From an uncultured Candidatus Saccharibacteria bacterium (GTDB lineage: Bacteria; Patescibacteriota; Minisyncoccia; Phycocordibacterales; Phycocordibacteraceae): a stretch of DNA of 60,388 nt. The stretch is taken from positions 40,897 through 101,284 of the forward strand of contig CAYUQB010000003.1 of the NCBI GenBank assembly GCA_964446735.1. Reading direction: 5' to 3'. Made by a program: the position numbers and the translations under genes. This document shows, piece after piece, positions 1 to 60,388 of this stretch. How positions within the stretch are numbered: the first letter of the stretch is position 1; each line of letters opens with the position of its first letter. The notes beneath the pieces were generated by a model. That model was not told where the DNA came from, ran no database searches, and saw only the letters and a list, made by a program, of their open reading frames with translations.

Positions 1-1
1 C

Positions 2-214
2 GATATGCAGCCGGTGCTCGACATCTTTACCTGGGTCGTTGACCACGCACTTCCGTCAGGTGTTCTTTCAGAACAGCTCAAGGTGACAACGAAAGAACAG
101 ACCTCGGTTGCTCCGCTCATGTGGAGTCACGCCGCGTATGCCATTACGGTACTCAAATATCTTGATAAGCTGGAAGAGCTTGGGGTGTGCGTCGCCTGCA
201 ACCCCACTCCCTAA
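2..214 (+). CDS. Glycoside hydrolase family 15 (glucoamylase-like), C-terminal fragment; gene starts before the window
   Basis: C-terminal motif LSEQ...PLMWSHA typical of GH15; frame open to the window edge. Confidence 0.7.
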   Translation, partial: DMQPVLDIFTWVVDHALPSGVLSEQLKVTTKEQTSVAPLMWSHAAYAITVLKYLDKLEELGVCVACNPTP

Positions 215-215
215 C

Positions 216-1874
216 ATGGAACCACTTGCTACCCGACTCACGAGCGTCATCCGAGGCGATGTCACGACCGATACCGAGACACTCGCGAAGATGTCACGCG
301 ATACGAGCGTGTTCACCCGCACCCCCTCGGTGGTGGTATATCCCAAGGATAGCGAGGATGTCGCTGCATTAGTAAAAGTTGTGGCAGAGGCAAAGCGTGC
401 GGGAGAGAATGTCTCCGTTACTGCGCGTGCTGCCGGCACCGACATGTCGGGAGGTCCGCTCACTCATTCAGTGCTCGCCGTGTTCACCAAATACATGAAT
501 CACCTGCTTGAGGTTGGTGACGGATACGCCCGTACTGAACCCGGTGTTTACTACCGCGATTTTGAGAAAGCGACACTTGCCAAAGGCGACCAAATCCTTC
601 CCTCCTATCCCGCGTCCCGGGAGATCGCCGCAATGGGCGGGATTGTGAACAACAACTCAGGTGGTGAACGCACGCTCGAATACGGAAAGACCGAACGCTA
701 CGTTGAGGAAGTTGAGGTTGTGCTTGCGGACGGCACGATCACTACCTTTAAGGAGCTTGGTCCTGATGAACTCGATGAGAAGAAGAAATTGAATACGCTT
801 GAAGGCGACATCTACCGCAAGATGTCAGCGCTCATTATTGAGAACCGTGAAGCTATCGAAGCGGCGCGCCCCAAGGTGTCGAAGAACTCCGCAGGGTATG
901 CGCTCTGGGATGTGTTTGATATTGAGAACGGTACCTTCAACCTCGCGAAATTGATCTGTGGTGCTCAAGGAACACTTGCGCTCATGACACAGGCCAAGCT
1001 CAGACTCGTGAAGCAGCAAGGACACCGCTCTATGCTCGTGGTATTCCTGCGAGACCTTGAGGTACTCCCCGAGATCGTAAAGCGGGTACTTCCCTTTAAT
1101 CCCGAGAGTTTTGAAAGTTATGACGACCAGACCTTTAAGCTTGCCGTGAAGTTTATGCCGCAGATGCTCTCGCAGATGGGCTTTGGCCGTGCCGCGCGCC
1201 TCGGTATGTCGTTCATACCCGAGATGCTCATGGTTGCACGAGGAGGCGTACCCAAGCTCGTGCTTATGGCAGAGTTTTCCGAGGATACTCATAAAGAAGC
1301 ACTTGGTATGGCACGTAAAGCTGAGACAGCACTCAAGGACCTACATCTTCCTACTTCGGTGAAGAAGGACGAGCGTGGTGCGGAGAAGTACTGGGTCGTA
1401 CGCAGAGAATCGTTCGCACTTTTGCGAAAGAATGTGCACGGTCTCTATGCAGCACCATTTATCGATGACTTTGTCGTTCCTCCCGATACCTATCCAGACT
1501 TTCTTCCTGAATTGGATACGCTTCTTGCGGAGTACAAAGATCGCTTTATCTACACGATCGCCGGCCACATCGGGAACGGCAATTTCCATATCATCCCGCT
1601 TATGGATCTCACGAAACCTGAAGTACGCCAGGTCATTCTCGATCTTTCTCCAAAAGTATACGAACTCGTGCTTAAGTACGGCGGGTCAACGACTGGAGAA
1701 CATAACGATGGCATCATCCGCACTCCCTATCTCTCACTTATGTTCGGTACCAAAATGGTTGAACTCTTCCAAGAGACGAAACAAATATTTGACCCCCAGA
1801 ATATTTTCAATCCGGGAAAGAAAGTCGGTGGCACCTTTGAGGCGATTAAAACCGACATGATTACGCATATATAG
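216..1874 (+). CDS. FAD-binding oxidoreductase (GlcD/D-lactate dehydrogenase-like FAD-linked oxidase)
   Basis: AAGTDMSGG FAD-binding motif, GHIGNGNFH and TGEHNDG, C-terminal IFNPGK; ATG at 216 directly follows the GH15 stop, so the track's start at 108 is unlikely. Confidence 0.9.
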   Translation: MEPLATRLTSVIRGDVTTDTETLAKMSRDTSVFTRTPSVVVYPKDSEDVAALVKVVAEAKRAGENVSVTARAAGTDMSGGPLTHSVLAVFTKYMNHLLEVGDGYARTEPGVYYRDFEKATLAKGDQILPSYPASREIAAMGGIVNNNSGGERTLEYGKTERYVEEVEVVLADGTITTFKELGPDELDEKKKLNTLEGDIYRKMSALIIENREAIEAARPKVSKNSAGYALWDVFDIENGTFNLAKLICGAQGTLALMTQAKLRLVKQQGHRSMLVVFLRDLEVLPEIVKRVLPFNPESFESYDDQTFKLAVKFMPQMLSQMGFGRAARLGMSFIPEMLMVARGGVPKLVLMAEFSEDTHKEALGMARKAETALKDLHLPTSVKKDERGAEKYWVVRRESFALLRKNVHGLYAAPFIDDFVVPPDTYPDFLPELDTLLAEYKDRFIYTIAGHIGNGNFHIIPLMDLTKPEVRQVILDLSPKVYELVLKYGGSTTGEHNDGIIRTPYLSLMFGTKMVELFQETKQIFDPQNIFNPGKKVGGTFEAIKTDMITHI

Positions 1875-1877
1875 GAG

Positions 1878-1898
1878 ACGGCCGCGCGAGGCGGCCGT
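1878..1898. terminator. Hairpin between convergent genes
   Basis: ACGGCCGC-GCGAG-GCGGCCGT inverted repeat. Confidence 0.55.
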
Positions 1899-1903
1899 TC
1901 CGG

Positions 1904-2176
1904 TCAGTGGGCGATGATGTCGCACGCGAATCTCGGTCCCGTACCTCCCGGGGTGGAAGGAAGTGGACGAACACGAACGGGCCTGATGTTCTCCGGCATC
2001 TTCGGCAGGCGCCGATCGTAGGTGCCCGCCGCCGCACCGATGCTGGGGTCGGGGATCCGCTCCTCATACCAGCACCAGCGTCGCTCGACGAACCTTCCCT
2101 CCTCATTCATTCCCACGATGGTGGGTCTGAGGGCGAACCGTCTGACCCATACTCCTCGCTTGTGAACTCGGAACAT
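1904..2176 (-). CDS. Hypothetical protein, 90 aa (orphan unit)
   Basis: SD GGGAGG shortly upstream of ATG; upstream TTTACA-17-TATAAG promoter; hairpin downstream. Confidence 0.6.
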   Translation of the reverse strand: MFRVHKRGVWVRRFALRPTIVGMNEEGRFVERRWCWYEERIPDPSIGAAAGTYDRRLPKMPENIRPVRVRPLPSTPGGTGPRFACDIIAH

Positions 2177-2235
2177 TGTAGGCCCTCCCTGTGCTGCCTA
2201 CGCTTCTTATACGCAACCTCTACGCATGTGTAAAG

Positions 2236-2276
2236 AAAAAGAGCCGGACATGTTCCCGTAGGAACAGAGGTCCGGC
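2236..2276 (-). terminator. Intrinsic terminator of the LysM-like gene
   Basis: GCCGGAC...GTTCC-TACG-GGAAC...GTCCGGC followed by a T-run on the minus strand. Confidence 0.7.
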
Positions 2277-2301
2277 CCTTCATCTCACCGCCCGCGAAGC
2301 G

Positions 2302-3144
2302 CTAGCTGGTGCGGTACGGGACCGCGAAGCTGATGCCCGCTTGGTGCAGATCCTTGCTCACCTGCTTGGTGAACCGGGTCATGCCCTTCTGGCAGACGGA
2401 GTTGATGCAGTAGCCGACGATCGGCGTGGCGGTCTCGAAGCCCGAGATGAGCCGAGGATCCGCCAGCTCGTCGTTGGTCACCAGGATGAACCGATCGACC
2501 GCCTGGGTCTCAAGCGCCCGCACGGCGCCGGTCAGGCCCGAGAACTTGGTGCCGAAGGGCCAGAACTGCCCCTCGTTGTGGTATTCGACCATGCCCTGGT
2601 TGGTGTAGACCCAGATCCGGGCCGGCTCCTTCTTCTGAGCGGTGAACGCCAGGTTGAACTGGACGGCGGCGTCCAGGAGGCGCTGTTTGAGCACCGGATC
2701 GTCGCCGTCGACCAGGATGGCCACCTGTTCGTCAGCGCCGATCTTCGCCACCGCCTGCGTGATGTCCGCCGGGATGGCGGACGCATCGGGGATGCGCAGG
2801 GTCTGGCCGGGCACCAGCGTGTTGGCGCGGGCCAGGTTCAGCTTCTTGCTGCAGAAGTGGCGGCCGCGCTGTGGCCAGTTCCTGCCGATGCAGTGCTCGT
2901 TGAAATTGGTGCGGAGCGCGCGGTCGTTGAAGGCGGCCAGCATCAGGGTCGGCACATCACCGTGGGTGTCGGCGACCTTCGAGAGGTCGTCGCCACGCTG
3001 GGCGATGTACTGGACGCTCGCGGCGGGCGGCCGCTGCCAGGTCTCCTGCTTCTTGGGCAGGAACTGGTAGGCGCCCACGCCGATGAGGGCGACTCCGAGG
3101 ATGGCGCTGCCGGCGATGAGCGCAGTGCGTTGATTCTTGGTCAT
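2302..3144 (-). CDS. Membrane-anchored protein with an interrupted LysM-like domain
   Basis: N-terminal TM; YIAQRGDDLSKVA...LVPGQTLRIP matches LysM ends; SD GGAGG; TTGACA promoter upstream. Confidence 0.7.
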   Translation of the reverse strand: MTKNQRTALIAGSAILGVALIGVGAYQFLPKKQETWQRPPAASVQYIAQRGDDLSKVADTHGDVPTLMLAAFNDRALRTNFNEHCIGRNWPQRGRHFCSKKLNLARANTLVPGQTLRIPDASAIPADITQAVAKIGADEQVAILVDGDDPVLKQRLLDAAVQFNLAFTAQKKEPARIWVYTNQGMVEYHNEGQFWPFGTKFSGLTGAVRALETQAVDRFILVTNDELADPRLISGFETATPIVGYCINSVCQKGMTRFTKQVSKDLHQAGISFAVPYRTS

Positions 3145-3234
3145 ATGCCCCTCCGAGGCAATTGCGGTGAGATGGAATGAACGAGTTCCCTCACCTAGGT
3201 GATGGCCAAAAGGCCGAGAAACTGTACTGGGATA

Positions 3235-3298
3235 TATTATTGATTATTTAAATCAAATGTCAAGCTTGATTGACCTTCCCATTCGGAGCCTTCATAGT
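3235..3298. promoter_or_regulatory. Divergent sigma70-type promoters
   Basis: Minus: TTGACA (3263-3258)-16-AATAAT; plus: TTGACC (3270-3275)-17-CATAGT. Confidence 0.6.
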
Positions 3299-3329
3299 TC
3301 CCTCGGGTGCTCACAGGGAGATCGTTGCC

Positions 3330-3965
3330 ATGCCCCCGAAACTTCTCATCCTCGCTTCCGGGACGCGCAAAGGCGGCGGTTCCGGATTTGAAAATTTGGT
3401 TCATGCCACACGTGAAGGTGTGCTGCGCGCCGATATCGTCGGCGTCGTTTCGAACCACGAACACGGAGGAGTCCGCGAGCGAGCGGATCGCCTCGGCATC
3501 AGGTTCGGGTACCTGTCAGCCAAGTTCCATCCCACGGCGGCGTACCGCGCCATCTTCGACGCCTTCCAACCGGACTTCGTAGCGCTTTCGGGCTGGATGT
3601 TTAAAGTGAGCGGGCACGATCCGCGCACCACGTTCAACATCCACCCGGGACCACTCCCTGAGTCCGGCGGTCCTGGCATGTACGGAGATCACGTGCACCA
3701 GAAGATGCGCACGATGCGAGAACAGGGTGAGCTCACCCACTCCGCTGTCACCATGCACTTCGTCGACAGCGAGTACGACCGCGGTCCGCCCTTCTTCCGA
3801 GAACCGGTGGAAATCAAACCTGACGACACCGTGGAGTCGCTCCGAGCACGCGTGAACAGCCAGGAGCACTTCTGGCAGCCACGTATCACCAACATGGTGC
3901 TCCAACGTGAGATTTACTGGGACGGTGTGAACCCGGAGACTCTCGTGGGTGCGGTGCTGAATTAG
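3330..3965 (+). CDS. purN: Phosphoribosylglycinamide formyltransferase-like (PurN family)
   Basis: LILASG, VVSN, NIHPGPLP, TMHFVDSEYDRGP with catalytic N/H/D; SD AGGGAG before ATG 3330. Confidence 0.8.
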   Translation: MPPKLLILASGTRKGGGSGFENLVHATREGVLRADIVGVVSNHEHGGVRERADRLGIRFGYLSAKFHPTAAYRAIFDAFQPDFVALSGWMFKVSGHDPRTTFNIHPGPLPESGGPGMYGDHVHQKMRTMREQGELTHSAVTMHFVDSEYDRGPPFFREPVEIKPDDTVESLRARVNSQEHFWQPRITNMVLQREIYWDGVNPETLVGAVLN

Positions 3966-3984
3966 GAAAGGCACAAACAACAAC

Positions 3985-4012
3985 GGGGGCCCGCGCGAGC
4001 GGACCCCCTTTT
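3985..4012. terminator. Hairpin between convergent genes
   Basis: GGGGG-CCCGC-GCGA-GCGG-ACCCCC followed by TTTT. Confidence 0.6.
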
Positions 4013-4024
4013 GTTTCTAGGTGG

Positions 4025-4609
4025 TTATGGTTCGTGGTACGGCTGGTTGAGCGCGTTCATGCGCCCCCGCAGCTGCTCCTCGAAAGCCTGGCCGATCATG
4101 ATGCCGAGCCCTTCCTTCTCGATGCGTTGATCGATCATGGCGAAGAGCTCACTCGTCCGTCGCGCGTATTCCTGTTCGGTCGACGCACTGATCACGGCCA
4201 CGACCGTGCGGTCCGGCCCCGTACGGAGCGTGACGAAGGGTGGCCCCTCCCATGCCTCCAGATCGTTGTGGAGCTGCATGTAGTAGTAGGCGTCGACGAA
4301 GGTCTGCCTGACCTTCAGGTCCTCGATGGTGTTGAGGAGCTTCCGACGCTTCTTCGGATCAAGCTCGTGGATGAGCACGTTTTCTTGATCGCTCATTTTG
4401 CGAGCAAGTGCTTGCTTGTACGCCACGAGCCGAAGCAGCATTTCGCTCACATGCCCCGGAAGAGCTCGATCAGTTTCCTTGAGCGGCGAGAAGCGCAGGT
4501 GCTTGATGTTCGCGAGATTAACGTCGCGCATGATGTTGGCGAAGGGATGTTTGATGTCATCGCGGTCCCGTTCGCGCCCAGCTTCCGGCACAAGGTCGGT
4601 ATCGGTCAT
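4025..4609 (-). CDS. Hypothetical protein, 194 aa (orphan unit)
   Basis: Long ORF with G/C-rich third positions; TTGCTT-17-TATTAT promoter at 4689-4661. Confidence 0.7.
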   Translation of the reverse strand: MTDTDLVPEAGRERDRDDIKHPFANIMRDVNLANIKHLRFSPLKETDRALPGHVSEMLLRLVAYKQALARKMSDQENVLIHELDPKKRRKLLNTIEDLKVRQTFVDAYYYMQLHNDLEAWEGPPFVTLRTGPDRTVVAVISASTEQEYARRTSELFAMIDQRIEKEGLGIMIGQAFEEQLRGRMNALNQPYHEP

Positions 4610-4846
4610 TACGGTATGTCCCTAGAAAAAAAGAACGCCGCGGGATGCGCGGGTGTTCGGATAATAGCACAAAATAATGAAGTAAGCAAGAAGTGTGCGG
4701 CTTTGTACACATCTCGCTCGATAAGTCCTTGCGAATTACGCGAATCTGTATCATACTGCCGGCAACTCGACGGTTCCCTGGCTCCTAAAGGCTCCTGGCC
4801 CCCAAAGTGCAGCATCGACGAGGTTAATCATCAGTTTTTCAGCCAC

Positions 4847-5200
4847 ATGGCAACGAACAAGCTTTATGTCGGCGGTATTCCTTACCGCACGACCGAGGAT
4901 GAACTCCGCACCGCCTTTGAAGAGGCAGGTACGGTATCTTCCGTCAGTATTATCAGCGACCGCATGACGGGCCGCTCACGCGGTTTCGGCTTCGTGGAGA
5001 TGGCAGATGAGGCTCAGGCCCAGGCTGCTATCGATCGCTGGGATGGTAAGGAAATGGATGGGCGCATGCTCTCCGTTTCCTTCGCCCGCCCGCAGAGTGA
5101 TCGCCCCGCAGGAGGTGATCGCGGCGGCCGCGGCGGATTTGGTGGTGGTCGTGGAGGTTTCGGCGGTGGAGACCGCGGAGGCTTCGGCGGCGGCTACTAA
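4847..5200 (+). CDS. RNA-binding protein (RRM domain, Gly/Arg-rich tail)
   Basis: RNP2 KLYVGGI and RNP1 RGFGFVEM, RGG/FGG tail; true start inside the track's 4034-5200 ORF. Confidence 0.92.
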   Translation: MATNKLYVGGIPYRTTEDELRTAFEEAGTVSSVSIISDRMTGRSRGFGFVEMADEAQAQAAIDRWDGKEMDGRMLSVSFARPQSDRPAGGDRGGRGGFGGGRGGFGGGDRGGFGGGY

Positions 5201-5211
5201 TTCGCTTCTCT

Positions 5212-5250
5212 AAAGAAAACGACCCGGGATAAACTCGGGTCGTTTTCTTT
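5212..5250. terminator. Bidirectional intrinsic terminator
   Basis: AAAGAAAACGACCCG...CGGGTCGTTTTCTTT perfect arms. Confidence 0.8.
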
Positions 5251-5926
5251 ATTTCACTCTAATAGGGTTCTCGATCGAGTACTCGGGGTGTGCATCGAGC
5301 CACGCCCGGATATCGGTCCATCGCAATCCATGAAATCCGAACTGTCCATCCCAAACTCGTCCGTAGATTTCATTACTCTCAAGACTGAACCGATGCGCAA
5401 GCTCAGGCGGGGCAAACTGGATTCCCTTGTCTTCTAGATAGGTTCGATGAATGACGCACTGTACCCAATCCTCATTCTCAGCGTACTTTCCGTGTACCGC
5501 TGGATCGCCAAGATCGATGTAACTGTCCGATGCAGTGAGTTCGAGGAGACGTTTACTACGTATGCTGAATCCTCCGTTTCCGGTAACCAGTTCGCCGTCA
5601 ACTGAGAATGGAGCGCCGATGTAGTCGTATGCAAGGAATTCATCCGTCCATGCTGCTGGATTCAAGATAAACCCATCGTGCTGAATGACGAGAGCAAATT
5701 CTGTTGTGACATAGTCAGTGAGTCGCTTGAGGATGAACCGAGAGTATTCCGCAATCGAATCTACCGATGGAATAGAAACTATATCTGGACGATCCGATGG
5801 TAATGACGTCAGCAACTTAACTTCGGCAAAGCTGAAATCCTTACAGCAAATATCAGCGGCTTGCGCTAAGCGTTCAATGTTAACGCAATCGAGACCGACA
5901 AGGGTCACGTTCGATAGCGTGCGCAT
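5249..5926 (-). CDS. DUF5672-family (glycosyltransferase-like) protein
   Basis: ALVIQHDGFILNP..W.DEFL.YDYIGAP and GNGGFSIRS motifs. Confidence 0.75.
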   Translation of the reverse strand: MRTLSNVTLVGLDCVNIERLAQAADICCKDFSFAEVKLLTSLPSDRPDIVSIPSVDSIAEYSRFILKRLTDYVTTEFALVIQHDGFILNPAAWTDEFLAYDYIGAPFSVDGELVTGNGGFSIRSKRLLELTASDSYIDLGDPAVHGKYAENEDWVQCVIHRTYLEDKGIQFAPPELAHRFSLESNEIYGRVWDGQFGFHGLRWTDIRAWLDAHPEYSIENPIRVK

Positions 5927-5949
5927 GGTAGATGCCGTACTTCGAGAAT

Positions 5950-6417
5950 TTACCCGCACGTCGTGTGAGAGTGTTCAGCGCCAACGACTTGTCGCTTCTT
6001 ATATTCAGCACTCCATCCCACGTAATTTGAAAGGACTTGGAAGAACGAACCCAATGCTGCAATAGCGAGCACGAGCACAATGGGCCAGGCGTACGGTGTG
6101 AGGAAGTAGAAGAAGACTACCGTTGCACCAAACCAAAGACCGGTGCACCACGGACAGGTAAGGAGAGTGTGGAGTGTGCCACGAAATGTCTCGGGACGAG
6201 CGCCCACGAACCAATCACGGATGAACTTTGTGATGGAGTCATAGGTGAAGAGTCGGGTAAGACGCCAGACGGCAAGCGATAGAAGCAGGATGTCGCCTAG
6301 GCCGATGGTGCGGTAAAAGGCACCAAGCGTAGATAGGAACCAGATGCCGCCAAAAAGGAGTATGGCGAAGAAGAAGGATAAAATGATATTCCAGAAATGG
6401 TTGCGCAACGTATTCAT
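5950..6417 (-). CDS. DUF1360-family membrane protein
   Basis: LAVWRLTRLFTYDSI and LLTCPWCTGLW motifs. Confidence 0.75.
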   Translation of the reverse strand: MNTLRNHFWNIILSFFFAILLFGGIWFLSTLGAFYRTIGLGDILLLSLAVWRLTRLFTYDSITKFIRDWFVGARPETFRGTLHTLLTCPWCTGLWFGATVVFFYFLTPYAWPIVLVLAIAALGSFFQVLSNYVGWSAEYKKRQVVGAEHSHTTCG

Positions 6418-6452
6418 ACGATCAGTGTATCCTACTCTCATATCGTATTCCT

Positions 6453-7199
6453 ATGGACATCCCCAAAGAGGAGCTCGCGCATCTGATCCGGGATAAGTAC
6501 CGGGGGAATAAGAACGCAGATATTTCAGATGATGTCGCGCGTCTTTCGGCAGGCGAACCACTTGCCTATGTCATAGGCTGGCTTCCCTTTTTGGGTCTGC
6601 GTATCGAACTCGATTCTCGTCCTCTCATTCCTCGCCCCGAGACTGAATGGTGGACTGAACTCCTTATCGAGCACGTCCGGTCGCGTTTTGGTACGGGACC
6701 AGTACGCATACTTGATGTGTGTGCAGGGTCTGGAGCTGTTGGGCTTGCGCTCCTTCACCACTGCGAGAATGCCCTGGTGTCCTTTGGCGAGCTCTCGCCC
6801 GAGCATGCTGGGCAAATCAAGCGGAATATTCAAAAGAACGGGCTTGATGAATCTCGAGCGCAGGTGCGCGTGGGAGATCTCTTCGAACCGTTCCTACACG
6901 ATACGTTCGACATTATCGCTGCCAATCCTCCGTATGTTCCGCAAGGGCGCGTACTCGACCGGAGCGTAGCCGAGTATGAGCCCCTTGATGCTCTCTATGC
7001 GGGTGAGGATGGTCTCGATCTTATCCGACGTATCGCAACCCATGCCCCTCACCACCTTCCGAAGGGTGGTGAGGTTTGGATGGAGTGTGACTCTGAGCAC
7101 GCACAGGATGCTGCAACGCTCATGGGTCTTGCTGCAGGGCGCGTCCTTGTCCGCAAGGACCAGTATGGGCGGGACCGGCTCGTGCTAGCCTATTACTGA
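6453..7199 (+). CDS. prmC: Release factor glutamine methyltransferase
   Basis: GEPLAYVIG, LIPRPETE, LDVCAGSG, NPPY. Confidence 0.92.
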   Translation: MDIPKEELAHLIRDKYRGNKNADISDDVARLSAGEPLAYVIGWLPFLGLRIELDSRPLIPRPETEWWTELLIEHVRSRFGTGPVRILDVCAGSGAVGLALLHHCENALVSFGELSPEHAGQIKRNIQKNGLDESRAQVRVGDLFEPFLHDTFDIIAANPPYVPQGRVLDRSVAEYEPLDALYAGEDGLDLIRRIATHAPHHLPKGGEVWMECDSEHAQDAATLMGLAAGRVLVRKDQYGRDRLVLAYY

Positions 7200-7426
7200 T
7201 GCAGGGCTCGTCCACCAGCCTCCTTCAGGTCGCCGCACTCCCCATCGCGCAGGTGCTGCCGGTTGTTTTCTTTTTTGTTTTCCTGGTCTGGGTGGTGTTC
7301 ACGCTGGTTGCTGCATACCACTGGTTCCGTTATAGCAACGCCACGACCATGGCGCTCTGTGCGATGACCACGCACCTCATCGTCTCCGCGATGATCGCGA
7401 TATACGCCGTAAGTGGTTTTGCATAG
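7199..7426 (+). CDS. Small two-TM membrane protein
   Basis: Two hydrophobic segments; ATG overlaps the prmC stop. Confidence 0.7.
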   Translation: MQGSSTSLLQVAALPIAQVLPVVFFFVFLVWVVFTLVAAYHWFRYSNATTMALCAMTTHLIVSAMIAIYAVSGFA

Positions 7427-7428
7427 AT

Positions 7429-7986
7429 ATGCGTGACGTACAACTCCATTCGGGCGAGCACATCATTCGATCGGTTCGTAAGCACTGGTTCGTCCTTGTT
7501 GCGAGTCTCGTACCATTTGCGCTCCTTGCCTACCTCCCGACCCTCATCCTTCCCTTCCTGGGTTTTATCGGAAACGTTATCCCGCATTCGGGTGAGGTTG
7601 CCAGATTCCAGATCGCTGAGAACGAATATGTCCGCTTTGCATACGGACTCTGGCTCCTCCTTATTTGGGTTGCGGCATTCAATACGTTCACCCGCTATTA
7701 CCTCAATCAGTGGGTTATCACCACTACCCGCGTCATCGCCATGCATCAGTACGGATACTTCAGCCGAGAGGTTTCAAGCGTACTACTCGCCAAAGTGCAG
7801 GATGTGCAATCGGACATTCAAGGAATCTTCGAGACGTTACTTGGCTACGGACAACTTGAGGTACAGAGCGCTGGCGCCCAGGAGCATTTCATTATGGAAG
7901 GAATTGCCGATCCGCAAGGATTGCGTGACCTCATCATGCGCGAGATTGCGCAGCTCCATCGGGCGGGAGAGCAGGCGCAGGTATAA
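7429..7986 (+). CDS. Membrane protein with bacterial PH domain
   Basis: Two TMs then WVITTTRVI...LAKVQDVQ...LGYGQLEVQSAG, bPH_2-like. Confidence 0.75.
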   Translation: MRDVQLHSGEHIIRSVRKHWFVLVASLVPFALLAYLPTLILPFLGFIGNVIPHSGEVARFQIAENEYVRFAYGLWLLLIWVAAFNTFTRYYLNQWVITTTRVIAMHQYGYFSREVSSVLLAKVQDVQSDIQGIFETLLGYGQLEVQSAGAQEHFIMEGIADPQGLRDLIMREIAQLHRAGEQAQV

Positions 7987-8045
7987 ACTCAAGTCCCCCG
8001 CCGCATGCGACGAGGGACGAGAATGTTCAGTCTGGTAGGTGAAGA

Positions 8046-8390
8046 TCAGCGAGGCAGGGCGTCGACCACGGCTTCGAGGCCGTAGAGTTCCGCAAGCGGA
8101 ACCGCGGCAGGACCTTCGCTGAAGGTCTCGAAGACGAGCGCCGGCGGGTGATGCTGGATCTCGGCGACCGAGTCGCGACCATCGATCCCATAGCGGGCGC
8201 GTTCGCGGGTCGCGAGGCCGGAGACCACCACGACTTTCGTGTGGTCCGGCATCAGTACAGGACGGTTGTGGTCATCGCAGTCCACGAACCAGTCCTTGCC
8301 CCCAGGAAGCACGGCGGGCATCAGAACCATCCGCTGACCCACGCGTGCCTGCTAGCAGGCTTCGCTCGAACCGTTCAGTTGGGTCGTCAC
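8046..8390 (-). pseudogene. Hypothetical orphan gene interrupted by an in-frame TAG at codon 13 (or a 98-aa gene from GTG 8342)
   Basis: SD GGGGAGG (8404-8398) 7 nt before GTG 8390, in frame with ORF 8342-8046 but with TAG at 8354-8352. Confidence 0.45.
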
Positions 8391-8585
8391 TGGTAATCCT
8401 CCCCATATCTGGCATAGCACAGCGCTACCCAGAGCTGTTGGCGAGCCTACCACTGTTTATGAAAAACTCAATCAATACTCTTGCATTACTGCACCTTTCT
8501 ATCCCCATTTGACGACTTCGTGAAGCGGGAGTACAAGGCTACAAGCGCTCTCCTTGGTTTAGGCGCATAGATACGGAGAGATACG

Positions 8586-9248
8586 ATGAAGGTACTGTCC
8601 ATCGAGCCCGATGCGACGACCGCGTCGGATCTGGGCTCTATGCTCGTGCGTCACAACCACGAGTTCATTAACGTCACCAGCGCTGAAGAAGCGCTCCACA
8701 CTGCGCGGCGGGCGCCGGCAGATATCATCCTCGAGAACTACAAGCTCGAAGGAGACGAGTTCATCAGTGCATTGCGTATGAAAGCCTGCGTTGAGACGCC
8801 GCTCATCGTGCTCGGTCCCCGCGGATGGGAACCTGTGATCGAATGTCTCGACAAAGGTGCCGACGATTACCTGGCGCGCCCGTTTCATCTTTACGAGCTC
8901 TTAGTCCGGATGGTGGCGGTTACCCGTCGAGGCCGGCCACGGCTTCAACCTATCGATGTGGGCCCGCTGCGTTATAATCCGGAGCTGTCCACGTTTAGCA
9001 TCGACGCTGTGGTCCTGCACTTCACGAGGGTCGAGTACCACATGTTAGTCCATCTTGTCCTCCATGCAGGACAGGTCGTTTCTCACCTCGACCTCCATCG
9101 TAGCTATGCCGAAGACGACAATCGGCGAACCAACGTCGTCGAGGTGATGGTGAGTAAGATCAGGAAGCGATTAGATCCGGTACTCGCCACGGGCGCGCTC
9201 AAACTAGAGACGATCCGCGGCGTGGGCTACCGTCTCTCGGCACCGTAA
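8586..9248 (+). CDS. Orphan OmpR/PhoB-family response regulator with atypical receiver
   Basis: GADDYLARPF, winged helix NVVEVMVSKIRKRL...ETIRGVGYRL; TTGACG-17-TACAAG promoter; SD GGAG. Confidence 0.85.
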   Translation: MKVLSIEPDATTASDLGSMLVRHNHEFINVTSAEEALHTARRAPADIILENYKLEGDEFISALRMKACVETPLIVLGPRGWEPVIECLDKGADDYLARPFHLYELLVRMVAVTRRGRPRLQPIDVGPLRYNPELSTFSIDAVVLHFTRVEYHMLVHLVLHAGQVVSHLDLHRSYAEDDNRRTNVVEVMVSKIRKRLDPVLATGALKLETIRGVGYRLSAP

Positions 9249-9270
9249 GTGTCGGTTCGATACAAGATAG

Positions 9271-9296
9271 GGGACGCTCCTTCGGGGGCGTCCTTC
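9271..9296 (+). terminator. Hairpin terminator with UUCG loop
   Basis: GGACGCTCC-TTCG-GGGGCGTCC. Confidence 0.65.
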
Positions 9297-9353
9297 CTTA
9301 TGGGACATCGGCTTCTCTTTTATCATTCGGCCGTTGTTTGCTACTCTGTATCC

Positions 9354-10628
9354 ATGAGCGAAAAGCAGGCCGTATCCACGGAGCCCTATAAGGGCGTGCG
9401 TGATTTCTATCCTGAGGACTGGGCACAGCTGCAAGCGGTGTTCGACATCATTCGTACGAAGCTGCGATTGGCGGGCTATGAAGAGTACAACGCGTCCCCA
9501 CTTGAGCCTGCGGAATTGTACGAAAGCAAAACGTCTGAAGAGATCGTAAGCGAGCAGACCTTCACGTTTACTGATCGTGGTGATCGTCGCGTGACGCTTC
9601 GCCCCGAGATGACTCCTACCCTTGCGCGCATGGTTGCTGCAAAAAAGCGTGAGTTGGTCTTCCCTGTTCGTTGGTTCTCGATCGGCAACCGCTTCCGCTA
9701 TGAGCGACCACAGAAGGGACGGCTTCGCGAGTTCTACCAGGTCGATGTGGACCTCATTGGTATTCCAGATGCGAAGGCAGATGGCGAGATTATTGTTCTT
9801 GCCGCAGAGCTCCTCAAAGCATTCGGTGCATACGAGGGGGACTTCACCATTCGTATCAACTCCCGCGCACTGCTGGATGCAGCAACTACAGCACTTGGGT
9901 ATTCCGAAGCAGAAGCGAAAGAGTATCTTGGACTCCTTGATCGTAAAGCAAAGATGAGTGCGGAGGAGTTTGAGACGGCACGCACGGTGTATCGCAAAGA
10001 TGGAGTAGACGCCCTTGAGCTTATCGAAGGGGGCGCTGCCGGCGTGTCTAACGAGAAGCAGAAACTCCTTGACCTCATAACTGCGTTTGAGGCACGCGGT
10101 ATGAACAACGTAGTATTCGATCCGACAGTGGTCCGTGGCTTCCTCTACTACACGGGTACCGTATTTGAGATATACGACACCAATCCCGAGAATCCTCGTG
10201 CGCTGTTTGGAGGAGGGCGATACGACAATTTGCTCTCTCTATTCGGCGGAGAGTCCATTCCTGCAGTCGGGTTCGCATTTGGGGATGTGACGCTCCTTGA
10301 TTTCCTGCGCGCGCATGGCTATGCTCCTGCCGTTTCTTCCGCTCCGACGGTATTCCTCGGAACCCCCGCACAAACCGACATCCCAGCTGCCCAGGAGTTT
10401 GCACGAGAACTTCGAGAGGAAGGTATTTCGGTGTTGGTACATGTCGGTGATAAGGCACTCGGTGATCAGGTGAAGGAGGCGGTACGTCGGGGGATTCCTT
10501 ATTTCATTGCATACGGCGTACATGAGGCGGAGAGCGCCATGGTGAAGCTGAAGACACTCGCTGAATCTTCCGAACGCGAGATGCCTGCAGCAGAAGTCGT
10601 TCAAGAACTCACGCGCATGCGTCGCTAG
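9354..10628 (+). CDS. hisS: Histidine--tRNA ligase
   Basis: KGVRDFYP, LRPEMTP, FRYERPQKGRLREFYQ, RGFLYYTG, GGGRYD. Confidence 0.95.
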   Translation: MSEKQAVSTEPYKGVRDFYPEDWAQLQAVFDIIRTKLRLAGYEEYNASPLEPAELYESKTSEEIVSEQTFTFTDRGDRRVTLRPEMTPTLARMVAAKKRELVFPVRWFSIGNRFRYERPQKGRLREFYQVDVDLIGIPDAKADGEIIVLAAELLKAFGAYEGDFTIRINSRALLDAATTALGYSEAEAKEYLGLLDRKAKMSAEEFETARTVYRKDGVDALELIEGGAAGVSNEKQKLLDLITAFEARGMNNVVFDPTVVRGFLYYTGTVFEIYDTNPENPRALFGGGRYDNLLSLFGGESIPAVGFAFGDVTLLDFLRAHGYAPAVSSAPTVFLGTPAQTDIPAAQEFARELREEGISVLVHVGDKALGDQVKEAVRRGIPYFIAYGVHEAESAMVKLKTLAESSEREMPAAEVVQELTRMRR

Positions 10629-10631
10629 GTG

Positions 10632-11210
10632 ATGAGAGAAATCACGTTCGACATCGAAACTACCAACCTCATTCCTGCCTTCTCTCGACAGGAGTTCCAT
10701 CGCCTTGATGTTGCGGTTGTGGCGATTCACGATTCCAGCACCGGTGACTTTTCCTCATATACAGAGGCAGAGTTGCCAAAGCTCTGGCCGATACTCGAGA
10801 AGGCCGATGTGCTTATCGGCTATAACTCGGACAGTTTCGATATTCCCCTTCTCAATCATTACTACCCCGGTGATCTGACCAAGATTCGCTCGCTTGATCT
10901 TCTCGTTGAGGTATACAGCGCACTTGGTCGGCGGCTGCGTCTTCAGAATCTTGCTGAGGCAACCTTGGGGCACGGCAAGTCTGCCGATGGCATTAAGGCG
11001 GTTGAATGGTGGCAGCAGGGTCTCTATGAAAAAGTGCGTGAATACTGCATTCAGGACGTACGGGTTACCCGTGAACTGTACGACTATGCGCGTACGCATG
11101 GGAAGCTCAAGTACAAAGATTTACGCGAGGTTCGTGACATCAAACTTGATACCTCGAAGTGGAATGGGACCGGGACTAGCAATGCGTTTACCCATACCTT
11201 GGGGTTGTAA
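10632..11210 (+). CDS. DEDD-type 3'-5' exonuclease / RNase H-like domain protein (YprB-like)
   Basis: FDIET, GYNSDSFDIP, YCIQDV. Confidence 0.8.
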   Translation: MREITFDIETTNLIPAFSRQEFHRLDVAVVAIHDSSTGDFSSYTEAELPKLWPILEKADVLIGYNSDSFDIPLLNHYYPGDLTKIRSLDLLVEVYSALGRRLRLQNLAEATLGHGKSADGIKAVEWWQQGLYEKVREYCIQDVRVTRELYDYARTHGKLKYKDLREVRDIKLDTSKWNGTGTSNAFTHTLGL

Positions 11211-11260
11211 ACGAGACAATTCGCGCTAGGATGCAGCTTGGCGCAGAGGGAGAGAATGGT

Positions 11261-11608
11261 ATGCGCGATCCAGGCTGCGGGAAATTTCGGCCAACCCTTG
11301 ATCTTCTGCTTCCTTCCAGCATCGGGAGAGAGCACCACGAGCGACTGATGTGTGCGGTCCGACGCATGCTCAAACAAGTGGTCGACCCTGACCTGGTCGG
11401 GGTGAATTTCGACCACCACTACGGAGACGTCGACGACGTCGAAGATCCACAAGCCTGGATCATCGGCATCGCCTCCGACTTCCCTACGGGAATGCGTGCG
11501 TGCGAGTTCGCGGTAGCTGCTATCTACTTCGAGCTCAAGAGCGCGTTTTCAGTTCGGATAGCGAATCCGGGGCACACCGAGGAGTTCCTGCTCATCAAGT
11601 TCTCGTGA
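11261..11608 (+). CDS. Hypothetical protein, 115 aa (orphan unit)
   Basis: TTGTAA-16-TAGGAT promoter, SD GAGGGAG, hairpin at 11614-11648. Confidence 0.6.
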   Translation: MRDPGCGKFRPTLDLLLPSSIGREHHERLMCAVRRMLKQVVDPDLVGVNFDHHYGDVDDVEDPQAWIIGIASDFPTGMRACEFAVAAIYFELKSAFSVRIANPGHTEEFLLIKFS

Positions 11609-11674
11609 TCTATGAAGTGCCCTGCCGCGTTCGCGCTGCAGGGACTTCACATTTGTGCGTGATATCCTTTTTGT

Positions 11675-12364
11675 ATGCGTATCCACGCGAAGGAGCTCCT
11701 CATTCCAATCGCCATCCTTTGTGCAGGCATTATCCTTGCAACGGCTATCTATGTCGTACGCGTCCAACACACCCTGGTGAATGGGACTGGGGACCCAGAT
11801 GCCGTACGGCCCGTTGCTCCTTCCGATCACATCGTTGGAAATCCCTCTGCTCCCGTGAAGATCGTTGAGTACGGTGATATTGATAGCTCATACAGTAAAT
11901 CGTTCCAGCTCACCATGGAGCAACTCATGACTGAGTACGCAGATGGGGGAAAGGTCGCCTGGGTCTATCGTCACTTTCCTCTTCCCGAACATACGAACGC
12001 CGCTACTCACGCACTCGCCGCAGAATGTGCGGCTTCACTTTCAGTACCAACCACATTCTTCAGGTTTATAGATGCGCTTCAGGCTGCGGCACCGCATGAA
12101 AACCAATTTAATCCTGCCGGGTATCCTCCTATCGTGGCACAGTTTGGCATTGATGAATCTGCGTTTACGAAATGTGTTGCAGACGGGATGTTCACAAAGA
12201 AAGTACACGAGGACTATCGAAATGCTCTCGAATCAGGAGCAGTCGGTTCGCCATTCATAATACTTCTGGTTGAAGGACAGGAGCCCACCGCGATTAATGG
12301 CGCACTTCCCTATCAGTCGATGAAGAAACTCATCGAACAATCGATTGCAAAAACGGGTGGATAA
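11675..12364 (+). CDS. DsbA/thioredoxin-fold membrane-anchored protein lacking the CxxC motif
   Basis: DHIVGNPSAPVKIVEYGD, VYRHFPL, GAVGSP; CxxC position reads SSYS. Confidence 0.8.
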   Translation: MRIHAKELLIPIAILCAGIILATAIYVVRVQHTLVNGTGDPDAVRPVAPSDHIVGNPSAPVKIVEYGDIDSSYSKSFQLTMEQLMTEYADGGKVAWVYRHFPLPEHTNAATHALAAECAASLSVPTTFFRFIDALQAAAPHENQFNPAGYPPIVAQFGIDESAFTKCVADGMFTKKVHEDYRNALESGAVGSPFIILLVEGQEPTAINGALPYQSMKKLIEQSIAKTGG

Positions 12365-12382
12365 AAAATAGGCGCCCTTCGT

Positions 12383-15193
12383 CTATGAGAAGAGTTGTAG
12401 CAAATCGTCGTATTCGGACGGCTCTCCGTTGCGCCACCTTCCCGTGAGTAATTCTTGAACGACTTCCTCGAGCGTTGCGAGGAGGTCAGCTCGAGTCTCG
12501 CTCGTGAGCTCGACTGGGTACTCTCTCACCTGCTCGGGACCGACCTGGATAATGCTCGCAGAATTTGGCTGGTGGGCATTCTCGCGCAGAAGCAAATCAT
12601 AGAATGCAAGCTGACGAGCGTACTTCTCGTCCTTGATATGTACATCACTTGAGGTTTTGAAATCTATGATCCGCTCGCCGTCAGGCAGCTCGAAGACTGC
12701 GTCCACCTTCCCTTGAAGCAAAATGGGTGTCCCCGCAATTGAACGAGTGTGGGTAAATACTTTCTCTATCGCACTGGTCTCGAGTGCACTTCCCTCAGCG
12801 ATGTAGCGTGCAAGGCTCTCACGTGCATGGGTGGTCACTCGTTCAAATGCAACGTTCCGAGGAAGGAGCGAGCGAGCGAGGCACCCCGATAGAGCAGCAA
12901 ACGCCCGGTCCTCACTTCTTGTTTGGAGATATTCCGCGATACCGGCATGCACGGCTGAACCGATAGCTGTTGCGGGTGTCTCGGGCTCGTGAAGTCGTAG
13001 TATCCGTCGTGCAAAGAACGTCGGTGGAGATTCTAAGTACTCATTGAAGGCTGAAGGTGAGAGGCCTTCTTCGGTAAGGAAGCGATGAACAAGATCATTC
13101 ACCACCGCTGAAGGTTCGATAGTGGTATGGATGAGCGGGAGCGACTCGGAGGCAGGAGTGATGCGTGGGAGGTGGTCGGGAATAAGGAGTGAGGGTGGCG
13201 TATCGCGTCCTTCACCGCTTTCTGTTGCATAGGAGAGTACGACCTCATCTTTGGCACGGGTAAGCGCGACATAGAAAAGCTTAGTAATGTCCTCGAGGGT
13301 TCGTGTCTGATCGACTGGCGAAGGAATCTTTGCAGGAAGACCACCTTTCTCCCACTGTCGAGCGGTGAGGCCAGCGATGAATACCTGCTCAAATTCCATC
13401 CCTTTTGCCTTATGCGCAGTAATGATTGTCACCTTCCCTTCCGCGTGGGTCCTGCTCGACTTCACCGATTCGAGCCCATGCTCGTTTGCATGGGTGAAGG
13501 CACGCACAATTTCTATAAAGCTCTGGTTCGGATCGCGGGCGACGAGTTCCTCAATATGCATGAAGACCCGTCGCATAAGCTCGATATCTTCAAAGTGCTC
13601 GGGATGAGACAGAAGGTAGGCACGGGCTCCCGTAGCAGCAAGCATGCGAGAGAGGAGCGAGAGTGGTTGCTCTGATAGCGCCTGAGCTTGCAGATCACGG
13701 ATTGTTGCACTCACCGTTGGGTACATCTGTTCAAGTGCAGCCCAGAGTTCACGATCGCGGTTCTTTAAAAGAAGTTCAGCGCGAGGAGCGAGATCCATGG
13801 GCCACCATGGTGCAAGGAGCGTTTCGCGGAGTGCTGCAAGATCGAGTGGATTGGCTACCGCACGCATCGTTGCAAGCACCGCGCGTAGTATCGGACGAGA
13901 TGCAAGCATGACTTCCCCGGCTCGGAGTACCGGAATGTTTTTTGCGAAAAGGTGTTGTGCGAAAAGATCGGCCGTTGCGTTTCTGCTGGTGATTATCGCA
14001 ATTTCGTGGGGAGGTCTCCCTGCATGTATCGATTCTTCGACGAGATTCGCTATCTGATCACGTTCAGCGAGAGGGTCTGGAGCCTCCAGAAGTGAGAGTG
14101 TTGCCTGTCCGCTTCGTGTTGCAGAAAGCTTTGTGTGCTCGCCGGTCGCCGCGGGCACCGCTTGAATAAGGCCGTGCGCGGTATCCAGGATACCCTGCAA
14201 AGAGCGGTAGCTATCTGCGAGATGGATGACTTCGGTGCGTGGATAGTGCTCGACGAATGTTTTGAAGTGCGAAGAATCAGCACCCTGGAAACGATAGATG
14301 GCTTGCTTTTCATCACCCACTACAAAGAGGTTGGGGTGATCGTCGTATGCAAGCGTATCAAGGAGTGTGTGTTGCAGTGCATTCGCATCCTGATGTTCAT
14401 CCGCAAGAATGTATTGGTACTGCTCCTGTACTGACGCTTTCACGTCCGCATCGTGTATGAGCCCATCCACAGCAATCCGGAGTACGTCCGCAAAGTCATA
14501 GACGTTCCGTTCATCTTTCAGTGCCTCGTATGCCTCGATGAGTCGCGCAGCTTCAGCTCCCTTTAAAAGTCGCTCCAGCTTCTTTTCTCCTTCGGGCTTG
14601 AGCTCTCCTTTCTTCTCGCCACGAACATAGAGAAGTGATTCATCGGCTCGTATGCGAGCGCCTTCGTGTTCAAGCCAGGCACGGTACTCAGTGAGCGATA
14701 TGCGTTCACGCACGAGATCGTCCCGGAGTCGGGCAAGATCGCGCAGATAGAAGAACGGTGACTTAGGAGTGCGGAGCGCAGAAAGCTCCTCGGTTTCGAG
14801 CACCTCACGCCACAAGAGCGTGGTCTCAACATCTCCCGCCAGCCGCTTACCACGCGCTTCGAGGAATGAATCAGGATACGTAGAAAGGAGGTGTTCGGCA
14901 AAGCCGTGGAATGTCGAGATGAAAACCTCACGAGCAACCGTCTCACCTATGAGCTCTGCTAAGCGATGACGCACCGTTCGAGCAGCTGATTCGGTGAATG
15001 TGAGAACTAGGACATTGGATGCGTTGGCTTGTGTCCGTCGCAGGATGTTCGCGATACGAAGTGTGAGAATGTGTGTTTTTCCAGTTCCAGGGCCAGCAAT
15101 GACAAGTACTGGTCCTTCCACTGTATCTACAGCCTTCTTTTGGGCTGTATTCAGCCTTTCGTATGCGGCCGTAAAGGCCTTTTCATCTGGCAT
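12383..15193 (-). CDS. UvrD/PcrA-like helicase fused to a C-terminal PD-(D/E)XK nuclease
   Basis: AGPGTGKT, DEHQD, VGDEKQAIYRFQGA, TAHKAKGMEF, FYVALTRAK; GKVD...IIDFKT. Confidence 0.9.
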   Translation of the reverse strand: MPDEKAFTAAYERLNTAQKKAVDTVEGPVLVIAGPGTGKTHILTLRIANILRRTQANASNVLVLTFTESAARTVRHRLAELIGETVAREVFISTFHGFAEHLLSTYPDSFLEARGKRLAGDVETTLLWREVLETEELSALRTPKSPFFYLRDLARLRDDLVRERISLTEYRAWLEHEGARIRADESLLYVRGEKKGELKPEGEKKLERLLKGAEAARLIEAYEALKDERNVYDFADVLRIAVDGLIHDADVKASVQEQYQYILADEHQDANALQHTLLDTLAYDDHPNLFVVGDEKQAIYRFQGADSSHFKTFVEHYPRTEVIHLADSYRSLQGILDTAHGLIQAVPAATGEHTKLSATRSGQATLSLLEAPDPLAERDQIANLVEESIHAGRPPHEIAIITSRNATADLFAQHLFAKNIPVLRAGEVMLASRPILRAVLATMRAVANPLDLAALRETLLAPWWPMDLAPRAELLLKNRDRELWAALEQMYPTVSATIRDLQAQALSEQPLSLLSRMLAATGARAYLLSHPEHFEDIELMRRVFMHIEELVARDPNQSFIEIVRAFTHANEHGLESVKSSRTHAEGKVTIITAHKAKGMEFEQVFIAGLTARQWEKGGLPAKIPSPVDQTRTLEDITKLFYVALTRAKDEVVLSYATESGEGRDTPPSLLIPDHLPRITPASESLPLIHTTIEPSAVVNDLVHRFLTEEGLSPSAFNEYLESPPTFFARRILRLHEPETPATAIGSAVHAGIAEYLQTRSEDRAFAALSGCLARSLLPRNVAFERVTTHARESLARYIAEGSALETSAIEKVFTHTRSIAGTPILLQGKVDAVFELPDGERIIDFKTSSDVHIKDEKYARQLAFYDLLLRENAHQPNSASIIQVGPEQVREYPVELTSETRADLLATLEEVVQELLTGRWRNGEPSEYDDLLQLFS

Positions 15194-15261
15194 TCCACTA
15201 TTCTATCGTGAGGTGGAGGTGGAAAGAAATTAGCGAGGAAAAAATTGTTTGGATTTATATG

Positions 15262-15358
15262 AAAACGCAAAAACCCCGAGATATCTCGGGGGTTTTGCGT
15301 ACCCGTTGCCAGCTTAAGAATTCATTAGCTGGGGAGGGCCTTTCGGCCACGGGTACAT
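15262..15358 (-). ncRNA. Candidate stand-alone small RNA (three-way junction plus intrinsic terminator)
   Basis: TTGACC-16-TATAAT promoter; GUACCCGU/ACGGGUAC, GGCC-GAAA-GGCC and CCAGCU/AGCUGG helices; terminator 15300-15265; no ORF. Confidence 0.65.
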
Positions 15359-15363
15359 AAGGC

Positions 15364-15391
15364 ATTATACACGCGTAATATGAGGGGTCAA
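15364..15391 (-). promoter_or_regulatory. Near-consensus sigma70 promoter driving the candidate sRNA
   Basis: TTGACC (15391-15386), 16 nt, TATAAT (15369-15364). Confidence 0.7.
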
Positions 15392-15556
15392 TTAAGGAGC
15401 GAAAACCGTAGCCTACCTAAGACATTGTTTTTCCACAGCACGCCTCCGAATCATTATTTGACCACATTCTCCTTCCCGTGAAGGCTCAAATGCATGTTTT
15501 GACTTTCCCACTCTTTCTTGTAGTGTGCTCTAAACCTTTGGTCTTTGGAGGGCGTC

Positions 15557-15871
15557 ATGAAGAACACTGATCTCGACGCCCTCATTCGGGCCGCGATTAG
15601 AGACTGCATCGGTGTAACCTGCGTTCGCTTGTCGCTTGAAATCGACGGCCTCGTCTACGAGTTCGTGTCCGACGAGGGCATTATTGAAAAGGGCCGGCTC
15701 GCAGGCAAGACTCGCCTGAAAGTTGGAGCCTTCTTCGAACTCTGTGACCAGCAGACCGGTGATCGATTCACCTGGCATTGGAAAAGAACGCACTGGAGCC
15801 GGAAGTGCAGGAGCACTTCCGGAAAAGGGACTCTGACGATTCCTGACCACACCCACCGCTACCATCTATGA
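15557..15871 (+). CDS. Hypothetical protein, 104 aa (orphan unit)
   Basis: TTGACT-16-TAGTGT promoter, SD GGAGGG, hairpin 15876-15903. Confidence 0.6.
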   Translation: MKNTDLDALIRAAIRDCIGVTCVRLSLEIDGLVYEFVSDEGIIEKGRLAGKTRLKVGAFFELCDQQTGDRFTWHWKRTHWSRKCRSTSGKGTLTIPDHTHRYHL

Positions 15872-15875
15872 GACA

Positions 15876-15903
15876 CACGCCCGTCGGGAGACCGACGGGC
15901 GTG
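15876..15903 (+). terminator. 12-bp hairpin with GAGA tetraloop
   Basis: CACGCCCGTCGG-GAGA-CCGACGGGCGTG. Confidence 0.7.
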
Positions 15904-15977
15904 CTCACGCTCGACAGATGAGCGGGACAGCGTTATAAGGAAGATCGGCTTCAGCTTTTTGAAGGGAGTATCTATCT

Positions 15978-16337
15978 ATGGAGGATCTCCACACCATACG
16001 TGCGCAGGAGGGCTTCTACGAGAAACTGGCGTCCTACATCGATCAAGGCCTCCACTCGGGCCAGATCTATCGTCGGTTGGGCGAGGACTTTCCGAACGCC
16101 ACCTTGCCGCGTTGCGTGAGCGGTATCAACACCTGGCTTTCCACGCGCAAGACCTGGCAGACGTTCGTCGACAAGCTCGGACGCGAGAGGACGGAAGTCC
16201 TCTGGGCGAAGCACCAGTCTCGCCTGCGCGTCTGGCTCGGTAGGCGACACGAGCCACAAAGCCTCGACCAAATGCTGGGACTCGCCCCGCCAGACGAGGT
16301 CCAGCCCAGGTTTAGCGAGCGCCTTCGCTACGGCTAA
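15978..16337 (+). CDS. Hypothetical protein, 119 aa (orphan unit)
   Basis: TCGACA-17-TATAAG promoter, SD AGGGAG, hairpin 16363-16390. Confidence 0.6.
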   Translation: MEDLHTIRAQEGFYEKLASYIDQGLHSGQIYRRLGEDFPNATLPRCVSGINTWLSTRKTWQTFVDKLGRERTEVLWAKHQSRLRVWLGRRHEPQSLDQMLGLAPPDEVQPRFSERLRYG

Positions 16338-16415
16338 CACCAGCTCACGCTCCTTGGACGACGGCCGCTTCCCCACATGAGGAAGCGGCCCGTTCCTTTG
16401 CCGTATACTGTCTGT

Positions 16416-17453
16416 ATGCACGCCACCACCCGCACCTATTTCCTGCTCGCCCTCCTCTTGGTCTCAATAATTGCTTCATTCTTCGTCCTCCAACCATTCC
16501 TTACGACCATCGCACTCGCGGCCATCTTTGCGGTAGTATTGTATCCCTTGTATCAAGGCCTCCAGAAACGAATCGGATCACAAAGTCTCGCTGCCCTACT
16601 TACGATCCTCATCGGTACACTGGTAGTCGCCATCCCACTGACACTCATAGGTACGTTGGTAGTGGACCAGTCACGAGCAGCGTATGGCGCAGTCGCTAGC
16701 GGTTCAACGATTGAGGCCGCCCGTGGAGTCGCTGACAACATCGGAGTTTGGCTTGAGCCGTACTTCCCTGGCGCGACTGAATATGCGCACTCCATTTCGC
16801 TCGAATTCAGCACCTATCTTGAACGTGCTCTTGCATGGCTCGTGGATCGACTTGGTGCGGCGTTCACCAGCATCCTCGCACTGCTTCTTCGTCTCCTTAT
16901 CTTCCTCATGGCTTTGTTCTACTTCCTCAAGGACGGTGCGCGACTACAGAAGCTCCTTATAGAGCAAAGCCCTATCCGCGACGAAGAAGCGAGCTCTATT
17001 TTGAATAAGCTGTCGCGCACTATTACTTCGATCGTAAAGGGCTCGCTCGCCATTGCAATCATTCAAGGAACGCTGGCGGGTGTGGGCTATATGATCTTCG
17101 GTCTTCCGAACCCCGCACTATGGGGCGTGCTCACCGCGGTCGCCGCGCTTATCCCTGGCGTCGGTACTTCGCTTATCTTGCTCCCGGCAGTTCTCTATCT
17201 CTTCATCGCTGGAAACGTTGGCGCGGCCGGAGGACTTCTTCTGTGGGGACTCTTCCTTGTGGGATTGATTGATAACTTCCTGGCTCCGAGACTCATGGGC
17301 AAAGGAGCACAGCTGCATCCACTCATCATTCTCCTTTCAGTTCTTGGCGGTGTTATTCTTTTCGGCCCTGTCGGTATCTTTCTCGGGCCGCTCACCGTTA
17401 GTTTCCTTATCGCGGTCTATACCGTGTACGCCGGCCATCCTGCTGACGCGTAG
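16416..17453 (+). CDS. AI-2E (PerM) family transporter
   Basis: Multi-TM; FYFLKDG, IPGVGT, IDNFLAPRLMG, HPLIILLSVLGG..FGPVGIFLGP. Confidence 0.9.
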   Translation: MHATTRTYFLLALLLVSIIASFFVLQPFLTTIALAAIFAVVLYPLYQGLQKRIGSQSLAALLTILIGTLVVAIPLTLIGTLVVDQSRAAYGAVASGSTIEAARGVADNIGVWLEPYFPGATEYAHSISLEFSTYLERALAWLVDRLGAAFTSILALLLRLLIFLMALFYFLKDGARLQKLLIEQSPIRDEEASSILNKLSRTITSIVKGSLAIAIIQGTLAGVGYMIFGLPNPALWGVLTAVAALIPGVGTSLILLPAVLYLFIAGNVGAAGGLLLWGLFLVGLIDNFLAPRLMGKGAQLHPLIILLSVLGGVILFGPVGIFLGPLTVSFLIAVYTVYAGHPADA

Positions 17454-17523
17454 GCGTTCACCTTCCATTTATACTCCGGTGCGTACAGTGTCTGTATCAT
17501 TACCAGACTTAATTATGGTGCGT

Positions 17524-17718
17524 ATGTGGCAAGACTGGATCATTGGGTTCCTCGGGGTATGGCTCACCCTGCTCGCGTTCCTCGGAGTTGCAAGCGCCGG
17601 TGCGCTCATCATTACCGGAATGCTCATTGCGGTGCTTGGCTTCTGGGGCGTGTTGCGTGAACGAGCAGAAAGTGACGCCTATACTCTCAGACGCGACCTT
17701 GGGCTGTATATGGAGTAG
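17524..17718 (+). CDS. Small two-TM membrane protein (SPW-repeat-like)
   Basis: MWQDWIIGFLGVWL... two hydrophobic helices. Confidence 0.55.
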   Translation: MWQDWIIGFLGVWLTLLAFLGVASAGALIITGMLIAVLGFWGVLRERAESDAYTLRRDLGLYME

Positions 17719-17726
17719 CGAGGTGC

Positions 17727-17764
17727 GAAACGCAGCGGGTGCCTTCGGGCGTCCGCTGTGTTTC
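17727..17764. terminator. Bidirectional hairpin with cUUCGg loop
   Basis: GAAAC-GCAGCGG-GTGCC-TTCG-GGCGT-CCGCTGT-GTTTC. Confidence 0.65.
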
Positions 17765-18064
17765 TTATGTGGCGATCACTATCGTTATCGTAACCATGTC
17801 TCCGGAGGCGATGCCTTCAGCTTTGCGGACTTCTGCCTTGAGGGGAAGAAGATAGGTTCCTGATTTCTTATCCGGAAAGATCGAGCTCTTCCAGGTTGTC
17901 TTTCCGATGGTTGCGGTGACTGGAACCGATCCCCAACCGATACGAGGCTTTCCTTCCTGTCCTTTACGAATCTTTTGCGCAACCGCATGTTCAAGATAGG
18001 CGAAATGCCAAGCAGCTGCCCCTTGCCAAAGCACTACTTTGGAATTGAAACGATAGGTTTTCAT
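17765..18064 (-). CDS. DUF1905-family protein
   Basis: AWHF, WGSVPVTATIG.TTWKSSIFP, YLLPLKAEVRK. Confidence 0.8.
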   Translation of the reverse strand: MKTYRFNSKVVLWQGAAAWHFAYLEHAVAQKIRKGQEGKPRIGWGSVPVTATIGKTTWKSSIFPDKKSGTYLLPLKAEVRKAEGIASGDMVTITIVIAT

Positions 18065-18318
18065 CCTCTCTTTGAGAGCCACCAGGATTTCAGAAACGGA
18101 AGCGACTGGGTTGAGAGAACGTATCCGAGCGCAGGAATAAAGGCGGCGAGGAGTGGGCGTTCCACCTCGATGACATACATGACGAGCACTGCACAAATGT
18201 AAGTAACAACGGCAATGGTGCTGATACGCACAACGCTTGTTTCCCATGCCTTATCCGCCTCCACGCGCCTATTACGTTCCTGAATGCGCTCGATAACGGC
18301 ACTAATGTGTTCTTCCAT
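18061..18318 (-). CDS. Small membrane protein, 85 aa
   Basis: Two TMs; ATGA overlap with the DUF1905 gene; TATACT box 5 nt before ATG. Confidence 0.65.
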   Translation of the reverse strand: MEEHISAVIERIQERNRRVEADKAWETSVVRISTIAVVTYICAVLVMYVIEVERPLLAAFIPALGYVLSTQSLPFLKSWWLSKRG

Positions 18319-18405
18319 GCCGAAAGTATATCGGACCTCCACTCATGCTTGACAACTTGTGTTATATATGTATTATACATTTCGGCACCAAGGAGGGCCC
18401 TTGCC

Positions 18406-18774
18406 ATGTACAGCTACGAAACGCGCACCGGCCAGTTCGGCTATCGGCGCAACTGCTCCATCCCCCACTTCATTCCGCAGGGGCTGGAGCACGACGGCTA
18501 TCCCGTCATCGTGTTCCCGCAGCGGAACAGCGACGTGACCGTCGGGAAGACCTACGACTTCACGATCAAGCCGACCCGTGCGGCCACGTACACGATCGAC
18601 GGCGAAGTCTATCGGGTGGCGCACGCGATCGCGCCACGGGACATCAACGACGAGGAAGGCACGATCTTCGACCAGATCGAGTGCCTGGAGAAGCCGACCA
18701 CGTTCACGCTCGGTGAACGGTTTCCGCCCGAGCTCGTCGAGCGCATGCGACAGATGGCCACCGCCCGGGCCTAG
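18406..18774 (+). CDS. Hypothetical protein, 122 aa (orphan unit)
   Basis: TTGACA-16-TATTAT promoter, SD AAGGAGG, hairpin 18800-18829, strongly G/C third positions. Confidence 0.7.
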   Translation: MYSYETRTGQFGYRRNCSIPHFIPQGLEHDGYPVIVFPQRNSDVTVGKTYDFTIKPTRAATYTIDGEVYRVAHAIAPRDINDEEGTIFDQIECLEKPTTFTLGERFPPELVERMRQMATARA

Positions 18775-18894
18775 GCCCAATCCCACCCTGTTCTTCTTCG
18801 AGCCCGCCGGCTTTACACTCGGCGGGCTCAGAACGTTATGAGATAATCCGTTTTTGTACTATAGTGCCGGTCGAACCGAACCTTGGGAGGTCCC

Positions 18895-19512
18895 ATGAAT
18901 TACGCGCCCATCGCGACCGGCACGGTCGCTTCGCTCTCGATCAATGGCGAACCTGTCGAAGAGGCCTACTTCACCATGCAGGGCCCGCGGGGCGACAAGC
19001 ACGCCGGCTTCTATCGCCAGCTTTCCGGCCACGACATCGACTACGTCCGGACGTCGAACCTCAAACGGGGCGACCCGATCTTCAACTGGCGGACCTGGAC
19101 AGGCCTGTCCGTTGAGGAGATCCGGGAGATCGAGCGCAAGCTCGGCCACGTCATCCCGCAGGGTTGCCTGTTGGAGAACATCGTCGTCGAAGGCATCCCG
19201 AACTTCTCGAAACTCCCGCCGACGAGTCGGTTGGTGTTTCCGGAATTCCCGGCAGCTCACCCCGACGACTCTGATCGGCAGGCAGTGCTCGCCGTCTGGG
19301 AAGAGAACACTCCGTGCAAGGTCGTCGGGAAACGCCTCGAAGATCACCACGGGGTCGATGGCCTGATGACTCGGTTCAGAGAAGCTGCTGAAGGCCTGCG
19401 CGGCGTCATGGGTCTCGTGCTCTCGCCGGGCAAGGTGAAGGTGGGCGACTTCGTCCTGGTCTATCCGCCGACCGGCATGAGTGCGGCCGTCCCAGCGCTC
19501 GAAGTCGCCTAG
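18895..19512 (+). CDS. MOSC-domain protein
   Basis: GDKHAG, LLENIVVEG, TPC (conserved Cys), RGVMGLVLSPGKVKVGD; SD GGGAGG. Confidence 0.75.
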   Translation: MNYAPIATGTVASLSINGEPVEEAYFTMQGPRGDKHAGFYRQLSGHDIDYVRTSNLKRGDPIFNWRTWTGLSVEEIREIERKLGHVIPQGCLLENIVVEGIPNFSKLPPTSRLVFPEFPAAHPDDSDRQAVLAVWEENTPCKVVGKRLEDHHGVDGLMTRFREAAEGLRGVMGLVLSPGKVKVGDFVLVYPPTGMSAAVPALEVA

Positions 19513-19587
19513 TTCTTAGTTCCGCGTGCGAGAGGCCGCCCACCCCGGGCGGCCTTTTCGTATATCCACTCATGCTACGATTTTCAT

Positions 19588-20097
19588 ATGAGACGCTATT
19601 GGCCCGTTATTGCAATCATCGTGCTTCTGCTTGGGGCGGTTGGCTGGTATGGCATTTCCCCGCTTTTCAATCCACTCGTGACTGACGAAGCGGCACCAGA
19701 TGATGCTCAACTTACTGCAACAACGACTGAAACGGATACCAGCGTACCCATGACGCAAACGCCCACCCCCTCTCCACGCATGGAGCTACGGGGGGATATC
19801 GTGGGTACGCCTGCGCACCCTGCTTCAGGTACGGTACGTATTGTTTCAGCAGACGGTACGCAGTACGTACGATACGAGAACCTCAAGACCATTAACGGTC
19901 CAGATATTTATGTCTACCTCGCGAAGGACACTGGAGCTAAAGAATTCGTGAGTCTCGGGAAAGTGAAATCAACCGAAGGCAACAGCAACTACGAAATACC
20001 AGCCGGCGTGAATCCTGCTGAATATCGATATGTGCTTATCTGGTGTAAGCAGTTCGGTGTGCTATTTAATTCTGCTGAACTGAAACCGACGGGCTAA
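19588..20097 (+). CDS. DM13-domain membrane-anchored protein
   Basis: [36 protein letters not shown]. Confidence 0.85.
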
Positions 20098-21362
20098 TAG
20101 CTCTTAAGCCTTCGACTCTTCTCGTGCGTTCGAATCTTCTCAAGTGCCTTTGCCTCAATCTGACGAATACGCTCGCGAGTGACACCAAACTCTTTCCCCA
20201 CTTCCTCAAGGGTGTGATAGACGCCATCAAGTAGACCATGGCGCATTTCAAGAATCTTGCGTTCCTTTGGTGAAAGGTCATCAAGAATATCCCGGACCTG
20301 TTCGCCGAGGATACGCTCCGACGATTCCTGAATTGGACTCGGAATCTTATCGTCAGCAATAAAGTCTCCAAGCGTAGACTTCTCATCGTCATCAGAGCCG
20401 ATAGGGTTCTCAAGCGAAAGTGTGTCTTGATTGATCTTCTCAATCTGATAGATCTTCTCGACTTCGACGCCCATTTCAACTGCAATTTCTTCCGGCTGCG
20501 CATCGCGTCCGAGCGCCTGGGCAAGACGGCGTGAGACCTGCTTGTATTTAGCGATCGTTTCCACCATGTGCACCGGAATACGAATGGTGCGGGACTGGTC
20601 CGCAAGCGCGCGGGTGATAGCCTGGCGGATCCACCAGGTAGCGTAGGTGGAGAACTTATAGCCCTTCTTCCAGTCGAACTTGTCGACTGCTTTGAAGAGA
20701 CCGAGATTTCCTTCCTGGATAAGGTCAAGGAGTGTCAGATCGGGAGAGCGTCCGACGTACTTCTTTGCGATGGACACGACGAGACGAAGGTTGCTGCGTG
20801 CAAGAATGTTGCGCGCCTCGTTGTCCCCTGCATCGATACGCTTTGCGAGCTCGCGTTCCTCAGATGCGGTAAGGAGCGGGTACTGGCCAATCTCACGAAG
20901 ATAGATTTGGATCGAATCGTATCCCGACGACTCGCGACCCTTAATGTTTCGAGTCGCAAGATACTGATCAGCATTATCCTCAAGCATGCCGCCTTCGAGG
21001 ATGTCGATGCCGGCAATCGTAAAGCGCTCATAGAGCTCATCGAGGAAGGACACATCGTCTTCAACATGCGGGAATTCCTTGAGGATCTCACTGTAGGTAA
21101 CATAGCCGCGTACCTTACCCTTCTGAATAAGGAGCTCTGCCTTATCCGCTTTCTGTGCTTTGGCTTTCGCCTTACTTCCCGCGACAGCCGCGCGTACCAC
21201 TGCCATGGTACGGACCTTCTTGGAAGGCTTTTTGACGGTCTTCTTCGGGGCAGCCTTTTTTACAGGCTTCTTTGCTGACTTCTTGGGTGCAGCTTTCTTC
21301 ACCACCTTCTTGGTGGCTTTCTTTGCACCCGTCTTTTTGGCGGTCTTTTTCTTAGTAGCCAT
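20094..21362 (-). CDS. rpoD: RNA polymerase primary sigma factor
   Basis: [45 protein letters not shown]; Lys/Ala-rich N-terminus. Confidence 0.95.
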
Positions 21363-21421
21363 AGAGGGAGAGTAGTGGAGTCGAATAAATATTGTATGAA
21401 GAGACGAAACCGTCCCAAAAA

Positions 21422-23104
21422 CTAGCCGAGTGTAGAGAGGCGCGAGGAAAGTGCCGTGCACTCCCCTACCGCATCCTTAATTGCACTCTCGTCACCTGAC
21501 GCTTCAGCGAGCCGGAGCCGCGTGGTCGCAGCTTTCAGCTCGTCGGTCAGTACCATTTTCTCGAACGCGCGCAAGAGATCATCTGCGTCTTTTTCATCAG
21601 GCGTCTCCCCGAAGGCAAGTCCCGCCTCAAATAGCCAGCGCTCTTCCGGATTACTCTCCGGGAACGGTGAGCCGTTGATGCGACTATACTCCGTTCCTAC
21701 CCGTTTGGCAATCGGGGTATCGGGGTATGCGGCCCATATTGCATGAAGGAGTGCGGAGCGATGCTCTCGTGGCGGAAGCGTGGTCGAAACGGACGCAACA
21801 GGCGATTGTATCGCCCCCGGCAATGCTTCTTTCGCTACCGTAGCGAGTGAACCGCGAATCGCATCGGAAGTGGAACCGAGCGCACGAGCAACGACACTGA
21901 CAAAATGCTCTCGCTCCATAGGACTTGGCATCGCAGCAACCAAGGGCAAGACAATCCGCTCAACCGAGAGAACCAGCTTGTGCGAGTCGGGCTGAAGCGT
22001 AGCGAGTACTGAAAGAAAGAACTCCACGATAGGTTGCGCTTCTGCGACCAGCTTCGTAAATGCTTTCGGGTCTTCCTTGGCGACATCGGCAGGATCCTTT
22101 CCTTCTGGCATCTTCACCGCTTTCACCTTCATACCACCCACAAGTGCGACCAGCCCATTCTTCTGAGTTGCTGCGAGGCCCGCACGATCAGAATCAAGCG
22201 CAAGCATGAGGTTATCTGCATACCGCTTCATAAGCGAGAGATGCTCTTTCGAGAGCGCGGTTCCCGAAAGCGCTACGGTATTGGCAAATCCAATCTGATG
22301 AAGCAGGAGGAGATCCATCTGACCCTCAACGAGAATGGTGAATCCGCGTGAGCGAATGGCGTCTTTTGCTTTATCCATCCCAAAGAGGATCTCGTGCTTC
22401 TTATAGAGCTCCGTTTCTGGACTATTGAGATACTTCGCTTGATCGGTGGGATCAAGTGATCGGCCGGTGAACGCAACCGTGCGGCCTGCGGAGTCACGGA
22501 TCGGGAACATAAGTCGGTTCCGGAAACGGTCGTACCATGTTCCCTTTTTACCGTCAGCCTCCTTAATGAGTCCTGCATCAAGAAGTTCTTTCTGAGAGAA
22601 GCCATCTTTCTGAAGCGCCTCAAGCAGATCACGCCACGCATCTGGAGCGTATCCAATGCCCCACGTTTTTATCGTGTCCTTAGTGAGTCCACGCGAAAGT
22701 GCATATTGGTATGCCGCTGATCCTTCTTCAAGATTACGCACATAGAACGCTTCAGCACATGCCATTGCCTCCCGGAGCCTATCCAGCTTCCCTTTCGTCT
22801 CAGTTGCGCGTGCATCGTACACAAGCTCGACCCCCGCCTTTTCGGCAAGAATCTTCAGCGCTCCTTTGAAATCAACCCCTTCCATCTTTTCGATGAAGGT
22901 GAACATGTCGCCGCCCTGGCTCGTGCTGAAGCAGTAGTAGCTACCACGATCAACATTCACGAAGAATGATGGAGTTTTCTCTTTATTGAACGGAGAAAGT
23001 CCCCGCCAGTATTTTCCAGACTTTGAAAGCTTCACGTAGGGAGCTACCACCTCCATGATTGAAAGCTTTGCCTTGATCTTCTCTACGGTATCGCCTCCTG
23101 CCAT
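21422..23104 (-). CDS. dnaG: DNA primase
   Basis: [47 protein letters not shown]. Confidence 0.95.
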
Positions 23105-23203
23105 TTCTTCCATCTTAGCGCTTATCGCTCCGAAGCGCCTACGGGCTTTGACGGTTCATTGATTGAGTGGTATTTTCACTGCGGCAGAAGAGGAGAATTT
23201 GCC

Positions 23204-23407
23204 ATGGAAACCCGTGCCTTACAGAGGGCGATCAGTGGCGCCTGCGCGCTCGCCCGGAAAGCGCTCGACGAGACCGACCCGCCCGGAACCGTGAACGTCA
23301 GCGCCAGCAATCGTGATGTGGCTGTTCTCGCCAGCGCCATCCTCACGAAGGCGGAGATCCGCATCACCGCGGACGACCTGCAGAACGTGGTCAAGCAACC
23401 GGCCTAA
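23204..23407 (+). CDS. Hypothetical protein, 67 aa (orphan unit)
   Basis: TTGACG-17-TATTTT promoter, SD GAGGAG, downstream hairpin. Confidence 0.6.
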   Translation: METRALQRAISGACALARKALDETDPPGTVNVSASNRDVAVLASAILTKAEIRITADDLQNVVKQPA

Positions 23408-23468
23408 GCGGCCGTCGACGACCCTAAACCTAGTGGAGAAGCCTGGCTTCACCGCTAGGTTTCTTCGT

Positions 23469-23505
23469 TTGACAAATGAAACGTAGTATGTTATATACAT
23501 ACTAC
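23469..23505 (+). promoter_or_regulatory. TTGACA promoter with a palindromic operator-like site over the -10
   Basis: TTGACA (23469-23474)-17-TATATA; GTAGTATGT-N5-ACATACTAC at 23483-23505. Confidence 0.55.
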
Positions 23506-23527
23506 CGCTTTCACAGGGAGACTATCG

Positions 23528-23776
23528 ATGCGGAAGTTCCTCAACACGGTCAAAGAAATCGGCGAAGGCCTCTTCTACCTGGCCAGCGGCTCGTCGCTGT
23601 GTGGCGTCATGCTCGGCGCCGGCGCCTTCATCTCGGGCGCCACGCCCGAGCAGGTGATGTCCACCATCTTCGGCTGGAGCGTGCTGACCTTCTTCGGCGC
23701 CTCGGCACTGGCCGGCCTGGTCAAGCTCGATATCATCCTGTCCACCAGGCACGATCGGGCCATCGCCACGATCTGA
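23528..23776 (+). CDS. Small two-TM membrane protein (orphan unit)
   Basis: SD AGGGAG; two hydrophobic helices. Confidence 0.65.
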   Translation: MRKFLNTVKEIGEGLFYLASGSSLCGVMLGAGAFISGATPEQVMSTIFGWSVLTFFGASALAGLVKLDIILSTRHDRAIATI

Positions 23777-23848
23777 CCGCTGACCGACCACGCCCGAGAA
23801 CGGAGACGCCCTTGGTCCCCTCCTCGGGCGTTCTCTATTTCATACAAC

Positions 23849-23880
23849 GCAAAAGCCGCTCCGAGAGGAGCGGCTTTTGC
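23849..23880 (-). terminator. rpoC terminator (bidirectional)
   Basis: GCAAAAGCCGCTCC-GAGA-GGAGCGGCTTTTGC. Confidence 0.8.
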
Positions 23881-23896
23881 TATCTCACCTTGTTCG

Positions 23897-26800
23897 TTAC
23901 GCCTTCGCTTCAGCAAGTGCCTCTTCGGCTTCTGCAGCGGCTGCTTCTTCAGCTGCAATGCGTGCATTACGCTTGCGCTGGAGCTCGAGGATGGCGATGC
24001 TCTTCTTCGACTCAGGGAATCCGGTACCGGCCGGGATGAGACGACCAAGAATGACGTTTTCCTTGAGACCTCGAAGCGTATCCACCGAACCCTTAAGGGC
24101 AGCATTGATGAGGATCTTCGTTGTCTGTTCGAAGGATGCAGCGGAGAGGAAGGAACGGCGGCTGAGCGCTGACTCCTTGATACCGAACACCATCTCACGG
24201 GCCTTGGGCGGAATCTTTCCGTCTGCCTCCATGAGCTTCTTCTCTTCATCGAACTCCCAGTGCTCGACAATGTCGCCGACGGACCACTCGGAGTCGCCGG
24301 TCTCAATGACTTTCATACGGCTGAACATCTGCTTCACCACAACCTCAAGATGCTTGCGGGAGACCGATGCACCCTGAAGCTCGTAGATCTTCGAGGTTTC
24401 CGCGATGATGTACTCCTGCACTGAAGCACGGCCAGCATGCTCGAAGAGTTCATCAAGATCAGCTGAACCGTCCGTAAGGAGTTGGCCCTTAGCGACCTTG
24501 TCGCCAATCTTAACGAGCGGCACGCGTGGGAACGGTGCGGTGTACTCGGTCGCTGATCCGTCCTTCTTACCCTGACCAGCTTCTGGAGTTACGACCAATA
24601 CCTTCTCACGTGCCTCTTCCCTAATATCAGTGACGAGACCATCGAACTTCGAGACAACTGCCGGATTCTTTGGCGAGCGCTTCTCGAAGACTTCTTCAAC
24701 ACGCGGGAGACCCTGCGTGATGTCGCCACCCACAGACGCGGTACCACCGGCGTGGAAGGTACGCATGGTGAGCTGGGTACCCGGTTCACCAATTGCCTGT
24801 GCGGCAACCGTACCGACTGCTTCACCCAGATCTACTGGCTGCTGGCTCGTGAGATCCATGCCATAGCAGGCGCCACATATACCGTAGCGAGTCTCGCAGG
24901 ACATCGGAGAACGAACCTCCACCTTATCAACGGACGCATCTGCTGCGATTGCCCGAGCGTCTTCGGTTGAAAGGTAGTGATTCTTCTTGAAGCCTCCGAC
25001 TTCAGCAGAAAGCGTGCGACCACGAATGCTTTCAGCAAAGTCGATCTTAATACCCGATGCGCTGATGCGATTAATCGCAATGCCACGCTTCGTACCACAA
25101 TCCCGTTCAGTGACGATGGAGTCCTGCGCAACGTCGAACAGACGGCGAGTGAGGTATCCGGCACGTGCCGTACCGAGCGCGGTGTCGGTGAGACCCTTAC
25201 GAGCACCGTGCGTACTCATGAAGTACTCAACCGGATTAAGACCTTCCGTCATAGAAGAGACGATAGGCACCTCGATAGTCTCACCTGCTGTGTTCTGGAT
25301 GAGACCCTTCATACCAGCCATCTGGGTAAGGTTTCCGATGGAACCGCGAGCACCCGAGCGCACCATATCGGCGACGGAGCCCATAGGGTCGAGCGCCTCT
25401 TCGACGAGCTTTTCGACTTCAGTCTTGGCACCGTGCCAGACTTCGATGACCATGCGGCGCTTTTCGTCTACCGAAAGAAGACCGTCACGATAGTCACTCT
25501 CAATGCGGGCGACCTTTTCACGTGCTGCCGTGATGATGGTGGCCTTGCCTTCTGGCACCGACACATCATCCACGCTCCACGAAACACCGGAACGAGTTGC
25601 GTATTCGAAGCCGAACCGCTTCACCTTGTTCACGATATTCGGAACCGCATCGATGCCATACCGGACCATACAGTCGCTCATGATGCTGGAGAGCACTTTC
25701 TTAGTGATCGCATCGTTGATGAACTGGTAGTCGGAAGGAAGCACGGTGTTGAAGAGCAGGCGTCCCACCGTGGTCTCAAAGGTTCCCCCTTCCTTTGCGC
25801 AGTCCTGATACTTTTCCTTGCCCGCTACCGGGAGGACATGAATCTTTGCGCGCAGGTCGATAGCACCATACTCGTGAGCGAGGATGGCCGCGTTTGGAGA
25901 CTGGAAGTACTTCCCTTCACCAAGCGCACCCGGAACCTCCTTCGTGAGCCAGTACGCGCCAAGCACGATATCGAGTGGCTTTTGGACCATGACGATCATT
26001 TCTCCCGAGCCTGGCTTGAGGATGTTCTTGTTCGCACTCATGATGTTCTGCGCTTCCCACTGCGCTTCGTCTGAAAGCGGCACGTGGATTGCCATCTGGT
26101 CACCATCGAAGTCTGCGTTGAATGCCGGACAGACGAGCGGGTGAAGCTGGATAGCATCACCTTCGATGAGCTTCGGCTTAAAGGCCTGAATGCCCTGGCG
26201 GTGAAGCGTTGGTGCGCGGTTAAGGAGCACATACTTGCCCGCGATTGCTTCTTCAAGAATCTCCCATACCTCAGGCACACCGTCCTCAATGAGACGTCCT
26301 GCACCACGAATGTTGAACGCGAGTTCGCGATCAAGAAGTCCCGCGATCACGAAGGGACGGAAGAGCTCGAGTGCCATGTGCTTCGGAAGACCGCACTCAT
26401 CGAGCTCGAGGTCAGGTCCGACCACGATCACGGAGCGTCCTGAGTAGTCGACACGCTTACCAAGGAGGTTCTGACGGAAGTATCCCTGCTTACCCTTGAG
26501 GTAGTCAGCCAGCGACTTCAGCGGACGACGCTGTGCGGGCGTGAGAGCTCCAGCATTCGCTCCCGTCTTTCGGATCGAGTTGTCCAACAGCGCGTCAACC
26601 GCTTCCTGCAGGATGCGCTTTTCGTTGCGCAGAATCACTTCTGGGGCGTGGATATCGAGCAGCTTCTTCAATCGGTTGTTGCGATTGATGACGCGGCGAT
26701 AGAGATCGTTCACATCAGAGGTTGCATGGCGGCCACCTTCAAGTGCAACCATCGGACGAAGTGCTGGCGGGATGACCGGGATCTTCGTGAGGAACATCCA

Positions 26801-27625
26801 TTCAGGACGCGTTGCAGCGCTAATCATATTGGTAACGAGTGCGATGCGCTTGGCGAGCTTTTCGCGCTCTGCTGCAGGAGCCTTCGGATACCGCTCCTCA
26901 AGCATGGCCTTCATCTTCGGAAGATCCATAGCACGGAAGAGATCGTAGATAGCTTCGGCGCCGATCTTCGCTTCAAAGAGCGTACCGTACCGGACGCTAA
27001 AGCGGTGATATGCAACTTCGTCAAAGACGCGACCGACTACAACTGAATCGATCTCGCTCTTTGCGGTCTGCATGCGCTCCTTAAGCGCTTCCTGTTCCTT
27101 GGCTTCGTTGAGAGCCTTGTGCTTGGTCTTGTATTCAGCTTCAAGCTCCGAGAGGAGTCGCTTCTTCGTCTCTTCGTTCACCTTGGTGACGATGTAGCCA
27201 GCGAAGTAGATGACCTTCTCAAGATCAGCGGCAGGGACACCAAGGAGAAGTGCCATGCGGCTGGGCATACTGCGGAGGAACCAGATGTGCGCAACTGGCG
27301 TGACGAGCTCGATGTGGCCCATACGTTCACGGCGCACGATTGAGCGCGTGATCTCAACACCACACTTATCACAAGTAATGCCCTTGTAGCGGATACCTTT
27401 GTACTTACCGCAATAGCACTCGTAGTCGCGTTCAGGACCGAAGATCTTCTCATCGAAGAGTCCGTGCTTTTCGGAACGCTGGGTGCGGTAGTTAATAGTC
27501 TCGGGCTTGGTGATCTCACCACGGCTCCACGACAGGATACGCTCGGGGCTTGCGAGCGAGAGACGGAGCGCATTCCAGTCAGTGCGCGGTCCCGGAGCAC
27601 TTCGTTTCTGGGGGTTCATTGGCAT
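23897..27625 (-). CDS. rpoC: RNA polymerase beta' subunit
   Basis: KPETINYRT, NADFDGDQM, QAIGEPGTQLTMRTFH. Confidence 0.98.
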   Translation of the reverse strand: MPMNPQKRSAPGPRTDWNALRLSLASPERILSWSRGEITKPETINYRTQRSEKHGLFDEKIFGPERDYECYCGKYKGIRYKGITCDKCGVEITRSIVRRERMGHIELVTPVAHIWFLRSMPSRMALLLGVPAADLEKVIYFAGYIVTKVNEETKKRLLSELEAEYKTKHKALNEAKEQEALKERMQTAKSEIDSVVVGRVFDEVAYHRFSVRYGTLFEAKIGAEAIYDLFRAMDLPKMKAMLEERYPKAPAAEREKLAKRIALVTNMISAATRPEWMFLTKIPVIPPALRPMVALEGGRHATSDVNDLYRRVINRNNRLKKLLDIHAPEVILRNEKRILQEAVDALLDNSIRKTGANAGALTPAQRRPLKSLADYLKGKQGYFRQNLLGKRVDYSGRSVIVVGPDLELDECGLPKHMALELFRPFVIAGLLDRELAFNIRGAGRLIEDGVPEVWEILEEAIAGKYVLLNRAPTLHRQGIQAFKPKLIEGDAIQLHPLVCPAFNADFDGDQMAIHVPLSDEAQWEAQNIMSANKNILKPGSGEMIVMVQKPLDIVLGAYWLTKEVPGALGEGKYFQSPNAAILAHEYGAIDLRAKIHVLPVAGKEKYQDCAKEGGTFETTVGRLLFNTVLPSDYQFINDAITKKVLSSIMSDCMVRYGIDAVPNIVNKVKRFGFEYATRSGVSWSVDDVSVPEGKATIITAAREKVARIESDYRDGLLSVDEKRRMVIEVWHGAKTEVEKLVEEALDPMGSVADMVRSGARGSIGNLTQMAGMKGLIQNTAGETIEVPIVSSMTEGLNPVEYFMSTHGARKGLTDTALGTARAGYLTRRLFDVAQDSIVTERDCGTKRGIAINRISASGIKIDFAESIRGRTLSAEVGGFKKNHYLSTEDARAIAADASVDKVEVRSPMSCETRYGICGACYGMDLTSQQPVDLGEAVGTVAAQAIGEPGTQLTMRTFHAGGTASVGGDITQGLPRVEEVFEKRSPKNPAVVSKFDGLVTDIREEAREKVLVVTPEAGQGKKDGSATEYTAPFPRVPLVKIGDKVAKGQLLTDGSADLDELFEHAGRASVQEYIIAETSKIYELQGASVSRKHLEVVVKQMFSRMKVIETGDSEWSVGDIVEHWEFDEEKKLMEADGKIPPKAREMVFGIKESALSRRSFLSAASFEQTTKILINAALKGSVDTLRGLKENVILGRLIPAGTGFPESKKSIAILELQRKRNARIAAEEAAAAEAEEALAEAKA

Positions 27626-27635
27626 AGGCAGGAAA

Positions 27636-30815
<3,180 letters not shown>

Positions 30816-31017
30816 GTCTCATTTCATGCTTAAGTCCCGAAACGAGGGTGCGGTGGGCGCTGCGCCCTATTCGCGTCTCCGCCGTATCCGTCGGCAGAAA
30901 CGTCAATAGGGCTCGTGTATACGCCACGAGCCGCGTCCCTCGTATTCTCCGAGACGCTTCTAAAAAATGTATGTTCTGAATCGCCCCTTTCCCCCGCTAC
31001 TCAATCTTCGTATTCAT

Positions 31018-31046
31018 AGGATATTCCTCATCCGTGTGGGCGTCAA
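31018..31046 (-). promoter_or_regulatory. Probable rpoBC promoter
   Basis: TTGACG-17-TATCCT about 200 nt upstream of rpoB. Confidence 0.55.
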
Positions 31047-31176
31047 GTCGAGGTGGTGTATAGACGAAATGGCGACGGTTTCCCGTCGCCATTCACGATC
31101 CCTCCTGTGTTCCGATGACAAAAACAAAGACGACCCCCGTGAGGAGGTCGTCGATTGTCTTAGGTTTCAGGTGCCA

Positions 31177-31518
31177 CTAGTGGCGACGGTCGCGCTGGGT
31201 AGCCCAGCGCATGTGTTGGTCCGTCGTCCAGCGGAAGCCCTCTTGCTCCGGGACTACCGGAGCCTGCGGCCCTATCTGACGGACGATGTAGCGGCCGACG
31301 AGAGCGACCACATAGCCCACCAGCAGACCACAGCCGACGGCCAGTTGCTCATGCTGGTTGAACAGGATTCCGGCGAGAACCGGGATCATGATCAGCAGAC
31401 AGAGCGCCATCGCGATCGAGCGGATCGAGGGTTGCACCTTGACCGTATAGAAGATCGCGAGAGCGAACGCGGGCGCGAAGAAGACGCCGTAGTGGATCAG
31501 AAAATACCAGTTCGACAT
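31177..31518 (-). CDS. Three-TM membrane protein (orphan unit)
   Basis: TTGACT...TATAAT promoter, SD CGGAG, terminator 31152-31121. Confidence 0.65.
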   Translation of the reverse strand: MSNWYFLIHYGVFFAPAFALAIFYTVKVQPSIRSIAMALCLLIMIPVLAGILFNQHEQLAVGCGLLVGYVVALVGRYIVRQIGPQAPVVPEQEGFRWTTDQHMRWATQRDRRH

Positions 31519-31604
31519 GGGAAGATCTCCGTACCGTGACACCGTGACGTGTCAGGCTCGACCAATATTATAACACCATTTTGTATTAAAAGTCAATAGC
31601 GGGG

Positions 31605-32264
31605 CTATTTCGCCTTCTTTTTGCTCTTCCAAGAGTCGATCTGGGCATGATGACCCGTAAGCAGAACCTTCGGGACGCGGTACTTCTTCCCTTCCCACGC
31701 AATGATTTCGGGACGTGTATAGACTGCTGGAGATGCATTTCGTCGCTCTTCCACTGACTCGTCTTTACCGAGAACTCCAGGAAGCCTGCGGGTAACCGCA
31801 TCAACGATGGCCATAGCGGGTACTTCTGCTCCCGTAAGAGTTGCTTCTCCTACTGAATATTTCTTCACGGTGCCAAAGGTTTTTAGTATTGAGAGTGCCC
31901 GATCATCGATTCCTTCGTACCGGCCGCAAATAAATACAACATCGTCGAACTTCGCGAGCTTATCCGCTTCTTTATTAGTGAATGCCGGCGCGCTAGGAGA
32001 AAACCAAACTAGTGCCGTCTTCCCCTTTTTTCGTCCAAGCGCTTTTTTGACCGCGCGCACGACCGGAAGTGCGGTCATGACCATGCCAGGACCGCCTCCG
32101 TACGGACGTTCATCTACTTTGCCCCACCGGTTATCAACGAAATCGCGTGGGCTTTGGTAATCGATAGATATTTTCTTTTCTTTACGAGCACGACCGAGAA
32201 TGGACGCAGAGAGATACGCATCGCAGGCGTCGGGAAAGAGGGTGATGAAGTGGAAGCGGATCAT
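31605..32264 (-). CDS. trmD: tRNA (guanine-N1)-methyltransferase
   Basis: ITLFP, VDERPYGGGPGMV, CGRYEGIDDR, YTRP. Confidence 0.95.
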   Translation of the reverse strand: MIRFHFITLFPDACDAYLSASILGRARKEKKISIDYQSPRDFVDNRWGKVDERPYGGGPGMVMTALPVVRAVKKALGRKKGKTALVWFSPSAPAFTNKEADKLAKFDDVVFICGRYEGIDDRALSILKTFGTVKKYSVGEATLTGAEVPAMAIVDAVTRRLPGVLGKDESVEERRNASPAVYTRPEIIAWEGKKYRVPKVLLTGHHAQIDSWKSKKKAK

Positions 32265-32626
32265 ACTCGTGGGCTCAGAACAGCCTCAAGTTTGGTGAGT
32301 AGATCGAGGAAGTCAGAATAGATAATGAATTCGTTCGAAATATAGCTAAGAGATCGTGACGGGTTCTTACCCGATTCGTGGATGCAAACCACCGGCTTGC
32401 CCATCATGTTCGCCCATCCAAGCTCAATGCCCTCACCCGTAGATGGTTCGGATACTTCTGCGATCACTACATCGCAGTTGCGAATAACTTCTTTGGTGTC
32501 GATGTGCTGCTCACCTTCATGCGGCAGAACAAACTCATGCTCGGCATTCAGAGACGAGGCGCGGAGTGGTTTATACAATTTCTCCTGGTAGTCGAAGGAG
32601 TTCGAATGAGCAACGTAGATCCTCAT
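32261..32626 (-). CDS. Nucleoside 2-deoxyribosyltransferase-like protein
   Basis: IYVAHS, CDVVIAEVSEPSTGEGIELGWA. Confidence 0.8.
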   Translation of the reverse strand: MRIYVAHSNSFDYQEKLYKPLRASSLNAEHEFVLPHEGEQHIDTKEVIRNCDVVIAEVSEPSTGEGIELGWANMMGKPVVCIHESGKNPSRSLSYISNEFIIYSDFLDLLTKLEAVLSPRV

Positions 32627-32665
32627 TGCTGAAGTGTAGCAAACGAGCAGTGCGCGCTGCTTTGG

Positions 32666-32965
32666 CTAAAGGTCGCCAATGACGTCGTCCACTGAGCGCA
32701 TTTCCTCTTCACGCTTCCCGCCAACCGGTTCATTAATCTTGAGGTTCACCCGCGCGTTGTGCTTCATACCAACCACTCGCAGGAGCGTACGGAGTGCTTT
32801 AGCGATGTTCCCATCCCGGCCAATGATCTTGCCCATGTCGTCGGCGTGCACAGTGAGTGTAAGGAGAACACCCATTTCATCAACCGAACGCGTGATGACG
32901 ACCGCCTCGGGATGATCCACGAGTGCCTTGATGACGTAATCGAGAAATGCGTGATCAGTTTCCAT
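32666..32965 (-). CDS. khpA: KH-domain RNA-binding protein KhpA
   Basis: LVDHPEAV, DMGKIIGRDG.IAKALR; located next to rpsP. Confidence 0.9.
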   Translation of the reverse strand: METDHAFLDYVIKALVDHPEAVVITRSVDEMGVLLTLTVHADDMGKIIGRDGNIAKALRTLLRVVGMKHNARVNLKINEPVGGKREEEMRSVDDVIGDL

Positions 32966-33029
32966 ATCGTTTCAGAGTAGACGGGTAAATCGGGTCGGGA
33001 TTACACGCCTGCGTAGTGCAGGCAAGAAC

Positions 33030-33497
33030 TTACGCAGCCGGAGTCTCTTCGGGAGCAGCGTCGGCAGCAATTTCTTCTGCAGCAGCAGCTTCCGCGACTT
33101 CCTCAGTTGCTTCTTCGGGTGCAGCAACTTCTGCAGGGGCGGCTGCAGCGGCCTTCGCTTCCTCAGCGGCCTTAGCGGCAGCAGCCTCCTCTTCTGCCTT
33201 CTTCTTGGCGATGTTCTTTTCGAGATTCGACTTCTTTACCACCTTGGCAGTCTTGGTTCCTTCAACGACTCCCTCCTTTACAAGAAGATTGTGAAGCGAC
33301 GGAGACACCTGGGCACCCTTCGCAATCCACTCCTTAATGACATCGGCCTTAAGGGTCGTTGCCTTGGTCTTGGGGTTATAGGTACCGACCTGGTCTACGA
33401 CCTTACCGGCCTTGGGGCCGGCGGTCTTGGGGACTACAGCAATGCGAAAAGCCGGGTCATTCTTGCGGCCAATGCGCTGGAAACGAATCATCAACAT
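33030..33497 (-). CDS. rpsP: 30S ribosomal protein S16 with Ala/Glu-rich extension
   Basis: MLMIRFQRIGRKNDPAFRI, VGTYNP, WIAKGAQVS. Confidence 0.95.
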   Translation of the reverse strand: MLMIRFQRIGRKNDPAFRIAVVPKTAGPKAGKVVDQVGTYNPKTKATTLKADVIKEWIAKGAQVSPSLHNLLVKEGVVEGTKTAKVVKKSNLEKNIAKKKAEEEAAAAKAAEEAKAAAAAPAEVAAPEEATEEVAEAAAAEEIAADAAPEETPAA

Positions 33498-33581
33498 ATA
33501 GTGGTGGGTAGCGTACCAAAATCGGGAGTTTTAGTCAAAAACTGGAAGCTTCAGGATACCCCCGCGTGCTAGGCTTATCCT

Positions 33582-34532
33582 ATGAGCCTCCATGAACGCA
33601 TCATAATCCCGAAGGATACTTCGCCGTCCGAGCACCATGGATCGGAACACGAGACTGCACCCGAGACACCTCGCGCGCTCCCGTTCGTGCGTGAATTACT
33701 CCGCCAGCGCTTTGAACTCGCTGAAAACCTCGACGACCGGCTACCGTATCACAACGGCGCGCATACCGAAGGGGTGGTGCGGCGCGCACTCAAGATCGCC
33801 GAGGCACTCGGTGCAAGTAAGAAAGAAATGGAACTGGTCGAGATCGCCGCAGCATTTCACGACTCCGTGCAGGAATGGGAAGAATCAGTATTGGAAGGAG
33901 GTGTCATAAAGCGCAAACGGTTCATTACAGGCAACGAACAAAAGAGTGCTGTTGAGGCCATTGCATGGATGAAGCAGTATCCGGAGCGCTTCACGGAAGA
34001 AGACTGTGAAAAAGTACGTGAGGCCATCGAAACAACCATCCCGGACTTCAGCCCGTCTACAAACACCGTCGTTCAACCACGCCATACGAAGGAATCGAGT
34101 TTGGTTGCACGCGCTGTTGGGTTCGCTGATATCGGCACGGCAGGTATGGAACCGGAAACATTCGCGCGTGAAGGCGTCCAACTATTTGCTGAGGAACACC
34201 TCGACATTGTGCGTGCAATACGCACAGCATCGTCGCCGGACGATATCTTGGAGCAAAAGCAGAAAGAGTACCTCGCACGCTACCGCGCCTGGATGGATTT
34301 TCAGATTAAGTTTGCCCACGGCCGTCAGACTGAGACGCTGAACAATTTAGGCGATCAGTACTATTACGCCGACGAACCGGAACGTGGTCAGATACTTGAG
34401 AATCTGTTTTCGCGATTCGATGAATCCATAGCGATAGCAGAGAAAAATGCACAGGAGGCCCATGCGCTTACGTTCGAACAGATGGCACGACGCTTGGTTC
34501 CGGGCGCATTCGAACAGAAGGAAGTGGCATAA
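33582..34532 (+). CDS. HD-domain metal-dependent phosphohydrolase
   Basis: LPYHNGAHT...AAAFHD...ADIG. Confidence 0.75.
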   Translation: MSLHERIIIPKDTSPSEHHGSEHETAPETPRALPFVRELLRQRFELAENLDDRLPYHNGAHTEGVVRRALKIAEALGASKKEMELVEIAAAFHDSVQEWEESVLEGGVIKRKRFITGNEQKSAVEAIAWMKQYPERFTEEDCEKVREAIETTIPDFSPSTNTVVQPRHTKESSLVARAVGFADIGTAGMEPETFAREGVQLFAEEHLDIVRAIRTASSPDDILEQKQKEYLARYRAWMDFQIKFAHGRQTETLNNLGDQYYYADEPERGQILENLFSRFDESIAIAEKNAQEAHALTFEQMARRLVPGAFEQKEVA

Positions 34533-34636
34533 AAAGAGCGGCGCCCGGGGGCGCCGCAAGTGTGCATCACGAGGAAAGGGTATACCCTCGCCTCTATTTC
34601 ATAGCATATATAGGCGTATCTGCTACAGTACAAAAA

Positions 34637-36598
34637 ATGACCGGCTCGAACGATACATACCAAGGTCCGATCACCATTACCCGAACTGGCAAGGGCTTCT
34701 TTACGTACGATCCTGACGAGGATGACTTATTCATATCTTCAGAGAACCTGAACGGGGCCTTCCCGAACGACATCGTGGAGGTGAAGAAGACGGGGATGGA
34801 AGTTGATCCACGCACTCGGCAGAAACGCGAGGTAGGTGAAGTGGTGGCCATCGTCACGCGCAGCCGAGAAACCTTCGTCGGTACGCTGGTCGAAAACAAG
34901 GAGGAGAATCTCACGATGCTCATTCCCGACTGGAAGAAGATGTACGTCCCCTTTGTCGTTAAAGGTGAATCGCTTCCTTTGGGTCAGAAGGTACTCATTC
35001 GCTTTCAGGGCTGGGCTGCACACCAGCCATATCCATGGGGCACGCTTGAAGAAATCATCGGTCCTGCCGGTGAGCACGAGACCGAGATGCGCGCCCTTGC
35101 CCTCTCCCAAGGATTCCGGAGCGACTTCCCTCCTGGCGTACAGAACGAGGCACGCGAATTAGAAAAGACCGGTAAAGGCCTCATCGCCAAGGATGCTGAA
35201 GAAGGCATTGCGAGCGGACGCCGCAAGGACTTCCGGAACGTCACCACATTCACGATAGACCCATATGACGCGAAAGACTTTGACGATGCACTCTCGGTAC
35301 GAAAACTCGAGAATGGGAACGTCGAAGTAGGGATTCACATTGCTGATGTCTCGCATTTCGTGCGACCGGGTACCTCCATTGATGTTGAGGGGCGAAAGCG
35401 AGCAACGAGTGTGTACTTGGTAGACCGCACGATCCCCATGCTTCCGGAGATTCTTTCGAATGATCTCTGTTCGCTCAACCCGCACGAGGATCGACTCGCG
35501 GTATCAGCGGTGTTTGAGCTCGACTCGAACGCAGGCATCGTCTCCCGCTGGTTCGGTGAGACCGTAATCTACTCCGATCATCGCTTTACGTACGAAAACG
35601 CCCAAGAAGTCCTTGACACCCAGTCCGGCGAGTATCTGGAGGAGCTCAACACCTTGAAAGCACTCGCTGATAAGATACGCGACCGACGTACCAGAGCAGG
35701 CGCTATCGCCTTCGACACCCCGGAAGTAAAAATCAAGCTCGATGAGACCGGCAAGCCAATCGAGGTATCCCTCAAGGAACGCCGCGACACTAACCTGCTC
35801 ATTGAGGATTTCATGCTACTCGCCAACGAAGCTGTCGCCGAAATGCTCTCAGAGGAAGCTAAGAAGGCTGGAATGCCCGACGCGATCATTTACCGCATCC
35901 ATGATGTTCCCGACGCGGAACGTATCGAGAACCTCTCCCAATTCCTCAAGGTTATGGGATACGGACTTGAGACACGTGCCGGGCATGTGAAAGGCACCGA
36001 CATTAATCAGCTGCTTGAGAAAGTGAAAGGGACCCCGGAGGAATATCTCATCAAGACCGCAACGCTGCGCTCCATGGCTAAGGCTATCTACACGACCAAA
36101 AACGTCGGCCACTACGGACTCGCCTTCACGTACTACACGCACTTCACCTCTCCTATCCGTCGGTATCCAGACCTCCTTATCCACCGTCTCGTGAAGCACT
36201 ATCGCAATGGCTCTACCTTCACGAAGGAAGCATTCGCAGAACTCGACGACTTGGCCTTCCACTCAAGCGAACGTGAAGCAGCAGCAGTCGAAGCAGAACG
36301 CGATTCGATCAAGCTCAAGCTGGTTGAGTTCATGGCAGACAAGGTAGGGCAAGAATTTGATGCCGTCATCTCGGGCGTCTCCGATCGAGGCCTCTTTGTG
36401 GAGCTCACGCAAACCCGTGCTGAAGGTATGATCCGCATCCGTGAACTTGGAAACGACTACTTCATCTACGACGAGAAGCGCTACCGTATTGTGGGCGAAC
36501 GTACCAAGCAAGAGTTTGCACTTGGTGATCCGATTCGGGTGAAGCTTACCGAAGCGAGAGTGCTTGAGCGAGAGCTTGATTTCACGCTCGTACCGTAA
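34637..36598 (+). CDS. rnr: Ribonuclease R
   Basis: FTIDPYDAKDFDDALS, HIADVS, IEDFMLLAN, YTHFTSPIRRYPDL, S1 domain. Confidence 0.95.
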   Translation: MTGSNDTYQGPITITRTGKGFFTYDPDEDDLFISSENLNGAFPNDIVEVKKTGMEVDPRTRQKREVGEVVAIVTRSRETFVGTLVENKEENLTMLIPDWKKMYVPFVVKGESLPLGQKVLIRFQGWAAHQPYPWGTLEEIIGPAGEHETEMRALALSQGFRSDFPPGVQNEARELEKTGKGLIAKDAEEGIASGRRKDFRNVTTFTIDPYDAKDFDDALSVRKLENGNVEVGIHIADVSHFVRPGTSIDVEGRKRATSVYLVDRTIPMLPEILSNDLCSLNPHEDRLAVSAVFELDSNAGIVSRWFGETVIYSDHRFTYENAQEVLDTQSGEYLEELNTLKALADKIRDRRTRAGAIAFDTPEVKIKLDETGKPIEVSLKERRDTNLLIEDFMLLANEAVAEMLSEEAKKAGMPDAIIYRIHDVPDAERIENLSQFLKVMGYGLETRAGHVKGTDINQLLEKVKGTPEEYLIKTATLRSMAKAIYTTKNVGHYGLAFTYYTHFTSPIRRYPDLLIHRLVKHYRNGSTFTKEAFAELDDLAFHSSEREAAAVEAERDSIKLKLVEFMADKVGQEFDAVISGVSDRGLFVELTQTRAEGMIRIRELGNDYFIYDEKRYRIVGERTKQEFALGDPIRVKLTEARVLERELDFTLVP

Positions 36599-36681
36599 CG
36601 ACGTTTATTCTGACTCCTCAGATGTAACGAAATGCCCGGGCCTTGCGGTCCGGGCGTTCGCTACTTGCGCGAATGGTGCTG

Positions 36682-36867
36682 TCAGGCCAGATCGGCTTCG
36701 ACGTCTTCCGAGTAGGAGCCGGTAGGTGTCTGCGGCGGGAGCGGAAGCGTCTCCTCACTGAAGACATACATGGGCACCTGATGCACCGGATCCGTGACGA
36801 CGAGTCGGTCAGCATGCGTGCCACGCTTGGCCTGCAACTGTTCGTTGATGTCGATGACTTGTCCCAT
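36682..36867 (-). CDS. Hypothetical protein, 61 aa (orphan unit)
   Basis: SD GGGAGG; TTGACG-16-TATTTT promoter whose -35 overlaps the gdh stop; hairpin 36628-36660. Confidence 0.6.
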   Translation of the reverse strand: MGQVIDINEQLQAKRGTHADRLVVTDPVHQVPMYVFSEETLPLPPQTPTGSYSEDVEADLA

Positions 36868-36918
36868 GGCGTCCTCCCAGGACCTGCTAATCTGAAAATA
36901 CTATGAAAACGCTGCGCG

Positions 36919-38175
36919 TCAATTCTCGAGGATGCGCGAAATACCGAGCGCGTATGCAGCCTCACGAAGCGTTACGTTCCGATCAAGTGCGAAGTCGGCA
37001 ACGTCTCGATATGCATTTCGCATAGTTTCCTCGAGACGGTTGTGTACATCTTCCCGAGTCCAGCGCTCGCCTTGCTTGTTTTGAAGCCATTCAAAATATG
37101 AGACCGTGACACCACCGGCGTTAGCAAGCACATCAGGAACTACTGCAACCCCCCGCTCGGCAAGGACGGCATCAGCTTCGGGAGTGGTTGGACCATTTGC
37201 AATCTCAAGCACGATGTCTGCTCGTACTGCTTCAACATTCGCTAACGTGATCTGTTCTTCAAGCGCTGCGGGGACAAGAATGTCTACGGACGCACTGATG
37301 ACCGCGTCTGGATCATGGAGTTCGACTGCATCTGCCTCCATGCGTGCTGCATCGCAGACTGAGCCATCACAATACAGACCGCGCACCGAACCCTTAGATT
37401 CTTTTGCTTCAAGTACATGCTCAATGTCGAGTCCACTACGCGACAGGAGCGTGCCATGACTATCGGCAACGCCAATAATATGCACGCCCATTGCGTCTAG
37501 GAGACGTGCTGCCTGAGCACCGGCGTTCCCTGCCCCCTGCACGGCGGCCCGGAGCCCTTCAGCTCCACGATGCTGATCATCAAGCAGTGAACGCAGCACG
37601 ACGATAGCACCGTCAGCAGTTGCGGTATCACGCCCAATACTGCCGCCCTTCTCAAGAGGTTTACCTGTGATGAACGCAGGAGCGCTGCCTCCGACAATCT
37701 TTTCGTATTCATCAAGCATGACCGCCATGATGTCGGGATTTGTGTAGACATCGGGTGCGGGGACATCAAGGTCAGGCCCGAGGTGCTCAGCAAACGCACG
37801 TACATATGCACGAGCGACCTCATGTACTTCGTGTGGTGAGTACTGTTTCGGATCGAATGCGACACCTCCCTTTGCTCCGCCGAATGGAATATCCACCACC
37901 GCGCACTTGATAGCCATCATCGCAGCCAACGCTTTGACTTCGTCTTCATCAGCTTCCGGATGAAATCGAATACCACCCTTATACGGGCCACGTGCGTTAT
38001 TAAATTGCACTCGGTATGCCGGAAAGGTGGCAGCCGCACCATCATCAAGAGTGATTTCGAGGTTTGCTCTAAGTACCCGGTCCGGAGTCTCTAAGCGTTT
38101 ACGGTCCTCCTCGGAAAGTCCAAGCAGATTCGCGGCCGTATCAACATGGTGCTTGAAGAATTCAAATGCTGCCAT
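36919..38175 (-). CDS. gdhA: Glu/Leu/Phe/Val dehydrogenase (glutamate dehydrogenase)
   Basis: GPYKGGIRFHP, GGAKGG, DVPAPD, GAGNAG, ANGPTT, NAGGVTVSYFEW. Confidence 0.92.
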   Translation of the reverse strand: MAAFEFFKHHVDTAANLLGLSEEDRKRLETPDRVLRANLEITLDDGAAATFPAYRVQFNNARGPYKGGIRFHPEADEDEVKALAAMMAIKCAVVDIPFGGAKGGVAFDPKQYSPHEVHEVARAYVRAFAEHLGPDLDVPAPDVYTNPDIMAVMLDEYEKIVGGSAPAFITGKPLEKGGSIGRDTATADGAIVVLRSLLDDQHRGAEGLRAAVQGAGNAGAQAARLLDAMGVHIIGVADSHGTLLSRSGLDIEHVLEAKESKGSVRGLYCDGSVCDAARMEADAVELHDPDAVISASVDILVPAALEEQITLANVEAVRADIVLEIANGPTTPEADAVLAERGVAVVPDVLANAGGVTVSYFEWLQNKQGERWTREDVHNRLEETMRNAYRDVADFALDRNVTLREAAYALGISRILEN

Positions 38176-38272
38176 CGTGCCGACAGTCTACGCCTCCTAG
38201 CGCAACCGTCTATGGGGATAAGGAGCGGGCGCTCCCGACCTGGAGTCGGAGCGCCCGAGGGAACGGGGAGCC

Positions 38273-38437
38273 TCACGGGGCATCCTCTTCAGATTGTTCG
38301 GGGAGCCCTTCAGGCGGAGGATTGCCCTTCACTACTTGTGCCATTTCGGCATCGAATTGGCGCCCTCCCATGCCACGGCTCGCTCCCCACGGGTCATATT
38401 GCATATGCGCCGGAATCGGTGGACGCTCTCCGTCCAT
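38273..38437 (-). CDS. Small acidic Pro/Gly-rich protein, 54 aa, not in the ORF track
   Basis: MDGERPPIPAHMQYDPWGASRGMGGRQFDAEMAQVVKGNPPPEGLPEQSEEDAP; SD GAGGAG; hairpin 38257-38226 after the stop. Confidence 0.55.
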   Translation of the reverse strand: MDGERPPIPAHMQYDPWGASRGMGGRQFDAEMAQVVKGNPPPEGLPEQSEEDAP

Positions 38438-38503
38438 GTACTACTCCTCTTCAGTCGAACACAGCTAAGAACCCGTTATGTACGTAAAAAGTTACCGCAA
38501 TGA

Positions 38504-38698
38504 CTATCGAGACGTGAACGGTGGGATACCAAGATCCTTACAAATCTTGCGATCTAGAAATGTATTGATTTCCGTATGACGCGGCACGGTGCTCATCAGG
38601 CCATTCGTAGAATTTAGATACACCGCATGCTTCGCTCCTTCGCGAATCAATCTACAACCATAGTGATGGAGGTGGCGTACGAGCTTCGCCCGATTCAT
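38504..38698 (-). CDS. hicA: HicA-family toxin
   Basis: LVRHL...GC.LIREGAKH...TVPRHTEI...ICKDLGI. Confidence 0.85.
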   Translation of the reverse strand: MNRAKLVRHLHHYGCRLIREGAKHAVYLNSTNGLMSTVPRHTEINTFLDRKICKDLGIPPFTSR

Positions 38699-38700
38699 GG

Positions 38701-38910
38701 TTATGCGGGAGCGAACCGTTCGCGTACAACGCCACCCTTTGCCTGCTCACGCTTAGTCAGCTGACGTCGCGCGCTAACGAATTCTTCAAGTGCGTCAGAA
38801 AGATTTTCTTTCGCCTCCCGCTTCGAAGATCCCTGAGTGTTTACACCAGGAATTTCTTCAAGCCAGGCAACGTAGCCTTGGCGGGTTTTTTTATACACGG
38901 CTGTATACAT
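38701..38910 (-). CDS. hicB: HicB-family antitoxin (short form, no DNA-binding domain)
   Basis: YVAWLEEIPGVNTQG....EA.ENL.DALE; directly upstream of hicA. Confidence 0.85.
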   Translation of the reverse strand: MYTAVYKKTRQGYVAWLEEIPGVNTQGSSKREAKENLSDALEEFVSARRQLTKREQAKGGVVRERFAPA

Positions 38911-38952
38911 AGCCCGAATATAACATGGAGAAATGAAGACAGTGAGAACGTG

Positions 38953-41166
38953 CTATTTAGCAACGGCAGTCGCCTCTTCAAACTTCACTGACAAAAGCTT
39001 CGATACCCCATCCCCGCCCATGGTTACGCCGTATAGGATACCAGCACGGCTCATGGTCTCTCGGTTATGCGTGATCACGATGAGCTGAGAGCGCTTGGCG
39101 AGTTCCTCGATCATGTCGCCATAGCGACGAGAGTTCGCTTCATCAAGTGCAGCGTCGGTCTCATCAAGAATAAGAAATGGTGGCGGGTTGACCTGACTCA
39201 TAGCAAAGATGAGGGCAATGGAGGTGAGGGCACGCTCGCCCCCTGAAAGTTGCATAAGAGATTGCACTCGTTTTTTCGGGAGATGCACTGCTATTTCAAT
39301 ACCTGGCTTCCCGCTTTTTTTCTTCTTTCCACTTTCCTCTTCATCAAATGCTTCATCCTCGTCCTCATCGGCATCAAGTTCCTCGAGCACCAGTTTCGCG
39401 CCACCCCCTCCGAACATGACACTGAAGTATTCAGTGAACGAGTGATTCACTTTCGCGAGACCTTCCGCAAAGGTTGTCGCGAGTTCTTCATCCAAGTCGC
39501 GAATGAGCCCTGCGAGACCCTCCGCAGATTTCGCGAGGTCCTCAAGTTCGCGCGCGAGAAACGCTTCGCGCTCGGTTGCATCGGTATATTCTTTCCGTAC
39601 ATCCTCTCCGGTTCCTCCTGCTTCCTCGACCCGTATTTTGAGCCGTTCGAGCTGTCGCTTGCGATTCTCCTGGGCGGAACGTTCTTCTGGCTCACGTGCT
39701 ATGACTTCATGGGAGAACGCCTGGGATCCGGCAAGCGCAAGCACCTCCGCGCGGTCTCGTTCAAGCTCGTCAGCAAGCATCTGGAGTTCACGGAGCCGCC
39801 CATCTTCACGGGTAAGTGCTGCCTCCTCCTTTGCTTTTGACTCAGCAAGACCAAGAATTCGCCGTTTCTCCTCTCGTCCTGTCTCTTCATGTGCAAGTGC
39901 AGCCTCACGAGCTTTCATGAGCGCACTTCTGGCCTGCTCGATGCGTCCCTCACATTCCGCATCTCTCTTGAGGAAGTCTGCGCGTTCGTTCTCGAGTGCG
40001 TACACCGTGTTCTCTTCTTCGGCGAGGTAGTCGTCGTTCGGTGCAGCATAGCGCTCAAAGAACGCTGCAACCGCAGCACGAAGTGCTTGCAGCGCCGCGC
40101 GAACGGCACCAGGTTCAGTGTCTTCAGAAATGCGTGCCTGCTTCTCTACCTCTTCGCGAAGCGAGGACAGATCTTCACGCGTTACTTTCACATATGGTTC
40201 ACGGGCCACTGCAGCGCTCCGCTTTTTTGCTTCATGGAGTCCACCCTCAACACGACCGAGCTCACGTGCCAGTTGCGCGCGTTCCTGTGAAAGACGATCG
40301 ACTTCGCGCTCTGCCTGGCGAATGGTTTCCGCACGCTTCATCCCCTCCGAGTCGGTCGTCGCTCGTTCATCAAACGCAGAAAGTTCAGCGGACACTGTCG
40401 CGAGTCTCTCACGCGCTTGTTCCTTGCGACCGTTTGCGTGAGTACGCTCCTCGGCAATATATGCCTCTTCGATTGCAAAATAAGTCCGGGCAAGCGTAGC
40501 TAGCTCACGCATTAACTCCTCTGCGCGTTCGAGCTTCTGTACTTGCTTCTCGAGGAATCGAATATGGGGAGCAATTTCGCGCCGGAGTGCTTCAACCTCG
40601 CGGACATTTTCTTGGGTGCGTTCGAGCTTTCGCTCTGCTTCCTGCTTCTTGAATTCGAAATACTTAAGACCAAGCGCGTCCTCAAGCATGGCGCGACGTT
40701 CGCGTGGATGTGCGAGAAGAATGCGGTCCGCTTCACCCTGGGAAATAATGTGGTGCCCGGTCTCGCCGATATTTGCAGAAGCAAGCAGTTCTTGAATGTC
40801 TCGCAACCGTACCTTGGTACCATTGATGAGGTACTCAGAAGAGCCGTCGCGGAAGACGGCACGTTCAATCGTTACCTCGTCATAGTCGAGCTTCGGGAAG
40901 ATCCGCTTTCGGTTATCAAACACAATCGCGACCGAGGCGCGGTTACTCCGAGGCGTTGCGTGGGAGCCAGACCAGATAAGGTCTTCACTGCGTTTGCCGC
41001 GCATTGATTTCATAGACTGCTCGCCAAGTGCAAAGCGAAACGCTTCCGCGACATTCGATTTCCCTGAGCCATTGGGACCAACGATTGCAGTCGTCGCGTT
41101 ACTGAAATCCATCAGTGTCTTCTTGGCGAACGATTTAAAGCCGACTATCTCCAGCCGTTTCAGCAT
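38953..41166 (-). CDS. smc: SMC-family ATPase, compact (737 aa)
   Basis: GFKSFA, Walker A GPNGSGKSN, ISQG Q-loop, LSGGE, Walker B/D-loop LDETDAALD, ITH. Confidence 0.88.
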   Translation of the reverse strand: MLKRLEIVGFKSFAKKTLMDFSNATTAIVGPNGSGKSNVAEAFRFALGEQSMKSMRGKRSEDLIWSGSHATPRSNRASVAIVFDNRKRIFPKLDYDEVTIERAVFRDGSSEYLINGTKVRLRDIQELLASANIGETGHHIISQGEADRILLAHPRERRAMLEDALGLKYFEFKKQEAERKLERTQENVREVEALRREIAPHIRFLEKQVQKLERAEELMRELATLARTYFAIEEAYIAEERTHANGRKEQARERLATVSAELSAFDERATTDSEGMKRAETIRQAEREVDRLSQERAQLARELGRVEGGLHEAKKRSAAVAREPYVKVTREDLSSLREEVEKQARISEDTEPGAVRAALQALRAAVAAFFERYAAPNDDYLAEEENTVYALENERADFLKRDAECEGRIEQARSALMKAREAALAHEETGREEKRRILGLAESKAKEEAALTREDGRLRELQMLADELERDRAEVLALAGSQAFSHEVIAREPEERSAQENRKRQLERLKIRVEEAGGTGEDVRKEYTDATEREAFLARELEDLAKSAEGLAGLIRDLDEELATTFAEGLAKVNHSFTEYFSVMFGGGGAKLVLEELDADEDEDEAFDEEESGKKKKSGKPGIEIAVHLPKKRVQSLMQLSGGERALTSIALIFAMSQVNPPPFLILDETDAALDEANSRRYGDMIEELAKRSQLIVITHNRETMSRAGILYGVTMGGDGVSKLLSVKFEEATAVAK

Positions 41167-41233
41167 CAGGAAAAGTATACCGTATGTATACGCGACTCCG
41201 CTCCCTGCGATACGCGAGGGAGCGGATGAAGGA

Positions 41234-41518
41234 CTAGTGGATCACGGCGAGATACAGGCCGATCAGGAACCCGGCGACCAGGAAGACGCGGACATAGAAC
41301 AGGTACTGCAGCTTCCGGAACTGGTGACAGAGCCAGAGCGCCGCGAATCCGACGATGAGCGCTGGACCCATGTTCACGAGATAGGGATCGAGAGACGAGG
41401 GCGTCGGGACCTCCGGCATTCCGAGGAACCCGATAGCAGCCGTCACGATGACGAAGACCGCGAACCATAGCCCGGGCCGGTGTGGATCGTACAGTTTGAA
41501 TGCGCCTCGCTTGAGCAT
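41234..41518 (-). CDS. Three-TM membrane protein (orphan unit)
   Basis: TTGGCT-17-CATACT promoter, SD GGAGGG, downstream hairpin. Confidence 0.65.
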   Translation of the reverse strand: MLKRGAFKLYDPHRPGLWFAVFVIVTAAIGFLGMPEVPTPSSLDPYLVNMGPALIVGFAALWLCHQFRKLQYLFYVRVFLVAGFLIGLYLAVIH

Positions 41519-41576
41519 GGCGAAACCCTCCAGTGGACCTGGGGTAAGTATGTATCACGCTCGCGAACCAGCCAAC

Positions 41577-42263
41577 CTACCACCCCGTCTTATCCAGTGC
41601 TGCCTGAGCCGCTACTTGTTCTGCATCTTGCTTAGACTTCCCTGCTCCTCGCGCGACTTCTTCATCACCCAGATATACCCCAACCGTGAACTTCTTATCG
41701 TGATCGGGTCCGACTTCAGCGACGGTGCGGTACGTGGGCGTGGTGCTCCGCTTTTCTTGTGCTGCTTCCTGGAAGCGACTCTTTGCGTCCTGCCACGTAC
41801 GCTTGGCGATAATGTCATCGATCTTTGGATAGAGGGTGCGGGCAACAAATACTTCTGCCGCTTCGTATCCTTGATCGAGATAGATGGCGCCCAGTACGGC
41901 TTCGTATGCGTTCGCGAGAATAATGTCGCGTGCACGACCAGTGTCCTTGGCTTCTCCTTTTGAAAGAAGGAGCATGTCATTCACTCCGAGTCCTCGTGCG
42001 CTTTCGGCAAGCGAAATGGTGTTCACGAGTGCAGCGCGATATGCCGTCAGCTCCCCTTCAGGCTTCTCGGGGAACTTCGTAAAGAGAAAATTCGTGACCA
42101 CAAGTTCGAGTACCGCATCGCCCAAGAATTCAAGGCGTTCATTATGCGATCCTGCCGCTTTATGCTCATTCAAATATGAACGATGCGTCAGCGCCTCGAC
42201 GAGAAGGTCGAGGTTCTGGAATGAGACGCCGAGGCGCTCTGCATGTGCCTTGAATTCGGTCAT
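41577..42263 (-). CDS. rnc: Ribonuclease III
   Basis: ALTHRSY, NERLEFLGDAVL, dsRBD. Confidence 0.97.
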   Translation of the reverse strand: MTEFKAHAERLGVSFQNLDLLVEALTHRSYLNEHKAAGSHNERLEFLGDAVLELVVTNFLFTKFPEKPEGELTAYRAALVNTISLAESARGLGVNDMLLLSKGEAKDTGRARDIILANAYEAVLGAIYLDQGYEAAEVFVARTLYPKIDDIIAKRTWQDAKSRFQEAAQEKRSTTPTYRTVAEVGPDHDKKFTVGVYLGDEEVARGAGKSKQDAEQVAAQAALDKTGW

Positions 42264-42294
42264 GACCGTACACTAGCGCACTTCCTTGAAATTG

Positions 42295-43197
42295 CTACCG
42301 CTTCCCTGCTCGATCCAAAAGCTTCTGCACGGCAGCGGTGACAATGGGGAGCATATCGTCATAGAAATTAAGGTCGAGAATGTCCGGGAGTCGGAACCAT
42401 TTAGCATCATCGAGTCCCCCGCTCTTCTTGAGTGTTACCGGCTCCCAGGGTGAGGACACCAGGAAGAAGTACACATGCTTCCTGATCTTGCCCTTTTCGG
42501 GATGCGACGCGACATATTCGTTCTCGCCTACCTGTTCCTCTACCGTCACGTTCTCAAGGCCAAGCTCCTCAGCAACGACTCTCTTTACCCCTACCTCGGG
42601 AGTGGGATCGGTTTCGATGTGCCCCTTAGATAGGGTCCACCGACCAAAGATGTCGTGGACGAGTGCGAGGTAGAACTGACCATCATGCTCTGCATAGACG
42701 ATGGCGCCACCGAGCTTCTCAAGCGGAAGATCTTCGCGCTTCACGCGTTCTTTCTTCCCTACCTCATCTTTGCCCGGCTCCCCTAATTCTTTATATACAG
42801 CACCGAGCACTCCGTTGACGAACCGACCGGACGAATCGCCGCCGAACACCTTCGCGAGCTCGATTGCTTCGTTGATGGCGACTTTCGCAGGTACTTGAGA
42901 ACGATCGGCAAAGAGTAGTTCATACAAACCGATGCGGAGAATGTTTCGGTCAACCGGTGCAATTTTAGCGAGTGGCCAATCAGGTGCTGCTTTCTCGATA
43001 ACGAGATCGAGGTCTGGGCGCTTGGCGAGTACGCCTTGCATGAGAGTTTCCATAAATGGCCGATCGGTCTCATCACCTCCGAACTCTTCGACGTTGCGCA
43101 TAAGGATCTCGTTCGCCGCCGTGTCGTCGGCATGCGTGGTGTCCCACTCAAACAAAGTCTGGAGAACAACTGAACGGGCTAGGTGCCGATTGGCCAT
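42295..43197 (-). CDS. nusB: Transcription antitermination factor NusB fused to a NUDIX domain
   Basis: RHLARS..LQ.LFE, VDRNILR, VAINEAIELAK.FG, FVNGVLG; C-terminal KGHIE...AEELGL. Confidence 0.9.
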   Translation of the reverse strand: MANRHLARSVVLQTLFEWDTTHADDTAANEILMRNVEEFGGDETDRPFMETLMQGVLAKRPDLDLVIEKAAPDWPLAKIAPVDRNILRIGLYELLFADRSQVPAKVAINEAIELAKVFGGDSSGRFVNGVLGAVYKELGEPGKDEVGKKERVKREDLPLEKLGGAIVYAEHDGQFYLALVHDIFGRWTLSKGHIETDPTPEVGVKRVVAEELGLENVTVEEQVGENEYVASHPEKGKIRKHVYFFLVSSPWEPVTLKKSGGLDDAKWFRLPDILDLNFYDDMLPIVTAAVQKLLDRAGKR

Positions 43198-43280
43198 AAA
43201 GAGCTGTGTCTTACACAATACCGCACTTGAGTAAAAAGACACCGTGAAGAGATATCCACGCGTGTGCATAAGAATGTACT

Positions 43281-43317
43281 AAACACACACGAGCCGCAGT
43301 GCGGCTCGTGTGTGTTT
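43281..43317 (-). terminator. rpmF terminator
   Basis: 17-bp perfect arms AAACACACACGAGCCGC-AGT-GCGGCTCGTGTGTGTTT. Confidence 0.75.
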
Positions 43318-43333
43318 GAAGCGATGCGAAGCG

Positions 43334-43699
43334 TTAGCCTCCTGCTTGTCCGCCCATGCCGCTGCGTGCCTTCGCACGTCCGGTGACCATGCGACCGAGT
43401 ACCCCCTGACTCTTGCGCTCGCGATCTTCGGTCTTCACGTCGTGCTTCACTGCCGGCGGATTGGTGTTCTCCCCGTGCTCGTGTTCGACTGCTTTCGACT
43501 TCTTTTTCTTTTCTTCCTTTTTCAATTCCTTCTTCGCGACAATCTGCTTACCGCGGTACATGCCCGTTGTTTCATCGAGACGATGAGGGAGGCGAAGGTT
43601 TCCGCTTTCCTTATCAGCAACGACTGAGGCTGCCGTAATAGCATGATGGCTCCGGCGATTGCGGGTATGGGAACGGGTGTGACGCATTCGAACTGACAT
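43334..43699 (-). CDS. rpmF: 50S ribosomal protein L32 (Zn-free type) with long C-terminal extension
   Basis: MSVRMRHTRSHTRNRRSH...LPHR....GMYRGKQI. Confidence 0.85.
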   Translation of the reverse strand: MSVRMRHTRSHTRNRRSHHAITAASVVADKESGNLRLPHRLDETTGMYRGKQIVAKKELKKEEKKKKSKAVEHEHGENTNPPAVKHDVKTEDRERKSQGVLGRMVTGRAKARSGMGGQAGG

Positions 43700-43847
43700 G
43701 AGGCATACCCTACCACAGGGCCTTATTCCTCGCCAGTCTTACGCACCAACTCCCCTTGCCGAACGATACCCGTGTGGGAAGCTATATACAGGCCCGCTCT
43801 CGTTCCGTGGGGGAATGAGCGGCCTGAACGCAGTAAAAGGTGTTGCC

Positions 43848-43952
43848 ATGTTGAAATACTGGACGAGTCACCTGATGGTGCAACACGTGCGGAGGATGCA
43901 AGCGATGAACTTCCACCGCAAGGGCGCCAAACGCAAACCGCCGCCGTCATAA
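43848..43952 (+). CDS. Putative small basic peptide, 34 aa (45 aa if ATG 43815)
   Basis: MLKYWTSHLMVQHVRRMQAMNFHRKGAKRKPPPS; AAAGGTGTTGCC-ATG context like other orphan units. Confidence 0.35.
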   Translation: MLKYWTSHLMVQHVRRMQAMNFHRKGAKRKPPPS

Positions 43953-44053
43953 CGGCACGCACCCGTCTCCCGAGGAGACACCAGGAGTTCAGGCAGAACG
44001 CCTTGGAACCTGCACACACTGAGGGCCGCCGACCAGTTCGGCGGCCCACTCAC

Positions 44054-44629
44054 CTATACATGGAGAAATGTTTTTCGATGGATCTCACAGGGTCCATGCG
44101 TACGGATACGTTCGTAGTGAAGTTTCGTCCCATACCCCTTATGAACCTCGAAGCTGTAGTGCGGAAATACTAGCGCAATCTTTTTCATATACCGGTCCCG
44201 CGTTACCTTCGCCGCAATTGATGCAAGCATGATCACCGGCGCAATGCCGTCCCCTCCGATAATAGTTTCTTGGCGGTATTCAGGAGGTGCTCGAAGGGAA
44301 CCATCCAGAAGTACGTTCCCATCTTCCGGATTTGGAAGAAGTGCTTCCACACCTGCGGCAACTGCAGCACGCACGACTGGCGCGATACCGTGTGTATCAA
44401 TCTTCTGTGCACTTGAAAGGCGTACGACCGCGTGCACTCGGCCTGCGTGCATCTCTTGTTGCAGGAGTGCGAATAGCTTTTCACGTCGCTTTTCGGAGAG
44501 TTTCTTCGAGTCATTGAGTCCCGGAAATGCGGAAAGAACATCGAACCCCTCTTCGACCCGAACAATTCCTACCGCGACTGGTCCGGCCAAGGGTCCCCTC
44601 CCTGCTTCGTCCACACCCACGAGATACAT
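44054..44629 (-). CDS. rnhB: Ribonuclease HII
   Basis: GVDEAGRGPLAGPV, DSKKLS, AASI-like LASIAAKVTRD, HKGYGT. Confidence 0.95.
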   Translation of the reverse strand: MYLVGVDEAGRGPLAGPVAVGIVRVEEGFDVLSAFPGLNDSKKLSEKRREKLFALLQQEMHAGRVHAVVRLSSAQKIDTHGIAPVVRAAVAAGVEALLPNPEDGNVLLDGSLRAPPEYRQETIIGGDGIAPVIMLASIAAKVTRDRYMKKIALVFPHYSFEVHKGYGTKLHYERIRTHGPCEIHRKTFLHV

Positions 44630-44672
44630 GCGTCTAGGATACCAGTCAGGACAGTTTTGGTATCCTTGAGGG

Positions 44673-47600
44673 ATGTCAGGGAAATTCGTTCACCTCCACA
44701 CACATTCACACTATTCCTTCCTGCAGGCACTCCCGAAGGTTCCTGAGCTCGTGAAGGCCGCAAAGGCAGCCGGTATGCCGGCGCTCGGACTTACGGACTC
44801 TGGCAATCTTCATGGGGTCGTCGAGTTCTATAAGGTGGCGAACAAGGCTGGGGTGAAACCTATCATTGGCGTAGATGCCTACGTCGCACATCGTTCGCGC
44901 TTTGATAAGGGAACGGGAGATGAACAGAAACGCTCCCGGCTTGTGCTGCTCGCAGAAAACAACGAAGGGTATCGAAACCTCATGGTGCTCGTTACCAAAG
45001 CCTTCACCGAAGGACTCTTCGATCGTCCACGCATGGATAAGGAATTACTGCGTGCGCATCATGCGGGTCTTATTGCGATTATTCCTTCATTTGCCGGCGA
45101 AGTAGCACAGCACCTTAAGGCAGGAGATGCGGCGGGAGCCGGTGCTGCGCTTGCTGAATACGTGAGCATATTCGGAAAAGACAATGTCTTTCTTGAGATT
45201 ACGCATCACCCCAAAGTATCTGGACACGAGGGACGTATGGATGCGATTAAGGAGCTCGCGAAGACCGGGGGGGTTCCGCTTCTCGCCCAGCACGACGTCT
45301 ACTATCTCCGCCCATCCGACCGAGAAGCAACCGAAGTCATGCGGCGCATTGCTCATGGTTCTGAAGGTAGAAACGAAGAGGAAGATTTCTCCTTCGTAAA
45401 AGAAGAGCAGATGAAGAAGTGGTTTGCAGACGTACCGGATGCCGTCATGCGCTCGGGTGACATTGCCGAACGATGTACAGTAACCCTTGAGCTTGGTGGA
45501 TGGAACTTCCCTGCCATCCCTACCGAACCGAACAAGACCCACGGACAGATGCTGCGTGAACAAACCTATGCGGGACTTGAACTCCGTGGCATGGAGCGAA
45601 CCAAGGAAGTAGAGGACCGTATTGAATATGAACTTGAAGTCATTATCGGCAAGGGGTTTGCACCCTACTTCCTTGCGGTCTCGGATCTCCTTACCTTTGC
45701 GAAAGAATCAGGCATCCTTTCTACGACGCGCGGTTCGGCAGCCGGCTCCCTCGTCTCCTATCTCACGGGAATTACGAACGTTGACCCGCTGTTTTATAAA
45801 CTACCGTTTGAGCGCTTCCTTAACCCCGAGCGCCCCAAGGCACCGGACATCGACATGGACTATGCCGATAACCGTCGGGACGAAATGATCCAGTACGCGA
45901 AGCGTAAGTACGGTGATGACCACGTCGCACAGATTGGTACCTTCGGCACCATGATGGCGCGCGCTGCGGTCAGAGATGTGGCGCGCGCGCTTGGTCACGC
46001 ATACCGCACCGGTGACCAGATCGCCAAACTAATTCCGCTTGGAAGCCAGGGATTTCCGATGACTATCGAACGAGCACTCACCCTCGAGCCGGAACTTAAG
46101 AAACTCTACGACGAAGATGAGGACGCGCGCGAAGTCATCGACCTGGCCCAACAGATGGAAGGATGTGTGCGACATACGGGAGTGCATGCGGCAGGGGTCG
46201 TTATCTCCCCTACTCCGCTCACCGACTGGACACCGCTCCAGACTGACCCCAAGACCGGAAAGCTCATCACACAGTACGACATGCATGCAGTTGAAGAAGT
46301 CGGCCTGCTTAAGTTCGACTTCCTCGGCATCAAGAATCTCGCTATCCTCGCGGATGCTATTGAACGCGTGAAGGCGACTCGTGAAGAAGTCATCGATATT
46401 GAAAACATTCCGCTTGATGACGCAAAGACCTTTGAGATGCTCGCGCGTGGCGAGACTGAAGGCACCTTCCAGCTGAACGGCTCGGGTATGACTCGCTACC
46501 TTAAGGAGCTCCGCCCCACCACCATCCATGACATCAACGCCATGGTGGCCTTGTATCGTCCTGGACCTATGGAAACCATTCCGCAGTACATCGAGCGCAA
46601 ACGGAATGCGAACCTCGTTCGGTATCTTGATCCGCGCATGAAGGACTATCTCGACGCGTCATACGGTCTCTTGGTGTATCAAGACGACGTGCTCCTTACC
46701 GCTATTACGCTTGGTGGGTACTCCTGGCTTGAGGCAGATACGCTTCGCAAGGCGATGGGTAAGAAGATCCCTGCGGAGATGGAGGCACAGAAGGAGAAGT
46801 TGCTCAAGGGCTTTGCAGAGTACGGGAAGCTCTCAAAGGAAAAGGGTGAGCAACTCTGGAAGCTCATCGAACCATTCGCTGCGTACGGGTTCAATAAGGC
46901 GCATGCCGCCTGTTACGGCAAAGTGGCGTACCAAACGGCATACATGAAAGCCAACTACCCGGTTGAATACATGGCGGCGGTGCTCACCGCAGATGCGGGC
47001 GACACCGACTCTATCGCCATCTTCGTTGCTGAGTGTGAGCGTATGGGTATTCCGGTGCTTCCCCCTGACGTAAACGAATCAGGTCCTGACTTCACGGTCG
47101 CAGGAAACGCAAAGGACACCATCCGCTTCGGACTGACATCGATTAAGAACTTTGGTGAAGGTATATCGCAGGCGATACAGGAAGAGCGCGCGCACGGTCC
47201 GTTCACGAGCCTTTCGGATTTTCTTTCGCGAGTTCGTTCACGGAACCTAAACCGCAAGTCTTTGGAATGTCTCATCAAGTCTGGTGCGCTCGATCGCTTC
47301 GGTGAGCGCTCACACTTGCTTTCCCATATTGAAACCCTGCTGGCATTTCATAAGGATGCGACCGCAGAGGCGACCCAGGACTCGCTCTTTGGCGCGATGG
47401 CCTTCGCTGCACCCGAATTGAAACTACCAGGCGCCGAACGTCCAACTTCCCTTTCGGATAAGCTTGCATGGGAACGAGAACTCCTGGGTATCTATGTGTC
47501 CGGACATCCACTGGATAGTCATATGGATAAGATCGCGAAGGCGGCGACTACTATCGGTGCGATCAAAGCGGAACCGCAGCCAGGCCTTCCTGTTATCCTC

Positions 47601-47828
47601 CCCGTACTGGTCCAAGAAGTCCGTACGATTCTCACAAAGAATGGGGAAAAAATGGCATTCGTGAAGTTTGAAGATAAGACAAACTCAATCGAGGGCGTCA
47701 TCTTTCCAAAGATCTACAAAGAACACGGAGTATCAATACAAGTGGGCCAGTGTCTTCTCGTGAAGTCGATCGTGAGCAATCGAAACGGAGAACTCTCACT
47801 TGCGATAGAGAATTTGAAAGCATTGTGA
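44673..47828 (+). CDS. dnaE: DNA polymerase III alpha subunit
   Basis: PHP HLHTHSHYS, RGSAAGSLV, PDIDMD, GLLKFDFLG, YGFNKAHA, OB fold. Confidence 0.97.
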   Translation: MSGKFVHLHTHSHYSFLQALPKVPELVKAAKAAGMPALGLTDSGNLHGVVEFYKVANKAGVKPIIGVDAYVAHRSRFDKGTGDEQKRSRLVLLAENNEGYRNLMVLVTKAFTEGLFDRPRMDKELLRAHHAGLIAIIPSFAGEVAQHLKAGDAAGAGAALAEYVSIFGKDNVFLEITHHPKVSGHEGRMDAIKELAKTGGVPLLAQHDVYYLRPSDREATEVMRRIAHGSEGRNEEEDFSFVKEEQMKKWFADVPDAVMRSGDIAERCTVTLELGGWNFPAIPTEPNKTHGQMLREQTYAGLELRGMERTKEVEDRIEYELEVIIGKGFAPYFLAVSDLLTFAKESGILSTTRGSAAGSLVSYLTGITNVDPLFYKLPFERFLNPERPKAPDIDMDYADNRRDEMIQYAKRKYGDDHVAQIGTFGTMMARAAVRDVARALGHAYRTGDQIAKLIPLGSQGFPMTIERALTLEPELKKLYDEDEDAREVIDLAQQMEGCVRHTGVHAAGVVISPTPLTDWTPLQTDPKTGKLITQYDMHAVEEVGLLKFDFLGIKNLAILADAIERVKATREEVIDIENIPLDDAKTFEMLARGETEGTFQLNGSGMTRYLKELRPTTIHDINAMVALYRPGPMETIPQYIERKRNANLVRYLDPRMKDYLDASYGLLVYQDDVLLTAITLGGYSWLEADTLRKAMGKKIPAEMEAQKEKLLKGFAEYGKLSKEKGEQLWKLIEPFAAYGFNKAHAACYGKVAYQTAYMKANYPVEYMAAVLTADAGDTDSIAIFVAECERMGIPVLPPDVNESGPDFTVAGNAKDTIRFGLTSIKNFGEGISQAIQEERAHGPFTSLSDFLSRVRSRNLNRKSLECLIKSGALDRFGERSHLLSHIETLLAFHKDATAEATQDSLFGAMAFAAPELKLPGAERPTSLSDKLAWERELLGIYVSGHPLDSHMDKIAKAATTIGAIKAEPQPGLPVILPVLVQEVRTILTKNGEKMAFVKFEDKTNSIEGVIFPKIYKEHGVSIQVGQCLLVKSIVSNRNGELSLAIENLKAL

Positions 47829-47865
47829 TGTAATACGGGAATCTCGACCAAGGAGGGTTACGGAG

Positions 47866-48030
47866 ATGTGGCGTATGCGACAACGACGCCTGCTCAGACG
47901 AGCGCTGCGGAAGACCCGCCAGGAGGCGGGCAACCGAACGGTCCGAAGCAGGAAGAGCAAGGCGCGTATCAAGCGAGATCAACCCAGGTGCTCAACGAAC
48001 AAGAAGCGGCCTCGGGGTTGGTGGTGGTGA
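47866..48030 (+). CDS. Arg/Lys-rich peptide, 54 aa, not in the ORF track
   Basis: MWRMRQRRLLRRALRKTRQEAGNRTVRSRKSKARIKRDQPRCSTNKKRPRGWWW; AAGGAGGG and GGAG upstream; hairpin 48044-48074 after the stop. Confidence 0.55.
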   Translation: MWRMRQRRLLRRALRKTRQEAGNRTVRSRKSKARIKRDQPRCSTNKKRPRGWWW

Positions 48031-48104
48031 TCACCGTGTGCGTTCGGGCGGCCCTTTCGGAGCCGCCCACACGCTTTTACGTCGCGCATGCTATCCTCTT
48101 TTTC

Positions 48105-49853
48105 ATGGCCTCGCTTGAGGAAAAACGTCACACCCTCGCGCATCTACTAGCGGCTGCCGTGCTTGAACGCTACCCGCACGCCAAGCCCACGCTTGGTCCT
48201 GCGATTGATACCGGGTTTTATTACGACTTCGACTTCTCCGCTGGAGAAGCGCCGAAAGAAGCAGATCTTGCGGCGCTCGAGGACGCAATGCGCGATCTCC
48301 TTTCTTCGTGGACCGAGATGGCTGGTACGGAAGTATCAGAAAAAGATGCCCGGGATCGGTTTTCGGATAACCCCTACAAGCTGGAACTGATTAGCGGGAT
48401 TGTCGAAGCTGGTGAGCCTATTACGCTCTACACCGCCGGAAACTTTACCGATCTATGTCGAGGTGGACACAGCGAGACCCCCGCACACGACATAAAGGCC
48501 GACACATTTGCACTCGATCGCATCGCGGGAGCGTACTGGCGTGGTGACGAGACGAAGCCAATGCTTACTCGGATCTATGGACTTGCCTTTAGCACCAAGG
48601 AAGAACTCGAAGAACACCGAGCCAGAATAGAGGAAGCGAAGAAACGTGATCACCGCAAGCTTGGCGTGGAGCTCGACCTCTTCACCTTCTCTCCGCTCGT
48701 CGGTTCAGGACTTCCTCTCTATACCCCCAATGGAACCATTATGCGTGAGGAGCTTGCGCGCTATTCAGAGGAACTTCAGCGCGCGCACGGATTTAAGAAA
48801 GTGTGGATCCCACACATTACAAAGACTGATTTGTATAAAACATCCGGGCACTGGGACAAGTTCGGTGATGAGCTCTTCCTCGTCAAAAGTCAGGAGTCAT
48901 CGGACGAGTTCGTCATGAAGCCAATGAACTGCCCGCATCACACCCAAATCTACGCAAGTAAGCCGCGTAGCTACCGTGACCTCCCTATCCGGTACATGGA
49001 AACCACTACCTGCTACCGCGACGAAAAGACTGGTGAGCTGTCGGGCCTTACGCGCGTCCGTTCCCTGACCCAAGATGATGCACATGTGTTCTGTACGATG
49101 GATCAGATCGAGCAGGAGTTTGAAAACATCATGTCCATGATCAAGGAAATGTATGACACGCTCGGCCTTTCCTTCCGTGCACGTCTTTCCTTTAGTGACC
49201 CAGAGCACCCGGAAAAATACTTAGGGGAAAAAGCGGTATGGGCTCAGGCAGAGGAAACCCTTGAGAGCATTACAAAAAAACTTGGTCTTGAATATGAAAT
49301 CGCTCCAGGCGAAGCGGCGTTCTATGGCCCGAAGATCGACATCATGGTCACCGATGCACTCGGTCGGGAGTGGCAATGCGCAACGGAACAACTCGACTTC
49401 GTACAACCTGCGCGTTTCTCTCTTGAATACACCGCCGAGGATGGTACGAAGAAAACACCCGTGATGATTCATAAGGCACTCCTTGGTACCATCGATCGTT
49501 TTATGGGTGTCTACATAGAACACACAGGAGGACAGTTCCCAGTCTGGCTTTCACCGGTTCAGGCAACGGTGCTTCCGGTGTCCGAAAAGCATCTTGAATA
49601 CGCCAAAAAAGTCGCTGATGCACTCAGCGTGCAGGACGTACGAGCTGAAGTCGATACAGCAAATGAATCGCTCGGAAAAAAGATCCGAAACGCCAAGCAA
49701 CAGAAGATTCCGTATCTGCTTGTCGTGGGAGATAAAGAGGCTGAGAGCGATACCGTCACGGTTGAGATGCGGGGAGACGAAAAGCTTGGAGCGTTGAAAC
49801 TCTCTGAATTCACAGAACGGATTACACGAGAGATCAAAGAACGCAGTCTATAA
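48105..49853 (+). CDS. thrS: Threonine--tRNA ligase
   Basis: RHTLAHLLAAAV, DLCRGGH, KPMNCPHH, TRVRSLTQDDAH, AAFYGPKID; start 48105 with TATCCT box 7 nt upstream. Confidence 0.97.
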   Translation: MASLEEKRHTLAHLLAAAVLERYPHAKPTLGPAIDTGFYYDFDFSAGEAPKEADLAALEDAMRDLLSSWTEMAGTEVSEKDARDRFSDNPYKLELISGIVEAGEPITLYTAGNFTDLCRGGHSETPAHDIKADTFALDRIAGAYWRGDETKPMLTRIYGLAFSTKEELEEHRARIEEAKKRDHRKLGVELDLFTFSPLVGSGLPLYTPNGTIMREELARYSEELQRAHGFKKVWIPHITKTDLYKTSGHWDKFGDELFLVKSQESSDEFVMKPMNCPHHTQIYASKPRSYRDLPIRYMETTTCYRDEKTGELSGLTRVRSLTQDDAHVFCTMDQIEQEFENIMSMIKEMYDTLGLSFRARLSFSDPEHPEKYLGEKAVWAQAEETLESITKKLGLEYEIAPGEAAFYGPKIDIMVTDALGREWQCATEQLDFVQPARFSLEYTAEDGTKKTPVMIHKALLGTIDRFMGVYIEHTGGQFPVWLSPVQATVLPVSEKHLEYAKKVADALSVQDVRAEVDTANESLGKKIRNAKQQKIPYLLVVGDKEAESDTVTVEMRGDEKLGALKLSEFTERITREIKERSL

Positions 49854-49911
49854 CGAAACAGCGCCGGTCCCCCAACGGGCCGGCGCGTTTTTCTTCTTGC
49901 TGTTCGTGCTG

Positions 49912-50133
49912 CTAGTGGTTCTCCAGCATGCTCTCGATTACCGCGTCAGGATCCTGAAGCAGCGTCGAGGCACGACTAGTGAAGTTCGCCTCCTCTTCCG
50001 TCGCTGCGGACTGATCGGACATGGCGCCGAGGGCCATGAGTGCGATCAGCGCTCCAGCTCCAAGAAGAAGCGGCGAGAGCGGAAACGGGTTCCGACGGAA
50101 CCCACGTTGCGGCACGGGCCGATGAATCGTCAT
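49912..50133 (-). CDS. Small single-TM protein, 73 aa (orphan unit)
   Basis: SD GGGGAGG 8 nt before ATG; one hydrophobic helix. Confidence 0.55.
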   Translation of the reverse strand: MTIHRPVPQRGFRRNPFPLSPLLLGAGALIALMALGAMSDQSAATEEEANFTSRASTLLQDPDAVIESMLENH

Positions 50134-50180
50134 GTGCAATACCTCCCCAAACCTATCCGCTACCCTACTCCCTCTGGGGT

Positions 50181-50219
50181 AAAAAGAAAGACCCCTCCTG
50201 TGGAGGGGTCTTTCTTTTT
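50181..50219. terminator. Perfect 18-bp hairpin terminator
   Basis: AAAAAGAAAGACCCCTCC-TGT-GGAGGGGTCTTTCTTTTT. Confidence 0.85.
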
Positions 50220-50228
50220 TCGGATGTT

Positions 50229-52760
50229 TTATCCGATGAGCTTCAGTGCCCGGGTGACTGCAACCTTCGCGGCAGTGGTGCCTGCAGTGTAGCTCGAGTC
50301 TACAGCAGTCGAGAGGGTCTCGATGAGCTTCTCGAGGAAGTTCGGCGCGCAGTTCTCACAAACCTTGGCGATTTCAGGGTGAACGGGAGCACCCTCTGTC
50401 TTTGCTCGATATGCGTCATCAAGGGCGAACACCGCGTGGGTGAGGAATTCTTGCGCGTCTTCGCCTGCCTTCGTGACGTCACGGAGCTTTGCGAAGACTG
50501 CATCCTTATCACCAGCGAACATCGCAGCGAGGAATGCCGGCACATCCGATGGCGTTGCGGTAGGTTCCGTGCGAGCTGAGGCCACTGGAGCCGCGACGGT
50601 TCGAACCGACTGAGGGATCGGGGGGAGCAGGTGCGAATCATCTGCGGCACTCGAGAGGCCCTTCACAATGTCCTCGATGGTGAGCGGTTCCTCGGCACTC
50701 TTAGCCTTGAAGGCCTCGTAGGTTGAAGTAGGTGCTGCATGTGCGACTGGCGCAGCGACGCTCTCTACCACAGGACGAGGTGCAGGGGCATGGATCGGAG
50801 CAGGCGCATGAACTGCATGTGTCTGCGCTTCTGTGAGAATGCCGACCTTGCGAAGTGCGAACGGTAGCGCGCCACCAAGGATCACGTACGCGACCGCAAG
50901 GCTCCACAGGACGAGCATGAGCCAGTAGAGCATGGTGCCCCCAGGTCCAAGATCAAGACCGGTGTACGGGAGATCCGAGAGCGCTACGTATGTGAGCGGT
51001 TGTGCACTCACGAGTGGAAGCGAGTCGAGCACGACTTCACGGTCTTCGTTTCGCACACGAAGCGTTGCAGAGCAGCGGATGGTGTCCCCGTTATCGCCAT
51101 AGAAGGTGCCTTCGTATTCGTAGGTACCTGGCCGGTTAGGCGAGACGCTACGAGAGCCGGACGGGCTTACCGAACCGATGCCCTCGTTGATGCGCACGCG
51201 GTATACGTTGTCGCTATCCCACGTGAGACGTGCTGTGTCACCCTCATCGATACGTGAAGGGGAAACCCGCATCGTACACGACGGTCCTGGTTCAGAGCGC
51301 GTCGATACATGTACCGCACAGGTGACGGTGCCGCCGGGGCCACTTGCCGTACCTACGTAGGTGCGCGAGCCGCCTGGATAGACCGTACGGGAGCCGGAGA
51401 GTGGTACTGAGCCAACGCCTTGATCGATGTGGAAGGAGGTCGCATTAGACGAACTCCACGAGAGCGTCACCGGATCGCCTGGGCGAATGTTAGTCGGGCT
51501 CACTGAGAGCGTACAGCTCGGGAGTACTGGCGTAACGATCGGTACAACAACAACGGTCGCTGAACAATTCACGGGAGTACCGTTTGTTCCAGTCGCCGTG
51601 AGTGTATAGGTCGTAGTGACTGACGGTGCCACTACTCTACTCCCTGACGTTGGTACGGATCCGATACCGTGATTTATAACGACATTGTTTGCGTTATGTG
51701 TCGTCCAGGAGAGCGTTGCTGCCGATCCTTGGGAAATAGTCGTCGGAGTGACCGAGAGCGTACACGCAGGCTGCTGCGGAGTCGGTGGAATTACCGTCAC
51801 TGTTGCGCTACACGTCACCGTGCCGCCAGGACCCGTTGCCGTAAGGACATACGTGGTGGTGCCACTTGGCTGCACCACGGTCTCACCGACACCTGGATAG
51901 GCGCCGAGACCATGGTTGAGCGTTACGGTCGTTGCATTCTGGGTAGTCCAGCGCAGAAGTGCGGTCTGACCCTGATGGATGGTTGAAGGTGAGACGGTGA
52001 GCGTACACGCAGGCTGCTGCTGAGGCACCTGAACCGTGACGGTGGCATAACAATTAACCGTACCGCCGGGGCCGGTTGCGGTCAGAGTATAGGTGGTGGT
52101 TTGATTGGGCACGACGGTGCGTGAACCACTCGTCGATACGCTTCCGATTCCGTTATTAATCGAGACGCTGGTCGCGTTGTTAGTCGTCCACGAGAGAACC
52201 GAAGCACTTCCCTGCTGAATGTTCGTCGGATGAGCCGAGAGCGTACATGCAGGCTGAGACGGAGGCTGGGGTACCTGAACGACAATCGTTGCGCGGCAGT
52301 AGATAGCGGTGCCATCCGGCAAACTAAATGCCTTCAGGGTGTAGGTAGTGGTCTGACTTGGTGAGACCGTGATCGCTCCATTGGCATCGATACCACCGAT
52401 GCCGTGATCGATCTCGGCATAGGACGAATTTGTGATGTGCCAAGAAAGCGTGGCGCTCCCTCCCTGCTGAATCGTTGTGGGATTAATTGAAAGTGAACAC
52501 GTACCCACAGGCTGCGGCTCCTCTTGAGGAGGAGGCGGAACGACCGGAGGCGGTGGAGGTGGCGGGGGCGGAGGAGGCGGTGGAGGTGGCGGGGGCGGAG
52601 CGCAGCATGGGGGCGCAACGAGTGCATGCGCCTCTGACGGCGTAACCATACCGGTCGCAAACGCGAGGCCAACGCCAAGCGTAAAGACGGTAAGTACGGC
52701 GATCAGACCGATAAGGATCGGCCGTTCTTTCGTTGCTTCAATTGATGCAGTCATGCTCAT
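50229..52760 (-). CDS. Surface protein: signal peptide, poly-Pro, six Ig/PKD-like repeats, internal LPYTG-TM, cytoplasmic domain
   Basis: AHA signal site; six ~82-aa C-TL.V.P...L.W...G.V...G...V.P..TTTY.LTA.G.GG...C repeats; LPYTG at 50972-50958 then TM and RK. Confidence 0.85.
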   Translation of the reverse strand: MSMTASIEATKERPILIGLIAVLTVFTLGVGLAFATGMVTPSEAHALVAPPCCAPPPPPPPPPPPPPPPPPPVVPPPPQEEPQPVGTCSLSINPTTIQQGGSATLSWHITNSSYAEIDHGIGGIDANGAITVSPSQTTTYTLKAFSLPDGTAIYCRATIVVQVPQPPSQPACTLSAHPTNIQQGSASVLSWTTNNATSVSINNGIGSVSTSGSRTVVPNQTTTYTLTATGPGGTVNCYATVTVQVPQQQPACTLTVSPSTIHQGQTALLRWTTQNATTVTLNHGLGAYPGVGETVVQPSGTTTYVLTATGPGGTVTCSATVTVIPPTPQQPACTLSVTPTTISQGSAATLSWTTHNANNVVINHGIGSVPTSGSRVVAPSVTTTYTLTATGTNGTPVNCSATVVVVPIVTPVLPSCTLSVSPTNIRPGDPVTLSWSSSNATSFHIDQGVGSVPLSGSRTVYPGGSRTYVGTASGPGGTVTCAVHVSTRSEPGPSCTMRVSPSRIDEGDTARLTWDSDNVYRVRINEGIGSVSPSGSRSVSPNRPGTYEYEGTFYGDNGDTIRCSATLRVRNEDREVVLDSLPLVSAQPLTYVALSDLPYTGLDLGPGGTMLYWLMLVLWSLAVAYVILGGALPFALRKVGILTEAQTHAVHAPAPIHAPAPRPVVESVAAPVAHAAPTSTYEAFKAKSAEEPLTIEDIVKGLSSAADDSHLLPPIPQSVRTVAAPVASARTEPTATPSDVPAFLAAMFAGDKDAVFAKLRDVTKAGEDAQEFLTHAVFALDDAYRAKTEGAPVHPEIAKVCENCAPNFLEKLIETLSTAVDSSYTAGTTAAKVAVTRALKLIG
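52546..52599 (-). repeat. Two 27-bp tandem copies encoding a Pro17 run
   Basis: GGAGGCGGTGGAGGTGGCGGGGGCGGA x2 on the plus strand. Confidence 0.8.
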
Positions 52761-52881
52761 ACGTTCGTTCTGAATGCTGATAATAAAACTGATAAGAAAT
52801 ATGCCCCAGCCGCAGTATGCGGCGTATGAAAAAGGGGAGGTCGGGCGGGAGGAATGGCAGCTGCCACCCTCCCGCTCTTCC

Positions 52882-54072
52882 CTACTCGTCCCAGAGGTAC
52901 AGGTATCCTGGGCCTTGCACCCGGGTGCCGGGCGGCAGTTCGGACGCTTTGTACGCGACGCGTGCGACCTGTTGACCGCTCGAAAGCTTGACGTAGTCAT
53001 CGCTGGTCGCGATGGCGACATACGAGGTCTTCCACTCACCGGTCACCGGATCGATGTACTCGATGCAGATGCCGAGGCCGGAGGCCGGGTTCGCGGAGTT
53101 CTTCCGCGAAACTCGAATGGCCCACTGGCCGGGCGTGAGGTCCGGGATGGACGCTTCGGCGGTGCGTGTACGTGGCCTTGCGACCGCGTCAGCACCTTCG
53201 AAACTGCACTCCCACCGATACCGGATGCAGCCGGCGGCCATGGCCTTCGACGTCGAGATCTCACGAATGCTCGTGCCGGTGTCCTCCACCCGCACGTACC
53301 CATGACACACCGAGTCGGTGAGCGGGCCGTAGCCAGGGATGTGAGCGATGCTCTCACCCTGCCGGCGGATCGGGAACAGGACATAGTCGCACGGAATGCC
53401 CGCCTTCCGACCCGCCAGGTTGAAGCAGACGTCCGGGAGGATGGCTTCGTACATGACGCCATCGATCTCTTTCGTCCACTTACAGGCCGGCGCGGTGATG
53501 CGCATGTTGGCCGGCTGGACGAAGTCGACCAGGACATTGCGCCACAGACCCGAGGGCCCGGTGCGCATGAAGTCCAGTCGATCGTCCTTGGAAAGCTCGA
53601 TGCGTTCGCAGTTTTCGCTGCGCATCGTCGTCGCCATACTAGCGGCGGCTGCGGCAGGCCAGCCAGCACGGATGAAGTCCCGCTCGGCGTGAGCAAGCGC
53701 TTCTTCCTTCGTGGCGTACGCCCGGTCGCGATTGTAGTACTGCCACCGAGCGATACCGTCGCTGCGATGGGCGACCGGCCGCTTAGCGGCAGGTTTTGCT
53801 GCGGCTGGCTTGGCTTTCGGTTCCGCCGCAGGCGTAGCAGATGCCGGAGGCGGTGTTGCCGCCTTCGGATCGGGCTTCGGACGCGGAGCCGACTTGCAGT
53901 CGGCACGCGCCCTGCCACCGGTCGTAGAAAGCGCCCAGGCAGTCGCGCCGTCAGGCGTGGTGCATCTGGCCTCGTTCCTTCCCGGAGGCGCTTTAGCAGC
54001 TTCCGCGGCGAACGTCGGCGTTGCAAGGCTGGTCGTGCCAAGCAGCGCCAGGGTGATGAGATAGCTCCTCAT
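52882..54072 (-). CDS. Secreted Cys-rich hypothetical protein, 396 aa (orphan unit)
   Basis: Signal peptide MRSYLITLALLGTTSLATPTFA, Pro/Ala/Lys linker, about ten Cys; SD AGGGGAG; hairpin after the stop. Confidence 0.7.
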   Translation of the reverse strand: MRSYLITLALLGTTSLATPTFAAEAAKAPPGRNEARCTTPDGATAWALSTTGGRARADCKSAPRPKPDPKAATPPPASATPAAEPKAKPAAAKPAAKRPVAHRSDGIARWQYYNRDRAYATKEEALAHAERDFIRAGWPAAAAASMATTMRSENCERIELSKDDRLDFMRTGPSGLWRNVLVDFVQPANMRITAPACKWTKEIDGVMYEAILPDVCFNLAGRKAGIPCDYVLFPIRRQGESIAHIPGYGPLTDSVCHGYVRVEDTGTSIREISTSKAMAAGCIRYRWECSFEGADAVARPRTRTAEASIPDLTPGQWAIRVSRKNSANPASGLGICIEYIDPVTGEWKTSYVAIATSDDYVKLSSGQQVARVAYKASELPPGTRVQGPGYLYLWDE

Positions 54073-54205
54073 CGTAGGTGTCTCCCCTATTGCGCCGCCC
54101 GCACGGGCGGCATTGATTAAAGGAACAAACATCCCCTCTCCGCGTCCGCGGGAGAGGAATTTCTTCCTACTCCTGCGGGTTGCAAAGAGTTATCCAATCT
54201 CGAAC

Positions 54206-54856
54206 TTAGTTCGAGATTGGATAACTCTCGACAAGACGTGCGATGACCACAAACCGATCCGACTTTGTCTTGAAAGAATCACAGGTGACAAGCGTAAGCT
54301 TGCTTCCTTCCACCTGAAGCGGAATGGCATCGCGACTCGCGCTTGCGCTCGCTACCGTCTCCACTTCATACACATAGGTCCGATCACCTCCAGTGACGAT
54401 GATCTCATCACCTTTAGCAAGTGTCTGAATACCATCAAAGGTCTTATATGCCGGGTTCCGTACTACGGGCAGATAGCTTGAGTGACCAAACAAGACAACA
54501 TTCTGGCCGCGACCACCGAGCGTACCTGATGTCGGGTAGCGTACTGCGCCGTACAGCAGATCGCGATCAAGAACATCTGCATCCGTCGTTGTCGGGTTGG
54601 ACACTGTCGCGGTAAGTGAAATCTTTGGGATCTCAATCTTTTCCGGAAGTGCAGTGCCCCGTGTTGTTGACGGCGCACCGTCGGTAGGAGTTACCGGACC
54701 ACTTACGAATGTTCCGTTCGGAAGCAGGTCGAGGCCGGCGAGCACCATGACACTTACCCCAAAGACAATGAACGCGACCGCGATCAATGTGAGTGCGGGA
54801 ATGCGACGTTTGGCACCATGAAATACGGTGGAATTTCCTTGATTGCGTGCGGACAT
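54206..54856 (-). CDS. Sortase
   Basis: N-terminal TM; catalytic triad LFGHSS, TLVTC, SDR. Confidence 0.9.
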   Translation of the reverse strand: MSARNQGNSTVFHGAKRRIPALTLIAVAFIVFGVSVMVLAGLDLLPNGTFVSGPVTPTDGAPSTTRGTALPEKIEIPKISLTATVSNPTTTDADVLDRDLLYGAVRYPTSGTLGGRGQNVVLFGHSSYLPVVRNPAYKTFDGIQTLAKGDEIIVTGGDRTYVYEVETVASASASRDAIPLQVEGSKLTLVTCDSFKTKSDRFVVIARLVESYPISN

Positions 54857-54865
54857 AGTCTTGGT

Positions 54866-54953
54866 GATAAATACACTATAAACCAGTGATTGTCAAGTTT
54901 TTGACCATTTCTCGGGCGAGTGGAATATTTGACAAAGCATGGGCATTATGGTA
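54866..54953. promoter_or_regulatory. Divergent TTGACA promoters for the sortase and the CARDB protein
   Basis: Minus TTGACA-17-TATTAT; plus TTGACA-17-TAATAA. Confidence 0.65.
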
Positions 54954-54965
54954 ATAAACCTCCAT

Positions 54966-56105
54966 ATGGAGACTACTCATGGGACCTCCGGAACCACGAC
55001 CCGCCGCGCTGCAGTCGGCGGCCTTGCCGTGGTCGGATTTGTCGCACTCATCCTCATCGGTATCGCAACCGCCATTTATGCCGCATCATTCATTCCAAAG
55101 GCACTCTCGCGCCTCGGATCTGCAAATGTGTACCTCTCAACGTTGGGCGGAGGTAACGAAAACGGACTTGAAGTTGCTGATCCACAGAACCCGAACGATT
55201 ACGGCGCAGCTCCAACGTCTGTCCCTCTCTCCCCTGCTACCACTACGGCTCCTGCACCCACGCAGCCGACGACATACACTCCGCCTGCACGGACTCCGAC
55301 CTACACCCAGCCAACCTATACGGTGGTACCGACCACTCCTTCCTACTACGGACTGCCTGATCTCGTAACCACCATTGATTCGGTTGGCTATCTTCGTCGT
55401 AGCGGAGACACCAATTCCTACGTCGCGGATGACCGCGTTCCATCTGGATACCAGGGAGCAGTGCGCTTCACGGTCGCAAACCGCGGCACAGATGTGAGTG
55501 ATTCGTGGACATTCTCGGCACGCCTGCCAAGCGATAGTGATTCAACGTATCGCTCCGGTACTCAGCGCGCGCTTAAGCCGGGAGATCGCATTGTGTTCAC
55601 GCTCGGGTTTGACAGCTCGGACGATGGTCGCGAAACGATCCGCATTGAGGCGGACCAGAACGATCGCATCAACGAATCGAACGAGAGTAACAACGAGGAC
55701 ACCGCTTCCATCTACCTCAATGGCAGTTCTTCGCGTAATTCAGATCGCGACTACGATAGTAACGGACGATATTGTCAGTACGGCACATACTACTCAAACG
55801 GACGCTACTATTGCGAAAACAACAGCAACACTTCGAACCGTGACTACGATAGTAATGGTAACTACTGCCGCTACGGTACCTACTACTCTAATGGTCGCTA
55901 CTACTGCGAATCATCCTCAAGTTCTAGCAATCAGTACTACGACAGCAACGGACGCTACTGCACCTATGGCACGTATTATTCCAATGGTCGCTACTACTGT
56001 GAGAGCGCGTACGGCCGAGATCGAGACGACGATGAGTACGATAGCAACGGCAGGTACTGCCAGTACGGCACGTACTACTCAAACGGACGTTACTACTGCA
56101 ATTAA
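54966..56105 (+). CDS. Membrane-anchored CARDB (Ig-like) protein with C-terminal Tyr/Cys repeats
   Basis: N-terminal TM, Pro/Thr linker, LPDLVTTI...FTVANRG...IEADQNDRINESNESNN (CARDB). Confidence 0.8.
   Translation: METTHGTSGTTTRRAAVGGLAVVGFVALILIGIATAIYAASFIPKALSRLGSANVYLSTLGGGNENGLEVADPQNPNDYGAAPTSVPLSPATTTAPAPTQPTTYTPPARTPTYTQPTYTVVPTTPSYYGLPDLVTTIDSVGYLRRSGDTNSYVADDRVPSGYQGAVRFTVANRGTDVSDSWTFSARLPSDSDSTYRSGTQRALKPGDRIVFTLGFDSSDDGRETIRIEADQNDRINESNESNNEDTASIYLNGSSSRNSDRDYDSNGRYCQYGTYYSNGRYYCENNSNTSNRDYDSNGNYCRYGTYYSNGRYYCESSSSSSNQYYDSNGRYCTYGTYYSNGRYYCESAYGRDRDDDEYDSNGRYCQYGTYYSNGRYYCN
55749..56102 (+). repeat. Four copies of YDSNGRYCxYGTYYSNGRYYC
   Basis: Near-identical ~21-aa units with Ser/Asn or Asp spacers, also visible at DNA level. 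Confidence 0.9.
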
Positions 56106-56160
56106 ATTGGTAAGGAGCACAGCTCTCCCGTAGTGATATACGCGAAGGGATGAAGCATTC

Positions 56161-56195
56161 ATGAAAGGACCTCCCTACTCGGGAGGTCCTTTCAT
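56161..56195. terminator. Bidirectional terminator between the CARDB gene and gyrB
   Basis: ATGAAAGGACCTCCC-TACTC-GGGAGGTCCTTTCAT. Confidence 0.8.
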
Positions 56196-56213
56196 TTAGC
56201 CACGCTACGCTTA

Positions 56214-58289
56214 TTAGACGTCGAGATTCGCAAGCTTTGCGTTGCTTTGGATGAAGCTCTTACGGCTTGCAACATCGGTACCCATGAGTACATCAAAGAT
56301 ACGATCTGCTTCTGCAGCGTCCTCCACCGTGACGCGCTTAAGCACCCGACGATTGGGATCCATGGTGGTCTCCCACAGTTCTGACGGATTCATTTCACCC
56401 AAACCTTTGTATCGCTGGATACTCACCTTGCCTGACTTCTTGGTTGCTACGGCTTCCTCTGCAGCCACTTCGCCCTCCTCCTCTGGCTCGCCTTCGTCAC
56501 TATCAATTGCAACTTCTTCATTACCGACTATCTTCTCTTTTTCTTCGTCGGTGTATGCATAGAAGATTTCCTTGCCCTTCTTGATCTTATAGAGAGGCGG
56601 CTGTGCAATGTAGATGTACCCGCCATCGATGATGGGACGGAAATGGCGGAAGAGGAGCGTCAGTAGAAGGGTGCGGATGTGAGCTCCGTCCACGTCAGCG
56701 TCGGTCGCAATGATGACCTTGTGATAGCGGAGCTTGCTTAGATCAAAGACGTCGCCGATAGCCGTACCAAGAGCAATGACCAGGTTCTTGATCTGTTCTG
56801 ACGCAAGCATCTTATCCAGGCGTGCGCGCTCAATGTTCAAGATCTTGCCTCGAAGCGGCAGGATGGCTTGCATACGACGATCACGGCCGGTCTTCGCGGA
56901 GCCTCCTGCCGAATCACCCTCCACGATGAAGAGTTCTGATTCCTCTGCCGATTTACTCTGGCAGTCAGCAAGCTTTCCTGGAAGCGTCATGCCCTCGAGC
57001 GCCCCCTTACGAAGCACCGAATCCTTCGCGGCCTTTGCAGCTTTGCGTGCCTTAAGGGCCAAGAGGACTTTGTTTACAATCGCACGCGCATCATCCGGAT
57101 TCTCTTCAAGGAAGGCAGCGAGTGCGGTACCAAAGACCGTTGCGACTGCGCCTTGCGCTTCAACGCTTCCCAGTTTTCCTTTGGTCTGACCTTCGAATTG
57201 AATCTCCGGCATTTTTACTGAAATAACAGCTGTAATGCCTTCGAGTGCATCGTCACCGGTAAAGTTTTCTTCGCTTTCTTTCAGGATGCCTGCAGAGCGC
57301 CCATATGAATTCAGCGTACGGGTAAGAGCGGTCTTGAAACCAGTCACGTGCGTACCGTGCTCAGGATTGTAAATATTGTTCGCGAAGGCAAGGAGACGAG
57401 GCGTCAGGTCATCGACATACTGCAGAGCAATTTCAACCGCTACCTCCCCTTCCTGTTGATCGACATAAAATATGTTCTTGTGTACCGGTGTTTGATGCTT
57501 GTTATAGAACCCAATGAGAGAACGAAGGCCGCCTTCAAAGAAGAAGCCCATCGAAGGTACTTCAAGTGAAAGCTCACGGAGATAGAAAACGCTATCAGCC
57601 TCGACTGCCGCTATACCGCGCGCATCGATGACGGTGATGCGAGTCCCCTTCACCAGGTACGCCTGCTGGCGCAGGTGCGACACGATTTTCTCCCAGTTCC
57701 AAGCGATACCGTCTTTAAAGATGGATTCATCGGGACGGAAAGACACGATAGAACCATGAAGTGGGCTCTTGCCGATTTGTTTCACTTTCGCCTTGGCCTT
57801 TCCAATCTCATACTCCTGCATGTGAATGCCACCATCTTTGTGCACCAGCACCTTGGTGTGCGTGGAGAGTGCATTGACTACTGAAGCACCGACACCGTGA
57901 AGACCGCCCGAGACTTTGTAGCCGGAATCCTCACCACCGAACTTTCCTCCCGCATGAAGCGTGGTCATGATAGTTTCGAGCGCCGATACTTTGGTCTTAG
58001 GATGTATTCCTACCGGAATACCTCGACCATTGTCTGCCACACGCACGTACCCGTCCGGAAGAAGCGCAACTTCAATATCATCGGCGAATCCACCCATTGC
58101 TTCATCGCGTGAGTTATCAAAAATCTCCCAGATAAGATGGTGGAGACCATCGGGACCAGTTGTGCCGATGTACATGCCTGGACGCTTACGGACCGGTTCA
58201 AGACCCTCGAGAACAGTGATCGAGGAGGCATCGTAATCGCCGCCTTTGGGGGCGGCCTTTTTAGTCATTGCAGCCTCTTTTTTAGCCAT
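56214..58289 (-). CDS. gyrB: DNA gyrase subunit B
   Basis: EGLEPVRKRPGMYIG, DNGRGIP, GGLHGVG, VEGDSAGGS, IATDADVDG, RYKGLGEMN. Confidence 0.97.
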   Translation of the reverse strand: MAKKEAAMTKKAAPKGGDYDASSITVLEGLEPVRKRPGMYIGTTGPDGLHHLIWEIFDNSRDEAMGGFADDIEVALLPDGYVRVADNGRGIPVGIHPKTKVSALETIMTTLHAGGKFGGEDSGYKVSGGLHGVGASVVNALSTHTKVLVHKDGGIHMQEYEIGKAKAKVKQIGKSPLHGSIVSFRPDESIFKDGIAWNWEKIVSHLRQQAYLVKGTRITVIDARGIAAVEADSVFYLRELSLEVPSMGFFFEGGLRSLIGFYNKHQTPVHKNIFYVDQQEGEVAVEIALQYVDDLTPRLLAFANNIYNPEHGTHVTGFKTALTRTLNSYGRSAGILKESEENFTGDDALEGITAVISVKMPEIQFEGQTKGKLGSVEAQGAVATVFGTALAAFLEENPDDARAIVNKVLLALKARKAAKAAKDSVLRKGALEGMTLPGKLADCQSKSAEESELFIVEGDSAGGSAKTGRDRRMQAILPLRGKILNIERARLDKMLASEQIKNLVIALGTAIGDVFDLSKLRYHKVIIATDADVDGAHIRTLLLTLLFRHFRPIIDGGYIYIAQPPLYKIKKGKEIFYAYTDEEKEKIVGNEEVAIDSDEGEPEEEGEVAAEEAVATKKSGKVSIQRYKGLGEMNPSELWETTMDPNRRVLKRVTVEDAAEADRIFDVLMGTDVASRKSFIQSNAKLANLDV

Positions 58290-58373
58290 ATTTCGTTAGC
58301 TAAGTATAGCATATTTCTGGCATGCAGGCACCGAAAAATCAGGAGCTGCTTGGAGCCCGTGATGTATCAGGGA

Positions 58374-60388
58374 TCAGATCTGAACCCACCCGAAGACGAA
58401 ATTCCAGAAGCTGGCGAGGAGCTCAACAAGCCAGGTGAGGAATCCAGGTTGCGCAACTTCAACGGCAGCAAGCTGTGATTGGGGGTCGAGTGCGGTGCCC
58501 TCATCTGCGTAGGCAACTGCGCCAAGACCCGAAGAGAGGCCTGAGGCACCCACTCCCTTGCCATCGAGTGGACCACCTGGCTTCGGTCGCAGATCATATA
58601 CCCCATTTACGTGATCGAACTTCACAAAGGCAGCCGCCTGAGCTGCAGCACCCTTCACCAGGATATTATTCGAAACAGTCACACCGGGCACGGCACCAGG
58701 CTCATTCACATATGTGGCGATATTGTTGCGTATGATTGCATTCTCTGGAGGCGGCAGGCCATACCGCTCCTTCGCTAGGCCTACACGGATCCACGTGTTT
58801 GTGGTGGTTTCAGACGGATGTGCCACCGTATTATTCTCGATCACCAAGTTCTTCGTGCCTCCCGTGTAGATACCGTGATACGCACTTACCAGGACGACAT
58901 TGTTTCGAATGACCATGTCGGAGACTGCCCCATCGAAGTGCCCAATCCCTTGTAGGTGGCCAATAAGAGAACGGGTCGAGCTCGTAGTCTCCTGGATCCA
59001 GTTGTCCTCGATCCGAATGTTGCTGTACGCAGCACCGTTTAAGGCAAAGATCTGGATGCCGTCGTCGTGGTTTCCGTCGCCATCAGCAGCTCCAGCCATG
59101 GACTCAATGATTCGGTTATTCCGTACGGTAATGTCTGAACCATTTGGACGGAGGCCATCCCCTGAGAATCCAATGATGTCGTTGTTCGCAATCAATGCCT
59201 TTACTTGGTTCGCAGTGCCCATACCGTCGCTCGCAATATTCATGCCGAAACTGACGTGATGAATTTTATTGCCGGTAATCGAAACGCACTGAGTATTGCG
59301 AGTTCCTATCCCGTTCGCGGTTTGATTTATCCACTGGTCAACACTTAGTGAACCACTCTTGAAGGAATAAAACTCCCCATCTGCCACAACAATGTTGGAA
59401 CCGCCCATGAAGTTGAGCATGTGCAGGTTCTCGGTTGTGTTCGTGAATTCACCATTGGTAATGAGCCAGCGCGTGAGACTTCGCAATTCCATTTTTTTGA
59501 TGATCGCGCCCTCTTGGACATCGAGCCAGATCCAGTTGGCTGCATTTGCAAGTCCGGGATTTTTGGAGGAGTCGGTATAAATGCTCTCGTGGGTGCCGGG
59601 AAGCAGTACGATGTGATCACCTGGTTTGATCAGTTTGAGGGTGAACGCTCCGTTGAGAGATTTGAATGGTGCTGCAGCAGAACCATCTCCGGTATCTAAC
59701 CCGTTCCTCGGGTCCACATACACTATTCGTGCATAGCTAGTGGCAGGCGCCTCACATCCTGGGTAGACCGCATAGGATTTACCTGGGCCTGGCTGCGGAG
59801 TTGGAATGGGTGTTGGAGTCGGGGTGGGAGTAGGTGTTGGTGTTGGTGTTGGTGTTGGGGTGGGAGTAGGCGTAGGCGTGGGAGTCGGGGTTGGAGGGAC
59901 ATTCGGTGAGTTGGACGTAATCGGATCAGATGGTGGAGTCCCGGTAAAGCTGGTCTTCACGAACACTGAAGCCTTGCTTGTGCCTCCTTCCCCGTTGCAG
60001 CTTACGGTGTACGAGGTAGAGAGGAAGGGTTTGACCTCACGAGAACCTGAGGTCTCTCCACGAGTGGAGAATCCGGAAGACGCACGACATGTGCGGGCGT
60101 TGGTAGCACTCCAGGTGAGCGTGACAGAACCCCCTGCAGCAACGGAACCAGACGAGGCAGAGAGTGTGACCCCGGGAGCGGGGACTTCGGTATCAACGGG
60201 AGCTGGCTGTGATGATACGGCGGGCGTGGTGATAGAGGTCTGGGGTGCAGGAACAAAAGGATTCGAGATCGATACCTTCCCCGTACGGTACGACTCTTGT
60301 GCATGCTGAACCGCTTCAGTGGCACGTTCAAGCGCAGGAAGTGCATTAAATGGAATGAACGGTGCTTGAGAAATAACTGCCTCTTCGA
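58374..60388 (-). CDS. Large secreted protein (5' end beyond the window): Ig-like repeat, (PT)n linker, right-handed beta-helix, C-terminal hydrophobic helix
   Basis: Frame is open from the window edge; VDPRNGLDTGDGSAAAPFKSL, repeated I.NN.I...GDG strands, NHDDGIQ. Confidence 0.8.
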   Translation of the reverse strand, partial: EEAVISQAPFIPFNALPALERATEAVQHAQESYRTGKVSISNPFVPAPQTSITTPAVSSQPAPVDTEVPAPGVTLSASSGSVAAGGSVTLTWSATNARTCRASSGFSTRGETSGSREVKPFLSTSYTVSCNGEGGTSKASVFVKTSFTGTPPSDPITSNSPNVPPTPTPTPTPTPTPTPTPTPTPTPTPTPTPIPTPQPGPGKSYAVYPGCEAPATSYARIVYVDPRNGLDTGDGSAAAPFKSLNGAFTLKLIKPGDHIVLLPGTHESIYTDSSKNPGLANAANWIWLDVQEGAIIKKMELRSLTRWLITNGEFTNTTENLHMLNFMGGSNIVVADGEFYSFKSGSLSVDQWINQTANGIGTRNTQCVSITGNKIHHVSFGMNIASDGMGTANQVKALIANNDIIGFSGDGLRPNGSDITVRNNRIIESMAGAADGDGNHDDGIQIFALNGAAYSNIRIEDNWIQETTSSTRSLIGHLQGIGHFDGAVSDMVIRNNVVLVSAYHGIYTGGTKNLVIENNTVAHPSETTTNTWIRVGLAKERYGLPPPENAIIRNNIATYVNEPGAVPGVTVSNNILVKGAAAQAAAFVKFDHVNGVYDLRPKPGGPLDGKGVGASGLSSGLGAVAYADEGTALDPQSQLAAVEVAQPGFLTWLVELLASFWNFVFGWVQI
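59797..59898 (-). repeat. (Pro-Thr)n linker
   Basis: PTPTPT...PIPTPQ encoded by degenerate 6-mers. Confidence 0.85.

Follow-up and report, generated by a model that had tools for sequence, protein, structure and literature searches.

Morons, the promoter-gene-terminator units that lie between conserved genes of phages, were conceptualised by Hendrix and Juhala. In Bacteroidota, translation is independent of the Shine-Dalgarno (SD) sequence: the anti-SD is sequestered and a few SD genes are retained. In Firmicutes, C-rich small RNAs of the RsaE/RoxS type pair with G-rich ribosome-binding sites. The window analysed here is a stretch of 60,388 nt from the chromosome of a Paceibacteria (CPR) bacterium, in which an earlier note had picked out about 20 self-contained single-gene units between housekeeping genes. 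On our best reading of the sequence, these units would be genuine, separately transcribed accessory genes. Their common denominator, which the earlier note missed, is a distinct expression style as compared with the leaderless, SD-free core.

The units and their expression style

The 21 units, together with a small RNA gene found among them, are as follows.

Unit 1, 1904..2176, minus strand: 90-aa ORF with leader CACAGGGAGGG and a hairpin of -20 kcal/mol 3' of the stop; GC1/2/3 of 0.60/0.55/0.71; no Pfam match; coding status uncertain
Unit 2, 2302..3144, minus strand: 280-aa membrane-anchored protein, GC3 0.92; conserved divergent pair with unit 3; low-confidence structure model with a weak vWA-like (NorD) match
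Unit 3, 3330..3965, plus strand: PurN-like formyltransferase, SD-led, leader CACAGGGAGATCGTTGCC; Pfam PF00551 (E = 3e-17)
Unit 4, 4025..4609, minus strand: 194-aa ORFan, weak SD (AGGGA); bidirectional terminator at 3985-4008 common to units 3 and 4
Unit 5, 8046..8342, minus strand: 98-aa ORF, GTG start, no SD
Unit 6, 8586..9248, plus strand: OmpR-type response regulator, SD-led (GGAGA); Pfam Trans_reg_C (E = 4e-13), with the Response_reg match below cut-off
Unit 7, 11261..11608, plus strand: 115-aa ORFan in the exonuclease/DsbA slot; SD GGGAGAG; hairpin of -23.4 kcal/mol
Small RNA gene, 15262..15391, minus strand: promoter TTGACC-16-TATAAT; three-way junction with unpaired CCUCCC; intrinsic terminator
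Unit 8, 15557..15871, plus strand: 104-aa ORFan; SD GGAGGG; GC3 0.67
Unit 9, 15978..16337, plus strand: 119-aa ORFan; SD GGGAG; GC3 0.79
Unit 10, 18406..18774, plus strand: 122-aa protein, GC3 0.89; SD GGAGGG; strong promoter TTGACA-16-TATTAT at 18349-18376
Unit 11, 18895..19512, plus strand: MOSC-domain protein; SD GGGAGG; Pfam PF03473 (E = 1.4e-12)
Unit 12, 23204..23407, plus strand: 67-aa ORF in the primase/rpoC slot; SD GAGGAG; hairpin
Unit 13, 23528..23776, plus strand: 82-aa membrane protein; GC3 0.90; leader CACAGGGAG
Unit 14, 31177..31518, minus strand: 113-aa membrane protein in the rpoB/trmD slot; promoter TTGACT-18-TATAAT at 31596-31567
Unit 15, 36682..36867, minus strand: 61-aa ORF; SD GGGAGG
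Unit 16, 38273..38437, minus strand: 54-aa ORF; SD GAGGAG; coding status uncertain because GC3 is only 0.53
Unit 17, 41234..41518, minus strand: 94-aa membrane protein between rnc and smc; SD GGAGGG; hairpin of -23.7 kcal/mol
Unit 18, 43848..43952, plus strand: 34-aa ORF, a doubtful gene, too short for verification; no clear SD; best downstream hairpin just -11.4 kcal/mol
Unit 19, 47866..48030, plus strand: putative 54-aa Arg/Lys-rich ORF in the dnaE/thrS gap, too short for verification; SD GGAGGG; hairpin of -26.5 kcal/mol; GC2 0.62, atypical of coding sequence
Unit 20, 49912..50133, minus strand: 73-aa membrane or secreted protein downstream of a large surface protein
Unit 21, 52882..54072, minus strand: 396-aa secreted Cys-rich protein in the sortase/surface-protein locus; model pLDDT 61, no significant fold match

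Twenty of the 21 ORFs delimited by the earlier note translate in frame without stops; the exception is unit 5, which it had run from 8046 to 8390, across an in-frame stop. Most products are predicted to be small membrane or secreted proteins, with a few enzymes or regulators (the formyltransferase, the MOSC protein and the OmpR-type regulator).

A GGAGG, GGGAG or GGAGA motif is present 5-10 nt upstream of the start in 18 of the 21 units versus 2 of 24 core genes (Fisher p = 1.2e-7), a contrast that is partly circular because the units had been picked for a strong SD. An unbiased genome-wide scan agrees: it gave 53 SD+ATG N-terminal ORFs with GC3 above 0.68 versus 11-21 for control motifs, and no SD excess among normal-GC3 ORFs. 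The leader consensus GGGAGG is common to 43 SD-led high-GC3 ORFs genome-wide. The GC-rich hairpins were likewise found at nearly all units: 20 of 21 have one of -12 kcal/mol or lower within 75 nt 3' of the stop, with a median of -23.9 kcal/mol versus -14.1 for core genes (p = 0.002). The claim that most units carry a TTGACn-16/17-TAnnnT promoter is not formally confirmed. A strong match to TTGACA-16/18-TATAAT was seen in just 4-5 or so, and promoter-like sites in the window were not above shuffles (12, 9 and 2 found versus about 10 expected per 20 kb). As to the leader words said to recur, both exceed shuffle expectation but are a minor signal: CACAGGGAG has 3 copies versus 0.43 expected (reached in 0 of 100 shuffles) and TTGCCATG 5 versus 1.7 (reached in 2 of 100); genome-wide there are 7 copies of CACAGGGAG, and only those three precede starts.

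The richness in G/C at third positions, previously judged by eye, is borne out: mean GC3 is 0.757 for the units versus 0.574 for 30 syntenic core genes (Mann-Whitney p = 9e-8). No codon family escapes the GC shift, which extends to CTG and CGG, two codons that the core avoids, and amino-acid usage is shifted as well (R, P, C and W up; K and E down). Such a shift, across all codon families and amino acids, is the look of a gene that evolved in a high-GC genome, which goes against our best reading. Selection for RNA structure is not supported, since the mRNA of the units folds no more stably than that of the core when compared with synonymous shuffles (z = -1.08 versus -0.61, p = 0.15).

The rest of the genome has abandoned this GC-rich, SD-led style, native genes being leaderless and SD-free. 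Among 606 native ORFs, 33% have a TANNNT -10 box ending 6-9 nt upstream of the ATG, and SD motifs are depleted (5.3% versus a background of 7.6%). Five GC-normal accessory genes of the window (hicB, those at 19588, 32261 and 33582, and the AI-2E permease) follow the native leaderless style; the style of the units is therefore not merely a consequence of accessory status. The ribosome has apparently abandoned it too: the seven 16S 3' tails readable in the family all lack CCUCC and read CAUAUCC or CAAUUCC, and loss of the anti-SD in the source genome, whose assembly lacks the 3' end of its 16S, is inferred from these seven relatives. A missing anti-SD in this family agrees with PMC9297842.

The small RNA folds with a minimum free energy of -48.6 kcal/mol (z = -7.05), and no Rfam family matches it. 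Homologues were found in G176 and on 8 metagenome contigs; their comparison reveals compensatory changes at 15 of 31 pairs and an invariant CCUCCC. This exposed motif is complementary to the GGGAGG leaders of the units, which makes the small RNA a candidate partner.

Relatives and the origin of the signature

In five genus relatives with a collinear backbone, tblastn gave no match to the units in the syntenic regions, and in most relatives the slots were either empty (5-150 bp) or occupied by unrelated genes. Three or more independent lineages have empty slots, RpoB distances being star-like at about 82%. For instance, the exonuclease/DsbA slot of unit 7 measures 5-80 bp in G017, G012 and G002, and an unrelated ORF of 128 aa lies there in G007; the primase/rpoC slot of unit 12 is 783 bp here versus 129-401 bp in relatives; the rpoB/trmD slot of unit 14 is filled by unrelated content in relatives; and the rnc-smc spacer of unit 17 is 410 bp here versus 37-39 bp in G007 and G009. 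Of 17 units looked for in 40 further genus genomes, unit 2 (37%) and the MOSC unit 11 (39%, with GC moderately above that of its neighbours) alone gave a match, in one genome each; the other 15 are missing from all 40, and the units are accessory, as had been claimed. Units 1, 4 and 5 were not found in these 40 genomes; units 7, 8, 9, 12, 13, 14, 15 and 20 gave no match in genus genomes.

All five units searched globally (2, 3, 4, 10 and 21) have rare homologues, at 35-66% identity. Unit 2 has only two among 5.8 billion clusters (50-54%), and its family is GC-rich in each host known to carry it. Both here and in L018, a 61%-GC Parcubacteria MAG, units 2 and 3 lie side by side in divergent orientation, at 54% and 66% identity, and the unit 3 leader is almost identical there; they travel as a pair, and the single-gene description fails for them. 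That the best homologues of these two units lie in a 61%-GC genome goes against our best reading. Of 150 further genomes sampled from the order, 12 have a unit 3 homologue (about 50% identity), and 7-8 of 13 members of this family are SD-led. For unit 4, a search of 1.8 billion representatives gave a single homologue at 60% identity plus six remote ones. Unit 6 has a paralogue on the same contig, the only paralogue of any unit, and relatives at 22-32% identity across the order. Unit 10 has four homologues (46-50%). Those in L034 and L036 are SD-led, with GC3 of 0.60 versus 0.25-0.45 for neighbours and 0.65 versus 0.30-0.49, respectively, and an AI-2E transporter gene is nearby, as it is here.

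Unit 21 has eleven homologues (35-57% identity). The order gyrB-CARDB-sortase-X-surface protein-thrS-dnaE, where X is the unit 21 orthologue, is found here and in L032, L033, G006, G170 and G176; the orthologues, all SD-led and 27-38% identical, take up this position in two or more genera, which rules unit 21 out as an inserted cassette. Judged from sequence, it is an old, fast-evolving, syntenic resident of a conserved sortase locus. The units in general are neither conserved and syntenic nor core-like in composition, with unit 21 standing apart for its synteny.

We lean towards regarding the units as a class of accessory genes that is restricted to the lineage, turns over fast and has an expression style of its own. 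Each would combine a promoter some way upstream, a leader of about 20-40 nt with a GGGAGG-type SD-like motif, GC-rich codon usage and a strong GC-rich hairpin terminator. Units would turn over in steps of one or two genes, by gain, loss or replacement at core-gene junctions, probably without an element-encoded recombinase, and selection on expression or biased recombination/repair would maintain the signature. The homologues of units 2, 10 and 21 share 27-54% protein identity with their counterparts here and come from hosts whose GC ranges from 0.40 to 0.61. They have an SD leader and, in most cases, a GC3 above that of the adjacent genes; an exception is the G006 orthologue of unit 21. Because the signature is found in homologues from other Paceibacteria whatever the host GC, and in the vertically inherited unit 21, it appears to be a maintained property of gene families, judging from just four that could be traced, and not the decaying mark of recent high-GC import.

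It is possible, but to our mind unlikely, that the units are instead fresh imports from higher-GC donors with SD-dependent translation, either high-GC Paceibacteria, for example the lineages of L018 or G002, or else a host or phage that has not been sampled, and that their features are donor traits not yet ameliorated. The codon and amino-acid shifts would fit, as would the empty slots, the absence of units from the genus, whose GC spans 0.53-0.63, and the greater closeness of unit 2 to L018 than to its match within the genus (54% versus 37%). The formyltransferase family fits as well: it is GC-rich here and in three other genomes. Since its GC3 is host-like in most genomes, its GC-richness is not persistent, and recent import of unit 3 is plausible. 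Against such an origin for the units as a class, no donor was found, and searches of 5.8 and 1.8 billion proteins turned up homologues on CPR-like contigs alone. Moreover, wherever homologues of units 2 and 10 were traced, their GC exceeds that of the adjacent genes, in the 0.40-GC and 0.61-GC genomes as well, at a level of identity that implies saturation of silent sites; the same is true of those of unit 21, save in G006, and this unit is syntenic across two genera and SD-led throughout.

That the units arose by chance, as open frames in non-coding, GC-rich spacers with few stop codons, is highly improbable. Overlapping ORFs do occur on both strands within GC-rich stretches of the window, and units 1, 16, 18 and 19 are short, atypical in positional GC and without homologues. 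However, most units display a strong GC3>GC1>GC2 periodicity, the pattern of genuine coding sequence; every globally searched unit has homologues; Pfam domains were matched in three units (3, 6 and 11) of the 20 scanned, i.e. all but the 34-aa unit 18; and correctly spaced SD motifs outnumber control motifs 2.5- to 5-fold.

The earlier note had reported no evident integrase, transposase, attC array or target duplication, and searches of edges and domains were in line with this: there is no repeat or inverted-repeat family at the unit edges, no attC-like element at the units, no attI or IntI, no tRNA gene, no mobility-related Pfam match among the 20 units scanned, and neither an integrase nor a phage gene in the window. 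Its description of the units as stereotyped cassettes, and with it the notion of mobile cassettes with defined ends, is not supported in the structural sense, no common edges having been found. The suggested route of competence plus recombination gains no support, as a search of this 96%-complete genome gave no ComEC domain. An unrecognised site-specific system, integron-like or other, whose recombinase lies elsewhere and which inserts promoter-to-terminator modules intergenically, would suit dispersed, self-contained transcription units placed exactly between core genes, in slots that hold different genes in relatives, but it is scarcely credible given the lack of edge repeats and of paralogues, a genome with just two tyrosine recombinases, both on other contigs, and the behaviour of units 2+3 and 21, which is not that of single cassettes.

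Comparison with known systems

The units resemble genomic islets and ORFan accessory genes in their atypical GC and codon usage, their patchy distribution, their many small envelope proteins and their location at junctions of collinear core genes, where relatives have nothing or other genes. They differ from them in lacking a tRNA, integrase or direct-repeat hallmark, in having homologues confined to the same CPR group, and in an atypical composition that the homologues of units 2, 10 and 21 show in other hosts too, which is not expected of fading import signatures. Like phage morons, they look like autonomous promoter-ORF-terminator modules of differing GC between conserved neighbours, but they sit in the core chromosome (rpoBC, dnaE, smc, gyrB) and not in a prophage. 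With integron gene cassettes they share being small, mostly single-ORF accessory units whose function is not known; unlike cassettes, they are dispersed and not arrayed, would each have their own promoter, and come without attC, attI or IntI.

As in Bacteroidota, SD disuse is genome-wide and a minority of genes has a strong SD-like motif. Here, however, the anti-SD sequence itself is replaced (CAUAUCC or CAAUUCC, judging from family relatives), and the SD-led minority consists of GC-rich accessory genes, not ribosomal-protein genes. Finally, the small RNA at 15262-15358 is akin to RsaE/RoxS in its conserved unpaired C-rich motif complementary to the G-rich leaders of candidate targets; unlike them, it is a three-way junction belonging to no Rfam family, and it sits in a lineage whose 16S rRNA is devoid of an anti-SD.

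Accessory genes between conserved core genes

The source genome is 769 kb long in five contigs, 96% complete and of 53% GC, and the window is C3:40897-101284. Gene content and relatives place it among CPR bacteria of Paceibacteria/Parcubacteria type, and one homologue found by protein search carries the name 'Parcubacteria group bacterium'. The core genes of the window are rpoB, rpoC, dnaG, a sigma factor gene, smc, rnc, dnaE, thrS, gyrB and a sortase locus, and this backbone is collinear in five genus relatives. The genus relatives are distant, with RpoB identity of about 82%, the source genome, G012, G002 and the clade G017/G007/G009 being roughly equidistant. The rpoB region of one relative (G003:C1:546057-549220) falls into several reading frames and contains numerous in-frame TGA codons, which may reflect recoding or else an error of assembly or frameshift.

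Between these core genes lie 21 small extra ORFs (units 1 to 21), all of them clean except 8046-8390, which contains a stop (the real ORF is 8046-8342). Presence in relatives was scored by gene-level tblastn; a tblastx coverage map was discarded for its GC-rich, low-complexity cross-matches. The units were without tblastn match in the collinear regions of the five relatives and are accessory. The corresponding slots in relatives are usually of 5-150 bp, as in the first two of these examples:

rnc-smc slot: 37-39 bp in relatives, 410 bp here
exonuclease-dsbA slot: 5-80 bp in relatives, 464 bp here
primase-rpoC slot: 129-401 bp in relatives, 783 bp here

Three or four lineages at roughly equal distance have empty slots, which makes gain in the lineage of the source genome the parsimonious reading. 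The idea that the same slots hold different genes elsewhere applies to some slots, which in relatives contain unrelated genes of ordinary composition.

A whole-genome search of 40 other genomes of the genus with 17 units (as three concatenated queries) gave only two matches, a homologue of the 280-aa membrane-anchored protein of unit 2 in G018 (37%) and one of the MOSC protein of unit 11 in G010 (39% identity). Global searches gave two homologues for unit 2, four for unit 10 (a 122-aa protein), eleven for unit 21 (a 396-aa secreted Cys-rich protein), and one close plus six remote ones for unit 4. The larger units are members of real but rare families. Pfam matches among the units were limited to the PurN-like formyltransferase (unit 3), the OmpR-type response regulator (unit 6) and the MOSC protein. 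Structure prediction for units 21 and 2 (pLDDT 61 and 54) gave no fold match at E<=0.001; the weak matches to Ig-like adhesins (unit 21, E=0.015) and to NorD/vWA (unit 2, E=0.003) were not used to assign a function.

For unit 21 we rejected insertion, because orthologues (27-38% identity) are found at this position too, both on metagenome contigs and in genomes of two genera. The order is gyrB-CARDB-sortase-X-large surface protein-thrS-dnaE, X being the position of unit 21; in the G007 clade, this slot between sortase and surface protein is filled by two unrelated secreted proteins. Features of the locus are:

50229-56105: sortase locus encoding a large repeat surface protein as well as a CARDB protein
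55739-56102: four tandem repeats of 93-99 nt, at the end of the CARDB protein
54186-54228: perfect 21+21-nt palindrome (AGAGTTATCCAATCTCGAACT / AGTTCGAGATTGGATAACTCT), a possible terminator or operator, which lies upstream of unit 21 and overlaps the sortase gene at its 3' end

The earlier note had seen in the units a pool of stereotyped single-gene cassettes, free of visible mobility genes and perhaps acquired through competence. That picture is only partly supported: interspersed among the core genes there is indeed a set of accessory genes that stand apart in composition and architecture, and the window is without match to PF00589, tRNA genes or flanking repeats. The only two tyrosine recombinases (PF00589) of the genome, C1:420618 and C2:99819, are on other contigs, and no Rfam family was found in the window. 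The cassettes are not structurally stereotyped, as they have no shared ends and paralogues exist only for the response regulator; a motif search at unit edges revealed no common repeat or inverted-repeat family. Competence lost ground as a route when a search for the ComEC domain in the 96%-complete genome found none. Nor are all units single genes: units 2 and 3 form a conserved divergent pair, arranged in the same way in a Parcubacteria MAG (54% and 66% identity, respectively) with a nearly identical formyltransferase leader. As a separate observation, contig C2 (128 kb), which bears the recombinase at C2:99819-100337, has a GC content of 0.499, below the rest of the genome, and may include an integrated element.

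Composition and expression signals of the units

A Shine-Dalgarno (SD) motif, GGAGG, GGGAG or GGAGA, is present 5-10 nt 5' of the ATG in 18 of the 21 units, and a hairpin with dG <= -12 kcal/mol lies within 75 nt 3' of the stop in 20 of them. The median hairpin dG is -23.9 kcal/mol against -14.1 for core genes, and the hairpins are unrelated to each other in sequence. One GC-rich hairpin at 3985-4008 (GGGGGTCCGCTCGCGCGGGCCCCC) is a bidirectional terminator of the convergent units 3 and 4. The enrichment in G/C at third codon positions (GC3), first noticed by eye, was borne out gene by gene: the mean is 0.757 for units versus 0.574 for 30 syntenic core genes (p=9e-8), and the GC3>GC1>GC2 periodicity is the pattern of real coding sequence.

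Other proposed signals fared less well. Promoters had been attributed to most units; formal scans scored no higher than shuffles, with strong matches in four to five units only. Both leader words do recur in the window (CACAGGGAG, 3 against 0.43 expected; TTGCCATG, 5 against 1.7), but four of the seven genome-wide copies of CACAGGGAG are away from starts, so that it does not serve as a leader word in general. Selection for hyper-structured mRNAs was not supported, the z score against synonymous shuffles being -1.08 for units and -0.61 for core genes (p=0.15).

The GC-rich style could be the mark of recent import or a signature maintained over time. Three families, those of units 2, 10 and 21, were traced in other hosts:

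GC3 of unit homologues and of their neighbours (overall GC where stated)
unit 10 homologue, locus L034 (0.40 GC): 0.60, neighbours 0.25-0.45
unit 10 homologue, locus L036: 0.65, neighbours 0.30-0.49
unit 2 homologue, locus L019: 0.85, neighbours 0.60-0.71
unit 2 homologue, L018 (61%-GC Parcubacteria MAG): 0.88, neighbours 0.71-0.83
unit 2 homologue, genome G018: overall GC 0.65, neighbours about 0.48 overall GC
unit 21 orthologue, genomes G170/G176: 0.52, neighbours 0.26-0.37
unit 21 orthologue, locus L032: 0.65, neighbours 0.42-0.58

In almost every host traced these families are GC-richer than their neighbours, in spite of very different host GC. Silent sites are saturated at these protein identities (27-54%), and the persistence of the GC3 excess therefore argues for maintenance. 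Against it, the GC shift touches every codon family as well as amino-acid usage. In addition, the formyltransferase family has host-like GC3 in most genomes, though it is often still SD-led, and the unit 21 orthologue of G006 is not GC-enriched. A search for a donor lineage for the units found none. On these comparisons a maintained signature is the favoured reading for the unit class, one which allows that some units, notably 2 and 3, are fairly recent arrivals from higher-GC Paceibacteria. If the signature is maintained, compositional 'islands' in CPR genomes should not by default be taken for recent horizontal transfer. A whole class of small genes, fast-evolving and mostly envelope-related, would then keep its own codon usage and SD-like leader, which bears on surface-protein diversification in host-dependent CPR bacteria.

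Apparently leaderless core genes and the 16S rRNA tail

SD motifs are found in only 2 of 24 core genes. Among 606 long ORFs of native composition across the genome, 33% have a TANNNT hexamer ending 6-9 nt 5' of the ATG (background about 1.2% per position), often with a TG extension, and SD-like motifs are depleted (5.3% versus 7.6%). The position of the -10 hexamer together with SD depletion is the signature of leaderless mRNAs, and the native genes look leaderless. With such starts, longest-ORF calls give false N-terminal extensions; in the window these affect thrS, hisS and an RRM protein. The starts indicated by the leaderless signal are:

near 48108: thrS
near 9351: hisS
near 16416: AI-2E permease
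4866-5200: RRM protein, inside a spurious 388-aa ORF

More generally, a gene caller set up for one mode of initiation will assign wrong starts to genes of the other class or overlook them.

That other class extends beyond the window. Genome-wide, SD+ATG N-terminal ORFs with high GC3 number 53 against 11-21 for control motifs; those with normal GC3 are not enriched (69 against 56-84). After a coding-periodicity filter, 43 SD-led, high-GC3 ORFs remained in the genome, with the leader consensus GGGAGG. About 18% of the genome lies in islands with GC>=0.60. Accessory status by itself does not account for the GC-rich, SD-led style, since the GC-normal accessory genes of the window (hicB, 19588, 32261, 33582 and the AI-2E permease) are of leaderless style. 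On the minus strand, 38504-38910 appears by eye to hold a HicA/HicB-like toxin-antitoxin pair (64 and 69 aa), of native composition and with a leaderless-type promoter, which is missing from the syntenic regions of relatives.

The 16S rRNA of the source genome is assembled for positions 9-726 only, cut at the end of contig C4, and the state of the anti-SD was read from relatives. In all seven readable genomes of the family (five in this genus, two in a sister genus) the 3' tail reads ...GGAUCAUAUCC... or ...GGAUCAAUUCC... instead of GGAUCACCUCC, i.e. CAUAUCC or CAAUUCC in the RNA where CACCUCC is expected (L041, L042, L056-L060). Judging from these tails, the family as a whole has lost the canonical anti-SD, in agreement with the published finding that the motif is absent from about half of Parcubacteria (PMC9297842). 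In G006 and G176 the 16S tails are without CCUCC, yet the unit 21 orthologues are SD-led (AGGAGG and GAGAGGA); an SD-like motif is thus conserved in lineages without its canonical partner. If this holds, the SD-led class belongs to a lineage whose ribosomes apparently cannot use SD motifs in the ordinary manner, which for translation initiation in ultra-small bacteria raises the question of what recognises GGGAGG once the anti-SD is gone.

A candidate small RNA partner and comparison with known systems

One candidate lies in the window, a small RNA with covarying pairs and an invariant CCUCCC:

15391-15262, minus strand: small RNA of about 95 nt, with a TTGACC-16-TATAAT promoter and an intrinsic terminator

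Its predicted fold has an MFE of -48.6 kcal/mol (z=-7.05), and it matched no Rfam family. Homologues, each with promoter and terminator, are present in G176 and eight CPR-like metagenome contigs of 0.36-0.48 GC (L118, L121-L128), in varying genomic contexts; the metagenome ones were found with a specific sequence pattern. A scan of genome contigs for the exact hairpin pattern was set aside after yielding 49 chance matches, in GC-rich genomes outside the CPR. Support for a three-way junction plus terminator comes from seven distinct sequences, with compensatory changes in 15 of 31 pairs. The CCUCCC of the junction is invariant and unpaired in all seven, as is a loop containing GAAUUCUUA, and it is the exact complement of the GGGAGG leader consensus. 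Complementarity of the sRNA loop to the 16S tail, judged by eye, was inconsistent between the two genera and was rejected.

A conservative guess is a putative regulatory role of RsaE/RoxS type. A bolder proposal, which we consider unlikely, is that the small RNA with its exposed CCUCCC acts in trans on some 40-50 GC-rich, GGGAGG-led accessory genes, either as a detachable anti-SD licensing their translation or as a dedicated silencer or stabiliser. With the 16S anti-SD lost and native genes leaderless, such trans action would make the persistent GC-rich, SD-led signature a sign of membership of a separately controlled expression compartment.

Like the C-rich sRNAs that target SD sequences, the small RNA is structured, has its own promoter and terminator and exposes a conserved unpaired C-rich motif; those sRNAs pair with and regulate the ribosome-binding sites of their targets, and the relation seen here is one of sequence complementarity (GGGAGG/CCUCCC). 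As to the units, integron cassettes need a 3' attC imperfect inverted repeat and form an array with IntI, attI and Pc, whereas the units are without shared edge repeat and dispersed over 52 kb in a window without PF00589. With horizontally acquired islands and islets they share a scattered occurrence among taxa, sites that are empty in relatives, and composition and codon usage deviating from the host. Of the usual hallmarks (tRNA target, integrase or transposase, flanking direct repeats), the window showed no tRNA gene, no integrase and no flanking repeat. Phage morons are likewise promoter-ORF-terminator modules between conserved genes; however, strong promoters are seen in only four to five units, and morons reside in phages or prophages whereas the units adjoin rpoB, rpoC, dnaG, the sigma factor gene, smc, rnc, dnaE, thrS and gyrB. 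Set beside these systems, a better description of the units is that of a gene class restricted to its lineage and with an expression style of its own, in what appears to be a leaderless lineage without anti-SD.

Follow-up and report, generated by a model that had tools for sequence, protein, structure and literature searches.

The stretch of DNA considered here (60,388 nucleotides, hereafter the window) raises the question of why so many of its start codons follow closely upon a hexamer of the type TAnnnT, and what this arrangement may imply for expression of the genes concerned. The window derives from an ultra-small groundwater bacterium of the Patescibacteria (CPR), within the Paceibacteria/Parcubacteria group. 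A preliminary description had listed 19 genes with a -10-like hexamer 6-7 nt before the ATG; all 19 hexamers are present at the spacing given (6 nt in 14 genes, and 7 nt in dnaG, rnr, smc, rpmF, and thrS), and a twentieth, absent from that list, precedes orf85 (Table 1). That observation is confirmed, and the interpretation attached to it is partly supported. It is likely that conserved genes here are leaderless or near-leaderless, and that the variable orphans lying between them are carried on leadered mRNAs with an SD.

Table 1. Start-proximal motifs in the window (motif, spacer in nt, start codon; positions on the window).
Feature	Motif	Position	Strand	Gene	Remarks
DUF1360	TACACT-6-ATG	6415..6429	-	5950-6417	motif match, Pfam
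prmC-like methyltransferase	TATCGT-6-ATG	6441..6455	+	6453-7199	Pfam
hisS	TGcTACTCT-6-ATG	9342..9356	+	9354-10628	
DsbA-like thioredoxin	TGaTATCCT-6-ATG	11663..11677	+	11675-12364	Pfam
UvrD/PD-(D/E)XK helicase-nuclease	TAGAAT-6-ATG	15191..15205	-	12383-15193	
AI-2E transporter	TATACT-6-ATG	16404..16418	+	16416-17453	Pfam
orf85	TATACT-6-ATG	18316..18330	-	18061-18318	orphan, leaderless-type
DM13	TGcTACGAT-6-ATG	19576..19590	+	19588-20097	
rpoD	TACTCT-6-ATG	21360..21374	-	20094-21362	Pfam
dnaG	TAAGAT-7-ATG	23102..23117	-	21422-23104	
Nucleoside deoxyribosyltransferase-like	TGcTACACT-6-ATG	32624..32638	-	32261-32626	
HD domain	TGcTAGGCT-6-ATG	33570..33584	+	33582-34532	divergent from rpsP
rnr	TGcTACAGT-7-ATG	34624..34639	+	34637-36598	
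HicB/UPF0150-like	TGtTATATT-6-ATG	38908..38922	-	38701-38910	Pfam
smc	TATACT-7-ATG	41164..41179	-	38953-41166	
rnc	TAGTGT-6-ATG	42261..42275	-	41577-42263	
rpmF	TGgTAGGGT-7-ATG	43697..43712	-	43334-43699	
rnhB/dnaE, divergent	TATCCT in both; each TGGTATCCT-6-ATG	44627..44675	-/+	ATG 44629 (rnhB), ATG 44673 (dnaE)	
thrS	TGcTATCCT-7-ATG	48092..48107	+	48105-49853	582 aa
rpsP promoter	TTGACT-17-TGgTACGCT	33498..33545	-	ATG 33497	12 nt before ATG; conserved in orthologues
OmpR-type response regulator	GGAGAG-5-ATG	8575..8588	+	8586-9248	Pfam
orf115	GGAGAG-6-ATG	11249..11263	+	11261-11608	orphan
orf119	GGGAG-9-ATG	15964..15980	+	15978-16337	orphan
MOSC	GGGAGG-4-ATG	18885..18897	+	18895-19512	TACTAT 32 nt upstream of ATG
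orf67	GAGGAG-8-ATG	23190..23206	+	23204-23407	orphan
orf82	AGGGAG-7-ATG	23515..23530	+	23528-23776	orphan
orf113	TTGACT-18-TGtTATAAT, then GGAG-8-ATG	31516..31596	-	31177-31518	orphan
orf61	GGGAGG-5-ATG	36865..36878	-	36682-36867	orphan; TAGTAT 30 nt upstream
orf54	GAGGAG-6-ATG	38435..38449	-	38273-38437	orphan
orf94	GGAGGG-7-ATG	41516..41531	-	41234-41518	orphan; between rnc and smc
54-aa basic ORF	AAGGAGG-9-ATG (47866)	47850..48030	+	47866-48030	orphan; dnaE-thrS gap
orf396	GGGGAG-9-ATG	54070..54087	-	52882-54072	orphan; signal-peptide-like N-terminus, GC-rich island

Within the window, ATGs that open a reading frame of 100 aa or more are preceded by TAnnnT in 13 cases at a spacer of 6 and in 10 at a spacer of 7, compared with an average of ~2.6 for the remaining spacers between 0 and 15. 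The bare motif is only weakly above shuffled sequence for TANNNT-N6-ATG (22 vs 13.9 +/- 3.4; 2 of 100 shuffles reach 22), and its count in the window is not significantly raised for TANNNT-N7-ATG (19 vs 14.2). These raw counts, barely exceeding the shuffles, count against the main reading, and together with the selection of seven starts downstream of another start codon they favor an explanation by chance and biased choice of start codons. It is the placement before ATG, not the raw number of motifs, that is far from chance; the more specific TGNTANNNT-N6-ATG has 8 matches where 0.81 are expected, a number that none of 100 shuffles reaches.

The seven genes with an earlier in-frame start codon are hisS, AI-2E, rpoD, dnaG, rnr, thrS, and DUF1360. 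The starts chosen for thrS, rnr, and dnaG are backed by homologues, and that of hisS fits its Pfam match, in which the HisRS profile would begin at residue 14; those of AI-2E, rpoD, and DUF1360 are putative and were chosen on the motif, a point counted against the main reading. For thrS, a PDB alignment begins 2 residues past ATG 48105, nearly all of 119 homologues among the matches listed are 578-596 aa long, and orthologues carry TGnTAnnnT-8/9-ATGGC. The public gene call assigns the AAGGAGG of the 54-aa ORF (Table 1) to GTG 47868 and stretches thrS to 661 aa; judged by its homologues, ATG 48105 is the true start.

The layout was compared in 80 related rpoB loci, across which TGnTAnnnT-6..10-ATG recurs. 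Counts of TGnTANNNT peak at spacers 6-10 (49, 35, 26, 25, and 14, against ~4), and the layout is almost exclusive to ATG (121 ATG, 7 GTG, and 4 TTG starts in the peak). At orthologous starts the hexamer and its spacing are constant while the surrounding sequence varies: TAnAnT-7-ATG is kept in 19 of 21 smc orthologues, and the box in 25 of 32 for rnr (22 with TG), 6/6 for uvrD (as TAnnnT), and 5/5 for rpmF. The rpoB, KH, trmD, and rpoC families carry the box near control level. Chance with biased start choice was rejected on the spacer-specific peak, the TG extension, orthologue conservation, homologue lengths, and the clade-wide peak, and retains practically no probability.

The sequence ahead of the hexamers bears on what they are. 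G occupies position -14 in 17 of the 20 (binomial p 1.4e-7) and TG is present in 11, which points to extended -10 promoters. The TGn of such promoters is contacted by sigma region 3.0, and in the window's RpoD regions 1.1-4, including region 3, are all found by Pfam. As in extended -10 sigma-70 promoters generally, TG lies one base upstream of the hexamer and the -35 is weak or absent; unlike the usual case, the element is used here genome-wide and at a fixed 6-7 nt from ATG. Two-hexamer sigma-70 sites are not enriched in the window (6 vs 10.1 expected), and none falls at a leaderless start. The rpsP gene has a canonical promoter and a predicted leader of ~5 nt, without an SD.

Alternatively, TAnnnT might be a translation signal within the mRNA, lying in a longer leader whose transcription starts further upstream. 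Unusual signals other than the SD have been described ahead of start codons in other phyla (PMC3160421), and the leaderless reading is built on sequence logic, its transcription start sites being deduced. Yet the invariant T, A, and T, the TGn, and the distance of 6-7 nt are traits of a sigma-70 -10 element, and in the rpsP and dnaG families a -35 box stands 17 nt upstream of the hexamer (TTGTCAA-17-TAGAAT-7-ATG in dnaG orthologues). Divergent pairs leave only 35-43 nt between their ATGs, with no space for other promoters: DUF1360 and the prmC-like methyltransferase gene are 35 nt apart, and the rnhB and dnaE boxes form a 9-bp inverted repeat inside a 43-nt intergenic region. Several boxes, such as that of DM13, lie directly behind terminator-like hairpins, and conserved operon-internal genes are without a box. 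A translation signal is accordingly quite improbable. Promoter -10 elements abutting the ATG are supported by the TGn, the -35 at 17 nt, orthologue conservation, ATG exclusivity, and the tight divergent pairs, and leaderless or near-leaderless mRNAs are then the best reading. The earlier proposal that these mRNAs begin at or near AUG is to that extent favored by motif, spacing, and conservation, with the start positions themselves predicted.

Twelve units in the window are instead SD-led, with GGAG to GGGAGG 4-9 nt before ATG, and 8 of the 11 examined have a TAnnnT of their own 27-55 nt upstream of the ATG, in agreement with the leadered, GGAG/GGAGG-bearing orphans described earlier. The division follows gene conservation, as had been claimed. 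In the window a two-by-two table of leaderless conserved versus SD-led orphan genes (19, 1; 2, 9) gives p = 2.5e-5. Across the 80 loci, taken as an independent set, the SD 5-mers are most frequent at spacers 5-9 (27, 36, 24, 20, and 14, against ~6), and 109 of the 121 ORFs with an SD at the peak spacers (90%) are without a relative in the other loci. Of the unique ORFs, the SD-led ones divide into 74 orphan and 10 shared, and the leaderless ones with TG into 30 orphan and 103 shared (an odds ratio of 25), "orphan" being scored against rpoB neighborhoods only, so that some may have conserved counterparts at other places in other genomes. In each of 24 conserved families, fewer than 25% of the members have an SD.

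The wording "systematically leaderless" was nevertheless too strong, holding for most conserved genes and failing for operon-internal and leadered ones. The conserved, operon-internal rpoC, trmD, and KH genes have neither a -10 at the ATG nor an SD, rpoB has a leader without an SD, and the leaders of rpsP, gyrB, sortase, and CARDB are a few nucleotides long. Conversely, the deoxyribosyltransferase-like gene, orf85, and the hicB-like gene are leaderless-type yet lineage-specific. The first is an insertion between KH and trmD with no tblastn match in the 80 loci, and orf85 has no match in a Pfam search. The response regulator and MOSC genes are SD-led yet Pfam-annotated; the public gene call agrees on the MOSC start.

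The SD-led ORFs are mostly small and encode putative proteins. Neither Pfam nor PHROG gave a match for orf115 or orf119, and a search of 5.8 billion proteins gave no homologue of orf113. The SD-led orphans could instead be open frames arising by chance in GC-rich spacers, not genes, and the split an artefact of ORF calling; they are short (median ~130 aa), without homologues, and rich in GC3 (7.5% above the GC of their own locus), as is typical of chance ORFs. This is unlikely, given that the sharp SD peak 5-9 nt before ATG has its excess entirely in the orphan class, which base composition could not produce. Codon-position composition is moreover coding-like (G 0.34 at position 1, 0.20 at position 2), an excess of TGnTAnnnT lies 10-50 nt ahead of these ATGs, and the same procedure would find leaderless-type orphans, yet these are the minority.

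Position within operons offers a further explanation, with leaderless genes standing first and SD-led genes internal. A leaderless start is possible only at an mRNA 5' end, and orf115 and orf94 each follow a same-strand gene at short distance. Against this, the conserved internal genes rpoC, trmD, KH, and DUF1905 have no SD and rely on overlaps or short gaps (DUF1905 follows orf85 by an ATGA stop/start overlap, ATG 18064), and most of the SD-led units examined have the upstream TAnnnT noted above. The promoter of orf113 matches 11/12 consensus positions, with the end of its TATAAT 48 nt from the ATG. An effect of position only is very improbable.

Under the preferred reading, with conserved genes leaderless and orphans SD-led, the heads of conserved transcription units would mostly carry a -35-less extended -10 (TGnTAnnnT) ending in a T 6-7 nt ahead of ATG. 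The product of the window's rpoD, the housekeeping sigma factor, would direct initiation on the A of ATG or 1-2 nt upstream of it, and the resulting leaderless mRNA would be translated by start-codon recognition with no SD contact; conserved genes further down the operon would be reached through overlapping stop and start codons or across short gaps free of SDs. ORFs that are small and lineage-specific, along with a few accessory genes, would use a second route; they lie in the gaps between conserved units, each with its own -10 at 27-55 nt from the ATG and, 4-9 nt before it, a strong SD of GGAGG type. In the dnaE-thrS gap, other relatives have differing SD-led small ORFs. In this scheme the sites of transcription start, the mechanism at the ribosome, and a functional anti-SD are predictions from sequence.

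The split may have its cause in gene history, old genes keeping the inherited promoter-at-ATG layout and new or acquired genes arriving with, or evolving, a leader and SD. The preliminary description had suggested that the cell might tell self from acquired mRNA, treating its own leaderless and foreign SD-led messages differently, for example by ribosome tuning. The very strong split by conservation and the departure of SD-led ORF composition from the host locus would suit this suggestion, but nothing was found in favor of discrimination itself: no component able to sense the difference came to light, leaderless starts also occur at some lineage-specific genes, and SD-led ORFs have good host-type -10 boxes and in one case a near-consensus promoter, which looks like expression rather than exclusion. 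Gene history accounts for the pattern with fewer assumptions and no extra machinery; it is the most economical cause, a recognition system is not needed, and discrimination is a distinctly unlikely one.

Comparable layouts are known elsewhere. In Deinococcus-Thermus (D. deserti, D. radiodurans, and Thermus), TANNNT a few nucleotides before the start codon, without an SD and conserved across species, has been reported as a promoter -10 yielding leaderless mRNA, and annotation errors have been reported at such starts (PMC4007540, PMC12340547). The other upstream motif that predominates in Deinococcus is an RBS motif (PMC12340547). The window shares with Deinococcus-Thermus an SD-free TANNNT adjoining the start codon and kept across species, and differs in phylum (Patescibacteria), in the frequent TGn and the scarcity of -35 elements, and in that start sites are predicted here; unlike in Deinococcus, only non-conserved ORFs make use of the SD. 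Actinobacteria (M. tuberculosis, M. smegmatis, and Streptomyces) combine leaderless and SD-led genes, with a TANNNT -10 at ~7 nt (PMC3898074, PMC3160421). The window likewise has both kinds side by side, with TANNNT near 7 nt. In Actinobacteria the SD is widely used on conserved genes, unlike the 0/24 conserved families here, and the present genome is tiny and of moderate GC. The mechanism itself is known from Deinococcus and Actinobacteria; no report was found in the literature linking a -10-at-ATG leaderless architecture to this group.

Within the same broad group, a study that makes no mention of leaderless genes found the anti-SD at lower frequency in a subgroup of the Parcubacteria (Tsurumaki et al. 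2022; PMC9297842). A scarce anti-SD would fit the SD-free conserved genes here. It would sit oddly with functional SDs, and is counted against the main reading (PMC9297842). The positional SD peak speaks for an anti-SD that is still functional, in many of these genomes at least.

Pfam annotation of the window, covering about 50 ORFs, brings out a compact housekeeping set (including hisS, a uvrD-like gene, rpoD, dnaG, rpoB, rpoC, trmD, rpsP, rnr, gdh, smc, rnc, a nusB-NUDIX fusion, rpmF, rnhB, dnaE, thrS, and gyrB), with many small ORFs without a family in between. The preliminary description, made from the sequence alone, had placed a hexamer of the form TAnnnT 6-7 nt before the ATG of 19 genes, and every one of these hexamers was found at the distance given; one more, not listed there, precedes the 85-aa orphan orf85 (orphans being small lineage-specific ORFs, named by length), bringing the leaderless-type starts to 20. 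Counted over the whole window, TANNNT-N6-ATG gives 22 matches vs. 13.9 +/- 3.4 in shuffles and TANNNT-N7-ATG gives 19 vs. 14.2, so the raw count hardly rises above shuffled sequence and, on its own, would come close to the outcome that the preliminary description named as a refutation, but the placement of the hexamers is far from chance. Before ATGs that open ORFs of at least 100 codons, TAnnnT occurs 13 times at a spacer of 6 nt and 10 times at 7 nt, vs. a mean of about 2.6 at the other spacers from 0 to 15. A feature that the preliminary description did not use is a G two bases upstream of the hexamer (-14), present at 17 of the 20 starts (binomial p = 1.4e-7), with a full TG at -15/-14 at 11 of them; TG and hexamer together are the extended -10 element of sigma-70 promoters. 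The pattern TGNTANNNT-N6-ATG is matched 8 times in the window vs. 0.81 expected, a number reached in 0 of 100 shuffles.

At sigma-70 promoters transcription starts about 7 nt after the -10 box, and an upstream TGn compensates for a missing -35 element. Classical two-hexamer -35/-10 sites number 6 in the window vs. 10.1 expected, fewer than in shuffles and none at a leaderless start, and an alignment of the leaderless starts has no consensus at the -35 position. The promoters at these starts are therefore of the -35-less kind, and the failure of the two-hexamer scan to detect them was read as the lack of a -35 element rather than of promoters. The RpoD encoded in the window contains region 3 (Sigma70_r3, E = 9e-20). 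The start codon is ATG in 20/20 cases, and none of the 20 has GGAG or GGAGG between box and ATG, in keeping with the earlier statement that a Shine-Dalgarno (SD) motif is lacking apart from the one beside the dnaE start, which is a GAGGG adjoining the ATG. In leaderless translation a ribosome with initiator tRNA binds the 5'-terminal AUG directly. At a spacer of 6 nt, position +1 would fall on the A of the ATG, and the mRNAs of these genes would begin at the start codon and be bound there by ribosome and initiator tRNA. Three further boxes were discarded: the one before orf51 because this ORF is an antisense shadow of smc, opposite its conserved 3' end, and those before rpoC and at 7199 as chance, because the stop codon or 3' end of the preceding gene overlaps their ATGs.

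Seven of the 20 leaderless-type starts are preceded by another start codon within their ORF, and the choice of start is best documented for thrS. The public gene call for the ThrRS of the window (P0093) begins at a GTG and is 79 residues too long: solved ThrRS structures align only from residue 82 of this long form onward, which is residue 3 counted from the ATG behind the -10 box, and among the 119 closest homologues listed nearly all have 578-596 aa, with 95-100% coverage of the 582-aa form. In three distinct relatives (from five loci fetched with DNA) the protein begins M-A-S-L-E, and TGnTAnnnT stands 8-9 nt before the start, behind a terminator-like hairpin. The AAGGAGG upstream of thrS serves a separate, basic ORF in another frame, and the gene caller borrowed the SD of this small neighbor when extending thrS. 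Callers that favor an SD or the longest ORF will in the same manner misplace leaderless starts in CPR genomes. For dnaG, rnr, and smc, alignments of orthologues fix the same ATG, and the start of hisS agrees with the position of the Pfam profile; the starts of the AI-2E, rpoD, and DUF1360 genes are supported by the motif alone. ThrRS itself is without the N-terminal TGS domain, its homology to solved structures running from the editing (N2) domain on.

With RpoB as query, species-representative genomes yielded 80 loci, the rpoB neighborhoods of related genomes, at RpoB identities of 64-94%, most of them labeled Patescibacteria, Parcubacteria, Paceibacterota, or CPR candidate phyla (e.g., Adler-, Kaiser-, Taylor-, and Zambryskibacteria). 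At orthologous starts in these loci hexamer and distance are retained while neighboring bases vary: smc relatives have TATACT, TACAAT, or TATAAT 7 nt before the ATG; dnaG relatives have TTGTCAA, 17 nt, TAGAAT, 7 nt, ATG; and rnr relatives have cTGCTAnAGT followed by 7-9 nt. TAnnnT at 5-9 nt is found in 19/21 members for smc, 25/32 for rnr, 6/6 for uvrD, 5/5 for rpmF, and 20/37 for dnaG, and the signal is inherited at 3/3 orthologous dnaE starts; for rpoB, KH, trmD, and rpoC the counts are near the level of control spacers. Relatives of rpsP share TTGACC, 17 nt, TGgTACnCT, 12 nt, ATG, from which a leader of some 5 nt follows. In a pool of every candidate ATG close to an ORF 5' end across the 80 loci, TGnTANNNT occurs 49, 35, 26, 25, and 14 times at spacers of 6-10 nt, respectively, vs. 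about 4 elsewhere; the promoter-at-ATG layout is therefore a property of the clade, beyond this window alone. At the same spacers the element precedes ATG 121 times, GTG 7 times, and TTG 4 times, and such restriction to ATG is what one would expect of mRNAs whose 5' end is the start codon itself. A further, isolated peak of the element lies 13 nt ahead of TTG (12 cases) and may represent second codons of short-leadered genes. That the conserved genes heading their units would be leaderless is well supported by sequence and comparison; no RNA runs matching the window or L016, one of the 80 loci, were found, and for another, L047, contigs of three peat metatranscriptomes of the same study gave only 35-65-nt cross-matches at 90-95% identity.

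The second part of the preliminary description, that orphan units are led by an SD and have leaders, was borne out. Twelve ORFs of the window have GGAG to GGGAGG 4-9 nt before the ATG, and 8 of the 11 SD-led units examined have TAnnnT 27-55 nt upstream of the ATG; these ORFs would use a normal anti-SD. The promoter of orf113 matches the consensus at 11 of 12 positions, and no homologue of its product was found among 5.8 billion proteins. Ten of the 12 SD-led ORFs are without a Pfam family, the exceptions being a response regulator and a MOSC protein with relatives at about 60-70% identity that include Parcubacteria and one Poribacteria record. No PHROG family was found among the 10 orphans scanned, so a phage origin is not shown. 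The frames of several orphan ORFs were set by coding potential and inspection of start sites rather than by the longest ORF.

Within the window, initiation mode (leaderless or SD-led) against presence or absence of a Pfam family gives [[19,1],[2,9]] (p = 2.5e-5; 11 SD-led units, before the twelfth was added). Since orphans could have been noticed in the first place through their SD, the test was repeated blind on the 80 loci, where an orphan was an ORF without a tblastn match in any other locus, as judged against rpoB neighborhoods only. SD 5-mers at spacers of 5-9 nt number 27, 36, 24, 20, and 14, vs. about 6 elsewhere, and the excess falls wholly within ORFs without a match elsewhere (109/121). 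Among unique ORFs, 74 SD-led ones are orphan and 10 shared, while 30 leaderless ones with TG are orphan and 103 shared (odds ratio 25; p = 2e-22, or 3e-21 without the window, both p-values being inflated by relatedness). The ten shared SD cases seem for the most part to be ATGs inside conserved genes, or starts of such genes that were set wrongly (e.g., in rnc, rnr, KH, and dnaG). Of 24 conserved families, none reaches a quarter of members with an SD, and 10 have a leaderless box in at least half. The SD-led orphans resemble coding sequence (G 0.34 at codon position 1 and 0.20 at position 2), with GC3 relative to locus GC at +7.5%, vs. -4% for leaderless orphans. By these locus- and family-level tests the two regimes, a leaderless core and SD-led orphans, are real and clade-wide. 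Between dnaE and thrS, both conserved and leaderless, the small SD-led ORFs differ from relative to relative and are unrelated to one another, so that this gap acts as a hypervariable slot. Hardly any SD 4-mers occur in the conserved families of the 80 loci. By raw count, SD-like 4-mers 4-11 nt before the ATG appear scarce in rpoB (1/78), KH (1/57), trmD (1/58), and rpoC (0/41), which, if they are truly avoided there, would hint at an active anti-SD. [quoted passage not shown]

To call the core systematically leaderless, as was done at the outset, holds for most conserved genes that head a unit but is overstated. The rpoB gene has a long leader without an SD, gdh has its box at 9 nt, nusB has TAGTAC at 6 nt, and rpsP, gyrB, and the sortase and CARDB genes have inferred leaders of a few nt. 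Conserved downstream genes (rpoC, trmD, DUF1905, and the exonuclease after hisS) begin at stop/start overlaps or behind short SD-free gaps. The deoxyribosyltransferase, orf85, and a hicB-like gene are lineage-specific yet leaderless; the first, lying between KH and trmD, has no counterpart in the 80 loci and has its own extended -10 element. The suggestion that the two modes let the cell tell its own mRNA from acquired mRNA is speculative; the split is more simply put down to gene history. A wider proposal is offered tentatively and is rather doubtful: that initiation mode in Paceibacteria is split by gene age, all conserved families being SD-free (leaderless, coupled, or short-leadered) and SD/anti-SD pairing serving almost only fast-turnover small ORFs in variable slots, as a separate, tunable channel for accessory, possibly host-interaction, proteins. 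An age-split of initiation might be linked to the reduced CPR ribosome.

The architecture seen here is the same as that of leaderless genes in Deinococcus-Thermus and Actinobacteria (PMC3160421; PMC4007540; PMC12340547; PMC3898074), and leaderless genes are biased toward information-processing categories (Zheng et al., 2011). One feature goes beyond anything found described, the near confinement of the SD to non-conserved ORFs. In the literature searched, no report ties leaderless genes to CPR, Patescibacteria, or Parcubacteria. The nearest is a study that found the anti-SD motif less frequently in one subgroup of Parcubacteria and does not discuss mRNA leaders (PMC9297842), and this oddity now becomes testable. 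With a promoter-at-ATG layout, promoters and transcription units of unculturable organisms can be predicted by a simple rule, and the succession of terminator, -10 box, and ATG within 30-60 nt is in line with a reduced ribosome and an extremely streamlined genome. If the split is genome-wide, it offers a clean natural system for how new genes gain translation signals, and would help with the question of whether leaderless initiation is the ancestral state of this deep lineage.

Coordinates of individual features, in the window unless a related locus (L081, L084) is named
Feature	Coordinates	Strand	Length (aa)	Start or signal
GC-rich island	2000-4000
ORF facing the RRM gene	4025-4609	opposite to RRM gene	194
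RRM-domain protein	4847-5200		117 (probable)	ATG 4847
Discarded box	7199	+		TAGCCT-7-ATG
orf85	18318	-	85
rpoC, discarded box	27625	-		TAATTT-7-ATG
Nucleoside deoxyribosyltransferase-like	32261-32626			TGcTACACT-6-ATG
rpsP	33030-33497		155
orf51, discarded	38933	+	51	TAACAT-6-ATG
smc	38953-41166		737
nusB-NUDIX fusion	42295-43269		324	TAGTAC-6-ATG
rpmF	43334-43699		121
dnaE-thrS gap (length of its small SD-led ORF), window	47829-48104		53
Basic ORF upstream of thrS	47866-48030		54	ATG 47866
ThrRS, public call	from 47868		661	GTG 47868
thrS	48105-49853		582	ATG 48105
GC-rich island	50000-54000
orf843	50229-52760	-	843
dnaE-thrS gap (length of its small SD-led ORF), L081	1135-1296		53
dnaE-thrS gap (length of its small SD-led ORF), L084	767-1448		83

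DNA runs matching the window came from groundwater metagenomes only, and the product of dnaE had no record by exact look-up. The closest relative (L019; JBLNCF010000004.1), with an RpoB 94% identical and the same gene order, was deposited as "Bacillota bacterium MAG132," a label that looks wrong for a Paceibacteria-type locus. The GC content of the window is about 55%, and two islands that hold large ORFs without a family reach 0.59-0.62 vs. 0.55 overall; in one of them the product of orf843 has a membrane anchor followed by over 20 consecutive prolines. For the RRM-domain protein the probable form is the short one rather than the 388-aa longest ORF, over the rest of which the ORF on the opposite strand has the better coding score. 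A single ORF, starting behind a hairpin, encodes NusB fused to a NUDIX hydrolase domain. The SMC protein is just 737 aa and the SMC_N profile covers residues 1-722, so that, judged from this match, its coiled coil must be much shorter than in a typical bacterial SMC. The Pfam domains of the rpmF and rpsP products (56 and 62 positions, respectively) account for about half of either protein, both being extended beyond the domain.

Follow-up and report, generated by a model that had tools for sequence, protein, structure and literature searches.

The window, which is the whole 60,388-nt stretch of DNA analyzed here, contains a predicted independently transcribed small RNA of ~95–100 nt, composed of a promoter, a three-way junction, and a terminator. 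It is a member of an RNA family of Patescibacteria that had not been catalogued before, shows strong covariation, and has a fixed protein partner. The RNA may be the antidote or regulator of this partner, an LPD3-fold protein that is possibly an RNase, with the copy in the window being an orphan. We assign this reading a probability of about 45%. Patescibacteria (Candidate Phyla Radiation) constitute a large, mostly uncultivated share of bacterial diversity, and we know of almost no regulatory RNAs described for them. The partner family, with ~1000 clusters at 50% identity, has so far been annotated only as ‘hypothetical’.

The RNA gene occupies 15391..15262 on the minus strand. It begins with a sigma-70 promoter close to consensus, continues with a three-way junction of 58 nt (15356..15299), and ends in an intrinsic terminator. 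Its parts and the gene downstream are:

15391..15386, minus strand: −35 hexamer TTGACC; the two promoter hexamers together match 11 of 12 consensus positions, and the spacer from TTGACC to TATAAT is 16 nt
15369..15364, minus strand: −10 hexamer TATAAT; the RNA start is placed ~7 nt further on, at P1 or immediately ahead of it
15356..15299, minus strand: RNA core of subtype A, a 58-nt three-way junction according to the fold and the covariance model
15356..15349, minus strand: 5′ strand of P1, GUACCCGU, paired with 15306..15299
15348..15337, minus strand: P2 hairpin GGCC-GAAA-GGCC, with a GAAA tetraloop invariant in 16/16 sequences
15336..15333, minus strand: J2/3 CUCC, conserved in subtype A and the sole unpaired part of the ‘anti-SD-like’ motif discussed below
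15332..15309, minus strand: P3 hairpin CCAGCU/AGCUGG with the 12-nt loop AAUGAAUUCUUA
15308..15307, minus strand: J3/1 CA, invariant within subtype A
15306..15299, minus strand: 3′ strand of P1, ACGGGUAC, paired with GUACCCGU
15298..15262, minus strand: intrinsic terminator GCAAAAC-CCCCGAG-AUAU-CUCGGGG-UUUUUGC-GUUUU
12383..15193, minus strand: UvrD/PcrA-nuclease helicase, 70 nt downstream of the RNA element

This anatomy bears out an earlier sequence-only reading, which had described a stand-alone three-way-junction small RNA with its own promoter and terminator on the minus strand. The minimum free energy fold is the structure listed above, with an energy of −48.6 kcal/mol (z = −7.8), and none of 200 dinucleotide shuffles is as stable. 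The RNA strand is fixed by G-U pairs, the GAAA loop, and the promoter. The P3 loop probably forms a short extension composed of an A·A mismatch, three base pairs, and an AAUU tetraloop; this tentative assignment is based on a change from AAG/CUU to AGG/CCU between subtypes. The symmetric A and U tracts of the terminator give it a bidirectional form. The earlier statement that the RNA overlaps no ORF is nearly true. A 36-codon ORF (15365..15255) and a 14-codon AUG ORF (from 15358) do overlap the RNA, but neither is kept in homologues, in which the P1 strands covary as RNA.

As previously noticed, the helicase gene possesses its own TAGAAT box (15205..15200). The box is located 6 nt ahead of the ATG, a leaderless layout that 10 relatives share. 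The element might instead be a cis-regulatory leader, such as a riboswitch or an attenuator, or a leaderless micro-ORF (MYPWPKGPPQLMNS) that controls the helicase, given that it is placed just upstream on the same strand, is followed by a terminator, and has an AUG 5 nt past the −10 box. However, the 10 helicase orthologues (69–75% identical) lack the element and have a leaderless TAGAAT-N6/7-ATG promoter of their own. The gene downstream of the RNA differs among homologues and is never a helicase, and no alternative antiterminator pairing is apparent by inspection of the sequences. The micro-ORF or leader peptide was rejected as unconserved, since the AUG is missing in homologues and the P1 ‘codons’ covary as RNA. 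The comparative data effectively refute the cis-acting model in both forms, leaving it a negligible probability. No helicase relative closer than 76% was found among 5.8 billion proteins, and exact matches to the protein come from contigs too short to include the RNA position. Pattern scans of viral contigs for the RNA returned chance terminator matches or nothing.

The RNA had been said to resemble no known family. In agreement, the window has no match in Rfam 15 at gathering thresholds to riboswitches, SRP, 6S, tmRNA, ribozymes, or known sRNAs. A permissive scan of the RNA region (E ≤ 10) gives just terminator-driven noise of at most 21.7 bits, and a scan of six homologous loci detects only RNase P RNA and one tRNA, both elsewhere in those loci. 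No prior description of this RNA, or of any RNA tied to LPD3, was found in the papers searched.

Fifteen further distinct homologues were recovered from Patescibacteria metagenomes and genomes. The family is defined by its own sigma-70 promoter, a P1/P2(GAAA)/P3 junction with conserved junction segments and P3 loop, and a directly following intrinsic terminator. The window copy displays all of these features, and in every homologue these three helices are likewise flanked by a dedicated promoter and a terminator. Most of the 15 homologues show a TTGAC(A/T/C) −35 box ahead of the RNA, and the −10 box lies 6–7 nt ahead of the first G of P1. The contig names of homologues L032 and L036 point to the Hainich groundwater wells, for which metatranscriptomes have been reported (PMC12960796).

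Covarying homologues, the test that the sequence-only reading had proposed for itself, do exist. In an alignment of 14 sequences, 99.2% of cells pair and eight pairs are changed on both sides, a result reached by 0 of 500 shuffles. A manual count over 16 sequences found one non-canonical cell in 297; across the family, five of the nine P1 pairs are changed on both sides. RNAalifold independently yields the same three-way junction. The covariance model R1 scores the window core at 85.6 bits (E = 1e−21); R1 was built from 14 sequences, that of the window among them. The 47-nt core of the window RNA is identical to that of the homologue L037. The family is divided into two subtypes, A and B, that differ in J2/3, L3, and J3/1. 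Subtype B has CGU in place of the C-rich J2/3 CUCC. The junction, GAAA loop, and L3 are invariant inside one subtype and switch with the protein subfamily.

In each of the 15 other loci, the RNA lies beside a convergent gene for a basic protein of 125–160 residues. The association holds in both directions of search: the convergent protein gene is present at 6/6 other distinct loci in an RNA-first search, and the RNA is present at 10/10 loci in a protein-first search. The stop codon of the partner gene is located 16–38 nt past P1 in all 15 loci, in or at the RNA terminator hairpin, and the two genes use one common bidirectional terminator. The partner genes are leaderless and have no Shine–Dalgarno (SD) sequence, which rules out that the J2/3 CUCC blocks an SD of the partner. 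Subtype B RNAs accompany a divergent protein subfamily, so that each of the two RNA subtypes goes with its own protein subfamily. The RNA and the protein gene form a compact cassette of ~500 bp that occurs in unrelated genomic contexts. Between loci L042 and L051, for instance, the alignment is confined to the region from the protein start through the RNA −35 box; the RNA cores are 100% identical and the proteins 81% identical. The surroundings of the cassette have the flavor of conflict islands, with PemK, HEPN/NTase, a UPF0150 (HicB-like) protein, MazE, and an integrase among the neighbors.

The partner protein has a pI of ~10 and adopts a soluble α/β fold in an AF2 model (pLDDT 87.7). The best fold matches in a viral library (BFVD, Foldseek) are LPD3 domains, with a TM score of ~0.6 and a probability of 1.0. 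The sequence match to LPD3 (PF18798) is weak, reaching 21–22 bits (E ~2e−4) over the full length where the Pfam gathering score is 27 bits, and precomputed PF18798 matches exist for about a dozen homologues. LPD3 is a domain of the polyvalent proteins of phages and conjugative elements. The partners are stand-alone chromosomal proteins of Patescibacteria, whereas LPD3 domains form part of giant proteins that are injected. The precise functions of the LPD domains are described as elusive in the paper that defined them (PMC5512222).

Searches with the partner sequence in PDB, NCBIfam, and PADLOC gave nothing significant. The best structural match in the PDB is weak and corresponds to a chain, toxin or immunity, of the CdiA-CT/CdiI Kp342 tRNase toxin complex (E 0.03, TM 0.43–0.50). 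BECR-fold RNase toxins, such as CdiA-CT Kp342 (PDB 6CP9), resemble the partner in having helices followed by a β-sheet and conserved residues of the Lys/Tyr/His/Arg/Ser type (PMC9086364), but share no sequence-level relationship with it. The invariant positions of the partner family are occupied by His, Arg, Tyr, and Ser, and include His38, Arg45, Arg47, and Ser118. The partner may be an RNase, an assignment that rests on this weak fold match. One homologue is a chimera of a ParE N terminus and an LPD3-like part. The whole family is large, with 1084 clusters at 50% identity, and restricted to Patescibacteria, and the close subfamily comprises only ~36 clusters among 5.8 billion proteins.

The window copy departs from this arrangement. 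The partner gene was not found in the 60-kb window by tblastn or when the six-frame translation was searched with two family HMMs, and hhalign comparison of the neighboring orphan ORFs with the partner family revealed no partner. The window copy is thus a solo member of the family. The 73-nt spacer contains no significant remnant of the 3′ end of a partner gene (local alignment to L037, p = 0.34 against shuffles). A ‘KTQKP’ resemblance in the spacer was considered as a remnant and discarded, as it is imposed by the terminator sequence itself. The solo RNA retains a perfect structure, promoter, and terminator. It may be an orphan antidote, being the remnant of a cassette whose protein gene was lost or a copy kept as immunity, and a partner could also be encoded elsewhere in the genome, outside the 60 kb that the window covers of a 101-kb contig. 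The solo copies, whose counts are small, consist of one RNA (that of the window) and no protein, which is the asymmetry expected of an antidote.

If the RNA serves the LPD3-like partner as antidote or regulator, the cassette would behave as a toxin-antitoxin or conflict module, with the RNA as its protective or regulatory half. The RNA would most likely bind the protein directly and in a subtype-specific manner, making contact by way of its junction, P3 hairpin, and invariant GAAA loop. An antisense overlap of ~20–40 nt between the two 3′ ends may add control at the mRNA level. The window RNA would act on no SD sequences. Such a toxin-antidote module would add to the toxin-antitoxin systems a new architecture that falls between types I and III, suggest RNA binding or RNase activity as a testable function of the LPD3 domain of phage and plasmid polyvalent proteins, and explain orphan copies like that of the window.

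The closest known layout is that of the type I par system (Fst/RNA II) of Enterococcus and other Firmicutes. [quoted passage not shown] The par toxin is a hydrophobic peptide of 33 residues, whereas the cassette partner is a soluble basic α/β protein and not a small membrane-active peptide. par contains the 5′ complementary repeats DRa and DRb, which have no counterpart in the cassette. The cassette RNA bears a conserved three-way-junction domain unrelated to the mRNA, and the window copy has no partner at all, so that the antisense overlap, convergent promoters, and common terminator of the family do not apply to it.

The likeness to par (PMC7472228) raises a purely antisense, type-I-like alternative, in which the RNA acts only through the common terminator, with its 3′ hairpin base-pairing to the 3′ end of the mRNA of the partner, while the junction is no more than a stabilizing 5′ structure and the window copy a functionless relic. 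The convergent promoters and the common terminator that contains or abuts the partner stop codon are compatible with it. However, a passive 5′ structure would need neither a subtype-invariant junction and GAAA loop nor an L3 that switches with the protein subfamily. There is also no second complementary site at the 5′ end of the mRNA: L3 matches the first 45 nt at background level in 15/16 loci, and only L029 shows an 11-bp match. The intact solo copy is likewise hard to reconcile with a relic. We regard this alternative as quite improbable.

In type III systems of the ToxIN kind, a structured RNA directly neutralizes a small RNase-like protein encoded beside it. By analogy, the same logic would apply to the cassette as to ToxIN, CptIN, and TenpIN. 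Type III antitoxins are tandem repeats that lie upstream of the toxin gene on the same strand and are processed by the toxin, whereas the cassette RNA is a single-copy junction with its own promoter and is convergent with the protein gene. In addition, the cassette protein is LPD3-like rather than ToxN/AbiQ-like, and PADLOC models do not match it. The architecture of the cassette fits neither canonical type I nor canonical type III systems.

A stronger version of the antidote reading holds that the cassettes form a new class of RNA antitoxins, widespread in Patescibacteria, in which a single structured RNA directly and subtype-specifically neutralizes an LPD3-fold RNase whose gene lies tail-to-tail with that of the RNA across a common terminator. 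The RNA would possibly mimic the natural RNA substrate of the toxin. This version is doubtful. If true, the LPD3 domain, which phages and plasmids inject within polyvalent proteins, would be assigned a function for the first time, and the solo RNA of the window would be a retained immunity or ‘anti-addiction’ gene.

The RNA and the LPD3-like protein may also form a non-toxic ribonucleoprotein, in which the RNA serves the protein as cofactor, scaffold, or substrate in a cellular function specific to the lineage. The two genes would then stay together for co-expression, and the protein of the window genome would lie beyond the 60 kb. Consistent with this possibility, co-occurrence is strict, the RNA subtype tracks the protein subfamily, the protein is basic, and the RNA core is better conserved than the protein. 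The size and the Patescibacteria-restricted distribution of the protein family would also allow a lineage-wide ribonucleoprotein. Several features argue against it, including the variable, island-like genomic context with sharp cassette boundaries, the scarcity of the close subfamily, a tail-to-tail overlap of the 3′ ends without evident need, and the window RNA standing without the adjoining partner found in 15/15 other loci. We consider a non-toxic ribonucleoprotein unlikely.

The sequence-only reading had assigned the RNA a different role. It proposed a C-rich, anti-SD-like sRNA that pairs with GGAGG(G) leaders to silence SD-led orphan mRNAs, or one that supplies anti-SD function in trans. 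In its favor, the junction region is CCCUCCCC, and the complementary SD sites that it listed exist at 2176, 18406, 50133, 15557, 3144, 41518, 47866, and 8405, the one at gene 2176 being 10 nt long. Complementarity to CCUCC is trivially shared by every GGAGG SD. When k-mers of UGGGGAGGGCCU were compared with 200 dinucleotide shuffles, complementarity was at or below expectation, with 37 matches observed against 45 expected at k = 7, 8 against 9.4 at k = 8, and 1 against 0.23 at k = 10 (p = 0.18).

The motif is also mostly helical. Within AGGCCCUCCCCA, the 4-nt CUCC alone is unpaired, and its flanks belong to P2 and P3, two conserved helices that covary. RNAIII and 6C RNA are likewise small stand-alone RNAs with a C-run complementary to a G-rich SD, but their C-rich motifs lie in apical loops, whereas that of the window RNA is largely buried in helices. 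The window RNA does not combine an accessible C-rich motif with an enrichment of SD targets, and the motif is subtype-specific, being absent from subtype B. Moreover, the RNA is conserved where the cassette genes are leaderless, and the family is tied to one specific protein gene rather than to SD-led regulons. The constant companion of the family is a convergent leaderless gene without an SD. Neither the silencing nor the in-trans form of the proposal is supported. The comparison removes a tempting but unsupported idea of a trans-acting anti-SD RNA, which we now consider very improbable. The window, which does not include the 16S 3′ end, does show a mild GGAGGG bias, in the direction that the anti-SD proposal had pointed to: G follows GGAGG at 9 of 24 SD-positioned sites and at 23 of 136 sites elsewhere.

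The small RNA (sRNA) occupies positions 15391..15262 on the minus strand, and its layout matches exactly the one described by the sequence-only reading. The element and its two nearest genes are as follows.

15391..15262 (element), minus strand: promoter, TTGACC, 16-nt spacer, TATAAT, matching 11 of 12 consensus positions
About 7 nt past the -10 box, minus strand: three-way junction, GUACCCGU [GGCC-GAAA-GGCC] CUCC [CCAGCU-AAUGAAUUCUUA-AGCUGG] CA ACGGGUAC
Directly after the junction, minus strand: terminator, GCAAAAC-CCCCGAG-AUAU-CUCGGGG-UUUUUGC plus a U-run
12383..15193, minus strand: UvrD/PcrA-nuclease helicase gene, starting 70 nt beyond the sRNA terminator
15557..15871, plus strand: divergent gene of 104 aa, no Pfam match, beginning 165 nt past the -35 box

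The MFE fold consists of the three-way junction (helices P1, P2 and P3) and the terminator, with an energy of -48.6 kcal/mol and a z score of -7.8; none of 200 dinucleotide shuffles is equally stable. A terminator scan calls the terminator on both strands. The RNA fits no Rfam 15 family, in line with the sequence-only reading: the whole window gives 0 matches at gathering thresholds, and a permissive local scan at the element returns terminator-driven noise only. The window contains no tRNA or tmRNA genes.

A pattern with fixed loops and junction and free stems was scanned against metagenome contigs and gave 10 matches, seven of them distinct. All seven are true homologues. Each possesses a TTGAC(A/T)-N17-TATAAT-like promoter, a transcript start at P1, the same three helices and an adjoining terminator, in host DNA of 36% to 48% GC. 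With the members added by a protein-first search, the family amounts to 16 distinct sequences, including that of the window. The helices covary. Among 14 sequences, standard pairs fill 99.2% of cells, and two-sided changes occur in 8 of 20 pairs; the observed values are reached by 0 of 500 shuffles, and sliding the partner strand drops pairing to 24-48%. When all 16 sequences are segmented by hand, a single cell of 297 is non-canonical, and RNAalifold independently predicts the same junction. The transcribed strand is fixed by the promoter, by the G-U pairs and by the GAAA loop, which is invariant. A covariance model built from 14 family members, the window sequence being one of them, matches the window at a single place (15299..15356, minus strand, 85.6 bits) and has no match in 22 loci of helicase relatives.

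The element had been described as free of ORFs. Two small ones do overlap it, of 36 codons (from 15365) and 14 codons (AUG at 15358), but neither is conserved in the homologues. A micro-ORF is ruled out, as P1 begins with GUG, not AUG, in most homologues and its "codons" covary as RNA.

The RNA led to six other distinct loci, in each of which the opposite strand carries a gene for a protein of 124-139 aa that ends at the RNA terminator. A homologue search with this partner protein retrieved 36 clusters, and all named ones are from Patescibacteria. Ten partner loci, including a second, divergent subfamily, were fetched as a reverse test, and the RNA is present and convergent in all ten. The partner stop codon lies 16-38 nt past the 3' end of P1 (15 of 15 loci), at the far edge or, often, in the loop of a symmetric terminator hairpin shared by the two genes. 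The common C-terminal tail of the partner, KTKKPKP, corresponds to the U-tract and stem of the sRNA terminator on the opposite strand (L029-L052; for example, 3563..3600 of the cassette locus L033). An RNA structure encoded on one strand thus dictates some of the protein encoded on the other. Partner genes lack leaders: their -10 box stands 6-8 nt ahead of the ATG, and there is no Shine-Dalgarno (SD) sequence.

The cassette loci L042 and L051 have identical RNA cores and proteins of 81% identity. Their DNA can be aligned only from the protein start codon to the RNA -35 box; outside that stretch the two loci are unrelated. RNA and protein thus form a discrete unit of ~500 bp found at differing places. 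A conserved structured sRNA gene is obligatorily linked, tail to tail over a shared terminator, to the gene of an LPD3-fold protein, and the two constitute a portable cassette. Targeted literature searches found no prior description of this RNA or of any LPD3-linked RNA.

Housekeeping neighbours of the cassettes include MreB, NusG/SecE, FtsW and MurJ. Cassettes also often adjoin toxin-antitoxin (TA) or mobile genes, namely a PemK/MazF toxin, a nucleotidyltransferase and HEPN pair, UPF0150 (HicB-like), a weak MazE match and an rve-family integrase, as seen in L032 (~2 kb around the cassette), L045 (725..1674), L030, L033 (~1 kb beyond the cassette) and L039 (4630..4803). The 165-aa protein P0396 from an NCBI MAG is a chimera: a match to the ParE toxin (PF05016, E 7e-8) spans residues 7-68, and the C-terminal two thirds of the LPD3-like partner make up the remainder. 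A rearranged or disrupted cassette beside a type II TA gene is the probable explanation. L053 carries a class A RNase P RNA gene (881..1227) ~1.8 kb from its cassette, and L039 a tRNA ~2.2 kb from its own; neither has an apparent link to the cassette.

The partner is basic, with a pI of 9.3-10.5, and eleven residues are invariant: Tyr14, Cys22, Phe31, Gly35, His38, Tyr41, Arg45, Arg47, Gly112, Ser118 and Met120. A confident AlphaFold2 model from a 30-sequence alignment (pLDDT 87.7, pTM 0.78) is composed of helices followed by a five-stranded sheet. Its top predicted viral structure matches are LPD3 domains of phage polyvalent proteins (probability 1.0, TM ~0.6), in agreement with sub-threshold Pfam matches to LPD3. 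The paper defining LPD domains describes their exact functions as elusive, and notes that Helicobacter prophage proteins carry LPD3 beside PBECR RNase and RelA-SpoT domains (PMC5512222). The best PDB match is to a chain of the CdiA-CT/CdiI Kp342 complex (6CP9; E 0.03, TM 0.43-0.50), the toxin of which is a BECR-fold tRNase (PMC9086364). The partner may accordingly be an RNase, a role that we infer and do not count as a result, because the match is weak and is to either the toxin or the CdiI chain. Searched against 1.84 billion representatives, the partner profile reaches 1084 clusters at E<=1e-3; nearly all of the 150 clusters listed are stand-alone proteins of 80-210 aa.

The RNAs fall into two subtypes that share P1, P2 and the GAAA loop. 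Subtype A, to which the window copy belongs, has (C)UCC in the junction strand J2/3, AAWGAAUUCUUA in the P3 loop (L3) and CA in J3/1. In subtype B (L049, L053 and L055), J2/3 is CGU, J3/1 is AGG or AAAG, and L3 is AAGGAUUACCUA or a longer hairpin. L3 is probably not an open loop; the AAG/CUU to AGG/CCU difference between subtypes tentatively suggests an A.A mismatch, a 3-bp extension and a tetraloop. Subtype B RNAs accompany the divergent "FWSVMP" protein subfamily. Such co-variation of unpaired RNA elements with protein subfamily would be predicted by direct, specific RNA-protein recognition.

We propose, with a probability of about 0.4 to 0.5, that the cassette is a toxin-antidote-like module with the RNA as its protective or regulatory half. 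The cassette shows hallmarks of such modules in its tight linkage, its small size, its varied insertion sites and its location among TA genes, and the co-variation with protein subfamily points the same way. The near-consensus sRNA promoter would suit a protective or regulatory RNA, and the sole cassette half found alone is the RNA, never the protein, which suggests the protective role. The RNA would bind the partner directly, by a type-III-like logic that fits the conserved junction and loops. A non-toxic RNP is the main rival and appears unlikely. In the toxin-antidote reading, the complementary 3' hairpins of the RNA and the partner mRNA would additionally allow control at the mRNA level, as in par of pAD1 (PMC7472228). 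The cassette differs from type I TA systems in the absence of the defining peptide toxin, and from type III systems in the absence of tandem repeats and a co-directional layout; the working proposed is RNA-antitoxin-like. No second antisense site was found between the sRNA and the 5' end of the partner mRNA. In L029, the loop AAUGAAUUCUU is fully complementary (11 bp, -11.8 kcal/mol) to AGAGAAUUCAUU in partner codons 4-7. This match is probably a coincidence of the palindromic GAAUUC, as L3 is at background in the other 15 loci.

The window element is almost certainly a solo member of this family. The RNA is intact, with a 47-nt core identical to that of the cassette locus L037, two compensated pair differences from it in P1, and a near-consensus promoter and terminator. 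No partner homologue was found in the 60-kb window by tblastn, and family HMMs of 30 and 284 sequences gave best E values of 1 and 3.7 in its six frames. Profile comparison of the two adjacent orphan ORFs with the partner family was negative as well. A test of the 73-nt spacer before the helicase for remains of the partner 3' end gave nothing significant (p = 0.34). A 50-codon GTG ORF antisense to the sRNA (15208..15360, plus strand; its middle reads ...KIVWIYMKTQKPRD...) superficially resembles the partner C-terminus (FLSVM..KTKKPK), but HMM and DNA alignment do not support homology.

The sequence-only reading had proposed that the sRNA silences SD-led accessory mRNAs or, more speculatively, provides an anti-SD function in trans. 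The complementary SD sites that it listed exist in the window, but any SD is complementary to the sRNA motif because UGGGGAGGGCCU contains the SD core GGAGG. With the sRNA locus masked, k-mers of the 12-mer complement are not enriched in the window over 200 dinucleotide shuffles: 37 observed versus 45 +/- 8 at k=7, 8 versus 9.4 at k=8, 2 versus 1.7 at k=9, and 1 versus 0.23 at k=10 (p=0.18). In addition, CUCC is the sole unpaired part of the motif, the flanking bases being strands of P2 and P3; the motif is absent from subtype B, and the partner gene has no SD. These observations argue against the proposed role. Of the SD-positioned GGAGG sites, 9 of 24 have a G next, compared with 23 of 136 GGAGG sites elsewhere in the window. 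This mild excess could reflect a CCCUCC 16S tail or mere composition; the window contains no rRNA gene.

The window comes from the chromosome of a Parcubacteria/Paceibacteria-type organism. The sRNA is flanked by genes for HisRS, a DsbA-like protein, an AI-2E transporter and the UvrD/PcrA helicase, which contains a PD-(D/E)XK nuclease domain. The nearest helicase relatives, all from Patescibacteria MAGs, share 68-76% identity, and none closer was found among 5.8 billion proteins. The helicase has its own promoter box, as previously noted: it is leaderless, with TAGAAT 6 nt ahead of the ATG (15191..15205, minus strand). Ten orthologues (69-75% identity; among L002-L013) keep TAGAAT-N6/7-ATG despite unrelated upstream DNA and have no RNA-like element upstream, so the sRNA is not a conserved helicase leader. 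Leaderlessness is common to the helicase and the LPD3-like partner genes.

Two SD-led ORFs of 104 and 119 aa diverge from the sRNA (15557..16337, plus strand), and the second likewise lacks a Pfam match. Behind the 104-aa ORF stands a G+C-rich hairpin (15876..15903) that lacks a U-tract. The only other contig found with an identical 104-aa protein is L024, a 1.5-kb Logan contig, which carries the same 104-aa/119-aa pair.
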